Shown piece after piece: positions 1-64,000 of a stretch of DNA of 64,000 bases. The notes under the pieces were generated by a model. The model had not been told where the DNA came from. It did not search any database and saw nothing but the letters and a program-made list of their open reading frames with translations. The translations under genes were made by a program, and so were the position numbers. Every line of letters starts with the position of its first letter. Position 1 is the first letter of the stretch. Source of the stretch: Chiloscyllium plagiosum (lineage: Eukaryota); contig NC_057719.1 of assembly GCF_004010195.1 (NCBI RefSeq), positions 20,366,362 through 20,430,361 on the forward strand. Reading direction: 5' to 3'.

Positions 1-421
1 CCTCACCTTTCCTGTTCCTAACCTCAGCCCAAACTACCTCGGATGGCAAGTCCTCATCCATCGTCCTTTCCACCGCTGTAATACTATCTTTGACAAGCAA
101 TGCCACACCTCCCCCTCTTTTACCCCCACCTCTGTCCCTACTAAAACATTTAAATCCTGGGACCTGCAACAGCCAATCCTGTCCCTGTTCTAGCCATGTC
201 TCCGTAATAGCCACAACATCGAAGTCCCAGGTACCACCCCACGCTGCAAGTTCACCTACCTTATTTCGTATACTTCTTGCATTGAAGTATACACACTTCA
301 AACCACTTTCCTGTTTACAGGCACCCTCCTTTTGAAATTGAGCCATGTTCCTAACCTCCCTACACTCCAGGTCCTGCACCCTAAAGCTACAGTCTGGGTT
401 CCCATGCCCCTGCAGAGTTAG
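1..421 (-). mobile_element. CR1-clade LINE fragment, ORF2 N-terminal APE endonuclease
   Basis: Minus strand reads KCVYFNARSIRNKVGELAAW...VAITETWL...RGGGVALLVKDS (APE motifs); homologous to 63210-63430. Confidence 0.9.
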
Positions 422-984
422 GTGGTCCAATGTCTGTTGATATCTGCTGCTTGCAAGTGCTATATATATCTGAAACCCAACCTACTTCTGTCTGGGCTTT
501 ATTGGCATGAACTAATAGGAAAGACTTGGCATTGTAATGGCAACTATTTAAATTTGTAACTTTTTAAAAAAAAATTGCCATTAATACACAGAAGAATATT
601 TAATCCTGTGGTTTATGCACAAGGACTAATTTTGAAAAGGTCAGCCAAGATCAAATGTCTCAAAATTGAATTCATGGTGCTTTCATACATGCCAAGCATT
701 ACATGGCCTCATGAGACACCAAAGCTGCAGGCAGGATACACATGGTATGCATATGCCACACAGCTTACCCGGTAAATACTCAGAAGGAACAAGAATCACC
801 ATTTTCCATACCTGAAGCAGGCATTAGGCCGTTCAGATAGAAAAAAAAACAGAGCTCTAAAACCTGCTTTGGATCCCTTCCGCAACTTCGAATGGTTTTG
901 AGATAGCCAGTTTCCTGATGCATGTCACCTACATGAGTCTAAAAAGAGGAAAAGCGCTTATCTGGAAGCAGCCTCCAGGCAGAG

Positions 985-1135
985 TGGGAGGCAATGGCCC
1001 TGATGGTATAATTGCTTAAATATTAATCCAATGATCCAGGTAACATTCTGGGGACCCAGATTTTAATCCTGTTTTGGCAGATGGTGCATTCAATAAAAAT
1101 CTGGAATTAAGAGTCAAATGATGACCATGAAACTG
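985..1135 (+). mobile_element. tRNA-derived SINE family B, 5' part
   Basis: Aligns by eye to 8031-8190 (gtgggaggcaatggcc...attaatcca...acccagatt...tctggaattaa). Confidence 0.65.
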
Positions 1136-1469
1136 TAGGCTGGGCTATCGGTGTTGCTCATTAAATCAAATTTAGAGCGCGTACTCACCTTTGAGAGAAA
1201 ATTTCAAACTGTGATCTCGGCAACATGTGGCAGAACAAGGGCAGTAGCCACACAGGAACATCACTGACTGCATGTTTCCTGACAAGATATACACTATCCT
1301 GACTTGGCAGTGCATCAAAATTCCTTCAAAGTGCTGAGTCAAACTGCTGGAATTCCTACCAATCAGTTGCTTCTTAAATTGATGTCTTTCATGCAATGTA
1401 GATAAGCTGTCATTGTTTGTCGAGAGGGAACTCCAAAACTTTGGCCCAATGGCCACAGTTATGTGGCTC

Positions 1470-2330
1470 TTCAGTTAAGTTTCTTGTTAATGCTGGCTTC
1501 CAAGATGTTCATGGTTGGGAGCATAGCGATAGCATTACTGTTGAATTGTCAAAGGAGAGTGATTAGTCAGACACTCACTGGAAATGGTCATTGCTTAGCT
1601 CCTTGTGACTGAAATATTACTTGGCACTTATTAACCCAAACTTGAATGTTGTCCAGGAATTATTTCATGTAAGCTCAGATTGCTCCAGTATTTGAGGAGT
1701 TGAGAATGAAGCTGAACACTATGTAATCATCAGTGAATATTATCACTTCTGAAGTTATATTGGAGGGAAGGTCATTTATAATTTTTTTCTTAAACTTGAT
1801 AATTAATTTATTTTCCTAATTAAGAGCTATTCAGAGATGTTACCACACATCTTTGGAGAAGGTCAGACTTAAACCCAGGCCTCTCAATCTAGGTGTGGGG
1901 ACACGATCACTGCATTACAACAGGGCTGGAAACTCATTTATAAACAGCAGAATTATTTGGGCCAGGATTCCGCACTAATCAAGCTGCAACAATCAAAGCC
2001 ATCTTGGTGTAACTCCAATCAATAAAGAGGTTTCTCATTGACTTCAATTTTTGTAGATCTCTTTGATGCCAAACTCATTCAAATACTGGCTTGATGAAAT
2101 GGGATGTCACTAACTTGTCTGGAATTAAGCTATTTAGTCCATGTTTGAATCAAGGTCTGAGGTAGAGTGGTCCTGGCAGAACTCTGAATGAGTTATTAAA
2201 TGTTCATTGGTTATTGAATGTTGCTTGTTAACACTGTGGATGACATCTTCCATCATTTTGTTGATTGATAGTAAACTGACGAAGCAGTAATTTGTCAGAT
2301 TGAATCTGTAGTGATTTTCTATTCTTGTAT
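1470..2330 (-). mobile_element. Old non-LTR retrotransposon (second LINE family), RT remnant with an internal SINE
   Basis: Minus strand near 1700-1777 reads NDLPSNITSEVIIFTDDYIVFS (decayed FADD motif); similar sequence at 13790-14230 and 14750-15110. Confidence 0.65.
1838..1926 (-). mobile_element. Short tRNA-like SINE family C
   Basis: Reverse complement ctgttgtaatgcagtg...cctgggtttaagtc...ctccaaagatgtgtggtaaca matches 12313-12390. Confidence 0.55.
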
Positions 2331-2599
2331 TTGCATTTGATAGGCGAAATATTACTCCATGATAATTTAAGCAATGTTTTTGACACATCAAAACAATATA
2401 TTGGAATCTAATATTGTGAGGTGTATGCTTCCAATAGCTTGATGTAATTCACTGGGTGTAATAGGCAGGAAATTATACTTGTGTCAGAAACAGATGGTAA
2501 GTGAGAAGACAATGCCAAATTCTCTGCAGTCCTCATCTGTATTTTAATAGCAGGTTGTGGGTGTTTCGTTAGGCAGCAACTGAGGAGATGTTGGCAATA

Positions 2600-3045
2600 G
2601 TCATAGAGACTTGGAGTTATACAATGCAGAAACAGCCGCTTTGGTCCAATTCTTCCATGCCAACCAGACATCCCAATCTGACCAATTCCCATTTGCCAGC
2701 ATTTGGCCCAAATCCCTCTAAATCCTTCTTCATCATTACCCATCCAGATGTCTTTTAAATGTTATATTCTTACTCGCCCCTACCACTTTGTCTGGCAGCT
2801 GACTCCGTACACACGCCGCCCTCTGTTTGAAAACGTTATCCCTCAGATCTTTGTTAAATCTTGCCACTCTCAGCTTAAAATTGTGCCCTTTAGTTTTGGA
2901 CTCCCCTACCCTAGGAAAAAGACCTTAGCTATTCACCTTATCCATGCTGCTCGTGATTTTATCAACCTCTATAAGGTCATGCCTCAGCCTCTGACATCCC
3001 GGGGATTCAACCTATTCAGCTCTGCTTATAAATCAAATCCTCTAG
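2600..3045 (-). mobile_element. HER1/CR1 LINE 3' end
   Basis: Reverse complement of the conserved 3' ORF2/UTR seen at 4630-5023. Confidence 0.8.
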
Positions 3046-3644
3046 AAGTTCTTGGGTTGGTTGTGTAACATTTTGAGTTTTGGGGGGAGATAATGATGAG
3101 GGTCAAGGGTAGACTAGCAGCTTAGACTAGCAGAACCCTACTATTGTTTTGTGGAAACCAAAGGAGACTGTATATTCATACAAAAATCAACAATTTTCAG
3201 AACATTTTATTCCAGCAATCTCCAGGAAACTTTCAGTGAAATTAATCTTGCCCAGTAGAACTGGTTGGAGATTGTGCAGGATGAGTACTTGCTTATTTGT
3301 TGTCAGATTTTCACGTAGGCATCCTGCAACGAGCCTGGGAGCCTGGTGAGAACTTATAACAGCTTAGATGTTATCGTGATGATGGAATTTATGTATTTAT
3401 TTATGAGTGTCATGTTCCTTTGTAAAATGAAGCATGTCCAAAATAGAAATCAGTCTATTTTTTAAAAGTTATGTTTATGGAACATCGCTCTGACCTAGAT
3501 TTGAAATAGGCTGAAAATGTTTTCCACAGTAAAAAAAACTAAAATGATTTACATGTTTAATAGAACTAAATTCAATACATTCAACAGCTCTGACAAGCCC
3601 GATACATGATTACTACTCTAGATTTAGTTAGCAAAATTAAAAGG

Positions 3645-3847
3645 AAAATGTGAGGACTGCAGATGCTGGAGAGTCAGAGTTGAAAAGTGTGGCACTGGAA
3701 AAGCACAGTAGGTCAGGCAGCATCTGAGGAAGAAGGGCTTATGCCCGAAACGCCGATCTCCTGCTCCTTGGATGCTGCCTGACCTGCTGCGCTTTTCCAG
3801 CAGCACATTTTTCAGCTCTGATCTCCAGCATCTGCAGACCTCACTTT
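3645..3847. mobile_element. Short fold-back Penelope-like terminal-repeat insertion
   Basis: Left arm gtgaggactgcagatgctgg...caggcagcatc is the inverse of the right arm; a hammerhead remnant (agggcttatgcccgaaacg) lies at the junction. Confidence 0.8.
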
Positions 3848-4629
3848 ATCCTCTCAACAAAGACTATGTCAATTTGTCTTTGATGTGGAGTTGCATGGCT
3901 CTTAAATCTCAGTTGTTGTTGATAGCTGTATACATCGGTCTTGGAATTAACTTAATTGTTCAAAATGCAAAAGATAATAAAATATGTATGTGACCCAGAC
4001 CCCTGCAACTTTTCATGACTGACAACTTGCTTTTTGATTTGTGCATGAACAGTTATCACTGTTACTTTGCAACAAATGTTGCCCACTGTGATTGACGTCA
4101 GCTGGGCAGAAAGCTGACATTTATCTGACCTGAAATAAGATTTATAGAACATAGAATGTAGAACATAGAACAATACAGCACAGAACAGGCCGTTCGGCCC
4201 ACGATGTTGTGCCAAACATTTTCCTAGCTTAGGACAATTTGTTTAGGTACTTATGTTGTTTCTGAGCCCATATATTTTTCTTAAGGCATGGTGACCAGGT
4301 CTGCTGTCAGTTCTCCAATTGGGATCTAACTAGGATTTTGTGCAGCAGCAGCATAACTACTGCATCCATATACTCCAGCCCTCCGAATAGAAAGGCCAGC
4401 ATTTGTTAGTCTTCTGGGCTAATTGCAGTGTGTTTGTGGGAGAGTGAAGGGGAAGAGGGGAATTACGGAGTAGTCTTTTTGAATGAATATGGAGATCTTG
4501 GCTGAAACCTACATGACTTCGTAAATAATAACATTTTTAATGTATTTCCAAAGTAATTTTGTATTTATTTGAAATGCATGTTGGTTATACGTGAGCTATA
4601 ATAATTATTCTCTATGTCTTGTGTTGTTT

Positions 4630-5023
4630 TATTTCCCATGGAGCATCAGAGGCTGAGGGGTAACAGTATAGAAGTTTATAAAAGCATAAGGGACATGCAT
4701 ACGATAAATAGACAAAGTCTTTTCCCTGTGTTGGGGGAGTCCAGAACTAGAGGGCATAGGTTTAGGGTGAGAGGGGAAAGATATAAAAGAGACCTAAGAG
4801 GCAATCTTTTCACTCAGAGGACGGTACTGTATGGAATGAGCTGCCAGAGGAAGTGGTGGAGGCTGGTACAATTGCAACTGGATGGGTATATGAATCGGAA
4901 GGGTTTGGAGGGATATGGGCCAGGTGCTGGCAGGTGGGATTAGATCGGGTTGGGATATCTGGTCGGCATGGATGAGTTGGACTGAAGGGTCTGTTTCCGT
5001 GCTGTACATCTCTATGACTCTAT
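4630..5023 (+). mobile_element. HER1/CR1 LINE 3' end
   Basis: RLRGNSIEVYK...SRTRGHRFRVRGERYKRDLRGNLF ORF2 C-terminus plus ctctatgactctat tail. Confidence 0.9.
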
Positions 5024-6431
5024 GTGATTTTTGAGTACTTGGAAGTGCATGATGAAACAGGCCTGAGTCAGCACAGCTTTGTTAGAAGGACATCATGCCT
5101 AACAAATCTATTAGAATTCTTTGAGGAGGTAATGAGCAAATTAGACAAAGGACTGCCAGTGGACATGATTTATTTGGATTTCCAGAGGGCCTTTGAGTCT
5201 GCGCCACATTAGAGGCTGCTAAATAAGTTAAGAGCCCATTGTGTTAGGGGCAAGGTACTGGCATAGTTAGAGCCTTGGCTGACATGCAGAAGGCAGAGAG
5301 TGGGGATAATGGGATCTTTTTCATGAATGGCAGCTGGTTAGCAATGGAGTTCCGCAAGGGTCAGTATTGGGGACACAAGCCTTGATATTGTACATTAACG
5401 ATCTGCACAAAGGAAATGAGGGCAATGTTGCAAGATTGCAGATGACACAAAGAAAAGTGGAGGGACAGGTAGTGTTGAAGAAATGGGGAGGAAGTGGCTG
5501 CAGAAGGACATGGACAGGCTAGGAGAGTGGGCAAAGAAGTGGCAAATGGAAACAATATTGGGAAGTGTGAGATTATGCACTTTGTAGGAGGAATGGAGGC
5601 ACAGATTATTTTCTAAATCGAAAAGCCTTCAGAAATCCACAGAACAAAAGGACCTGGGATCCCTCATAATGGAAACAATATTGGGAAGTGTGAGATTATG
5701 CACTTTGGTAGGAGGAATGGAGGCACAGATTATTTTCTAAATCGAAAAGCCTTCAGAAATCCACAGAACAAAAGGACCTGGGATCCCTCATTCAGGATAC
5801 TCTTCTGGTTAATATGCAGGATCAATTAGCAGTTAGAAAAGCAAATGCAATGTTATCATTCTTTTTGAGAGGGCTGGAATTAAAGAGCAAAGATATACTG
5901 TTGAGCATGTATAAGGATATGGTCAGATTGCATTTGGAATATTTTGAGCAGTTTTAGGCCCTCTATCTAAGGAAGGATGTGCTGGCATTAGAGGGGAGTC
6001 CACAGGAGATTCATGAGAACAATTCTGGGGATGAAGGGCTTATCATATGAGGAGAAGTTGACATCCGTACTTAATGGAGTTTAGAAGGACGAGAGGGAAT
6101 CTCAGTGAAACTTACATAATACTGAGAGGTCTGGACAGAGTGGAAGTAGAGAAGGTGTTTCTACTAGTAGGAGGGACTGGGAGTTGAGAGCACAGCTGCA
6201 GAGTGAAGGGGCGATCCTTTAGAACTGAGATGTGGAGGAATTTCTTCAGCCACAGGAACTCCACACTGCAGAAGACTTTGGAGGCCAAGTCATTAAGTGT
6301 ATTTTAGACAGAGATAGGTTCTTGATTAGTAATGAGATCCAGGTTATGGGGAGGAGGAAGGAGAATTGATTAAGGAACATATCAACCATGATCAAATGAC
6401 AGAGCAGGTTTGATGGACTGAATGGCCTAAA
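5024..6431 (+). mobile_element. CR1 LINE RT region to 3' end, degenerate
   Basis: SQHSFVRRTSCLTNLLEFFEEV...DMIYLDFQRAF and GVPQGSVLG motifs. Confidence 0.9.
5545..5791 (+). repeat. Tandem duplication, 2 x about 123 bp, inside CR1
   Basis: 5545-5667 and 5668-5791 are identical except for one extra G. Confidence 0.95.
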
Positions 6432-6640
6432 TAAAAATCAAAAGAACTGTGGATGCTGTAAATCAGAAACAAAAACAGCAGGTCTGGCAGCATCTGTGAA
6501 GAGAAATCAGAATTAACGTTTTTAAGTCTGATGACCCTTCCTCAGAACTGATGGTAATTAGGAAAATGTTGGTTTATATGCAGAAGATAGAGTTGGGGGG
6601 AGGGGCTAAGGAGTAAACGATAGGTTGGGATAGATGGTAC
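6432..6640 (-). mobile_element. Penelope-like 3' terminal remnant (aaagaactgtggatgctg subfamily)
   Basis: Decayed minus-strand hammerhead (ctgaggaagggtca...aaaacgttaa); related copies at 23055-23200, 36170-36255, 43105-43265 and 50862-51045. Confidence 0.65.
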
Positions 6641-8030
6641 ACACTATTACTATTGTGATTCTGACATGGAGGGATTGGATGTTTATGGATGTGGTGCTAT
6701 TCAATTGAGCTACCTTGTCCTGGATGGTGTCAAGCTTCTTGAATGTTGTTGGAGTTGCACCTATCCAGGCAAGTGGAAAATATTCTATCAGACTCCTGAC
6801 TTGTGCCTTGTAAATAGCAAACAGGCTTTGGGGAGTTAGGAGGTGAGTTACTGCAGAATTTCTAGACTCAGAACTGTTCTTGTAGCCATCAAACTTATAT
6901 GGCTAATCCAGTTCAGTTTCTTGTCAATGTGACTCCCAGGATGTTGATGTGCTTTGCTGTCATCTAAAGGTTTGTGTTAACTATGTAGATGTAAGTTTTG
7001 ATCTTATATCTTGCTGATAAGGAGACCTTTTGGATTGGGTCTGAATGAGAGTGAAGTCCTGCTAACGGGCAACAGCAACAAAAATTAAAATAGGAATAAA
7101 ATATAAACAATAGCAAGTTCTTTTTTAGATTTGATATTCTTTTAGTTAAGATCATTGCGATGGAATTCCAATCCACTCACTTTGAATGGATTCACCATCT
7201 TTTGCTGTGCTGTCACTTTTGCAGGTTTTTTTTTTAGATCTGTAGGTTCTCTTTGTCACAATGTTGCAACAGGGACTTAAAAATCTCCATATCAGTCAAA
7301 CTCCATTACGAGCGGTGAATTTCAATGTCTACTGCATCTTGTCAATGGGCTGTAGAGAGAAACAAATGAAAATGACACGTATTGATAACTGTAGGCAACA
7401 GATCAATTTTAATTGCTATTCCCAGGCATTCTTAGCCTGTATCCCAGTGACAGATAACATAGAGCAGAAAGGGCAGTGGACAACGTTTGGCCATTAGAGA
7501 AGTTGGTGGGATTCATGAAAGTATGAAAGAAACTGTCACTAACCTGTGTTACATACCTGCGTCTTTTTTCAATAGCAGTTTCCCTCTCAGTTGATTATTG
7601 TATGATATTTCAATGGGCTGTCATAAGAGATTCATCTTGAAGCTGGCACACAGACAGTTTCATCTGAATGCTAATACTGTTTACAAAACAAGCCTTCCTT
7701 TGCAGGACACTCAGACCCTTATTTGCACACTCTGTGATGATCTGACAGCTGGCTGTCACATTATTGATGTATGTGTCTGAACCATCACTCCATCAGTGTA
7801 GAATGAGTGAAAATGAAAAAGCAGTAAGGTCAGTGCCAATGATGACTGCTGTTTGATTTATGCAGTCCAGTCAATGCAAGATAGATATTTCCATCCAAAT
7901 AAAGCAAAATGTTCAAATCAGTGCTTGGGATACTCATTTCCAGAATACTTTTGCATGAGATGTTCGTGTGGACTGGCAACCAATGTCCAGGCATGATCTC
8001 TCATGCTTGAACTTTTTAGGGTAAAAGGGA

Positions 8031-8367
8031 GTGGGGAGGTGATGGCCCAGTAGCATTATTATTGGATTATTAATCCAGAGACCCAAATAATATTGTGGGA
8101 ACCCAGATTCAAGTCATACCATGGCAGATAATAGAATTTGAACTCAATTGTTAAAAAATCTGGAATTAAAAGTCCAGTAGTAATCACGAATTATTGATTG
8201 TTGGGGGAAAAAACATCTGGTTCACTAACTGCTTTTCGGGAAGGAAACTGCCATCCTTAATAGGTCTGGCCTACATGTGACTCCAGACCAACAGCAAAGT
8301 GGTTGACTCTCAATTGTCCTTTAAATGCCGCCTAGCCAGTGACACCCTCCTCCCATGAATGAATAAA
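8031..8367 (+). mobile_element. tRNA-derived SINE family B, near full length
   Basis: A/B-box-like head and 3' tail gccagtgacaccc...cccatgaatgaataaa; paralogues at 35232 and 62765. Confidence 0.75.
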
Positions 8368-8839
8368 CTTCTTTAAAAAGTAGCTGTAAAGAAAAGGTTT
8401 CCATATTCCTGACAACATTCTCATAAATCTCTTCTGTACAGTGTCCAGTGAGATTGCAGTTTTCCTATGATCCAGGAACCAGAACTGTACATGGTGCTAA
8501 CTGATGTTTTTAACATTTCTAACACAACTTCTTTGTTTTTATATTCTAGACCTCAGTCAGTAAAGGAAGAAATTTCTTGACCTACCTACCCTGCTATCGT
8601 CATGGATAAGCAGACATACACTCCAAGCTGCCAGTTGCTGCATATTCCATTTTCCTATTGTCCTTTCCTGATGCATCTCTTCAAATGTCCATGGATTGAA
8701 TTCCATCTGCCATTTTTCTTGCCCCTCGACTAGTCTATTAACATTTTCCTGTAGTTTACAGCTTTGTTGTTTCTCAGTTTAATTTGAACATTTCTTTCTT
8801 AAACTTTCAATCTTGAAATATAAATTATTGACATATACC

Positions 8840-9124
8840 ATGGATAGCAAGAATCCATTTTTGCGGAAGTTGATGGAAACAGGCTTTCCATCACATAAAC
8901 ATCCATCGACCATAACCATTGACTGAGATGATCATAATCACTGCAAAGCAAACTGGGAGGAGTGTGTAGCAAATCAACTTCATTGTGAAGGAGAATGGGA
9001 GGAGTATGCAGCAAATCTGCACCACAATGAAGAAAACTGGGAAGAGTGTGTCGCAAATCAGTTTCATTGTGAAGCAGACTGGAACCTGAATGGGATTCAA
9101 GACAAAAATGAGGATAAGAATCTA
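8840..9124 (+). pseudogene. Unknown interrupted ORF with a 14-aa tandem repeat
   Basis: ACCATGG start; MDSKNPFLRKLMETGFPSHKHPSTITID*DDHNHCKA-NWEECVANQLHCEG-EWEEYAANLHHNEE-NWEECVANQFHCEA-DWNL; 42-bp repeat at 8945-9085. Confidence 0.4.
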
Positions 9125-10062
9125 TCATCCTCCACCATTTCCGACAATACATCGCATCATCTTCCGCCATTTCCACTAAAACATTGCGTCATCCTCTGCC
9201 ATTTCCGCCACCCACAAACAGACACCATCACCAGAGATATATTACCCTCCCCACCCCTATCTACTTTCTGTAAAGATCATTCCCTCCATGGCTCCCTTGT
9301 CAGGTCCACTACCCCCCACCAACCCACACTTCCCTCCCAGCACCGTCCCATTGCAACCGCAGGAATTGCAAAACCTACACCCACATCTCCCCCTCATCTC
9401 CATCCAAGGCTCTAAAGGAGCTTTCCACATCCATCAGAGTTTTACCTGCACTTCCACACATGTCATTTACTCTATCCATTGCTCCTGATGCGGTCTCCTC
9501 CATGTTGGGGAGACATGGCGCCTAATTGCAGAGGCTTCAGAGAATGTCTCTGGGACACCGGAACCAACCAACTCCACCACCCCGTGGCCAAACACTTCAA
9601 CTCTCCCTCCCACTCCACCAAAGACATGCAGGTCATGGGCCTCCTCCATCGCTATTCCCTTACCACCCGATGATTAGAGGAAGAACACCTCATCTTCTGC
9701 CTCAGAACCCTTCAACCCCACGGTATCAATGTGGATTTCATCAGTTTTCTTATTTCCCCTCTCCCCACCTCATCCCAGTTCCAACCTTCTGACTTGGCAC
9801 TGCCCTCAATGACCTATCCTACCTGTCCATCTTCTTTCCCATCTATCCGCTCCACTCTCCCCTCTGACCTATCACCATTACCCCCATCTACCTATCACAA
9901 TCTCAGCAACCTTCCCACCAGCCCCACCCCACCCCTCCTATTTATCTCTCCACCCTCTCAGCGCACAGCCCCATTTCTGATGAAGGGCTTTTGCCTGAAA
10001 TGTTGATTCACTTGCTCCTCAGAAGCTGACCTGCTGCGTTTTTCCAGCACCACACTCTCGAC
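9125..10062 (+). mobile_element. Penelope-like element, 5'-truncated (GIY-YIG endonuclease plus terminal repeat)
   Basis: VIYSIHCS*CGLLHVGET, HPVAKHFNSPSH, EEHLIFCL..LQP; hammerhead-like ctgatgaagggcttttgcctgaaatgtt near 9977. Confidence 0.9.
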
Positions 10063-10099
10063 ATGAAGAATTTAATTGTCTATTGTCTATTCTGACTTG

Positions 10100-10443
10100 A
10101 AGTGGAGCCAGAGTGTCAGTGGAGAAGAGCCAATCAGCAGGTTAATGGCAGCAGAGCAAATTCTCAATAAAAGCCTGAGGAACGAGCCCCAGATTGAGCT
10201 TAATTGAAGCAGCAGCCAAACTAAACAGAATTCAAAAAGGCTGATTAAAGTGACTTTGGTGTAAGGTGGTGTGATGATTGGTAAATAGTGTGTCAGTTCT
10301 CTCTGTTCACTTTAAAAACATTAACCGTGGATTAGTTCTAGCTTCCTATCTCAAAAAAACATAATTAATTTTCTATTTAGCTTAAATTTATAATACGTGT
10401 TTATTGAACTAAAAATATGGCAGCGGAGCTCGGTCCCATGTGT
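10100..10443 (+). mobile_element. Probable CR1 5' UTR and ORF1 start
   Basis: Ends in ATG GCA GCG GAG CTC GGT CCC ATG TGT (MAAELGPMC), resembling CR1 ORF1 starts; cut off by an antisense HER1 copy. Confidence 0.4.
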
Positions 10444-10447
10444 TACA

Positions 10448-10840
10448 AAGACTCATAAAGTTATACAGCGTGAAAACAGATCCTTTTGGTCCAACCAGTC
10501 CATGCCGAACATAATCCCAAATTCAACTAGCCCCACCTGCCTGCTCCTAGTCCATATACCTTTCCTATTCATAGACTTATTCAAATATCTTTCAAACACT
10601 GCAATTGTGCCCACATCCACCACTTCCTCAGGAAGTACATTGCACTCATGAACCACTCTCTGTGTAAATAAATTGCCTCTCGTGTCATTTTAAAAGCTCA
10701 CTCCTCTCACCTTAAATATGCACATCTTAGTCTTGAAATCCCCCATCCTAGAGAAAAGAAACCTGCCATTAACCCTATCCATAAACTTCTTGATTACATA
10801 AGCTTCTACAAGGTCATCTCTCAACTTCCTATGCTTCATG
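10448..10840 (-). mobile_element. HER1/CR1 3' end
   Basis: LRDDLVEAY...FKTK..FKVRG and LPEEVVDVGTIAVF on the minus strand. Confidence 0.85.
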
Positions 10841-10977
10841 GCCTGCATCCTATTCACTGGATGTAAGAGCCAAAGTGATTTTCTCTTCCCCATGTTCCTA
10901 TAGCCAGACTAAGCATTCTCATTATACGTGGCAGGTAAAGCACACCTGAGCAGTGTAAGTAAATATTTTTCTACATC

Positions 10978-11184
10978 CAGGTGAAAGCGAGGACTGCAGA
11001 TGCTGGAGATTAAAGCCAAGAGTGTGGTGCTGGAAAAGCACCGTAGGTCAGGCAGCATCCGAGGAGCAGGAGAGTTGACGTTTCGGGCAAAAGCTTGATG
11101 AAGGGTTTTTGCCTGAAACGTCGACTCCCCTGCTCCTCGGATGCTGCCTGACCTGCTGCGCTTTTCCAGCAATACACTCTCGAC
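10978..11184. mobile_element. Fold-back Penelope-like mini-insertion
   Basis: Inverted arms joined inside the hammerhead; TSD attt(t/g)tctacatc at 10965-10977 and 11185-11197. Confidence 0.85.
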
Positions 11185-11607
11185 ATTTGTCTACATCTAC
11201 CCTATCGCAATCACAAATGGGTCTCTTATGTCATTTATCAGCCTTTTTTGTTCTTAAAAAAAGAGTCCCACTTGTCCTGTCTTGCCTGGTATTTATAAAG
11301 TCTCTGTACTTGACCCTGAATATCTTTTTTGAACTATTGCATCTACACCTGCATCTATATCTATATCTACCTCCACATCTGTAGGCCTCACCGTCACATG
11401 TTAAATGTCCCCATGTTAGCTTGTTAAGATGGACTATATAGCTTAGGAAATAGCAGCTGACTGAGATTTCTCCACAGGCAGTGATGAATACTTACAAGGC
11501 TGTTGTGATGCAGTGGAGAAAGTGAGGTCTGCAGATGCTGGAGATCAAAGTTGAAACTTTATTGCTGGAACAGCACAGGAGGTCAGGCAGCATCCAGGGA
11601 ACAGGAG

Positions 11608-11643
11608 ATTCGACGTTTCGGGCACAGGCCCTTCTTCAGGAAT
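11608..11643 (-). ncRNA. Minimal type-I hammerhead ribozyme
   Basis: Reverse complement AUUC-CUGAAGA-A-GGGC-CUGU-GCCC-GAAAC-GUC-GAAU has intact core boxes and stems I and II. Confidence 0.85.
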
Positions 11644-12219
11644 GAGCAGAGAGTGTTCAGCAGGAGAAGATAAAAGGTAGGGAGGAGGGACTTGGAGGAG
11701 GGGCGTTGGAAATGTGATAGGTGGAAAGAGGTCAAGGTGAGGGTGATAGGTTTGGAGTAGGATGGAGGCGGAGAGGTCAAGAAGAAGACTGCAGGTCCTC
11801 CCCTTCCTAGACCTTTCTGTTTCTATCTCAGGCGACCGAATCAACACGGACATCTACTACAAACCAACCGACTCCCACAGCTACCTGGACTACACCTCCC
11901 ATCCTGCCCCCTGTAAAAACGCCAACCCATTCTCCCAATTCCTTCGACTCCGCCGCATCTGCTCCCAAGAGGACCAGTTCCAAAAACGCACAACACAGAT
12001 GGCCTCCTTCTTCAAGGACCACAATTTCCCCCCCGACGTGGTCCCTCCAGCCCGGCACCGCTTCCTGACCTGCAGTCTTCTTCTTGACCTCTCCGCCTCC
12101 ATCCTACTCCGACCTATCACCCTCACCTTGACCTCTTTCCACCTATCACATTTCCAACGCCCCTCCTCCAAGTCCCTCCTCCCTACCTTTTATCTTCTCC
12201 TGCTGAACACTCTCTGCTC

Positions 12220-12255
12220 ATTCCTGAAGAAGGGCCTGTGCCCGAAACGTCGAAT
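12220..12255 (+). ncRNA. Minimal type-I hammerhead ribozyme
   Basis: ATTC CTGAAGA A GGGC CTGT GCCC GAAAC GTC GAAT; stem I is ATTC/GAAT, with a GUC cleavage triplet. Confidence 0.85.
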
Positions 12256-12312
12256 CTCCTGTTCCCTGGATGCTGCCTGACTTCCTGTGCTGTTCCAGCA
12301 ATAAAGTTTCAA

Positions 12313-12390
12313 CTGTTGTGATGCAGTGGCCACCCCCAGATTGGGAGACCCCAGTTCGAGATCCACCTGCTCCAGAGGTGTGTAATAACA
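12313..12390 (+). mobile_element. Short tRNA-like SINE family C (target of the PLE insertion)
   Basis: tgttgtgatgcagtgg (A-box-like) ... gttcgaga (B-box-like) ... ctccagaggtgtgtaataaca; paralogue at 1838-1926. Confidence 0.55.
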
Positions 12391-12879
12391 GAAAGATTAG
12401 AAAAGTAGGTTAAACTTTAATAAAAGAATAATTGAGCATTCACAGACTCCCCCAAGCTGGTGGATGTTTTGCTGCTAGGCCACTTAACACTTCAACTTTC
12501 ATTATCAAACAATGCCTTTGTTTTGATTAATTGGTACCAGTTGGACAGGGTTTGTGCAGGGAGTACGAACACAGCTCAGCTAGCTCAGCTATTAAATTGC
12601 GTGACTCTTCATCTCAGGTTCCTAGAATACTTTTCCACTGACTTTTACCAGAATGTTTGAAACAATGTGGCTGTATTTAATCATTTGTAAACCTTTATCT
12701 TAAATAAAACTCTCCAGTATATTTAAAGCTCAACATAAGGTTCATTTTAATCAGTCAAATTTTGAAAGCTGTTAAGTTGATGATTGGAGTAGTTGTACTT
12801 TTTTTCCCCATCAACTGAGTTTGTTATAAAGGAGGCAGATTATTGTTGGACACCAACTTTCAAAAATATTTGAGCAACA

Positions 12880-13400
12880 ATAGTTTTTATGAGATTGCTC
12901 CTCATTCTTCTAAACCCCAGTGAATATAGTTTTACCAATCCTGTCTCTCTCCAATGTCAGTCCTGCCACCTCAGGAATCAGTCTGGCAAACGTTGCAGTC
13001 CCTCGTGCATCCAGAACATCCTTTCTTAGATAAGAAGACTAAAATTGCAAATAATACTCCATTTGTGCTCTCTCCAAGGCTTTGTATAACTTCAGAAAGA
13101 CATCCTTGCTTGTGAATTTTCATCCTCTCACCATGAAGGCCAACATACCATTTGCTTTATTCAATGTCTGCTGCACCTTGCTTACTCTCACGCCTGTGTA
13201 CAAAGTCATCTAGGGATCTTGTTGCATTTCAACCTTTCCCAATCCATTGCTATTCAGATAATTAACTGGCTTCCTGTTTCAGCTATTAAAGTTATTAATC
13301 TCACATTTAGTCAAATTATAATAAAACTGCATTTGGCCTCTCGCTCAACTTGTCCAATCACAATGAATTATCTCTGTAGCCCCCTCACACTTCATCCTCC
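12880..13400 (-). mobile_element. Old CR1 RT fragment
   Basis: Minus-strand similarity to 5800-6050. Confidence 0.7.
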
Positions 13401-13789
13401 TTCCCAATCTAGATTTGATTTACAAATAACTGCAATTCTTTGCTATTATAAGGAAGCCAGCAAACATGAATAATTGTTCATCCCTAATAAGATCCAGTAA
13501 GAAAAAGTCTTTACTTCGATCCAACATTTTTCTGTTTTTTATCAGCCGAGTTGGCTGGTGGTTAGTCTAAAAATTCAGAGATTATTGACATCGTTCTACA
13601 AGGTGTTCTGAGGCAGAGGCAGTCACAATGATATAATTCAGCAAAGAGTAATAATAATTAGCTATTTTGCAAAAGGAATGTTGGAACAGTTGAAAACTCC
13701 AGAAACTCTTGAGTGGTATAAATCATCATTGAATTTACTAACTCCATAATTTGTTGGGTCATTTAAGCTGTAAAGCTAATGGGGTGTAT

Positions 13790-14230
13790 TTAATTATATT
13801 GTGGATGTAGTGCCTTGTCGACAGAATTTGGGGCTTTGGGAGGTGAGTCACCCAGTGCAGGATTCCCAGTTTCTGAACTTCACTTGTATATACTGTATTG
13901 ACATGGTGAGTGCAGTTTTGGTCTGGATGTTGATAATGCAAGTTCAGAGTTGGCAGTGCCACTGAATGTAATCGACGGTGGTTAGATTCTCTCTCATGGG
14001 AAATGGTAATTATCAAGTGTCAGCCCAAACATGAATATTTTCCAGGTTTGACAGCATGGATTTCTTCAGTATAGGAATAGATGCAAATGGTGCTGAACAT
14101 TGTACAATCATCAGTGAATATCCCCACTTTTGACTTTATAATGGTGGGAAGGTCATTGATAAGCAGTTGATGTTGGTTGGGCCTAGGCCACCACTTTGCC
14201 TAACTCCTAGAGAAATCTCCTGCAGTTGAG
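13790..14230 (-). mobile_element. Old second-family LINE RT fragment
   Basis: Minus strand INDLPTIIKSKVGIFTDDCTMFSTI. Confidence 0.75.
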
Positions 14231-14244
14231 ATGACTAACCTTCT

Positions 14245-14745
14245 GGAGTATTGTGTGCTAGTCAGCCTGCTATCGAAAGGAGATTATTAAATTGGAGAGG
14301 GTTCAGAAAAAGATTTGCAGGGAATGGAAGGTTTAAGTTATAAAAATAGGATGGATAGGTGGGGCTATTTTCATTGGAGCGTAGGAGGCTGAAAGGTGAC
14401 CTTACAGAGGTTTATAAAATTATGAGGGGTATAGATAAGGTGAATAGTAAAGGTTTTCTCCCAAGGTGAGGAAGTTCAAAACTAGGGGAATTTTTTTTTA
14501 AGGTGAGTGGAGAAAGTTTTAAAAATGACTTGAGGAGCAGTTTTTTATCTGTGTGGAATAAACTAACAGAGGAAGTAATGGATACAGGTGCAGTTACATT
14601 ATTTAAAAGACATTTGGATAAGTACATGAATAAGAAAGATTTGGAGGGATATGGGCCAAACGCAGGCAAGTGGGATTAGTTTAGTTTAGAAAAATGGTGA
14701 ACGTGGATTAGTTCGACTGAAGGGTCTGTATAACTGTGATTCTAT
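14245..14745 (+). mobile_element. HER1/CR1 3' end
   Basis: ctggagtattgtgtgc...aggctgaaaggtgaccttacagaggtttataaaattatgag and the 3' UTR. Confidence 0.85.
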
Positions 14746-15112
14746 AATCACAATCATTTTGCTTTGTGGTATCTATTACTGCATCCTACAGAGAAAATAG
14801 CTTGGACAACTAACAAAGAGTATACCCTGGATTCCCAGGGTATCTTTGCTGAGACTGTTTGATGTGAGACTTGATCAATTGCTGCCTTCATGTCAAGAAC
14901 AGTTACTCTCATCTCACCTCTGGAATTCAGCTCTTCTGTCTTGTTTAAATCAAGGCTATAATGAAGTTAAGGGCAGTATGATCCTGGTAGAACACAAACT
15001 GAGCATTAGTGAGCAGGCATTTCAAAGCAAATGTTGCTTGATAGCACTGTTGATGACTCTCCCATCACTTTTCTGATGGTCAAGAGTAGACTGATGGAGT
15101 GGTAACTGGTTG

Positions 15113-15792
15113 AGTCGAGAGTGTGTTGCTGGAAAAGCACAGCCAGTCAGGCAACATCCGAGGAGCAGGAGAATCGACATTTCGGGCATACGCCCTTCAT
15201 CAGGAATGAGATTTGTGGGCCAGGACTGAGAGGTAAGTGGGAAGAGGGTGGGGTTGGGTGGACGGCAGCTGGGAAAGCCGCACCCATCAAGCCCACCGTC
15301 CTGTGGTTGAACACTTCAACTCCCCCTCCCACTCCGTCCAGGACATGCAGGTCCTGGGCCTCCTCCACAGCCAAACTGTTACCACCCGACACCTGGAGGA
15401 CGAACGCATCATATTCTGCCTTGGGACTCTGCAAACACACAGGATAAATGTGGATTCCAACAGCTTCCTCATTTCCCCTCCCCCCACATTATTCCCCTCC
15501 CAGTCCCAAGCCTCCAACTCGGCACTGTCCTCCGGACCCATCCATCACTGCCCCTGTGACCTATCACTTCCTCCCTCACCATCATCCACCTATTGCTTTC
15601 CCAGCTACCTCCCCCAACCCCAACCCCCTCCCACTTATCTCTCAGCCATGACCCACAAGCCTCATTCCTGAGGAAGAGCTTATGCCCGAAACATCAATTC
15701 TTCTGCTCCTTGGATGCTGCCTGACCTGCTGTGCTTTTCCAGCAATACACTCTTGACTCTCATCTCCAGCATCTGCAGTCCTCACTTTCTCC
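15113..15792 (+). mobile_element. Penelope-like insertion with an inverted 5' arm (15113-15280) and GIY-YIG C-terminus
   Basis: HRPVVEHFNSPSHSVQDMQVLGL...EDERIIFCLGTLQ; hammerhead-like motifs at about 15172-15207 (-) and 15664-15698 (+). Confidence 0.9.
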
Positions 15793-17080
15793 TGGCAATT
15801 GGCTGAGTTGGATTTGTCCTGTTTTTATTTTGTTTGCATGATAAACCTGAGCAATTTTCCAGAACATAGGACATGTCAGTCTTTTAAATGACTTACTTTC
15901 ATATAGCTTTACCACAACAATAAATACTATTTGCTGTTTAGGATGCAATAACATTCCAATTCTTATAAAATTGCTTATTGTTTGACCTACAATGAGCAGT
16001 GTCAGGAAGTTCATAATTTACAGAGTAATATAATTTATGAAGTCATCTATTGAAAAGTACTAAACACAAGGCATTACTAGAAGTCTGTTTTACATAATCA
16101 AGCCATGATCATTTGGTGTATATCACATATCTTAAATGTAATAGCATTGCTATTTGTTGCATTTGTAAAGGTTTTTTGTAGAGTCCCTGAAGTTGTCAAA
16201 TTGATGTTACAAATGATGTAGCCAGTCAAATGTCAAATACTGAACCCAGTCTGTCAATACAAGAGAAAAAAAAGACTTGTGTTGGAGAGGGTAGCCATGT
16301 GATTAGGATGAGAAGGAGATTGAATTAGTTCAGAATCAGTGTACGTTATAGTAACATTTCAACGTTTACAAAGCAGCATTAAAATCCATGATCTGAAATC
16401 AGAAAATCATTTTTGTTTTCAAGGTTTTTTTATTTTTATTTTAATTCATTCATCTAGACGAGCTCTCAAATCTCCAATTTTCTCATCTGATTGCTTCCCA
16501 AATGATGCCATGAAGTTTGCTTCCATCACCTTGCTTTGAAACATTTTGCAAGCTCCAAGCATCAATGTGTCCTCTAATTTCCCTTCACAGCATGTGGCAC
16601 AGTTGGTGTACTGCATGACCCCTTTAAGATAGTTGTGTGGCTGCCTCCTTGCACACTTTAAAGAACTGCTGCTTGCTCATATTATTTTGGACCAGTCTAT
16701 GTTAATTTTTAGGTTGCTGCGGAGCCTGAACAGCAAGTATGGAACTTTGTAGGTTGTTAATTATATATTAAGTATATTTAATTTACACAAATTGCACACA
16801 TCAACTGAGAATTTTCTGTATGCCATCTAAAAGTTTGCAAGTTAGGTTAGGAGAAGTATGTTCGTAACATGTATGTCTGTGAATTAATATAAAAACCTGC
16901 AAAGAATACAAAACTAGGAGGAGTCAGCATTCCAGCCCCTCAAGCCTGCTCCCATTCCATTCGATCATGGCTGATCTCATAAAAACTGAGCTTTTCCAGC
17001 AATTTCAATTTTTGTCAGTTTATGACTGATCTCATCTGGGCCTCAACCTCACCTTCCTGCCTTCTCTCCATAGTCCTTCA

Positions 17081-17267
17081 TTCTGGATTAGTGGTGCTGG
17101 AAAAGCACAGCAGTTCAGACAGCATCCGAGGAGCAGTAAAATCGACATTTCAGGCAAAAGCCCTTCATCAGGAATACATGCCTCGGATGCTGTCTGAACT
17201 GCTGTGCTTTTCCAGCACCACTAATCCAGAATCTGGTTTCCAGCATCTGCAGTCATTGTTTTTACCT
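17081..17267. mobile_element. Fold-back PLE mini-insertion A
   Basis: Inverted arms; TSD t(c/t)tccatagtccttca at 17065-17080 and 17268-17283. Confidence 0.85.
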
Positions 17268-17309
17268 TTTCCATAGTCCTTCAGCCCATTGTAGATCAAA
17301 AATCTTCTA

Positions 17310-17549
17310 GGAGAAAGTGAGGACTGCAGATGCTGGAGATTAGAGCTGAAAATGTGTTGCTTGAAAAGCGCAGCAGGTCAGGCAGCATCCAGGGAACAGG
17401 AGAATCGATGTTTCGGGCATGAGCCCTTCTTCAGGAATTCATGTATTCCTGATGAAGGGTTTTTGCACGAAACATTGATTTTACTGCTCCTCGGATGCTG
17501 TCTGAACTGCTGTGCTTTTCTAGCACCACTAATCCAGAATGAAGGACTA
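17310..17549. mobile_element. Chimeric fold-back PLE mini-insertion B
   Basis: The left arm is from a different subfamily; the right arm 17440-17549 is an inverted copy of 17071-17180; tagatcaaaaat flanks both sides. Confidence 0.85.
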
Positions 17550-20122
17550 GATCAAAAATTTGTCTACCTAATTCTGAAATGTCCCAGCAATGCACGCTGG
17601 GGTTTTGAATTCCACAGATCCACAACTCTTCGAAAGAAGAAATTTCTCTTCACCTTTGTTTTAAATTTGCAACCCCTTATCCTAAAACAATGACCTTTCA
17701 TTTGAGATTGCCCCATGTCAGGAAAGACCCTCTCTACATCTACTTTGTCAATCCCCTTTTGCATATTATATACCTCAATTAGATCTCCTCTCGTTAGTCA
17801 TAGTCATAGAGATCTCCAGCCCTTCGAGCCACTAAGTCTGCACCACTCAAAAACAACTGCCTAACTTGTCTAATCCAATTTTTCAGCACTTTCTCAAGAG
17901 CCTTGTATGGTTCAGCATCACAACACCTCTTAAATTTTATTGGGTTTCTGCTTCTACCACCTTTATAGACAGTGAGTTCCAGATTCCCACCTCCCTCAGG
18001 GTGAAAATGATTCTCCTCTCATCTCCTTATGTGCGTTGAACCTATGCCGTGCGGTCATTCATTTCTCCAACAACAGGAAACATTTCTTCCTGTCTGCTAT
18101 GTCTATGCTCTTCATAATACTACACAATCAAGTCCCCCTCTGTCTCCTCTGTTCCAATGAGAAACAACCACAGTCTATCCATCTGTAAAACTCTTCAGTC
18201 CTGAAAAATCCTGATAAATATTTTCTGTCCTCTCTCCAGTGTAATGACATCTCTCCTGTAATGCAGATTACATAACTACATGTAATGGTATCATTGTGAT
18301 ATAACCTTCCTGCTCTTAAACTCCATGCCTAGTCTAATTTAGGCAATCTCTACCTCTTCTGCTACCTTAAGGGACCAGCGGAAAACCTCACAGTTATCCA
18401 CAGTAAACTCCCAAAATTGTGAACTCAAAGATCGGTTCCACTTTTATCCTTCACTTTCAGGAATACAATGCTGATCACTCTTTACTTAACGAAACTCTTG
18501 ATAATCAATCATAGTCATATCTTCAGTTTAGACATGTGTCCTCTGCTCATCCACCCATAATTTAAATTGTAAGTATTCAAGGTTAGCCTTTTCTGTATTG
18601 TGCATTTCATATATATTATAATATACTCATCACATATTCACCTTCAATTACTTCTTTCCAAGCTGACAATCCCAAATAGCAGATTTTCAATCTGTTGTCT
18701 TACCATAAACCTGACATTATGGTTTGATGATCTATTACAAACCTGCATTCTTTTTATTTACATTGAAATCTAGCCTTTCGAGACTTTGCTGTATTTTTAG
18801 CCAGTAACAATCTATCTTGCCCATACAGCTTTCCATGCACTGGATAACCAGAAATGGTCCCAGTATTCAAGGCTGGTCTGATCAATTACATCTTCAGTCA
18901 ACCATCTTCAAAGCATGCACCCCAGTTGCCAAAGTAAATCTTCTGGAAATGAAGACTTGTTAAGAATTGTGAGACCTTGCCATGGCGATACATTGCAATG
19001 CAGAAAAGCATACATAGCACAGTGGTTATGTCTGGGACATGACAAAGAGAAGACACAAGTCAAACAGAGACACGATGGCATATTTGTGAATATACAGTTG
19101 ATGCGATATCCAAATGTCTTGAAATGTATCGTGCCATAGCTAGAATAGTATCTGCATTAGAAATGTTCTTTTACTCTGATTACTAATTAATCCATTAGAC
19201 TTCATTACAATAAGGAATATTATTGATTACATTATTATTAAAATGTGTTTCTGCCGGTTAAATATTGTGACAATACTTTGGCTTTCAGGTTATATTTTGT
19301 CATTTTTCTTATGAGAGGACGCTGGAGCAGAGGTGCTGAACAGTCTGTTCTAGAATAATAAAAGCTTGTGAGGGCTTAGGGTTTCTTTAAGTCTGAACAA
19401 AGACTGGAGGCCTGTGACCAGTGGTGCGCCACAAAGGTCGGTGCTGGGTCCACTACTTTATGTTATTTATATAAATGATTTGGATGTGAACATAAGACGT
19501 ATAGTTAGTAAGTTTACAGATGACACCAAAATTGGAGGTGTAATGGACAGCGAAGAAAGTTACCCCAGATTACAACACGATCTTGATCAGATGGAACAAT
19601 GGGATGAGAAGTGGCAGATGGAGTTTAATCTAGATAAATGTGAGATGCTGCATTTTTGGAAAGCAAATCTTACCAGGACTTATATACTTAATGGTAAGGT
19701 CTTAGGGAGTGTTGCTCAACAAAGAGACCTTGAAGTGTAGGTTCATAGTTCCTTGAAAGTGGAGTTGAAGATAGATAGGATAGAAGAAGGTATTTGGTAT
19801 GCTTTCCATTATTGGTCAGAGTATTCAGTACACAGGTAGGGAGGTCATGTTGCAGCTGAATAGGACAATGGTTCGGCCACTGTTGGAATATTTCGTGCAA
19901 TTCTGGTCTCCTTCCCATCGGAAAGATGTGGTGAAACTTGAAAGAGTTCAGAAAAAAATTACAAGAATGTTGCCAGGGTTGGAGGATTTGAGCTACAGGG
20001 AGATGTTGAGGAAGCTGTGGCAGTTTTCCCTAGAGTATCAGAGACTGAGGAGTGACCTTATAGAGGTTTATAAAATCATGAGGGGCATGGATAGGATATA
20101 TGTGGGTGGGGAGTCCAGAACT

Positions 20123-20336
20123 GTCCAGAACACATCGACCTGGACCCAATATACCAACCACTACAGCGGACAGCTGAAACTGACAACCGGAAGCGGCAGG
20201 GACAGACCACTATAAACACCAGAGGAAACATCAAAGAAGCGTTTCGCAGGAGGCTCCCAAGCACTGATGATGTCGCCTAGCCAGGGGACGAAACGTTTGC
20301 AACAAAAACTTCCAGCTCGGCGAACAGAACCACAAC
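20123..20336 (+). mobile_element. Second Penelope family, 3' end, with TSD
   Basis: HIDLDPIYQPL C-terminal peptide; 11-bp TSD agtccagaact at 20112-20122 and 20337-20347. Confidence 0.85.
20261..20300 (+). ncRNA. Minimal hammerhead ribozyme (second PLE family)
   Basis: GCA CTGATGA T GTCGCC TAGCCA GGGGAC GAAAC GTT TGC; stem I is GCA/TGC. Confidence 0.8.
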
Positions 20337-21236
20337 AGTCCAGAACTAAAGGGCATAGATTAAGGGTGAGAGGGGAAAGATATAAAAGAGACCTATGGGG
20401 CAACCTTTTCGCGCAGAGGGTGTTATGTGTATGGAATGAGCTGTCAGAGGAAGTGGTGGAGGCTAGTACAATTGCAACATTTAAAAGGCATCTGGATGTA
20501 GTATGAATGGGTGGGGTCAAGCTCCCACAACACCAGGATTTTCGCATAGATTGCACTAACTGTTGACATTTAGAAGCTGCTATACATTTCTCCCTGTTAC
20601 AGCAAAACGCTGGGGTTTGTGATCTCTGCCAGAGTTTTCTCTTCATGTTCTTCCGTCCTGGACTGGAGAAGCATTGCCTGTGAGACAATCTATTTTACTG
20701 AACTTGCCTTTGCCAAGGGTGTGTTTATGAATGATACTAGTAATTAACATGTATATTCTCCTGTTAAGTATTTGATAGTTACAATTAGGCTACTTCTATT
20801 TAACTGTAAGAATAAGGTGTGTTCTGTATCAAGCGTGGTAGTTTGATCAATGGAATTGCATCCATACCTTACATTTGCCTGTTAAAATAAGAAAATGTGG
20901 TTGTCTAGGCTATCTTTTTAATATATTTTGAGAGAGTGAGGTCAGGTCCATAACAATATGAAGTGAATCAAAAATAATAATGCAAAAATCTTAATATTGT
21001 TATGATGCTGGATCAGAACACTGATGTACCATGGACAATATTAACTTTCAAGTTTAAATGTGTTTTTAAAGGAAGTCTGCCTCATCCAAAATAGTGAGTG
21101 GAGGTATAAATTCACTCACTAGCAAAATCCTATGTGAAATCCCTGGAATGTCACTGCAGGGTATCAGGGTAATTTCAAATACAGAGTCAAATGTAACAGT
21201 AAGATATAAGAAGGTGCTAACGACCCTTTAGAAAAT

Positions 21237-21316
21237 TTGTAGCTCAGGTTGAGGTTCTGGACGTAAGTTTGCTCACTGAGCTGGAAGGTTCATTTTCAGA
21301 TGTTTTGTCACCATAA
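21237..21316 (-). mobile_element. Decayed second-family PLE terminal remnant
   Basis: ggttctgg...gctcactgagctggaaggtt...cagatgttttgtcacc resembles the reverse complement of 20285-20336. Confidence 0.55.
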
Positions 21317-21397
21317 GCACCATAAGAAGGTGCTCTCAGAACAGCATTCTCAGAAGAAAGTCACTTCTTGCAGATTTTTTTGTGTTTATGCCTTCCA

Positions 21398-21956
21398 TGT
21401 GGGACTGTGCTGCCCCATTAACAAGGTTAGGTTGTCCTTGGTTTTTCTCAAGACTGGTCGGAAAGGCAGAGGTGCCGATATGTCTTGGAATGAGCTTACT
21501 TTAAACAATGACAGGGGAGTGGCCAGTTCTCCCAGTTCAGATTTTTTACAAGTTTGGTTTAGTTTTTAGCAGTGAGTCAGAAAACTGCTGGGACCTAGAG
21601 AAGCAGCTACAGCTTCAACAGAGTTCTTGCCTGAACTTTCCCTCTGAAATCTCTCCTGCCTGTAATAAACTGTGTTTGCATTTACCTTTTTCCAAGGGGT
21701 GTGTTTACGGGTTGTTGCAAGAACTGGAACAGATCCTTCGTTAAGCTGCGACAGAGTCGGTTGGATTTTCAAATATGTTATTCTAAATTCTGCTTTCTTT
21801 TGTTCGTGCCTCAGCCTTAGTGTGTAAATAAATTTAGTTATGCTTAAAGCCAAGCTGCATCACTCCTGGAATATCCACTTTACATCTGCCTTTAAATCAA
21901 GAAAAGTTAGGATCTGGGCTACCTTCTTAAAAGGCGGTCTGACCCGGTCCATAACA
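21398..21956 (+). mobile_element. Solo LTR, same family as 19266
   Basis: TG start, shared gcagaggtgc and ccaaggg(g)tgtgttta blocks, AATAAA, ends GGTCCATAACA; TSD not resolved. Confidence 0.7.
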
Positions 21957-22370
21957 TATGAAGACACTTTAAAAAAACAATTGCAACACTAATTCATGTG
22001 CATTGGTGACCTGGTGTTCTAGTATGTAGGTGATGGTGGTAAGGATTACAGCTTTGAAAACATCCATTTAAATATCCCTGCAAAACAAGTAAAAAAGGAA
22101 AATAAGGTCTGACTCTGAGTGCTGCCAGACAGCCACAAAAGATCAGCCTACAAAGTCAAGAACCTCAAAATCAACAGTTTGACATCCATGTTATCGGTGA
22201 CAACACTGCAAACAATGTTTAAACATTTGCAACCCATGAACAATTCAAAGATTGTCCTGTCTATCATTAGTTTTAACTTCTATTATTTTGAACTCACGTC
22301 CTATTTCTAATTTGCGTGACTCAATGGGCTGAATGGCCTAACTTGTGTTCATATGTCTTGTGGTGTAGAT

Positions 22371-22691
22371 ATCATCGAATCACTACATATAGAAGCAGGC
22401 CATTTAGCCTACTAACTCCACACTGACCCTCCAAAGAGCATGCCTCCCAGACCCAGTCCCCTACCTTATCCCCATAACCCTGCATTTCCTATGGCTAATC
22501 CCTATCGCCTGCATATCCCTGGATACTATGGGGCAACCTAGCATGGCCAGTCCACCTAAACTGCACATTCCTGGACTGTGGGAGGAAACATATGGAATGT
22601 ACAAATTCTGCACAGACAGTCACCTGAGAGTGGAATCAAACCCAGCTCCCTGGCACTGAGAGGCAGCAATGCTAACCACTGAGCCACCATG
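22371..22691 (-). mobile_element. HE1-like V-SINE
   Basis: Reverse complement head ggtggctcagtggttagcattgctgcctc, V-domain ctgtgcagaatttg, and a HER1-type tail. Confidence 0.85.
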
Positions 22692-23902
22692 TTGATATGT
22701 CTTGCATTACAATTTTTCTTGTTTTAACAAGAAATAAAATTCACCCTTCCTTGCTAATTCAAGAAAACTTGGCAAATTTATTCCTTACAAAACAAAAAAT
22801 TTGACTCAAAGAGAATGGTGTCCTCAATGGAAGAGAGCCTTTTAAAACTAACTTTGTTGCAACCAGCCACAGGGGGTTTGGGGAGGCAGGTAAGGGGTGT
22901 AAGGGAATTACTAAGGGGAGGCAGTTTACTCCTCCTTACCAGGATCTTAACACTTTGAGCTATTGGGCCTAGAACTAATCTGAATTGGGAAAATTTGCCA
23001 GGGGATTGGACCCAACAATACATTTGTTTTAAAATGGTCTCATATAATTAACATAATCAAAGAACTGCAGAGGTTGGAAATCTGTAACAAAAGCAGAAAT
23101 TGCGAGAGAAACTCATCAGGTCCAGCAGTAGAGAGCAGCGTTAACATTTTAAGTTCAGTGTCTCTTCATCAGAACGGTTAGCAGCTAGGAAAATGTAGTA
23201 TTTATACAGAAATTGATGTAGATAGTTGGATATGGAGCCCAAAGACGTATAGAAAGGATAGATGATCAAGGAGCTTCTGGATAGTAGACAAGGACCGAAG
23301 TATTTAAACTGACCATAGTGAAGGGAATAAAGTATTGTCCCTCAGTAAGGCTCTACTCTTAGAGAAATGAGGCACAGCCAAAATAAATGAATGACCCAAA
23401 AATGCTATCACTGTGAACTCTTGCAATAACCATAGTAGAATCCACCAGAATAGCTGAAATTAAGTCAGAACCCAAACATCAGGACTCAGCCTTATGCTGA
23501 AAATTCTAGGCTGACTTATTGGAGGAAGGTCTGTTGATGTCTGCTTTGTTCCACAAATCCGGATGATACAATTTTTCTATATAACAGCAGTAGCTTTATT
23601 ATGGGACAGCCGGTGAGAGATTCAAAATGTCCCCAAAGTAGCCTACTTGTGGAGACACTTCTTCACAAATCTCTGCCCTACACACAGAGACAGTATATTT
23701 TATAGGAATTAAACAACAGGTTCATCAGTCACATGGGCGATTGTCATCACATAGTTTAAAGTAGATAATTATGAATTTATAAAGCCCGATGAATGTTGAT
23801 GTCCTGTGATAACATGTGAATGGAGTACAGAAACTGATTAATGTATTCTTCATGATTATGTGTTGACAGGAAGAAATTAAGGCAGAAGGGTTTTGCCTGC
23901 TG

Positions 23903-23989
23903 TAAATAGGGGATTCTCATACCTATGCTAATATGAAGGGGAAATAAATGGGGGATTCACATACCTATGCTAATATGGAGGGGAAGTAA
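23903..23989 (+). repeat. Two 42-bp direct repeats with ATGCTAAT, inside a possible LTR (about 23790-24282)
   Basis: taaataggggattctcatacctatgctaatatgaaggggaaa and taaatgggggattcacatacctatgctaatatggaggggaag. Confidence 0.85.
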
Positions 23990-24427
23990 GACAATGGGAG
24001 CAGAAGGCAGTTTAACAGGGTTGTGACCAAGGCTATCACTCTTGTCTGGAAAGAGCAAATACCTTTGTCTGGGTCTACAGGTGAATCCACATGTGTGGTT
24101 TCATTAAGCTCCATTTCTGAGATACAGCCAGCCTCCCCTCTACTGAGATGTTCTGTCTGTATTGTAAGAGTCCAGGCTTTCAGTTGATACTGCAATAAGT
24201 CCTTTGATAGTGGAATGTTTAACCCTTGAGTTCCCAGTATGTCCTGAAGGAGAAGTAAAGCATGGAACTGACCCCTCTGGCATTTTAACTTCCTCAGCTC
24301 TATTGATCACTCAAATATATCCATGGAAATAAAAGTGGTGGCACTAGAACAGCTTTCCAAGCATCAGAGTTCTTCAATCCCAAGCCTTCAGTCAAGGTTG
24401 TGACTTGTGGTAGGTGGAGATAACCAT

Positions 24428-24530
24428 GATTTGGAGGAGCCAGTGTTGGACTTGGGCGGACAAAGTTAAAAATCACACAACGCCAGGTTATAGTCCATCA
24501 GGTTCATTTGGAAGCACTAGCTTTCAGAAT
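24428..24530 (-). mobile_element. Third PLE family terminal remnant
   Basis: aaaatcacacaacgccaggttatagtcc...ggaagcactagctttc; paralogues at 43512-43696 and 47267-47335. Confidence 0.7.
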
Positions 24531-25009
24531 ACACAGAGCAGAGGTACGTCCCTAAAAGTCACTGACTGTGGGGTTAATATGTGTATTCAGGCTGGATTGC
24601 TGTTTGTGTCTCACAGAAGAGTCAGTTTATTTCTAAGTAAGTCTCTGTGGTAGTGGGAGGCATTATCAACTTGTCATCAGAAGGAATCAAGGCATCTCCC
24701 TGCAGGCTCCAATCATAGTCTGGTGTGGACACAACTTATTCCGTTTACCAATTGGATAGGGTGCATGTTACAGGCATGTTAACAACCTGCTGCTGGAAGT
24801 CAATCATTTTGAGGATTCAGTCCTTCAGTTTAGGTCTTGATGGAGAAGGAAGCATGGAAGCTTTTCCTCCTTGAGGCTTTAATGGCATGTCGACAAGACT
24901 TGCAATCACATTGTCTGTCAGCAATACACAAAGATGCTGAGAAAAAGATGAAAATCTAGAATCCAATGACCCGAGCATGGAACTCCAGTTCTGAAGAAGA
25001 GTCATAATA

Positions 25010-26125
25010 ATAAAGTCACAGCACGGAAACAGACCCTTCGGTCCAATTAGTTCATGCCAAGCATGTTCCCAATCTCAGCTAGTCCCAACTGCCTGTGTTT
25101 GGCCCATATCCCTCCAAACCTTTTCTATTCATGTACTTGTCAAAATATCTTTTAAATGTTGTAACTGTGCCTGCATCCATCACTTCCTCTGGCATTTCAT
25201 TCCACAGATGAGCCACACACTGTTTAAAAAGTTGCCCCATTGTCCTTTTTTAAACTTTTCTCCCCTCATCTTAAAAATATGCCCCCTGATTTTGAACTCC
25301 CCTACCCCAGGTAAAAGGCCATTGCTATTCACCTTATGCATGCCCCTCATGATTTTATAAAATTCCATAAGATCACCCCTCAACCTCCTATGCAGTGAAA
25401 GAAATCCAAGCATATTTGTTTAAACCCTCCATTCTTGAGAACATCTTGTTTTTTTTTCTGAACCTTCTCCAATTTAATAATATTTTTCCTATAACTGGGC
25501 AACCAGAGCTGTACACAGTACTCCAGAAGTGGCCTCACCAATGTCCTGTACAACCTCAGCATGATGTCCTAACTCCTATACTCAATGGTCTGAGTAATGA
25601 GGGCAAGTGTGCCAAATACCTTCTTAACCTCACTATCTGCCTGTGACACAAATTTCAAAGAATTATGTATTTAAACCCTGAGGTCTCTCTGTTCTACAAC
25701 ACCACCATGGGCCCTATCTTTAATTGTATAAGTCCTGTCCTTGTTTGTTTTATCTTGCATTTATCCAAACTAAACTCCACCTGCCACATCTCAGCCCATT
25801 CTTCCAATTGATTAAGACTCTTTGTAATCTTAGATAACCTTCTTCATTGTTCACTATACCACCAATTTTAGTGTAATCCACAAACTTACTAACCATGCTT
25901 CCTAAATTGTTTAAAAAACTGACAAACAGAAGTGAAGCCAGTACTAATCCCCATGGAACATCACTAGTCACAGGCCTCCAGTCCAAAAAATAACCCTTTA
26001 CCACCCTCTGTCTGCTGTCAAGCCAATTTTGTATCCAATAAACAAACCAACCCTGAATCCCATGCACTCTAACTTCAGTAATTAGTCTACCATGCGGAAT
26101 CTTGTCGAAGACTTTACTAGCCCAT
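25010..26125 (-). mobile_element. HER1/CR1 RT to 3' end
   Basis: HGIQG...WIQNWL...SKFVDYTKIGG and LYRTLVRPLLEYCVQLW. Confidence 0.9.
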
Positions 26126-26267
26126 ATCTAACTTAAAAAGTTACTCTGTTTCCCCTTGCCACAGATGCTGCCAGAGCTGCTGAGCTTCTCTAGTTTCTGT
26201 TTTTATTTCAGATTTCCAGCATCCACAATACTTTCCTTTATCGTTTAGTTCAGATTACTCCATAATA

Positions 26268-27247
26268 CAAAGGAACCTCGATTATCTGAATATAAATTAT
26301 CTGAATTTTCGATTATCCAAAGGAGATCTCAAGGTCCCGATAGAAACATTACATCAAAGAAGTGTTTCCAAGACTGATCGCGTCTTTTGTTTACAATGAT
26401 TAAAAATGAACACGGCTTACTGAAATGTTGCTGAGAATGGTCCTGGACATTGATGAGAGCCCAAGCACAGTCTCCAAATGTCTGACCGCCTGCCCTCTCT
26501 GTCTCTCCCCACACTTTCCCTGGAGTTCTACACAGGGGTGTACCCTAAAACCCCCTTGCCCAGATAATCTCTCCAACATTGTCCTGTACAGGGCAAAGGT
26601 GGAGCTTGTCAAAACGTTGCAGTGAAAAGTTTTGTGTGTGTGTGTGCGCTACTTTGCGACTCACCACCCAAAGGCCGCTCCAGTCTTGCTGTTGGTTTCC
26701 AGTCTGGCTGCCCCAGAGGTGGGGTGAAGGTCAGCGGGCGGGGGCGCTCGGGAAGGTGGGGCAGATGGGTTGGACGATGGTGGGGCTGGACGGGGGGATG
26801 GGGGTGGGGTGGGGCTGATGATTGGCTGATTTGGGGGGGTTGTACGGGTGGCGGGCTTGGGGGCTTGGTTAGGGGACAGGGTTGGACGGGGTTGGGGTGC
26901 AGATGGGGTGGCGGGGGCCCGCACACAGTGTTTTTCTGCCTAGTCTCCTGAACCGGGAGTGGACATCGCAAGTGCTCACTGTGTCAATCCCATTGAACTG
27001 ATGGGCGGTTGGGGGTGGTGGGGTTAGGCCTCAGCAATGCTGCAGGTCCCTTACACACAAGTGTGTGTCAGTTCAAAAACAAACCCTGAGACAGAGCGAG
27101 GGAACAAGGCCGGCAGAGTGAGGAAAAAGGAAACTTCAGAAAACTCCGAGCCCCAGAGGCAAGGCATTGAGTCAATTAACCGAATAAATCAATTGTCCGA
27201 ATGAAATACTCCCCGCCCATCTCGTTCAGATAATCGAGGTTCCTCTG
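26268..27247. mobile_element. Non-autonomous Tc1/mariner (Tigger/pogo-like) DNA transposon
   Basis: 23-bp TIRs CA(A/G)AGGAACCTCGATTATCTGAA with one mismatch, TA TSD on both sides, no transposase ORF. Confidence 0.92.
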
Positions 27248-27350
27248 TATTCCACTCGATGAGTCTAATTTAGACATGGGGGTGAAACACATTGAAACAT
27301 GATTCCCTGCTCAAGTTGTAGAATTAATTAATTTCTCCTCTTGTTTTCAG

Positions 27351-27805
27351 ATAAGAGGAAGTGGAACACATAGAAAGTCCTGACTTTAATCTGGAGTGTG
27401 ATATTGATTCTGCTCCCTTGAGAGGAACTTTACTGCATTTATTTGATTTGTAACCAAGGTGATTTACCTCACAAGACAGAATTTAAACCATTTATAAAGT
27501 TTGGAGAATCCCCTACAGGAAGGAGTGTCAGAGGGGGAACCTTGGTTTGGATCATCCATTTAAGTCGACTATTTTATTGACTGTGCGAAGTTCGAAACAT
27601 CTATCAATAGCCACCATACTATAACAAAAGCCAGCACGACATTGAATTTTTCTGAGAAATGATCATTAAAGAATGCTTCAGGCAAGAAACTTACTTTTCC
27701 TACAGGAAATAAATGTTTTGTTTGGGAAGAATTTGATACTAGATTTACAGAAAGGGTTATAAACATTGATCAGTTGTCTTAACATCAGCAATAGGAATAT
27801 AAAAG
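27351..27805 (+). other. Candidate non-coding exon
   Basis: Strong acceptor tttctcctcttgttttcag| and donor aag|gtaagg in a repeat-free island; stops in all frames. Confidence 0.35.
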
Positions 27806-28048
27806 GTAAGGAAGCAATATTTTTCTCAAAAAAAGCTGGCTAGAAAATTCACTGGCATGAATATCTTATGTGATGCCAAATTTATGATCAACGTGTTTTG
27901 TTCTTTAAGTTTGATAAATGTGCAATATATTTTAATAAGGGATGGAGGTGCTTTGATTATTATAAAGTAAATTATCTTTAGCCTTTCTCTGAAGTATTGA
28001 TTTCACAATGTTGCTTGAGAGCTGCTTAGAACATGATTTACAAGTGAG

Positions 28049-28107
28049 GCATGTGCGCGCACACGTGTACATGCGCGCGCGCACACACACACACATATAC
28101 ACACACA
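28049..28107. repeat. Alternating purine-pyrimidine (CG/CA/TG) microsatellite
   Basis: 59 nt of uninterrupted RY alternation. Confidence 0.9.
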
Positions 28108-28760
28108 GACTTTTTCTTTATTCTTTACACAAATATAATGGATAGGTAAATTTGAAATCCTAGTTGATACATTGTATTGCTTGGGAGATCATTTATCCCA
28201 ATTTATTGAGGCAATTCACAAATATAAATATTTGGGCAAGACATTTCTTCCATTTCACTGTGCAGGAAGCATAGTGTCTTTTTATAAGCAAGTGGAATAT
28301 CCATATACCACTTTAAGTTTAATAATCTTTTAATGGCTTTGGGAAGCCTAACAGATTGGAATTTGTAAGTTATGGAGTCACAGAGTCATACAACACATAA
28401 ACAGACAAGTTGCAAAAGGAATATGAACAAAACTGTCTCATTCACTCAAGATAGTTTTTCTAGAGAAAGCATTTAGGATGCTGGTTGTATTTAGGATAAT
28501 GGGGAACATCTCATGTGTCACATTCTATGGCAAGTATAAAACAATTAATCCTGTCAATGTCCACAGACTGTTGAAGCAAATTGTCTCAGCATTACCATCT
28601 CTAATTAAAAATAGCTTGGGCTTGCAATGAACCAAGGAGTATTGAAAGTGAGTTCTTGGTGATCTTAACAAAGGTCAGTTATCCATGTACTTGAACATAA
28701 ATGGAGCTACAGTTTGAGGAAAACATACATTTCATGATAACTGAATTTCACGTGCAAGGC

Positions 28761-28893
28761 GAAAATGAGGACTGCGGATGCTGGAGATCAGAGTCTAGAT
28801 TAGAGTCAGGAAAAGGGCTTTTCCCGAAATGTTGATTTTCCTGCTCCTCAGATGCTGCCTGACCTTCTGTGCTTTTCCAGCACCACTCTAGTC
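28761..28893. mobile_element. Fold-back PLE mini-insertion
   Basis: Short antisense arm joined to a sense arm that starts in the hammerhead remnant. Confidence 0.75.
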
Positions 28894-29293
28894 TGGCCAA
28901 CTCTAAATATGTAACTTGTAAGAAGACAGTGAGTGTGCACCAAACACTTCAGTTCAAACATACCCAGCTATGCTTCCCTCTGAACACCTTCTCCATTGCA
29001 AATTGAGATTGGAATGGAGCTCCTGAAACAATTCCCAAACTAAATAATTTGCTTGCCGCAGTAAAGCAAAATCTATCAACAAGACTTGTGGCAGAAGAAT
29101 TGGATGGAACCAATTTATTTGCCTTGAAAAAAAAACCCAGCAGCACCAGGTGTTAATAAACCAGAATTATAGAAGCAACAGCAATTAAACAGACTGCTAA
29201 AAAGGGAACTTCAAAATTCCAGAACATACCAGTGTTGCAATTGGCTGAGCAGATTTAAAGGAGCAGGTGAGAAAATGACGTATTCAGTTTGGA

Positions 29294-29435
29294 GGTAAAA
29301 ACAATGACTGCAGATGCTGGAAACCAGATAATATTCTTGATTTATTCCTGATGAAGGGCTTTTGCCCGATACGTCGATTTCGCTGCTCCTTGGATGCTGC
29401 CTGAACTGCTGTGCTCTTCCAGCACCACTAATCCA
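29294..29435. mobile_element. Fold-back PLE mini-insertion
   Basis: 14-bp TSD gtattcagtttgga at 29280-29293 and 29436-29449; hammerhead with GAAA mutated to GATA. Confidence 0.85.
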
Positions 29436-31657
29436 GTATTCAGTTTGGAACCAATTTATAAAGTACAATGCAATTAAGAGTTTTAGTAAAATTCATGATC
29501 TCATGTTGAAGTCTTCAAAATGATGATTGCATTTTCTATCTCTGAATATGGCTCCCTGAGTTAGTTGTATTAGTGTACGCAATTAGTCAGAACTGCAAAT
29601 TCCTATTCACCTATAAATAGCCACAGATTGAAACTGCTGTTGCTGGGTTTGGAGATCGATATTTATCATGTACATGCCTGTAAATAAATGCTTACAAAGA
29701 GTGTGAGGATTACCTCTGGATCGGGGTCTGGGTGGGTTACTATTCGGAGAACTTGTTGGGCCGAAGGGCCTGTTCCCACACACTGTAGGAATTCTAATTA
29801 TGTAGGAACTCTAACTCTAATTCTATCCTTAACCATCAACCTTTCAGGATTATTGCACCTTGAAATTCATGGCCCTACTAGTTGAACCCAATGATGTGCA
29901 TTTGAATTATGCAAAGGTGTTTTCTCATGACCTGATGTTGAGAAAGGATTTGAAAAATGTCAATTGTTAGCTCTCGAAAAGCTTAGAAATCTTTCTCTGC
30001 TTTCCACGATTGCCCATTTGACCTTTAAAAATCAAAGAACAATCTGACAAAACACCATAAACATTGCGTTTCCGTAAAGAGATCTTGGTGTAAATTCTTT
30101 TGATATGTAGGCAAAACAATTTTAGAGCCTTCCATCTGCCATTGATGCTGTCACTGACACACTCTCTGTACTTACCACATGGAAGATAATGCCATACCTT
30201 GTCTTGAATTGAGCTGGATTCCCATCGCTGCAGATTACATCCTTGCTGCCCAGTTTTTTTTTGTCTTCCTACAGGAATGGAACAGAAATGAGAATGTTCT
30301 CTACTTGGGCTGCTTTCAACTAAGTTAGCTGAACTTCTCCAGCATCAGGATTTGAATTGAAATTACAGAATAACAGGCTTTCCAATCCATTACACGCTGG
30401 CATTTCGCCTCCTGAAAGAGAAATGTCCACCACCTCACTGCCACCTGCTCCAGACCCACCAATGTAGGCGTCAACACACTTTCGGCATCATCTTTTTGCT
30501 GCCGGACACCACCTCACTGATGCCACAATCCCATACTCACCCCACAACCATCAGCTCTGCTGAAGTCACCGTCTCACCGATAACCAGAAGTCCCCATTCC
30601 GGGCCTACTTTGACTGCAACCAGGAGTCCCTGGCTCCACTGCTATCTTGATGATGCCAGAATTCCCTGCTCTGGATCCACTGGAACCAGGGGTCCCTGGC
30701 TCCACTGCCAGGCCAGACCACTGCTGCACCAAGAGTCCCGCTTCGGCTGAAAGATAGCTGTTCTCATCTTCTTCCTTGCTGCAGAGAATGTCTGCCTGTC
30801 AAATAGTTAAATGATATTTACCTTGTTTTTTAAAATAGTTGACAAACTAGATGATGAAATTTCCCACACCTTTGCGATGTACACTTTTCACATCATGCTA
30901 GAGTTTTCCAAATGCTGTAGCAACCTCACTTTCTCTCCAATAAACAGCATGTTTATTTTTCTCCTAGGGTTAACAATATTTGCAGGGTTTGTGAATGTTT
31001 TCACAAGGTGATCACAATGTCAAGTCGTGTCTTATCTGGCCTCCAACATTTTGGGGCTGTTGTGTGGCATAACCTCTACCCTGAGTTGTCACTGTGGTCA
31101 CATGATGAGCTTACAAAAGTTCAGTTCACCTACAGTTACTAGTTACAGAATTTTAGTTTATTGTGAGCAATAATCCATTGGATTTGTTTTCCTGCTGATG
31201 GGAATGGCTGACAATTTTCACACGAGCTTGTCTTCATTGCTCAGAGCATTGATGTCACTTTGTGGCTGTGCAGAACATTGGTGCGGCCACGTTTGGAGTA
31301 CTGCGTAGAGTCCTGGTCACCCTGTTATAGGAAAGACATTATTAAATTGGAGAGGGTTCAGGAAAGATTTACCAAGATGCAAGCAGGACTGGAGGGTTTG
31401 AGTTATGAGGAAAGGCTAGATTGGCTGGGAATTTTTCACTGGAGCATAGGAGGTTGAGGCGTAACCTACAGAGATTTATAAAATCATAAGGACCATAGAT
31501 AATGCGAATAGCAAAGATTTTTTTCCCTCGGGTGTGTGATTTCAAAACTAGGAGGAATATTTTTAAGGTGAGAGGAGAAAGATTTAAAAGTCACCAGAGA
31601 GGCAACTTTTTCACACGGAGGTGTTCCGTGTGTAGAATGAACACTCAGAGGAAATAG

Positions 31658-31847
31658 ATGGAAATGTGTTGCTGGAAAAGCGCAGCAGGTCAGGCAGCAT
31701 CTAGGGAACAGGAGAATCGACGTTTCGGGCATTAGCCATGCCCGAAACGTCGATTCTCCTGTTCCCTAGATGCTGCCTGACCTGCTGCGCTTTTCCAGCA
31801 ACACATTTCCATCTCTGATCTCCAGCATCTGCAGACCTCACTTTCTC
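31658..31847. mobile_element. Perfect-hairpin PLE mini-insertion
   Basis: 77-bp perfect inverted repeat (31656-31732, 31738-31814); 16-bp TSD cactcagaggaaatag at 31642-31657 and 31848-31863. Confidence 0.95.
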
Positions 31848-31878
31848 CACTCAGAGGAAATAGCACAGTTACAACATT

Positions 31879-32848
31879 TGTGAAGATACGATGGCTTTAA
31901 GAGGTGTATTTTGTCCTGTTTTTTAATGACTTTTTCAATAGTTGCTGGGGTCTTTGAGGCTGGATTATGGAAACTCTAATTCCTTTCACTGATACAGCAA
32001 AAAAGCAGGGGTTCTCTTCCTGCTGCTAGAATTGCATGTGAGACAATCTAGTTTGCCTTGTGTTTATGGGATGTTAGTATACTGGAACAGTTAATTATTA
32101 TTAATTATGGAGTCATAGAGGTGTATAGCACAGAAACAGACCTTTGGTTCATCCTAAATTAATCTAGTCCTATATGCCAGCATTTGGGCATATCCCTTCA
32201 ACCCTTCCTATTCATATACCCATCCAGATGCCTTTAAAATGTCATAATTGTACTAGCCTCCACCACTTCCTCTGGCAGCTCATTCTGTGCACACACAACC
32301 TTCTGCATGAAAAAATAACTTCTTAGGTCCCCTTTAATCTTTCCCCTCTCACCTTAAACCCCCTAGTTTTGAACTCTCCTACCCTGGGAAAAAAAGACTT
32401 TGGCTATTCACCCTATCCATGCCCCTCATGATTTTATAAACCTCTATAAGGTCACCCCTCAGCCTCTGATGCTCCAGGGAAATTAGCCCCAGTCTATTTA
32501 GCCTCTCCCTATAGCTCAAACCCTCCAACCCTGGCAACATCCTTGTAAATCTTTTCTGAACCCTTTCAAGTTTAACACCATTGTTCCTATAGCAGGAAGA
32601 CTAGAATTAAACACAGTATTCCTTGTAAAGCATTTCAATAGATTTACAGTTAAGCCAATGCTTTTGTTTTTATTTTGTCTGCATTTGAAGTGTAGTGTCA
32701 AGATAAAGTCTGTTTTCTTAAAGTCGAGAAGTTTGATCAACCAAATTGCATATTGAACACAATGCCCTACACTGACTTTTAGCATCAGTAACGTTATGAT
32801 CTCAGTTGTCTTAATATATTTTGAGGGTGTTTGGTCTAGTCCATATCA
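31879..32848 (+). mobile_element. Solo LTR interrupted by an antisense HER1
   Basis: TGTGAAG...CCATATCA; TSD catt/aatt; excision restores the host acaacatttaaaagac. Confidence 0.75.
32105..32620 (-). mobile_element. HER1/CR1 3' end
   Basis: Reverse complement of the 4630-5023-type sequence. Confidence 0.88.
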
Positions 32849-33160
32849 AATTTAAAAGACATTGGGACAAGTATATGAATTCGAGGGATATGGGCCAAAC
32901 ACAGGTAAGTGGGACTAATTTAGTTTGGGAAACTTGATTGGCATGGATGAGTTGGACTGTGCTGTATGACTCTGACTTTACGACCAGCGTTCAGTGTCAT
33001 CCAGATGGTACTCTTCCTGATCTCACTGTGTATTTGAATTAATCATATATTTCCTCAGATTTGCTGCAGGTCAATTTAGATTGCTTTTAGTTTATTGTGT
33101 ATTAAATAATTTACTCCAGTTCCCAAGTTCTGACATTGCATGAGTTGAAACATCCTTAAA

Positions 33161-33442
33161 GGAGAAAGTGAGGACTGCAGATGCTGGAGATCAGAGCTGA
33201 AAATGTGTTGCTGGAAAAGCGCAGCAGATCAGGCAGTATCCAAGGAACAGGAGAATCAACGTTTCGGGCATAAGCCCTTCTTCAGGAATGAGGAAAGTGT
33301 GTCCAGCAGGCTAAGATAAAAGGTAGGGAGGAGGGACTTGGGGGAGAGGTGTTGGAAGGAGATGACCTGGGGTGTGCAGTGAGAGAGGGACTCACTGAAA
33401 TCCTTGTAGAGGGAGGCTTGCAAGGATGCCTTCCTTGAAGAA
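33161..33442 (-). mobile_element. Penelope-like terminal repeat with intact hammerhead core
   Basis: Reverse complement CATTC CTGAAGA AGGGCTTATGCCC GAAAC GTT GATT at about 33255-33290. Confidence 0.88.
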
Positions 33443-33445
33443 TAC

Positions 33446-33790
33446 TACACAATCCTTTATCTGAAACGTTTGGGAACAGTTGGTTTTCAGAATACTGAAT
33501 TTTTCAAATTTCAGAATAAGTGACAGTTTGACAGTTAACTTTTAAAAAAACTTAGTGAACAGCACCTCAGTGTGAGTACTACGTGCTCTGAGACAGAATT
33601 GAGGCCTGCCAGTGCTAGGCCATGCCTATCCATGTCACATCTGAGTGACATTCATCGAGTGGGTGTGGAGTTGAGTTAACTGTTTGAAGCCAAGCAACCT
33701 TGTTATGGAGAAAAGAAATCTTCACAAGAAAACCTTCGGATTTCAGAGTTTTTTGGATTTCGGGATTTCGGATAAAGGGTTGTCTGCCTG
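33446..33790. mobile_element. Tigger/pogo-like MITE with left TIR clipped by the PLE
   Basis: Left acaatcctttatctgaaa versus right tttcggataaagggttgtctgcctg|TA. Confidence 0.75.
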
Positions 33791-34131
33791 TATTTATAAA
33801 ACGTATGAAACATGTTACGTATTCATTACACTGTAACTTTATGAAATGGCTCAGAATGCTCCAAGAACCAACTAACATACTTTTTTTTAGTTGTTTATAA
33901 GGAAAGATGAGGAAATTGGCATTTGATCTTTTGAGGATCATTAAGATCACCAATTACTCTTATTCACCTCGATCTCATGAGCATGTCAACGACTGTACCT
34001 CAGTAGCCTTAATCTAATTTATCAAGAATATATCTTGAGTGCAAATCCAGGAAACCTGTACTATCCTACATCATTGGCTCTTACTCTGACATATTCAAAT
34101 GTATTTTGCAAACAAGCAGATTAAAGATGAC

Positions 34132-34335
34132 AGTCGAGAGTGCGTTGCTGGGAAAGCACAGCAGGCCAGGCAGCATCCGAGGAGCAGGAGAATCGATGTT
34201 TCGGGATTCCTTATGAAGGGCTTATACCTGAAATGTCAATTCTCCTGCTCCTTGGATGCTACCTGACCTGCTGTGCTTTCCCAGAGACGCACTCTCGACT
34301 CCGATCTCCAGTATCTGCAGTCCTTACTTTCTCCC
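34132..34335. mobile_element. Fold-back PLE mini-insertion
   Basis: Inverted arms meeting at tttcgg|gattccttatgaaggg (hammerhead). Confidence 0.85.
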
Positions 34336-34761
34336 AAATGCATGGTAGATTGATAAGAAGCATGTCAGATTGTAATGATAGTAAGTTAAAGTTGAACAAG
34401 GGCCATGATGAATTTCACATGATATTCCTTACCAGAATTTGTTCTGGGCTGTTAATATACTAAATTGTGAGGAAAGTTACCCTTTTCAATTTTGCCTTTA
34501 CAAAGGCTACAGGCACATACAGAACAACTGCAGATTTGAAATCTGTTCAGATCACTCTTTCCAAAAGGTCTGACATCACCAGCCAAATATCAAATGAATG
34601 CAGACTTTGTTAAGTATTGCAATTGTTCTGTTTCACTTCTTCCCCAAGAATCTCATTCTCCAAATTTTGCACATTTGAAAAGGTGTCGTTTAAAAAGGAT
34701 TTCCAGTTATTTTACAAGAACAAGGGCATGTGGAGAAGTAAACAACAGCAAACACTGAGCA

Positions 34762-35082
34762 GGCAGGGTGGCTCAGTGGTTAGCACTGCTGCCTCACATG
34801 CCAGGAGCCCACATTTGATTCCAGCCTCGGGTGACTGTCTGTGTGGAGTTTACACATTCTCTCTGTGTCTGTGTGGCCTTCCTCCTACAGTCCAGAAATA
34901 AGCAGGTGAGGTGAATTGGCCATGCTAAATTGCCCATAGTATTCAGGGATGTGTCGGTTAGGTGCATTAGTCTGGGGTAACTGAACAGTAGTAGGGGAAT
35001 GAGTCTGGGTGGGTTACTCTCTGAGGGTCGGTGTGGATTGTTGGGCCTAATGACCTGTTTCCACACTATAGGGATTCTATTC
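34762..35082 (+). mobile_element. HE1-like V-SINE
   Basis: tRNA head ggtggctcagtggttagcactgctgcctca, V-domain ctgtgtggagtttacacattct, tail cctgtttccacacta. Confidence 0.9.
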
Positions 35083-35231
35083 TGAACTGCAAATGATAGA
35101 AATTAAAATATAAAATGATGGAAGCACTCAGCTGATGATGTATCACCTTAGAGGGAGAAACACAGTTAATGTTTCAGTATGTTGACCTTTTATAAGAAAT
35201 ATGTCTAACTAGCTGAGATTTTGCAATAATG

Positions 35232-35553
35232 CTCAGTGGGGAAGACAGTATTAATATCGCTGGGCAAGTAATCCAGGTTCCAATAACATGTGGCTCAAAT
35301 CCCAATGTGGTGAAATATCAATTTCATAGAAATCTAGAATAAAGTGATATCCTAATGGTGTTCATGTAACCATTGTAGATTGTTGCAGATACCCATGCAG
35401 TTCATTAATGTCCTTTCAAGAAGGAGACTGATCTTATCTGGTCCGACCTACGCATGAGTTCAGACCCACAGCAATGTGGTTGATATTTAACTGCTTTCTG
35501 GATAATTAGGGATGGGTAATAAATGGCAACAGTGCCCACATCTTATGAATAAT
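35232..35553 (+). mobile_element. SINE family B
   Basis: cagacccacagcaatgtggttga...aattagggatgggtaataaatg...gcccacatcttatgaat. Confidence 0.7.
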
Positions 35554-35707
35554 GAGAATTTAATATTTTCCTCCTGAATCTCCTTTGCAAATTTTTGACT
35601 TGTTGCCTCATTCTGGTATGAAAACTTTCATAGTAGATTGTCCACTGTGCCGGATTTAACTCAATATTAATTTGCATCAAGAGCAATTTAACAAAAAAAG
35701 AACAAGA

Positions 35708-35930
35708 GCTTACATTTGCATCATATATTTTATAGATTAAGAAGTGCAAGTAGCTTTTGAAGTGTAGTTATTGTTGCACTCAAAGCAATGAGACAATGGC
35801 CAGGTAATCTGCTTTCCTTCAATACTGTTGGCTGAGGAATAGTTTTGGCCAGGGCATCAGAATCAATTCTCCTACTCTCCTTCAAAAAGTGGCATGGCAT
35901 CATTTTTATTGCTGAAAAGACAGACATGTT
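35708..35930 (-). mobile_element. DeuSINE (SacSINE1-like) remnant
   Basis: Reverse complement matches the Deu-domain-like blocks at 48600-48790. Confidence 0.55.
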
Positions 35931-36879
35931 GCCAAGCAAATGATTGACATGGGGCAAGGCATAAACTCCTATAACCAAATTGCATAAGTGTGTGCTCAAA
36001 GAGAAAGCAGCAACAGTCTTCGTTTGATAATACCAGTTAAGAAATAGAAGGGCTTGCCATTATCAATCCATTGACCCTGGTAACCATCATCTACTTTGCT
36101 TGACCCATTCATTCATGCTGCAGTAATATAAACCATTCTAATCTGTCATGTTGTGCATTATATTTAAACAAAAACCCAAATTGCTGAAGAAACTCAACAA
36201 GTCTGGCAGCATCTGTGGAGAGACAGCAGAGTTAATGTTTCGAGTCCAGAGATCTTTGAAGTATCTTGTATATTTGTCTATACATGCTGGAATTAGGATT
36301 TCTTTCTTATAGAGTAGGTATAATTATATATCTCTGCACTGGCCATGTCAGTGTTAATGACATACTCACTCGTAAAAAAGACACTTATGAGATGCTGAGG
36401 TAGGCAGATTGTTTTTACCAAGTAAGGGCAGGCAGGAAAGTCAAGTTAAGACCAAAACCATTTCAACGTTTTATTGAATGTAAGTCAGGCTCAAGGGTCC
36501 AAAATGGCCTATCCCTGCTATTAATTCTTTATGTTCTTATATTTGTCTCTCAGACTCTTTACAACTTCTTCCTTCCTAACTTTATTGCTGTAAATACAAG
36601 TTACGACACAGTGGCTAATCTCAGGGAATAAAATTTGACACTTAATATTTATTTGATTGAGACTGTAAGACATTGATATTATTTCGTGAAAAATTGGAAG
36701 CAATTTGCACCACCTAACTCACTCTGTTACCAACCCATACACTGCTGCAGTTTTTTTGTCATTGCTCTAGTATACTTCTGTCATGTCTTGACTCATCTTG
36801 TGTTGAGGCTAGTTCCTTGTTCAAGGAATGTAGCCTTAATTCAACATTTTGAATTACAATGTTTTACTTCATACATTAT

Positions 36880-39510
36880 ACAGGGCAGGAGGATTTGAGC
36901 TATAGGGAAAGGCTGAATAGGCTGGGGTTGTTTTCCTTGGAGCGTTGGAGGCTGAGGGCCAACCTTATTGAGGGGCATGGAAAGGGTGAATTTCCCATGG
37001 CAGAGGACTCCAAAACGAAAAGGCACAGGTTTGAAGTGAGAGAGGAAAGATTTTAAAGGGACCTAAGAGGCAACTTTTGCAAGCAGAGGGTGGTGTGTTA
37101 ATAGAATAAGCTACCAGAGGGAGTGGTGGAGACTGGAACAATTACAACTGTTAAAAGGCATCTGAATTGGTACATGAATTAGGAAGGGTTTAGAAAGAAA
37201 TGGATAAAAAGATAGGTGGAGGGGCAAGTAGTATTGGGGAGGCGGGGAGGCTGCAGAAAGATTTGGATAGGTTAGGAGCAAATAAGTGGCAGATGAAATA
37301 CAACATGAGAAAGTGTGAGGACATGCATTTTGGTAGGTAGAATAGAGGCAGGGACAATTTTCTAAATGAGGAGAGAATTTAGAAATCTGAAGTGCAAAGT
37401 AACTTTGAAGTTCTAGCTCAGATTTCTCTTAAGGTAAACTTGCAAGTTGAGTCAATAGTTTGGAAGGCAAACACAATGGTGTCATACACCTCAAGAGGAC
37501 TAGAATATAAAGCAGCGATGTACTCCGAATGTTTTATAAGGCTCTAGTTAAACCACATTTAGAGTATGAGCAGAAAGTGAGGACTACAGTTGCTAGAGAT
37601 CAGGGTCAAGGGTGTGGTGCTGGAAAAGCACAACAGGTCAGGCAGCATTCAAGGAGCAGGAGAATCAACGTTTCGGGCATAAGCCCTTCATCAGGAATGA
37701 GCCTTGTGTGCCAAGGTGGTAGAAAGTTAAATGGGAGGGGGTTGCCCTGGGGGGAAAGGTAGTTGAGAGTGCAATAGGTAGATGGAGGTAGGAGCAATAG
37801 TGATAGGTCGGTAAGAAGGGTGGAGTGGATGGGTGGAAAGGAAGATGGACAGATAGGACTGGTCATGAGGGCAGTGCCAACTTAAAAGGTTGGATCTGTA
37901 ATAAGGCGGGGTGGGGAAATAAGGAAACTGGTGAAGCCCACATTAATCCTGTGTGGTTCGTGGGTCTCATGGTGGAAGATGAGGTGTTCCTCCTCCAGGC
38001 GTCAGGTGGTTGGAGTTTGGGAATGGAGGAGTCCCAGCATGTCCTTGGCAGAGTGGGAGGGGGAGTTAAAGTGTTTGGCCATGGGACAGTGGGTTGCTTT
38101 GTGTGTGTGTTCAGGAGATGTGCTCTGAAGCATTCTGCAAGTAGGCGTCCTATCTCCCCAATGTAGAGGAGACCACATTGGGAGCAGTGGATACAATAAA
38201 TGACACGTGTGGAAGTGCGGGTAAACTTGATGGATGTGGAAGGCTTTTTTTGGGACCTTTGGACAGAGGTGGGAGGAGACGTGTGGTTGCAGGTTTTAAA
38301 ATTCTTGTGGTGGCAGGAGAAGGGGCCGTGAGAGGAAGGTGGGTAGGTGGGAGGCGTGCACCTGACAAGAGAGTAGTGGAGGGAATGGTCTTTACAGAAT
38401 GCAGATAGGGTTTGGGAGGGAAATATATCTCTGGAAGTGGGGTCCGTTGTAGGTGATGGAAATGGCAGATGATTACACGATGTATGGTGGAGTGGAAGGT
38501 GAGAACCGGGGGTTCTATCCTTGTTGCATTTGGAGGGGTGGGGTTCGAGGGCGGAGGTGCGGGAAATAGATGTGATGCACTGGAGGGCCTCATTGACCAT
38601 GTGGGAGGGGAAATTGTGGTCTTTGAAGAAAGAGGCCACCTGGTATGTTCTGTGGGTGAACTGGTCCTCCTGGGAGCAGGTGCAGCGGAGGCGGAGGGAT
38701 TGGGAATATGGGATAGCGTTTTCACAGGAGGCAGGGTGGGAGGAGGTGTAGTCCAGGTAGTTGTGCGAGTCAGTGGGTTTGTAGAAAATGTCCGTGTTGA
38801 GTCGTACACCGTTGATGGTGATGAAGAGGTCCAGGAAAGGGAAGGAGGTGTCCGAGACGGTCCAGGTATGATGAGCAATTTTGGACCTCATGCATCAGGA
38901 AGGATGTACTGACCCTGGAGTGGGTCCAGGAATGGTTCATGAGAATGATCCCAGGAATGAAAGGCTTAACATATGAGGAATGTTTGAGTATTCTGGGACT
39001 ATACCCAATGGAGTTTAGAAGGATGAGGGGGGATTGAAATGTACAGAATACTGAATGGCCTGGACAGAGTGGACATTAGGAAGAAGTTTCCATTAGCAGG
39101 ACCGACAAGGACCTGAGAGTACAGCCTTAGAGTAAAGGGAAGACCCTTTTGAATGGAGATAAGGAGACATTTCTTCAGTCAGAGAGCAGTGAATCTGTGG
39201 AATTCATTACTATAGAAGGCTGTGGAGGCCAGGTCATTCAGTATATTTAAAACAGTAAAAGATAATTTTTTGATGGCCAAGGGGATCAAAGGTTACGGGG
39301 AATAAGTGAAAAAATGGGGTTGAGAAACCTACCAGCCATGACTGAATGGCAGAGTAGACTTGACGGGCCAAATGGCCTAATTTCTGCCCCTACGTCTTAT
39401 GGCCTTCTGGTCATATGTGCCAAATGCTGGCAAATGGGACTAGATTAATTTAGAACATTAATGGACAAGTTGGACCGAAAGGTCCGTTTCCGTGCTGTAC
39501 AACTCCATGA
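36880..39510 (+). mobile_element. Consecutive CR1 fragments; the older one is split by a PLE
   Basis: EDLSYRERLNRLGLFSLE; FYKALVKPHLEY resumes as gagcaattttggacc at 38873. Confidence 0.85.
37573..38866 (-). mobile_element. Penelope-like element, RT C-terminus plus GIY-YIG plus terminal repeat
   Basis: PFLDLFITING.RLNTDIFYKPTDSHNYLDY and VIYCIHCSQCGLLYIGE; intact hammerhead core at about 37664-37699; atgagca duplicated at the ends. Confidence 0.95.
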
Positions 39511-40395
39511 CTCTGTGACATAAGTGGATTCACAATGTTTTTTTCTGAATGAAGTGTGAAACCATCTGCATTGAAGAATTTGGAAGAGTAATGGCTCCAG
39601 TGTAATGGACAGTAATCAAAAGTGAAGAATTGAATAGTAACATATTGCCAGTTAACAAATGTTGCCCATTGCAGCAAATTATTTTAATCAGTACAGATGA
39701 CTTTTGCTTAGTAATGATGCTGACTAAGTGATAGGTCTCAGTGTTGTCAGTGCATTTCAAGTAACAGGTCTTGTGCATTAGTACGTGCTAAAAGTACAAA
39801 TTTTGAGCTTGTGAATGAGCAGCAATTTCACAAAGCTAAAGGTGGCACAAGAAGTTCAAATCCACTATTTATTATTGTTATTATATCTTCAAAGTCGTGA
39901 TCATATTTTTCCTTTGATAACTTTTTATCTTGAACTTTATATGTGCATATCAAACTTCAGAAACTAGTTAAAGGTATGATCATTATAAATGTCTTATCAG
40001 GGACTTATGCATCCTACTGAACTTAAACATTTGAAAAATGCAATTGTTTGTTTATGCGATGACTTACATTAAGGAGGCTTCAGTACACATGAGCCTTCAA
40101 ATTTGCTTTAATTTTCAAGGCTTGACATTTCAAGTGGATTTAAAAATATAACTTTAATATCTATTCTTGGAGGGCAGGCTCCATTGTTAAGTTAACCATT
40201 AATGACTCAACTCGAATTGTTCTGAAAAGCTGATGGTTGGCTTTCTTGTTGAATTACAGCACTCTGTTTCATGACAGTATTCCCACAACGTTATTTGGTA
40301 GTGGACTTGAGGATTATAAACAAGTGACAATAAAGTAAAGGTCACATCAGGATGGTGTGTGAGGGGAACCGAGAAGAGACTGCATTCTCATACAT

Positions 40396-41496
40396 ACTTC
40401 TGGTTAAGATGGCGGCAGAGTAAGATGCTCCTGCCGGACTTCCTCTGCTCGCCAGTTCCTTTTCCTCTTTCTTTCTGCACTTTCCCTCTTGCTGCTGGTT
40501 TTCATCCACCACCCACCCCCAACTTTTAACTTCTCAGAGTACCTTACCAGGAGGGAATGGAGAACAGAGTCCAAGACCAGCCGATGAGGGAGACAAGTCA
40601 TGGAGACAAGTGGGAGCAGAGCCAGTTCCAAAAGCAAGTCACGGGTCAGAGCTCGGAGCGGGCAGCAGAGCGAGAGTGGGCCGAGCTGGGAGCTGCGCCA
40701 CAGTTGGAGTGGGGAGCAGAGCGAGAGTGGGCCGAGCTGGGAGCTGAGTCACAGCGAGAGCAGGGTGCAGAGCGGGAGTGGGCTGCGCTGGGAGCTGAGT
40801 CACAGCGAGAGTGGGGAGCAGAGCGAGAGTGGGCCAAGCTGGAAGCTGAGTCACAGTCGGAGTGAGAGCAGAGCGAGACCGGGCTGAGCTGGGAGCTGAG
40901 TCACAGCAAGAGCAGGGAGCAGAGCTAGAGTGGGCCAAGCTGGGTGCTGAATCACAGTCGGAGTGAGAGCAGAGCGAGACCAGGCTGAGCTCGGAGCTGA
41001 GTTACAGCGAGAGCAGGGAGCAGAGCGAGAGTGGGCCGAGCAGGGAGCTGAGTTACAGTGAGAGTGGGGAGCAGAACGACAACGGGCTGAGCTGGGAGCT
41101 GAGTTGCAACTGCTGTGGGAGCAGAATGAGCATGAGTTGGCCAGAGGCACCACTCCTGGAGGCGGTTCTGACATGGAGGCCAGCTTGTGGAGGCAACCAG
41201 ACCTCATGTTCTGAAGCCCAGCAGGCACGAACTCTGAGAAAAGGACTAAAGCTTGAGTACTTTAAAGACACTTGTTATTCTCATTCTGGATAGTTTAAAC
41301 TCTGTATTCCCATGCTAGCCTATCTTTTTTTTACTATTTCAATTCTGTAACAACACTTAAAGTGTCTCTACCTAGGTACCCTATACCTAAGATGGTGTCG
41401 AGAGGCGACATTACAAACTTCTCACTCCACTCATTCGAATGCTCCAATAAAAGCTACACAATTCTATTCAATTCAATTCTATTGTATTCTATTCTA
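40396..41496 (+). mobile_element. Non-autonomous LINE-like element (Rex1/L2-type ends) with an internal minisatellite
   Basis: 5' acttctggttAAGATGGCGG; 3' AATAAA followed by an (attct/attca)n tail; no RT coding. Confidence 0.6.
40665..41145 (+). repeat. Minisatellite with a 50-51 bp unit, about 9.5 copies
   Basis: Unit starts at 40665, 40716, 40767, 40818, 40868, 40919, 40969, 41020, 41071 and 41121. Confidence 0.95.
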
Positions 41497-41925
41497 TCCG
41501 TGTATGTGATTTCACATTGGGGAGATGTTGCCAAAGAAGTCTTGCTAAGTTTTTCTTCCCCATTGCGAAAACCCCATGGTTTTGTTTTTCATCCTTTAAA
41601 TCATCTATGTTTCCAATTGAACAATTTAATGTAAACCCCATTAAGGGCAATCTTTGTTAATTTTACTTGATATTCTAAACAGAGTACATTTGAATTCATG
41701 TTGCTAATATGTTTAGTACATTAGCTATTAGATGGACAGGGTGTGAAAGCATGTTGTGAAAGGGAAATCATATCGAACAAACTTAATGTACCTCTTGACG
41801 ATCCAACATGTGTTGTGGATAAAGGGGAAATAGTGATGTTCCCAACTTAAATCTCTGGAAGGCATTTGCTTAGAGTCAAAAAACAAATTTTATTGCAGAA
41901 AATAAAAGCTTAAGATGCATAGGTA

Positions 41926-42925
41926 TGTAAAGATAATATCATTTTATTTTCTGCATTTTTGATTGTGGTTAAAAAAAGAATTATTTAAAACCAAAGAACT
42001 ATTGAATGAATCTAAAAACAATTACTGAGACTCATTGTGTGTGGTGTTTACACAGCTAATTTGTTCGAGCCATGGGAGAAGCTGTTTTTAGATGGCACAG
42101 TACTTGGGTGTGTGTGCTGAGTGAGATTTGGCTGGCAACAAATAGCTGATTAGTTTGTGCACTTGTGACCAGTCATGCATGCTTAAGATCATGAGCTGAA
42201 TTATAAGGCTGTGTTTCCTGGCTAATGAAATAGCTTGTGGGCACATGAAGCACAGTGAGAATCATTCAGACTACTGGAACAGTAAGTAGTTGGTGTATGA
42301 GTCTCTGCATTAGTTTAAATTAAGACATCTGGTCGGCATGGATGAGTTTGATTGAAGGGTCTGTTTTCATGCTGTACAATTCTACAACTCTAAAAACACC
42401 TGAAGCCCCAAGAAGCCAGTATTTTCTCTTGCCAGTTGCCTCAAGCTGTTGCCTTTAACTAGCAGCCAACAGGCTTTGTAGCTAGTGTACCAATTGCTCT
42501 GTGCCTTCTCTGAAAGAATGAAAGGAAGCTTGAGAAAGGACATTGAAGAACAGAAAGTGCTGGCAAGCAAAATGGTCATTCTGTCATTCAGTTAACCCTG
42601 GGAAATTATGCTATTGAACTGTAACCGCCAATTGTTTTCCTTCTATTTATAACAAACTTTCTTTTTGTTTTTTTAATGTTTCTGCCTGTATCTGTGTGGC
42701 TAGAGGTTTTAAAATGGATTATAATTTTAGCTAGTAGGCTTATGTGTTGTTAGATCATAGCTGTTTACTTTTGATTAGAATTTCCTCTTTTGTAATAAAC
42801 AACATTCTTATTAAATTCAGGAACCTAGTCAATATTTCTGTTAACTAGATTACATCAGACAGGTAAATTGGGGGCTTTGTGAATTTTGTGATGACCTCAA
42901 GAGCAGTGGGGCTTGAGAATTCACC
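41926..42925 (+). mobile_element. Possible old LTR with a small HER1 tail at about 42325-42390
   Basis: TG start, AATAAA near 42794 and LTR-like 3' part; termini and TSD not confirmed. Confidence 0.3.
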
Positions 42926-43511
42926 ATTTTCTCAAGTAGGTCAGAACAAACAGTAGAGACTGGTAAGCTAACAGGAAACAGAGTGTAGACACCATTGGGT
43001 AATTTTCAGGTTGGCAAAGTGTAGAGTGAAATGTCACATGGATAAGTGCTGGAATCTCCCCTTTAAAATGGCTGTACAATCCATGGATAAAGAGGGAGGG
43101 AAAAAAAACAGAACTGCTGATGCTGGAAATCTCAAACAAAAGCAGAAAGTGCTGGAAGAAATTCAGCACCTTTCCCTATCTATAACCTATTCTGAAGACG
43201 TTGATTCTGCTTTCTCTCCACAGATGCTGACAGATCTGCTGAATTTCTCCAGCAATTTCTGTTTTAGTAGTGGATAGAGGGAAGTTTTTTTAAAATTCAT
43301 TTGTGAAATGTAGGCAATGCTGTCTGGGCCAGCATGTGGGAATTTCATTGAATGTCAAAGGGAAGGAATTTGACTGGCCTGCAAGTGAGAGATTGTCGTT
43401 GTTTGGCAGCTGTATGTCATTAATGTACCTTGCAATTTATTGTAAACAAGCAGTCTATAGATGAGCCCAATAATATTCCTGCTGCATTTATTACAAACCC
43501 TTTGTTGAACA

Positions 43512-43696
43512 TGATGTGGAGGTGCCGATGTTGGACTGAGGTGGACAAAGTTAAAAATCATGCAACACCAGGTTCTAGTCCAACAGGTTTATTTGGAAGT
43601 ACTAGCTTTTAGAGTGCTGTTCCTTCATCAGGTAGCTGTCCTTCTAAATAAACCTGTTGGCCTATAACCTGGTGTTGCATGATTTTTAAGTTTGTT
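43512..43696. mobile_element. Fold-back third-family PLE remnant
   Basis: Inverted arms aaaatcatgcaacaccagg / cctggtgttgcatgattttt; minus-strand hammerhead tac CTGATGA aggaacagcactct AAAA gcta gta (GAAA mutated). Confidence 0.8.
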
Positions 43697-44649
43697 GATC
43701 ATGAATACAGTGAGGTGGAGGTAATTGTCAAGTTGGTTATGTCCTGCTTTTAAAGGAAAGGATAGAGCTGTGAAATTTTACACATCGTCAGTTATCTGCT
43801 GATGTTGTCATTGATCTGAACATCTCTAGACTTGAGTTATATCTGAAGCATAAGTTTTCAGAACCCCCTATTGGAATATATAAACTTTGGTGTGTTCAAT
43901 GGATACAACTATTTCTTGACATCATGTGGAGTGAACAGATTGAGCTGAAGAATGGTATTTGTGAAAGCTAGGCCCTCAGGAAGACGAATCCAAAAGGGTT
44001 CCTTTACATAGCACTGTTGGCTGAAAGTGGCTGCAATTGCTTCTGTCCTTGTCTTTTTCATTGAAGGTAAGTTACCATTCTTTAAAATGGGTATATTCAT
44101 GAAGCTTATATATCCATGATTACTGACCTTTAAAAGATTGCATCCCCTCTCCATGCCACGGGAATATCTGGTACCAGACACTAGACCAAAACAAATTCAC
44201 CAAGAATGTGTTTATAAAGTCATAAGGTCAAAAAAGAAATATGTTTTCGTATTCATGGATATTCTTATAAGTAATTGGATGTCCTCCCATACTATTATCC
44301 CATGTAAAAAAAAAAGAAAATATTGAACCATCTCTCACTGAATGTATTTTCAAAACATACTTTAGTAACAATATAAAATATAATGATCAGCAGCCTTTAG
44401 TGATGACTATAATCCTTCAGGTATAATTAATAAGGTCTCAGTCAATTCCCACATTTCACGAGGATGGTGTAGAGTTATGTTTACACTATGACCAAAGCAT
44501 TGATGCAAAGCACTTTTACTTTGTATTCCAAAAATCCATTTTCAGTTTGGCCCATGATTCTTAAAATCATGCTACAGTTTTATCTGTGTTGTATAGTAAG
44601 TATAACATGGCTGTTGTTTTAGTATGAGATTTAAAAAAAACCCTGCATA

Positions 44650-45145
44650 CGTTGGGATCCAAGATAGAGAAGCAGGAGGCTGGAAGAACACAACAAACCA
44701 GGCAGCATCAGGAGATGGAGAAGTCAACGTTTCAGGTGTAACCCCTCTTCAGGACTGGGGATGGATGCAAGGGGAGCGACAGACAATAGGTGAGGTTGGG
44801 GTGATGAGGTAGGGATAGATGGATATAGGTAGAGGGTATGACCTGGTTGGTCAATGGGAGGAATGAATCCGGTTGGTGGCTGAAAGGAAGGGTCAATGAA
44901 AGGAATGAAAGGGAGGGGGAGGGTCTGGGAAGGGAGTCGGGGGATGAGAAGGGAGGTTATTTTAAATTGGAGAACTCAATGTTGAATCCTTTGGGTTGGA
45001 GTCTGTCCCGGCGGAAGATAAGGTGTTGTTCCTTCAATTTGCAGTCTGATTCGCTGTGGCAATGGAGGGGGCCAAGGATGGTCATGTCAGAAAGGGAATG
45101 GGAAGGGGATTAAAGTTGGTGTGACTGGGAGGTCAGGTCGGCCCC
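44650..45145 (-). mobile_element. Penelope-like 3' fragment (further subfamily)
   Basis: Minus strand EQHLIFRRDRLQPKGFNIEFSNL; hammerhead at the 3' end. Confidence 0.8.
44722..44756 (-). ncRNA. Minimal hammerhead ribozyme
   Basis: Reverse complement AGTC CTGAAGA G GGGT TAC ACCT GAAAC GTT GACT; stem I is AGTC/GACT. Confidence 0.75.
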
Positions 45146-45617
45146 TATTATAGTGTGACAGCCATTGACATGATACTCAAAACAATGCAGAAAGGAGATT
45201 TGGGTACAAAGAGGAATACGATAGCTCATCACTAATCTTTACAGATATTAAAAATGATTATGAAAGGAGAAACATTCACTTTGTTGAATGGTTCAGATCA
45301 TAATGCAGAATGTTGCTAACATGAACTGAAAACAGATGAAAACACAATATGAAGTAAGCCTCAATGTTGTAATTTGAGGAAAACTAGTTTTCAGCTGGAT
45401 AAATTTTTTAAAATGGATTAATTCAGTTTTCTTGTGAAAAAATGCAGCTTATTCAGTTTGTTTTGCTGCCTGCAGATTTGAGTTTGAACTTTGTCTGTTT
45501 CCAAACTGATCTACAGTCAGCTGGAGTCAATAGACATGTCACTTGCAAGTATTTTAAGAGCTGTGTTTTGCGTAACTCAGCTAATTTATCATGCTTTGGG
45601 CTTAAACATTTTTACAC

Positions 45618-47080
45618 TGAGGGTGGTAAGGACAAGTCAGGGAACTATAGACCAGTGAGCCTGACGTTGGTAGTGGGCAAGTTGTTGGAGGGAATCATAA
45701 GGGACAGAATATATATATATATTTGGAAAGGCAAGGACTGATTGTGCATGGGAAATCATGTCTCACAAACTTGTTTGAATTTTTTGAAGAAGTAACAAAG
45801 AGGATTGATTCGGGGAGAATGGTAGATGTGATCTATATGAACTTCAATAAGGCGTTTGACAAGGTTCCCCATGGGAGACTGGTTAGCAAGGTTAGATCTC
45901 ATGGAATACAGGGAGAGCTAATCATTTGGATACAGAACTGGCTCAAAGATAGAAGACAGAGGGCGGTGGTGGAGGGTTGTTTTTCAGACTGGAGTCCTTT
46001 GACCAGTGGAGTGCCACAAGGATTGGTGTTGGGTCCACTACTTTTCATCATTTATATAAATGATTTGGATGTGAGCATAAGAGGTACAGTTAGTAAGTTT
46101 GTAAATGACACCAAAATTGGAGGTGTAGTGAACAGTGAAGAAGGTTACCTCAGATTACAACGTGATCTTGATCAGATGAGCCAATGGGTTGAGGAATGGC
46201 AGATGGAGTTTAATTTAGATAAATGTGAGGTGCAGCATTTTGGGAAAGCTAATCTTAGCAGGACTTATACACTTTTTGGTAAGGTCCTGGGGAGTGTTGC
46301 TGAACAAAGAGACCTTGGAGTGCAGGTTCATAGCTCCTTGAAAGTGGAGTGACAGGTAGGCATGATAATGAAAAAGGTATGTTTTTCTTTATTGGTCAGA
46401 GCATTGAGTACAGGAGTTGGGAGGTCATGTTGCAGCTGTACAGGACATTGTTACGGCCACTGTTGGAATATTGTGTGCAATTCTGGTCTCCTTCCTATTG
46501 GAAGGATGTTGTGAAACCTGAAAAGATCTAGATTAGATTAGATTAGATTACTTACAGTGTGGAAACAGGCCCTTTGGCCCAACAAGTCCACACCGCCCCG
46601 CCGAAGCGCAACCCACCCATACCCCTACATTTACCCCTTACCTAACACTACGGGCAATTTAGCATGGCCAATTCACCTGANNNAGGCTGAGGGGTGACCT
46701 TATAGAAGTTTACAAAATTATGAGGGGCATGGATAGGATAAATAGACAAAGTCTCTTCTCTGAGGTGGGGAAGTCCAGAACTAGAGGGCATAGGTTTAGG
46801 GTGACAGAGGAAAGATATAACAGACCTAAGGGGCAACGTTTTCACGCAGAGGGTGGTACATGCATGGAATAAGCTGCCAGAGGAAGTGTTGGAGGCTGGT
46901 ACAACTGCAACATTTAAAAGGCATCTGGATGGGTACATGAATAGGAAGGATTTGGTGGGATATGGACCAGGTGCTGGCAGGTAAGACTAGATTGGGTTGG
47001 GATATCCGGTCGGCATGGATAAGTTGGACCAAAGGGTTTGTTTACATGTTGTACATCTCTATGACTCTATGTCTCTATGT
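45618..47080 (+). mobile_element. HER1/CR1 RT to 3' end, interrupted by HE1 and a 3-N gap
   Basis: GNYRPVSLT, SCLTNLFEFFEEVT, GVPQGLVLGPLLF, SKFVNDTKIGG. Confidence 0.95.
46529..46680 (-). mobile_element. Young HE1-like SINE 3' part with (tagat)n tail
   Basis: CpG-rich reverse complement of the 34905-35070 type; runs into NNN. Confidence 0.85.
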
Positions 47081-48489
47081 ATAGAAATTCCAACATTGCA
47101 GCAGTCCATTCAGCCCAACCAGTCTGTCTTGTAGGGGCATAGTCCAAATACCAGGGATCTCATAACTTTCTATATTTGGAATATTAGTCATATAGAATTG
47201 AATTCACTGATTATTTGAGTGAGTATTTTGCATCAGCAAATATTTTGGAGGGTTTGGAGAGATAATCCGAAAGCTAGTGTGCTTCCAATTAAACCTGTTG
47301 GACTATAACCTGGTGTTGTTGTGATTTTTAATTTGGGACTAGATTAGGTTGGGATATCTGGTCGGAATGGGCGAGTTGGACCGAAGGGTTTGTTTCCGTG
47401 CTGTACATCTCTATGACTCTATGACTCTATGATTAGACAATGCCAATGTCAATGTCAAATACTTGTTTGGAAATTGAGAGAAACTTGCAAAAGTTGCACT
47501 TATGGTGCATTATCTACCGCACTGCAGAATGTCCTTGACAAATAAATTAAGAAAGAGAATTTAGAAGTTATTTGCTGCAATGAATTGGCAGGAAGTAACA
47601 TTGAGAGATACAAAAGTAATTTTGTTAGTGGAATATTGATATCTTGAAAACTGAAGAACAAAGTAGTAGACAAGTGACCCTAGGGTCATGCATATAAAAG
47701 GAATCACTTTTCCATAATATTTGCATGCTTGACCTAGCTGACTGCAATAAAATGTATTTTAATAGAAATTAAAATGCTGATTCAGTAGAACTTTAGGTTG
47801 TCAAAGCCAAATTTGAAAGAAAGTTGGATTCATTTATCAAAAAGCATGTAGCACTTGACATTTACTCGAAATTGCCAAGGTCATTGCTTTTCATTATCAT
47901 AAATACAATCATGGTAAACAGTTCCCAACACACCCGGCAAATCCAATATAACAAAAACAAATTTTAACTAATAAATGTGATCTCATCTACCAGCTGCAAA
48001 AATTTGGATTTTTTTATAATTTCCTGTTAACGTCCATTCATAAGATTGGTCCCGTTCACTCTTTACGGCCTTGATTATACCTTAACTTACATTTCGTGGA
48101 ATGTTGCTATTGCTGGCTGGTCCAGTATTTGTCACCCATTGCCTTTGAGAAAGTGGTGGTGAGCTGCATTCTTGAAGTACAACAGTTCAAATAAACTGCA
48201 CAATATAAAAATCTGTAACAATAGTTTCTAATATAGTCTGAAAAATGCATAAATCAATAAAGACATTGATTCTCTCCTGGGCAGTGATGGTGGATCGAGT
48301 TTGGTAACATTCCAATGAAAGTAGACACAGATACTCTTAATAATTTTAGTTTTTTTGCTTTTAGTCCTGTTAATTTCAGAACAGAATCCATTTCTTATCC
48401 CAACCGAAGGTGAATGATACTCTTTTGAATTTTTTTGGAATAGCATCAGCAATTAGCTGCACTTTCCCTTGATCAATTGATTTTGTGTT

Positions 48490-48800
48490 CAAAGTTTCAG
48501 AGACATGAGTATAAACATCGAGGCTGACATTAAGTATTGAGGGAGTGCTGCTGTTGAAGGTGTTGCTATGGATGAACTGTTAAACCAAGATTGTGTATGG
48601 TCTCTAAAATGGATATAAAAATCTCACAACTGCTTAAGAGAGGCAAACTTAACTCTGGTGTTCTGAACAAACATTATCCCTTAATCAATATCTTAAAAAC
48701 AGATTATCTAGTCATTATCACAGAACAACTATTCATAAAGTGGTTGGAGATGTTCTGAGGTTGTGAAAGGCAACATACATGTTCAAATTATTTATTTATT
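48490..48800 (+). mobile_element. DeuSINE (SacSINE1-like)
   Basis: gagggagtgctgc...ggatga...ttaaacc...ggatataaaaatc...acagattatctagtcattatcaca...gaggttgtgaaagg. Confidence 0.7.
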
Positions 48801-48849
48801 TCATTTCCTTTACTGTGACCGAATAGATCAGGAGAGTAGTTAAGAAGAT

Positions 48850-50760
48850 ATGCAATGTCCAAGCTTTATTGATAGGGCCTCAGATAGATAGCAAGGACGT
48901 TCTGTTGAAATTGCATAACAGTGGTTCAGCCTCAGGTGGGATTATTATGTTCAGTATCAGCACCAGGTGCCACATTTTAAGAAAGATGTGAAGTTATTTA
49001 AAACAGTGCAAGAAAAAAAGCTAATGGAATGGTTTCAGGCTTCAGGAACATCAGTTAGGAAGTTGGACTGGAGAATCAAGGACAATTTCCATTGAAGGCT
49101 AAGAGGATATTTAATTGAGACATAGAAAATCATCAAAGGTTTTGAAAAGAGTCGACAGAGAAACTATCCCACTCATGAAGGATGAAAAATCATAGATCAC
49201 AGGTTTAAAATAATTGGTAAAAGAAGCAAAAGAAATATGAAGAAATCATCGTCACTACAGTGTGATTAACATCTAGATTGTGCAGCCCGGTAGAGGTAGG
49301 TGCAATTAAATTTTTCAAAACAGGGAATAAACTGCTATTAGAAAAGGAAGAATGCACAGCATTATGGTGAGAAGACAGTGGAATAGCATTAAGTAGATTA
49401 TTTGTTCGGAGAGCTCAGGCAGACCCAATGAACTGAATGGCCCTCGCCTGCACTGTAACAATTCTCTAATTCCGTGTGTGTATCACACAAGCCTAAAAAA
49501 TGAATGGGAAGATCCAGCTGCTACTTAACATGATTAAAAGTGATAGGAGACTAGGTACAACGGGAAACAGTCAAGAGTGTGGTGCTGGAAAAGCTCAGCA
49601 GGTCAGGCAGCATCCGAGGAGCAGGAAAATCGACATTTCGGGCAAAAGCCCTTCTTCAGTCAATTTTCCTGCTCCTCAAATGCTGCCTGACCAGCATCAC
49701 ACTCTTAACGCTAATCTCGAGCATCTGCAATACACACTTTCACCACAACAGGAAACAGGACTGGTAATAGAAGCATTGTTATAAATGAAACATTTTCAGA
49801 TTGGTGTGATCATTGAATGAAACAAAATGGTGCGCAGTGCTGGAGTCTCAATCACTCACAATTCAACTCAAATGGTTTGACTGTAAAGACAGAATATATG
49901 ATAGTTACATTCCCTGATGATGTATAGATGGGTAGGAAATTACCTTGTGAAGAGGGCACAAATCTGCAAAAGCACATGGGCAGGTTAAGTGAGTGGCAAA
50001 AAATCTGGCAGATGGAGTATAATTTCAAAAATGTGAGTTTGTCCACTTTGGCAGGAATAATGGAAAAGCAGCATAGGACCTAAGTGGAGAGAGTTTAGAA
50101 CTCAGAGGTACAGAGGGATTTGGGTGTCCTGGTATATGAATCATAAAAAGTTAATTCACAGCAAAAGCAAAATATGAGAATGCTATGATATTGCTGTTTA
50201 AGATGATGATCAGACCACATCTGGAGCACTGTGTACAGTTATGGCCTCCTTTATGTAAGAAAAGGTTTAAGATTCTGATGAGCTTTCAGAGAAGATTCAA
50301 TTGATTGATGGGAGTAGGTTATTTCATGAGGTAAGGATGGACAGATTGCATCTTTATCCATTGGCATTTAGAAGCATGATAGGAAATTTTGATGAAACAT
50401 GAGAGAGCTTAAGTCGTTTTGACAAACTGGATGTTGAAAGAATGTTTTCTCTTATGAAAGGAGCTTGAACTAAGGGACAGTTTACAAATAAAAGATTTCC
50501 CATTTAAGGTGGAGACAAGGATAATGTTTTTCTCTCAGTGGATGTTGCGTTTTTAGACCATTCTTCCCCAGAAACCAGTGCAGACAGGGTCACTGAATAT
50601 TCTTATGACAGACATTGAAAACTCTCTTGACTAAGAAGGGATCAAAGGATAGGTAGGATTGTGGATTGAGACCATAATCAGATCAACCATGATCTACTGA
50701 AAGAGGGATAGAGCTTCAAGGATAGAGTGACCGACTCTTGCTTCTAATTTTTATGTACAT
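48850..50760 (+). mobile_element. Two old CR1 3' fragments (48850-49470, 49800-50760) with a PLE fold-back at 49570-49733
   Basis: Decayed WQMEYN and RPHLEHCVQLW motifs; inverted PLE arms. Confidence 0.7.
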
Positions 50761-51159
50761 ATGTACTTCGAGTCAAGCCTGAAACTCTTCTCACAGTTAG
50801 CTGAGTTGCAAAGTGTTGCAAGAAAAGTGAATAACTTACTTGAAATAAACTATTTTTTTTAAATCAAAAGAACTGCTGATGCTGCAAATCAGAAACAGAA
50901 AAAGAAGTTGCCAGAAAAGCTCAGCACATTTGACAGCATCTGTGAAGAGAAATCAGATATCTAACATTTTGGGTCTGGTGACCCTTCCTCAGAACCTCAC
51001 ACTACCAGACCTGCTGAGCTTTTCCAGCAACTTCTGTATCTGAATTTTTTTAAGCTGCCATTGTTCAGATTACAAACATATTCTGCAAGCTACAATAACT
51101 TCTGAAAGGAAAGAAATGGGGGAGAAGAGAATTTAAAAAAGGATGAATTTTCATCTTTT

Positions 51160-51475
51160 AGTGCTTTCCATGATCTCAAGGATGACCAAGCACTTTATGG
51201 TCAATTACCAGGGATTTTTTTTTTGTTTGGAGTGCCACTAATGATTTGTTGTAAGAAAAGAATAAGCAATGTGATAACAATCTTTTAGAGTGATGTTGGT
51301 TGTGGAATAAATATTGGTTAGGACACAGAGGATAGTTCCCCTGCTCTTTGCAATAATGCCATGTGATCTTTTATATCCATCTGAGGGGGCAGGCAGCCTA
51401 CGCACTCAAATCTCTGGTGAAGGAATTGAACCCACAGCTTGTGACTCAGAGGCAAGAGAGCAGTTGAAACTGACA
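51160..51475 (-). mobile_element. DeuSINE (SacSINE1-like)
   Basis: Reverse complement has a tRNA head (ctctgagtcacaagctgtgggttcaa) and the Deu block cagatggatataaaagatcacatggca. Confidence 0.7.
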
Positions 51476-52949
51476 CTTTGACAGACTGAGAGATAAAACA
51501 TGCAACGAGGGCACAGTTAGAATGGAATCAATCACTGCTTAAAATAGTGGAAGCATCAAAGCTGATATAATGTAAACTGATATGAGTTATACCAGATAGA
51601 TCAGATATGTTCCAAAACAAAATGTTCCATGCAAAACCTTTTGCATTAATAGACATTTTTTCATTTAAAAAAATCATTTAAAATGATTGAATTACAGGCC
51701 TTTGGATATTTATCCCTCTGAAGAATAAAATTATTTTGCATATTGTTGTGAGAAATGAAAGAGAAGCAAATAAAGGGAATGGGGTGAGACAGTGATTTTC
51801 ACACAGCCTTGGCAGTATTTTGATATCTGTTAACCACAAGCCACCACCCTCTCCATCTGTTTATTGTATTTCAAGAAGGTGCTCATTACTATAAACCTCT
51901 TCCATGATTTTTATTTCTTAGCACATGTCGTGTAGAAGGAAGATGCTGTCACAGAGACAAGATTGAAAAGAAAATCTGTTTAGAAGAGACAGGGCCTCCT
52001 TTAAAACAATTCAGAACATTGATTAAAAATGATTCAAGATTTCACAGTCTCATTTCTTTTTTTTAAGAGCTGGACTTCTGAGCAGGTACACTTCTGTTTG
52101 AGATTCTGATCGAAACAAAGTTAGTTATTAATTAACTAGCTGACTTTTAGTATTTGCTTTACTTTTTGGACAGATGCTCAATTTATTTGTATCCATCTGT
52201 TTTTAGAGCTCTATTGTGGTAATTTATTTTCCAAAATATGTGGATTATGTAATATACCAGTCAAAACGTATTCATTTTGTGTAGATCGGCTTCATTTTCA
52301 CTCACTTTACAATGAGGCTGGCCTGACTGGTATTACTGAATGTTAAACATTTGGTATAAAGCTAAATAAATTCTGGATGACTAATTCATGATGAAATCTG
52401 ATTTATTGAAGTTCATCATCATACAAGAATTGTATGTGCATTTAAAAAAAACTGCGTAATGAGAAATAAATCAAAAAATGTCATAAATAGAACAAGGATA
52501 AATTAATTCAATGGAACTTTTCCTAGCTTGTAGTTAACACCTCAAGTTTTCTGTTTCAATGAACTCTGTGGAGGCTGATATTGTTTATAATCATGCAACA
52601 CTCAGCAAGTCTAAAGGAAGGTGAAAGAGTAGATCTGGCAAATGTTAGAACTTTGTTAGAAAGTGAAAGTACATTAACGAGTTTGAATATTCAGCATTAT
52701 GGCACTCTGAATTTATCTGAGACTCAAAATGATTAGGACAAAGGCACACTGGACATGACCTCATTTCAACTCCTCAATACCAATATCATTCAGTTGGGCA
52801 GACTGTACTTGAGTAGTTCCATTCTTACCTATACTATAGATTCACGTGGAAAAGCTTGCCTTCCTGGTCCTAAATCTGATCTCTCTCCAGGTTCTATCAT
52901 TGTCCTGCTCCTATTTTTCATCTCCTTGCTATCTCCTTTCAACATCATT

Positions 52950-54680
52950 TAAACAAGAGGGTAATTAGAGAAAGGGTTGACCCACTCAAGGAGGAAAGTT
53001 AAGCATGGAGTCAGAGAAAATGGTGAGATTCTAAATGAGTACTTTGCATCGGTCTTCTCTGAGGAGAGGGACATGATGAGTGTTGAAGTTAGGGATAGAT
53101 TTTTATTTACTCTCAGACAAGTCAGCATAAGAAGGGAGGAAGTGTTGGTATTCTAAAAGGCATTAAGGTGGAAAATACCCCAGATCTGGATGGGATCTAT
53201 CCCAGGTTACTGAGGGAAGGGAAAGAGAAAATAGATGGGGCCTTAACAGATATCTTGGCAGTATCTTTGAACATGGGTGAGGTCCCGGACTGGAGAATTG
53301 CTAATGTTGTCCCCTTATTTAAGAAGGGTAGCAGGGATAATCCAGGTAATTGTAGACTATTGAGTTTGAAGTCAGTGGTAGGGAAGCTGCTGGAGAAAAT
53401 ACTGAGGGAAAGGATCTATTTACATTTGGAAGGAAATGGGCTTATCAGTGATGGACAGCATGGTTTTTTTGCAGAGAACGTCATGTCTTACTAATCTAAT
53501 AGAATTCTTTGAGGAAGTGACAAAGTTGATTGATGAGGGAAAGACTGTAGATGTCATATACATAGACTTCAGTAAGACATTTGATAAGGTCTGATGGAGA
53601 AAGTGAAGTCACATGGGTCCAGGGTGTGCTAACTAGATGGATAGAGAACTGACTGGGCAAATGGAGACAGAGTGTAGTAGTGGAAGGGACATGGAGAACT
53701 GTGACCAATGGTGTTCCACAGGGATCCGTGCTGGGACCATTGTTGTTTGTGATATACATAAATGATCTGGAGGAAGGTATAGGTGGTCTGATTAGCAAGT
53801 TTGCAGATGACACTAAGATTGGTGGTGTAGCAGATAGTGAAGAGGGCTGTCAGAGAATGCAGCAGAATATAGATAGATTGGCGAGTTGGGTGGAGAAATG
53901 ACAGATGGAATTCAATCCAGGCAAATGCAAGGTGATGCATTTTGGAAGATCCAAATCAAGAGCGACCTATGCAGTAAATGGAAAAGCCTTGGGGAAAATT
54001 GACATACAGAGAGATCTGGGTGTTGATGCCCATTATACCCTGAAGGTGGCAACGCAGGTCAATAGAGTGGTCAAGAAGGCATATGGCTTGCTTTCCTTCA
54101 TTGGATGGGGTATTGAGTTGGCAGATCATGTTACAGTTGTACAGAACTTTGGTTCGGTCATATTTGGAATACTGTGTACAGTTCTGGTCACCAAAACGAT
54201 GTGGATGCTTTGTAGAGGGTGCAGAGGAAGTTCATCAGGATGTTGCCTGGTATGGTGAGTGCTAGCTATGAAGAGAAGTTGAGTAGATTAGGATTATTTT
54301 CATTGGAAAGAATGAGGTTGCGGGAGGACCTGATTGAGGTCGACAAAATCAGAGAATTATAGACAGGGTGGATAGCAAGAGGCTTTTCCCAAAGTCAGGG
54401 ACTCAATTACTAGGGGTCACAGGTTCGAGGTAAGAGGGGGAAAATTTAAGGTAGATATGCGTGGAAAGTTCTTTATGCAGAGGGTGGTGGGTGCATGGAA
54501 CGCGTTGCCAGCAGAGGTGGTAGGGGTGGGCACGAAAGCATCATTTAAGATATATCTAGACAGATACATGAATGGGCGGGAAGTAGAAGGATACAGACCC
54601 TTAGAAAGAGGATCTCGATCGGCGCAGGCTTGGAGGGTCAAAGAACCTGTTCCTGTGCTGTAATTTCCTTTGCTCTTCAT
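52950..54680 (+). mobile_element. CR1 LINE ORF2 (RT) to 3' end, degenerate
   Basis: [57 protein letters not shown]. Confidence 0.95.
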
Positions 54681-54929
54681 TCTTTGTTCACACATCACTT
54701 TCCATATGTACATTGACGAAACCCATTGTACCTCATCGCTTCTTTTGTGTCTTAGAATTTTCAGATCACCTTGTTCAACATCCAGAGTAGAATTAGCATA
54801 CATTCCCTCCAACTAATGATTGGGAAAAAAACCTATTCCCAAACTCTGACTTCTATCCACCTTTCTACATGCCCTCTTATATTTTGTTTACTTCAGTGCA
54901 AACCTCTGTTTTGATGATGTCACCTTCTG

Positions 54930-55980
54930 CTGGGTGCCTCTGATATTTCAACCATTTTTCACAATTGAAGACTCCCCCCCCACCATAGCTCACAGGGCCC
55001 TCAGGCATGTCCAATCCTCACCACTTCCCTTTCTCCTGGAATAACACCAGGGTTGCGCAGCACCAGTGTCTGCATTCAAAGGATCATCTTCCACCATTTC
55101 CGTCACCTCCAGCAGGATACCACACCAAACACATCTACCCCTGTCCTCCACTGTGACCATCCTGTAGGCACTGTTCCCTCTGTGACATTTGGGCCCACTC
55201 TCTGTCCCTCCTAACACTTCCTCACCCTCCTAAGGCACTGTCCCTTTCCATCACAGAAAGTGAAACACTTACTTCCTCCCTCCTTACTGTCAAGACCCTT
55301 AATGCACTTTCCTGGTGGAGCAGCATTTAACATATTTCCTTCAATTTAGTTTACTGTATTTGCTGCTCATTCTGCAATCTTCTTTAAATTGGCAATATCA
55401 AATGCAGTCGACATGATCACCTTGTAGAATACTACTATTCTGTCTGCAAATTTGATCCCAATCTTCCAGACACTTGTCATTTCTATAAACAATCTTAATC
55501 TCATGCAATCATTTTTGCCCTGGGCTTGCTACAATGTTCCAACAAAGTACAATACAGGCTGGAGGAACAATCCTTCATTTCCCACTTAGGCACTTCAAAA
55601 CCTCGAGGAGTCAAGACTGAGTTCAACAATTACAGAGCGTTACGTCTTACCTCCATTTTGATTACAACCTCTAACCCCTTATTCAAACCCATTGCATGCC
55701 AAGCCTCACTAGTTGGTCCATTTTTATTATTTCACACCCACCATTTACACCGATTTTAAATTCAAGTAATTCCTTTGCCACCATTAGATGTCTTGCGATC
55801 TTGGCTCCAAGCACTCTTCCCATTTATTCCACCGCTCTGTCATCAACATTTAAATCCTCATTTTCCTTTCAGTTTTGAAGAAGTCATTTTGGACTCAAAA
55901 ACATTTACTCTGTTTCTCTCTCCACAGATGTTGCCTGACCTATTGAGTTTCTTCAGTATTTTCTATCTTTATTTTAATTT
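54930..55980 (+). mobile_element. Old Penelope-like element
   Basis: IQRIIFHHFRHLQQD, decayed VYCICCS..NLL*IG, RLEEQSFISHLGT; decayed hammerhead near 55870. Confidence 0.8.
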
Positions 55981-56024
55981 TTATAACCTTTCCACATACC
56001 TGAAATTTCCCATTTTTGATCTTA

Positions 56025-57557
56025 CTGTAATATCTATCCTAGGCTGCTCCGGGAAGTGAGAAAGGCGGCTGCTAAGCCGCTGACGAAGATATTTGCCTCC
56101 TCACTCTCCACAGGAGTCGTACCAGAGGTTTGGAAGGAGGCAAATGTTGTTCCTCTTTTCAAGAAGGGTAATAGGGAAATCCCTGGCAATTACAGACCAG
56201 TCAGTCTTACGTCTGTGGTCAGCAAAGTTTTGGAAAGAATTCTGAGGGATAGGATTTATGACTATTTGGCAAAGCATAGTGTGATTAAAGGCAGTCAGCA
56301 TGGCGTTGTGAGGGGCAGGTCATGCCTCACTAATCTTATTGAGTTATTTGAGGAGGTGTCAAGACAGGTCGACGAAGGTCGAACAGTAGATGTGGTGTAT
56401 ATGGACTTCAGCAAGGCATTTGATAGGGTTCCCCATGGTAGGCTCATTCATAAAGTCAGGAAGTATGGGATACAGGGAGATTTGGCTGTCTGGATTGAGA
56501 ATTGGCTGGCTGACAGAAGGCAGAGAGTGGTTGAAAGATGGAAAGTATTCTGACTGGAGGTCAGTGTTGAGTAGGATTCCGCAGGGCTCTGTTCTTGGGC
56601 TTCTGCTCTTTGTAGTTTTGATAAATGACTTGGAAGAGGAGATTGAGGGGTGGGTTAGTAAATTTGCAGATGACACAAAGGTTGGAGATGTCGCCGATAG
56701 TATAGAGGGCTACGGCAGGCTGCAGCGTGACATAGACAGGATGCAGAGCTGGGCTGAGAAATGACAGATGGAGTTCAACCTGGATAAATGCGAAGTGATG
56801 CATTTTGGAAGGTCGAACTCAAACGCTGAATATAGGATTAAAGACAGGATTTTTGGAAGTGTGGAGGAACAGAGGGATCTGGGTGTGCAAGTACATAAAT
56901 CCCTCAAAGTTGCCACCCAAATGGATAGGGTTGTTCCGAAAGCATATGGTCTTTTGGCTTTCATTAACAGGGGGATCGCGTTTAAGAGCCACGAGGTTTT
57001 GCTGCAGTTCTACAAGTCCCTGGTGAGACCACACTTGGGATATGGTGTCCAGTTCTGGTCGCCCAACTATAGGAAAGATACCGAGGCTTTGGAGAGGGTG
57101 CAAAGAAGATTTACCAGGATGCTGCCTGGACTGAAGGGCTTGCTGTATGAAGAAAGGTTGAATAAGCTTGGACCTTTCTCTCTGGAGAGAAGGAGAAAGA
57201 GAGGAGACCTGATCGAGATATACAAAATAATGAGCGGAATAGATAGAGTCAATAGCCAGAGACTTTTCCCCAGGGCAGGATTGACTGGTATGAGAAGTCA
57301 TAGTCTGAAGATATTAGGAGGAAGGTATAAAGGAGAGGTCAGAGGTAGGTTTTTTACGCAGAGAGTTGTGAATGCATGGAACGTGTTGCTAGGGGAGGTG
57401 GTGGAAGCAGCGTCATTAGGGACATTTAAGCGACTGCTGGACATGCACATGGATAGCAGTGAGTTGAAGGATGCTTAGGTTAAGTTATATATTTTACATT
57501 AGGATTAGAACTTGGCACAACCTCGTGGGCCAAAGGGTACTTTTCTATGTTCTATGT
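56025..57557 (+). mobile_element. CR1 LINE RT to 3' end, relatively young
   Basis: [39 protein letters not shown]; (ttctatg)n tail. Confidence 0.95.
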
Positions 57558-57589
57558 AACTCTCTTCCACACTCTTTTTAAAGCCTTGA

Positions 57590-59745
57590 CATAGAGTCAC
57601 AGAGTCATAGAGATGTACAGCATGGAAACAGACCCGTCATGCCGACCAGATATCCCAATCCAATCTAGTCCCACCTGCCATCATCTGGCCCATATCCCTC
57701 CAAACCGTTCCTATTCATATACGCATCCAAATGCATTTTAAATGTTGCAATTGTACCAGCCTCCACCACTTCTTCTGGCAGCTCATTCCATACATGTATC
57801 ACACTCTGTGTGAAAACGTTGCCTCTTAGGTCTCTTTTATATCTTACCCCTCTCACCCTAAACATATGCCCTCTAGTTCTGGACTCCCCGACCCCAGGGA
57901 AAAGACTTTGTCTATTTATCCTATCCATGCCCCTCATGATTTTGTAAACCTCTATCATGTCACCCCTCAGGCTCCGACGCTCAATAGAAAACAGCTCCAG
58001 CCTGTTCAGCCTCTCCCTGTAGCTCAAATCCTCCAACCTTGGCAACATCCTTGTAAATCTTTTCTGAACCCTTTCAAGTTTCACAACATCCTTTCGATAA
58101 GAAGGAGACCAGAATTGCACGCAATATTCCAACAGTGGCCTAATCAATGTGCTGTTCAGCCACAACATGACCTCCCAACTCCTGTACTCAATACTCTGAC
58201 CAATAAAATAAAGCATACCAACCGCCTTCTTCACTATCCTACCTACCTGTGACTCTACCTCCAAGGAGCTATGAACCTGCACTCCAAGGTCTCTTTGTTT
58301 AGCAACACTCCCTAGGACCTTACCATTAAGTGTATAAGTGTAAATCCTGCTAAGACTTGCTTTCCCAAAATGCAACACCTTGCATTTATCTGAATTAATC
58401 TCCATCTGCCACTTCTCAGCTCATTGGCCCATCTGGTCAAGGTCCTGTTGTAATCTGAGATAATCTTCTTCGCTGTCGACTACACCTCCAATTTTGGTGT
58501 CATCTGCAAACTTATTAACTGTACCTCTTATGCTCACATCCAAATCATTTATGTAAATGACAAAAAAGTAGAGGACCCAGCACCGATCCTTGTGGCACTC
58601 CACTGGTCACAGGCCTCCAGTCTGAAAAACAACCCTCCACCACCACCCTCTGTCTTCTACCTTNNNNNNNNNNNNNNNNNNNNNNNNNNNNNNNNNNNNN
58701 NNNNNNNNNNNNNNNNNNNNNNNNNNNNNNNNNNNNNNNNNNNNNNNNNNNNNNNNNNNNNNNNNNNNNNNNNNNNNNNNNNNNNNNNNNNNNNNNNNNN
58801 NNNNNNNNNNNNNNNNNNNNNNNNNNNNNNNNNNNNNNNNNNNNNNNNNNNNNNNNNNNNNNNNNNNNNNNNNNNNNNNNNNNNNNNNNNNNNNNNNNNN
58901 NNNNNNNNNNNNNNNNNNNNNNNNNNNNNNNNNNNNNNNNNNNNNNNNNNNNNNNNNNNNNNNNNNNNNNNNNNNNNNNNNNNNNNNNNNNNNNNNNNNN
59001 NNNNNNNNNNNNNNNNNNNNNNNNNNNNNNNNNNNNNNNNNNNNNNNNNNNNNNNNNNNNNNNNNNNNNNNNNNNNNNNNNNNNNNNNNNNNNNNNNNNN
59101 NNNNNNNNNNNNNNNNNNNNNNNNNNNNNNNNNNNNNNNNNNNNNNNNNNNNNNNNNNNNNNNNNNNNNNNNNNNNNNNNNNNNNNNNNNNNNNNNNNNN
59201 NNNNNNNNNNNNNNNNNNNNNNNNNNNNNNNNNNNNNNNNNNNNNNNNNNNNNTCGATCTATCCTGTCTATACCTTACATATGCTTCCTTCTTTTTCTTA
59301 ACAAAACCCTCAATTTCTTTAGTCATCCAGCATTCCCTATACCTACCAGCCTTTCCTTTCAGTCTGACAGGAATATACTTTCTCCGGATTCTCGTTATCT
59401 CATTTCTGAAGGCTTCCCATTTTCCCGTCGTCTCTTTGCCTGTGAACATCTGCCCCCAGTCAGCTTTTGAAAGTTCTTGCCTAATACCGTCAAAATTGGC
59501 TTTCCTCCAATTTAAAACTTCAACTTTTAGATCTGGTCTATCCTTTTCCATCACTATTTTAAATCTAATAGAATTATGGTTACTGGCCTCAAAGTGCTCC
59601 CCACTGACACCTCAGTCTCCTGCCCTGCCTTATTTGCCAAGAGTAGGTCAAGTTTTGCACCTTCTCTCATAGGTACATCCTATACTGAATCAGAAAATTG
59701 TCTTGTACACACTTAACAAATTCCTCTCCATCTCAACCCTTAACG
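57590..59745 (-). mobile_element. HER1/CR1 LINE ORF2 spanning the assembly gap
   Basis: [37 protein letters not shown]-terminus RTRGHMFRVRG. Confidence 0.95.
58664..59253. other. Assembly gap (590 N)
   Basis: Run of N. Confidence 1.
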
Positions 59746-60177
59746 CTAGTTTGTTTCTCAATTTCCCTCTGACTATTAGGGATCTTTCCTAAAATAAAAT
59801 TCACAGAATTGATGACAAGGTTCCGACTGGAAGCTAACTCCTTTCAGAAAGGCTTAGCATAATTTTCTTTCCCTCTTTTCTCACTGCTTTAATTTCTAAA
59901 GTAAAGGATCGCATATGTCCTCGTAACAGCCTTCTGAAATTGTTATGCCACCTTCACGACTTGTGTGTATACGCCCCCAGGTTCTTCTGTTCTTACATTC
60001 CTTTGAAAAATGTACAATTTCATTTACATTCACATCTTCTTTCCACCAAATGTATCACTTCACACTTCTCTGCACTAAATTTAATCTGCCATGTGCTTAC
60101 TTATTTTACCAGCCTGATCATACTGCCCCGAAGTCTGTTGCTATCCTTCTCATGTTTACTAAACTATTTGAAGGACT

Positions 60178-62612
60178 ACAGAATATACTTTACTGAATAT
60201 TGTTCAACTATTATTATTTTTATCAATACATTCTCTTGGTGACACCTCTTGCAGACATGTTTGTCTTGGACATGATATGTGCCTGATTTCACACATGCTA
60301 CAGGATGTACACTCCACTTAGTCCTTCTAACCTGCCATCCTGTAACTCTAAAAAATGACTTGTTGCTCTGAGAATAAGTATAGACTTGATGTGAAAACTT
60401 AACAAGCTTTTTTTTTCTCAGAACAAGGGAGAAATAAAGTCTCAAACAAAATTTAAATGCTCTCTTTCATCTTAAGTTTAAAATACTGATCAAACCTACT
60501 CACCAATCGCCTGCTTTCCCTGCTATCATAATGCAACTGGTCCTAGTGGTCTCAGTGCAGTTAGGTCCCTCAATCTGCTCCTTACTTCCTCTCTGACTCA
60601 AACTTCACTCCAGACACTATTTCCTGCAGAAGAGTGTAATTAAAGCATCTATTTTCCCCACTGCCTTGAGGTCCCTCTTCAACCCAAATTTCTAGTTACT
60701 CACTCTGTCTTAGTCTCACTCTGGCAAAATCTCTCTCACTCTGACTGTATAATTTACTTGATGATTTAGATGATATTTATTCAGTAACTTTATCAATGTT
60801 AATTGTGAAAATGTAGCCTCAGGGAAAAAAAAGAATGTAAATCTGATCACAAGTTGTCAAATTTAGTGCAAAAATACAATAATGTTTATGCAGTCAAAAA
60901 GAATCAACGAATCTTACTCATTGAAATCATTCTGAGAAAGCTTCCATTACTACTTGCTTTGGAAATCTTTCAGCTAGCTTAGAAAAACAAAAAGTTGATT
61001 CTCTGAAAACATAATTCTGGTAAAGAAAAAGAAATCTTTTCATTGAAAACAGCATTTAGACCAACAGAAACTTTAGAAAAGCAAAGAACTGCAGACAATG
61101 GAAAACCTCAGTTGATCGGTGAAGAGAAAGCAAAGTTAGGGTTTCACCTCTCAGGTGATCCACCTTTCAGTTTAGTAATATAACGACAGAGACACAACAA
61201 CATTAGTTAAGAAAAGACAATAAATGAGTGTAATACAAGGAGATCAAAATCTTAGCAATTGTTATTTAAATCAAGGAAATAATTAACAATCTCAAGTGTC
61301 TACCAATGATCAGACATTGCACAATGATCAGAATTTATTGATACTGATCTTTCCACCAGAGAAATTCAAGTAATAAGATTTGTTTCAAAGATCAGAAAAT
61401 AGGTAAATTTGAAAAACACAGTTTTTAAATGTTCTAATGGCTGCATCAAATTAAGTGCTAAACAGGTTCGTACACATTTCTACTACAAGAGAAGAACATC
61501 ATGTGCTTTACAGACAACAGATCAAGAAGAAACAAATTACTTTCAACAACTTCTGAACAACTTTTAATCAATGCTTTACTTCAAGGACAAATAAGACACT
61601 GGCAAGATTTTCCTTTAACAGCAGAAAGCATTTCCCCACAGAGTCTGGAGATTTCCTTTTTTTAATGACTTGTGGGCATCATCCGAAACTTGCAACACGA
61701 GCTCATTTGTACAAGAATTATTGCTGGTCTCTGACACAAACCAGTCACTTAAGTTCTTCAGTCAAAAGGGGACCCAACTCTAGAATAAGAAGTCTAAATG
61801 GCAGTAGATACAGACTCTAGAAGATTTTTCAAGCAGCAGAGTACAAAAGAAGTTCCAATTAACACAAAACATCCTATAGAGACGTTTGACTGTCAAAAGC
61901 AAATTGTAGCATTCAACCAGGGGAGATATCTCATTCTATCAGAACATACTTGGAAATTCCAATATGAAATCTCAAGCCATCTAATACTATGGTATCTTGT
62001 TATTGACATGGTTCCAAATCCCACATCAGAAAAGACAAATCTGTTGAGTCTTACTCCAACAATATATTCTTTGTAAGGAAATGGGCCACTTTTCTCAAAG
62101 AGGGACAAGAGTCCAAAGACAATATAAAGTATGCAAACAAATTCTTTCCACATTGACATGTACATTCATACTTTGGAACAAAACCTTGAAGAACAGGTCA
62201 CTACTACAATGGAACACGTTTCTTTTTATGACAGTCAGCTACTTATGCATGAACAGCATTGCACTTGAAATGGCTCCTCAGAGGTCGTTATCCAATCACC
62301 AAGTCACCCTTTATTTACATGTGGAGAGTCCTTGACACTGATCTAGCTCCCTCAGAGCCAGTTCTCAAAGTGAACAGAAGATCTAATGCTCCTGTTCCTA
62401 TCTGTCAGCCAAGTCTCCCTGATTGGATCAGATTAACAGCCCCAATCCGGGAACTCATATTCTATGAGGGCTACCTGGCTGACCTCAATACAACCACTAC
62501 AGTACTCTTCCAGATAGCACTGATCTTGAAGCTATTAACAGTGAAGAAAAAAAATCTAATCTTACCAGATATTCCAGCAGTTACATCTACAGAGAACCCT
62601 TCAGCTAGTTGA
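60178..62612 (+). pseudogene. Decayed type-I membrane glycoprotein gene, viral env/fusion-protein-like
   Basis: Signal-like LLNIVQLLLFLSIHSLG, basic RKR/NLF site, helical segments and N-glycosylation sequons, then a TM plus KKK tail restored by removing the LTR; many stops and frameshifts. Confidence 0.5.
62266..62501 (-). mobile_element. Solo LTR (236 bp, Gypsy-like)
   Basis: Reverse complement starts TGTAGT and ends TTTCA, with CCAAT and AATAAA; 5-bp TSD gcact/gtact at 62261-62265 and 62502-62506. Confidence 0.85.
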
Positions 62613-62764
62613 ATGATTCAGCTGTGCGCTCAAGATGAAGATCAATTCAATCACTGATCTACTAGAAACCAGCAGAGAAAAAGGAAATTCACAAAATTTG
62701 CCTGGTGTGTTTCTATACCTCATCATAGACACTCCTACCCACCCATGTATAGAGATTCAGTCAG

Positions 62765-63080
62765 TTGTCATTATAGTGTTAACGTCAATAGAATACTAAT
62801 CCAGAGAATCAGGCTAAAGTTCTGGGGAATTACTTCAAATCTCAATATGGCAGATGATGAAATTTGAATTCAATTAAAATATGGTTAAAAACGTCAGTCA
62901 AATAGTAACTATTTAATGACAGTTCATTTTCATAAAAACCTCTCCAGTTCACTGATGCAGTTTAAATAAATAAATCTGCTTTCCTTATCTGGCCTGGCTT
63001 CTCAATATCTCCAAAACCACTGCAATTGGACAATTAAGGTTGGAAGCAGTTGCTGATCTAGCCAGTATCACCAATAAATG
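62765..63080 (+). mobile_element. SINE family B, old copy
   Basis: ctaatccagag...tggcagatgatgaaatttgaattcaa...gttcactgatg...ctagccagt. Confidence 0.65.
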
Positions 63081-63209
63081 TATAATAGTTTAAAAGTCAA
63101 AGCTTTGAGCAGAGTTGGGAGACAATAGGGAAAAATGTTTGCAGTGGGAGCACTGAGAACGAGGACCGGAGGCTGCTGGGAAGTTAAATTAATCCTATAA
63201 AAAGCTTAC

Positions 63210-64000
63210 CTCATGAATAGGCAGAGCAGGAATGGTTGTTGCAGGTTCTGGGGTTTAGATGTTTCAGTAAGAACAGGGAAGGTGGTAAAAGAGGGGGAGG
63301 TGTGGCATTGTTAGTCAAGGACAGTATTATGGTGACAGAAAGGACATTTGATGAGGACTTGTCTACTGAGGTAGTGTGGGCTGAGGTTAGAAACAGGAAA
63401 GGAGAGGTCACCCTTTTAGGAGTTTTCTAAAAGTTCCAGAGATGTAAAGGAAAAGATTGCAAAGATAATTCTGGACAGGAGTGGAAGTTACAGGGCAGTT
63501 GTTATGTGGGGGCCTTTAACTTTCCTAACATTGACTGGAAATGTTATAGTTGAGTACCTTAGATGGGTCAGTTTTTGTCCAATGTGTGCAGGAGGGTTTC
63601 CTGACACAGTATGTAGACAGCCAACAAGAGGCGAGGCTACATTGGATTTGGTACTGGGTAATAAACTGGGCCAGGTATTAGATTTGGAGATAGGTGAGCG
63701 CTTTGGTGATAGTGACCAAAATTTGGTTAAGTTTGCTTTAGCGATGGAAAGGAACAGGTATATACTGTAGGGTAAGAGTTATCGCTGGGGAAAGGCAATT
63801 ATGATGCAATTAGGCAAGATGTAGGATGCATAGGATGGGGAAGGAAACTGCAGGGGTTAGGTACAATTGAAATATGGAACTTATTCAAGGAACAGCTATT
63901 GCATGTCATTGATAAGTACGTACCTGTCAGGAAGGGAGGAAGTGGCTGAGTGAGGGAATCATGGTTTACTAAAGAAGTTGAAGCTCCTGTCAAGTGGAAG
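63210..64000 (+). mobile_element. CR1 LINE ORF2 endonuclease region (continues beyond the window)
   Basis: RGGGVALLVKDS, EVVWAEVRN, PTRGEATLDLVLGN, FGDSDQ. Confidence 0.92.

Follow-up and report, generated by a model that had tools for sequence, protein, structure and literature searches.

Hairpin insertions of a PLE terminal repeat in Chiloscyllium plagiosum end at the 5' edge of a predicted hammerhead ribozyme

In the available portions of the published accounts, the insertion unit of EN+ Penelope-like elements (PLEs) carries an inverted, 5'-truncated pLTR and an optional tail of 30-40 bp (PMC8557442, PMC3846280, PMC2377424), and PLE palindromes are explained by self-priming on an antisense template (PMC3846280). 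The Poseidon element PAc of Anolis carolinensis cuts and extends both strands in vitro, and the accessible part of that work also describes a tail delimited by two internal RT start sites, a predicted dimerisation, mainly uncleaved RNA as the template, and a hammerhead in the pLTR (PMC11167929). Minimal type I hammerheads are described from metazoan PLE pLTRs, with CUGANGA, a bulged A, a G-C-rich stem II, a short stem I, GAAAC-GUC, a palindromic 15.2-16.2 and no stem III loop; in Schistosoma, hammerhead pairs on opposite strands lie 100-700 bp apart (PMC4209133). Animal non-LTR retrozymes are short hammerhead sequences from PLE terminal repeats (bioRxiv 10.64898/2026.07.22.740005, in the part available). 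The origin of inverted and direct PLE terminal repeats and the role of the hammerhead are treated as open questions in the portions available of three of these sources (PMC8557442, PMC2377424, PMC4209133).

Terminal-repeat arms were analysed in 1.70 Mb of evenly spaced C. plagiosum genome sequence, plus a 64-kb window (the whole stretch of DNA that opens above), with five subfamily reference sequences, A, B and E among them. Positions on the repeat are counted from +1, the first base after GUC, where the hammerhead cut is predicted. Arms with identity below 80%, a score below 50 or a 3' end before +45 were excluded (320 of 504 kept), as were pairs with N, near a locus edge, with a gap above 25 or with a non-terminal arm (74 of 96 kept). 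Loci L101-L115, picked by protein matches, were left out before counting. The features of the window are:

3643..3851, head-to-head pair: left arm +12..+98, right arm -26..+97; 2-nt overlap; no TSD found
10980..11184, head-to-head pair: left arm -18..+98 (tail), right arm -27..+63; TSD of 13 bp
11515..12314, long version of the hairpin layout, subfamily A: antisense arm -185..+97 (tail), joined to a sense piece with an ORF remnant and an internal deletion that ends at +63; TSD visible on both sides
17080..17266, head-to-head pair, subfamily E: left arm -38..+64, right arm +13..+98 (tail); TSD of 16 bp
17310..17549, chimeric pair: left arm of subfamily B, -32..+97 plus a few bases more; right arm of subfamily E, ending at -35; TSD of 12-14 bp
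28758..28894, head-to-head pair: left arm +52..+100 (tail), right arm -22..+61; 6-nt insert; no TSD found
29294..29439, head-to-head pair: left arm +63..+98 (tail only), right arm -33..+64; 13-nt insert; TSD of 14 bp
31656..31848, head-to-head pair, young subfamily B: left arm -19..+63, right arm -14..+97 (tail); blunt junction; TSD of 16 bp
33161..33357, minus strand, single subfamily-B arm (reference): -100..+97; tail 33161-33195; hammerhead 33289-33254; predicted cut between 33258 and 33257; proposed RNA start at 33289, with TTTATCT about 31 nt further upstream
34125..34334, head-to-head pair: left arm -11..+71, right arm -32..+98 (tail) with a G in front; no TSD found
37574..38894, minus strand, degraded 3' part of the parent PLE ORF: RT thumb, CxxC linker, GIY-YIG, then terminal repeat
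49569..49744, head-to-head pair: left arm -28..+64, right arm -3..+98 (tail, internal deletion); 1-nt overlap; TSD of 14 bp

As the earlier note had claimed, the nine mini-insertions (137-231 bp, with 17310-17540 taken for the chimeric pair) consist of inverted arms only; both arms stem from the same PLE terminal repeat, antisense first and sense second (9/9). The TSDs of 13-16 bp that it reported are present at six of the nine loci; flanks were searched at all nine, and none was found at 3643, 28758 and 34125. At least one arm end falls within -40..+4 at every locus (9/9), in agreement with the observation that arms stop in or beside the hammerhead. Two of its details hold in part. The sense arm at 49659 does start at GUC (-3), but the start of a cleavage product (+1) lies 3 nt further downstream. 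The arms at 17310 are laid out head to head, but the right arm is not a mirror of the left: it is an inverted copy of the left arm of the neighbouring 17080 pair, with about 10 nt of that copy's flank. The pair at 3643..3851 is one of three in 74 with a tail (about 35 nt) on both arms.

The degraded ORF at 37574..38894 probably ties the arms to an EN+ PLE. Broken parent copies carry RT motifs (GVAMG, YIDD), the thumb and IY..YIGE, in that order, and the nearest Atlas clusters have HTH_animal and GIY-YIG (score 0.96). The three parent ORF pieces searched against Pfam (3/3) gave no families, and neither an intact ORF nor a full-length parent element was recovered among the copies examined. Before GIY-YIG there is a Zn-finger-like motif of the CRNCKTC type; such a motif between RT and EN is given as a feature of the Neptune clade, shared with Nematis, in the available part of PMC8557442. 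The pLTR carries a predicted minimal hammerhead ribozyme, with core, stem II (4 bp) and stem I (3-4 bp) in all five subfamily references, although an Rfam scan at the gathering score gave no match in the window. Cofolding of two hammerhead copies, which is no test of activity, gave a stem III dimer for subfamily B only, out of five.

Arm 5' ends are strongly concentrated in the hammerhead region. Of 320 arms, 151 end at -40..-18, against a mean of 29.5 and a maximum of 52 under a null of constant hazard (20,000 simulations), so that the clustering anticipated in the earlier note is confirmed and the ends are not uniform. The end hazard per nt (320 arms, 32 censored) is 0.0064 at +4..-7, 0.027 at -18..-27, 0.085 at -28..-33, 0.035 at -34..-40, 0.0007 at -41..-60 and about 0.003 beyond. 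Ends peak at -32, where hammerhead stem I begins in each of the five subfamilies, and the peak hazard is 0.084 in tailed, 0.085 in tail-less and 0.064 in unpaired arms. Truncation length, which had been named as a possible simple explanation, fails to account for this: tailed and tail-less arms differ in length (medians 123 and 90.5 nt, KS p 5e-23) but share their end point (medians -26 and -29, KS p 0.55). An artefact of divergence from the references upstream of -33 was ruled out for paired arms, because these abut their partner; of the unpaired ends checked, 0/57 were flagged by score, while about five at -34..-40 were suspect by eye, looking like divergent long arms.

The hotspot lies at the ribozyme's 5' edge rather than at the cut site. 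Thus the ribozyme region does mark the turn-point, as had been proposed, but cleavage is refuted as the main cause (hazard 0.0064 at the cut, against 0.085 at the edge). If cleavage made the template end, junction ends should gather at +1; however, of 148 only two lie at +1 and six within -2..+3, compared with 87 at -40..-18. A purine does precede +1 in 1,177 matches, against 656 before -1, where an intact CpG is needed, and together with the start at -3 at 49659 this would allow a small excess at +1. Those counts stand against 17,743 foreign bases before -32, a rough comparison, as the motif differs, and inactive hammerhead mutants left insertion unchanged in vitro (PMC11167929, in the portion available). 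A template end made by cleavage is thus extremely unlikely.

The hotspot edge is likely to be the 5' end of the element RNA. Exact genome-wide counts for the CUGAAGA set give, before -32, the native C 48,338 times, G 10,476, A 5,197 and T 2,070 times. Among the foreign bases before -32, G makes up 59%; its share is 14% when the position is moved downstream by one base and 26% when it is moved upstream by one, the G content of the sample being about 21%. In the older CUGAUGA set there is less of an excess (G 5,005, A 4,169), and none is evident in the unbiased sample, which is small (G 7, A 5, T 5, C 1); before -31, C or T dominates. The 30 G loci fetched all proved to be true ends at -32. Inspected by eye, the G is untemplated at six, matches the target at seven, matches the partner arm at ten and is unclear at seven, and is thus readable from target or partner at 17/30; two recurrent junctions make up 7/30, and no cap is needed for these. 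For L1 and SVA, an untemplated 5' G has been read as a copy of the cap (PMC4859970, as far as its accessible text goes).

TTTATCT is found 31-33 nt before A(-32) in each of the five subfamily references; of 48 long copies, 35 carry TTTAT(C/T), with a variable spacer. The motif is TATA-like, though non-canonical, and lies at promoter spacing. A(-32) also fits the initiator consensus. A downstream promoter element at the expected spacing was dropped, having no fit to the consensus. A splice acceptor of the kind described for D. virilis (PMC4209133, in the part available) was rejected for -32, since no AG precedes that base in any subfamily. One single-cell poly(A) run under the same species label (1,903 and 932 reads) shows no pile-up of molecule starts, and its depth drop at -32 mirrors the genomic copies; a second run gave 0 reads, and a survey of 24 listed sequencing runs found no 5'-end library. 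These results speak neither for nor against a start site.

The same edge might instead be set by hammerhead structure, either through an RT stall or through a 5'-to-3' nuclease that trims the RNA back to a folded or protein-bound ribozyme, the extra G then being a terminal-transferase C added at blunt run-off. The exact coincidence of -32 with the first base of stem I in five subfamilies is in keeping with this, as is the weak G excess in older subfamilies. Moreover, the proposed start leaves 21 of the 151 hotspot ends upstream of it, at -34..-40, so that either the start is ragged or another stop acts, and a ragged stop would fit them. However, +4 and -8 are the first points of the structure that an RT would reach on its way from 3' to 5', and the hazard there does not exceed background (0.006). 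Stem I has no more than 3-4 bp, and the conserved TATA-like motif lies at promoter spacing. A structural stop is therefore considered unlikely.

The arms are joined in one orientation almost without exception: adjacent arm pairs number 96 head-to-head and one tail-to-tail. TSDs flank 50 of the 74 clean pairs, against 2/74 when flanks are swapped. Exactly one arm is tailed in 66/74 pairs, compared with 36 expected (p 4e-14), in either polarity, and the 5' ends of the two arms are uncorrelated (rho 0.00). Among the 66 one-tail pairs, the tailed arm reaches further 5' in 23, less far in 41 and equally far in two.

This last distribution bears on the fold-back origin assumed in the earlier note, and on the published model (PMC3846280, in its available portion) in which the first arm is copied by snap-back of the cDNA or, as proposed for Adineta PLEs, by antisense-RNA priming. 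A tailed arm that reaches less far 5' (41/66 pairs; 19/32 insert-free junctions) cannot be a copy of the other arm. Loops shorter than 3 nt would be needed at 8/32 insert-free junctions, and the 17310 pair joins two subfamilies. Loop-less palindromic junctions also number 11 among the first 100 matches listed in the search for the base before -32. Non-consensus variants are shared within a locus at 0.024 per site, against 0.008 between loci of the same subfamily, as copying would predict, but two RNAs from a single source locus should share variants as well. Fold-back is largely refuted for the majority of pairs and, as a general account, is very improbable.

Microhomology of at least 2 nt is found at 17/32 insert-free junctions (16% expected). 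This, the repeated junctions -31/-26 and -29/-19 (three each in 74 pairs) and the C or T before -31 could reflect a trap, in which longer cDNAs anneal through self-complementary words in the 5' half of the hammerhead (TTC/GAA, CC/GG, AT) and are trimmed back. However, unpaired arms on unrelated target DNA share the hotspot (hazard 0.064), and 42/74 junctions have inserts rather than overlap. Such a trap can explain how the hotspot is structured in detail but not where it lies, and as an account of its position it is quite improbable. Inserts of at least 5 nt match nearby sequence over at least 7 nt in 8/20 cases (18% in shuffles), which is only suggestive of a templated origin.

Identical junctions do recur, the result that had been expected of a mobile subfamily; -30/-32 also appears in 4/30 G loci. 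However, the recurrent junctions carry the tail on either arm, in different subfamilies, and so do not mark a mobile subfamily. Most junctions are unique, the motif at -63..-65 is missing from the stubs, and arms without a partner have the same end point. A mobile hairpin class is thus not supported, and a self-propagating non-autonomous family, SINE- or retrozyme-like, with hairpins copied as units, is hardly credible. Retrozyme-like head-to-tail tandem units were not found, the units being dispersed and head-to-head.

The mini-hairpins are probably formed when both nicked strands prime near the front of the RNA, and the two cDNAs run off its capped, uncut 5' end and are joined. The layout, the TSD, the one-tail asymmetry, the position-fixed 5' edge and the excess G are observed directly. 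Transcription would start at A(-32), about 31 nt behind the TATA-like motif, so that the RNA would begin with the hammerhead. A target cut staggered by 13-18 nt may let one strand prime at about +97 and the other at about +62. Priming in the 5' terminal repeat of the RNA would leave only 95-130 nt to copy, and hence give strong-stop-like cDNAs; priming at the 3' repeat would give long arms. The two cDNA 3' ends may then lose up to about 15 nt before being joined, either by microhomology of 1-3 nt or with short inserts between them. Such products, left without the promoter motif upstream, are predicted to be dead on arrival, and the insertions are probably inert.

A broader reading is possible but tentative, and we lean against it: that PLE RNA starts with the hammerhead, making cleavage a self-decapping switch, that a dimer primes the two strands at different sites, and that the hairpins are twin strong-stop fossils. 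If this is true, cleavage removes a 32-nt capped leader and sorts RNAs between translation or retrotransposition and decay. One tail per insertion would then reflect a dimeric PLE protein that always primes the target strands at different start sites, and roughly 100,000 hairpins would record an intermediate in the building of inverted and direct pLTRs. Whereas the hairpin layout is published, the run-off and joining mechanism was not found in the main texts of the open literature searched. The junctions give answers testable at base level: a start predicted at the first base of the ribozyme, and a single RT start site for each target strand. They suggest that uncleaved RNA is used in vivo, and argue against the published antisense self-priming model. 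The mechanism would also explain the near-perfect hairpins, about 35 per Mb, which on read-through would form double-stranded RNA.

As far as the available descriptions go, the shark insertions share with EN+ PLE units the head-to-head inverted arm, the tail at one end, the TSD, the junction microhomology and a promoter, putative in the shark, within the pLTR. They differ in being mostly two end pieces only, at an estimated 1.3e5 per genome, and a 5' edge fixed where the hammerhead begins, with its excess G, is absent from those parts of the descriptions. With Poseidon PAc the shark element shares a hammerhead in the pLTR and, under the proposed mechanism, would share the cutting and extension of both strands, the two RT start sites at the limits of the tail and the uncleaved template; unlike PAc, it has a CxxC linker (Neptune-like). 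Minus-strand strong-stop DNA is a feature of LTR elements; no strand transfer is implied for the shark hairpins. In L1 twin priming, the two pieces are different parts of one RNA, whereas both hairpin arms cover the same 95-130 nt, so that two RNAs or two passes are needed here. The likeness to L1 lies in the priming of two target strands, the inverted 5' piece and the extra G at the full-length 5' end (PMC4859970, accessible portion). The accessible portion of the PAc work has no transcription start map, no inverted junctions and no assignment of one start site per strand per insertion (PMC11167929). The shark hammerhead matches the features listed above in the available part of PMC4209133 but differs in its stem lengths, 4 bp for stem II and 3-4 bp for stem I; cleavage and circles are proposed there as the replication route, whereas the shark insertions probably record an uncleaved template. 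Finally, retrozymes, in the part of their description available, are head-to-tail tandem and self-amplifying, whereas the shark hairpins are dispersed, head-to-head single events.

Self-comparison of the window and reading of its loci, followed by mapping of arms on references for five subfamilies, derived from the sampled sequence, bore out the inverted-arm insertions that the earlier note had described. Nine pairs of an antisense and then a sense terminal-repeat arm of a Penelope-like element (PLE) were found, 137-231 bp in length (3643-3851, 10980-11184, 17080-17266, 17310-17540, 28758-28894, 29294-29439, 31656-31848, 34125-34334 and 49569-49744). TSDs of 13-16 bp, noted at several insertions, accompany six of the nine pairs, with none found at the others. 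Numbering takes the nucleotide that follows the predicted cleavage point of the hammerhead (GUC^) as +1, which puts the start of the CUGANGA core at -28 and the 5' stem I strand (AUUC) at -32 to -29. All nine pairs have an arm end between -40 and +4, in keeping with the reported position of arm edges at or near the hammerhead, and the sense arm at 49659 begins at the GUC triplet (-3) as claimed, not at +1. Arm 3' ends are of two kinds, short (~+62) and long (+97 to +100), the difference being a 35-nt PLE tail.

The sample consisted of 175 evenly spaced 10-kb stretches (1,696,520 non-N bases) plus the window; loci L101-L115, fetched from elsewhere in the genome, were excluded from sample counts as they had been picked by protein match. 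Among 504 arm matches, adjacent pairs were head-to-head in 96 cases, tail-to-tail in 1 and same-strand in 35. Filtering left 320 terminal arms, of which 32 are censored, and 74 clean pairs, nine of them in the window. The 60 mini pairs outside the window correspond to ~35 per Mb, or ~1.3e5 in the 3.56 Gb genome. Longer PLE copies (L111, L112, L114, L115) often meet several-kb assembly gaps, and long arms are probably under-counted for this reason.

Turn-points are clustered rather than uniform. Per nt, the ending hazard stays at 0.002-0.007 between +60 and -17, rises to 0.027 at -18 to -27 and 0.085 at -28 to -33, falls to 0.035 at -34 to -40 and 0.0007 at -41 to -60, and is ~0.003 beyond; the profile is the same with the window arms removed. 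Of 232 arms reaching -18, 151 had ended by -40; these 151 of 320 ends compare with 29.5 under the fitted constant hazard and 34 at most under any constant hazard. Truncation length, the alternative considered for this pattern, does not account for it, since arms with and without a tail are of different length (KS p 5e-23) yet show no difference in end position (p 0.55).

The earlier note had proposed that hammerhead structure or cleavage sets the turn-points. Cleavage as the main cause is contradicted by the 148 junction ends, with 87 at -40 to -18, 6 at -2 to +3 and 2 at +1. Genome-wide, a purine precedes +1 in 1,177 cases and -1 in 656, but as the -1 count requires an intact CpG, any excess of ends at +1 is small at most. 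The observation is confirmed and its interpretation is supported in part.

The modal end of paired arms is -32 (14 ends). Counts for the genome-wide CUGAAGA set give, immediately before -32, G in 10,476 cases, A in 5,197, T in 2,070 and the native C in 48,338; G makes up 59% of foreign bases here, 14% one base downstream and 26% one base upstream, in DNA with a background G content of ~21%. The 30 G loci retrieved, which come first along one contig and include two near duplicates, are all true ends. Judged by eye, the G is untemplated at 6; at 7 it agrees with the target, at 10 with the partner, and at 7 its origin is unclear. All five references have TTTATCT 31-33 nt upstream of -32, and 35 of 48 long copies have TTTAT(C/T); the motif columns are at least 90% conserved, while the spacer is variable. 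Untemplated G is an accepted mark of a copied cap in L1 and SVA (PMC4859970), PLE promoters are described within the terminal repeat (PMC2377424), and an Adineta pLTR is reported to carry a TATA plus initiator (PMC3846280). Together, these point to a predicted RNA start at A(-32), the hammerhead's first base. However, in the older CUGAUGA set G only reaches 5,005 against 4,169 A, with 2,272 G one base downstream; G is found in 7 of 18 cases in the unbiased sample, which is too small to reveal an excess; 21 of the 151 hotspot ends (-40 to -18) lie at -34 to -40; and two recurrent partner junctions, for which no cap is needed, account for 7 of the 30 G loci.

At 15 loci with A before -32 (L221-L235), G is next upstream in 7, as would be seen if one additional A followed the cap in some RNAs, or if the partner arm supplied the junction. 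Among repeat reads of run X23 (window 33161-33357), A>G and T>C differences are frequent; they may reflect either edited hairpin RNA or variation between copies, and telling these apart takes matched DNA.

One arm is tailed in 66 of the 74 pairs (two in 3, none in 3, unclassed in 2), against a chance expectation of 36 (p 4e-14). Of these 66, the tailed arm has the greater 5' reach in 23 and the smaller in 41, with 2 ties; the 5' ends within pairs are uncorrelated. A fold-back copy cannot carry a tail absent from its template, so the shorter-reaching tailed arms argue against fold-back. Folding back would also need a loop of <3 nt at 8 of 32 insert-free junctions, and at least 11 loop-less palindromic junctions occur among 100 matches listed in the genome-wide search of the base before -32, the expected product of two cDNAs ending at -32 and paired by AT. 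Microhomology of at least 2 nt is enriched at insert-free junctions (17/32, 16% expected), and short inserts are seen at 42 of 74 junctions. Shared variants per site are 0.024 for same-locus and 0.008 for different-locus arms, as expected of two RNAs of one source, and also of fold-back. The 17310 pair is a chimera, its right arm copying the neighbouring insertion and ~10 nt of that neighbour's flank, either from the neighbour's read-through RNA or from local DNA. Within 17310-17549 the right arm is an inverted copy of the neighbour's left arm with that flank (17071-17181), and differs in subfamily from the left arm of its own pair.

Given these junction counts and the in vitro findings reported for a PLE protein (both strands cut and extended, two internal start sites, a predicted dimer; PMC11167929), the simplest model is that both target strands would prime, each from one start site, and the two resulting cDNAs would be end-joined. 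The antisense self-priming put forward in PMC3846280 is contradicted by this model.

Identical junctions recur (-31/-26 and -29/-19, three copies of each), but which arm bears the tail varies among them, and -31/-26 spans two subfamily calls; these are favoured joins formed repeatedly, and not a mobile hairpin subfamily. The hairpin stubs lack the upstream motif, and independent transcription of them is not predicted.

Longer copies extend upstream to include a broken ORF, recognisable by its RT motifs, CxxC linker and GIY-YIG motif. The Atlas places this ORF beside HTH_animal and GIY-YIG clusters (0.96), Pfam gave no match for three of three ORF pieces, an Rfam scan of the window for the hammerhead gave no match, and no full-length element was recovered. 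By its sequence features the parent appears to be an EN+ PLE, and its linker makes it Neptune-like. Old relatives of this PLE's terminal repeat, 72-90% alike and probably of an older PLE family, and degraded ORFs resembling CR1-type LINE reverse transcriptase also lie in the window:

44643-44760 (-), old terminal-repeat relative
6475, old terminal-repeat relative
26159, old terminal-repeat relative
36182, old terminal-repeat relative
43216, old terminal-repeat relative
50869-51031, old terminal-repeat relative
19372-20215, degraded ORF
25750-26127, degraded ORF
45651-46352, degraded ORF
53099-59611, degraded ORF

At window 20264 (+) and at L114:1349 (-), a repeat unrelated to this one, probably of a further PLE family, carries another hammerhead-like motif (CUGAUGA ... 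GAAAC), in which stem II is longer.

The inverted pLTR, one-sided tail and TSD layout are already published (PMC8557442; PMC3846280). In the literature searched, which included few subscription papers, no PLE transcription start at the hammerhead, cap G or two-strand-primed inverted arm was found. The hammerhead motif agrees with the minimal hammerhead described for PLE terminal repeats (PMC4209133). A retrozyme preprint (bioRxiv 10.64898/2026.07.22.740005) treats tandem units, whereas the pairs here are head-to-head; a mini tandem at one locus outside the window (L073:2134-2711), with an inverted arm in front of a terminal repeat, ~135 nt of downstream element sequence and a second terminal repeat, does resemble a retrozyme-like unit. 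Hammerhead mutants of the Anolis element are reported to leave insertion unchanged, with uncleaved RNA as the main template (PMC11167929), and the few ends at the predicted cut here agree with this. In all five references the post-cut stretch (+19 to +85) is predicted to fold into a long stem around a conserved hairpin, and a second hairpin, predicted for subfamilies A, D and E, varies in sequence yet retains pairing. The short 3' end (~+62) would lie in or beside the loop of this second hairpin, like the AC-rich stem-loop start of PAc, the Poseidon element of Anolis carolinensis.
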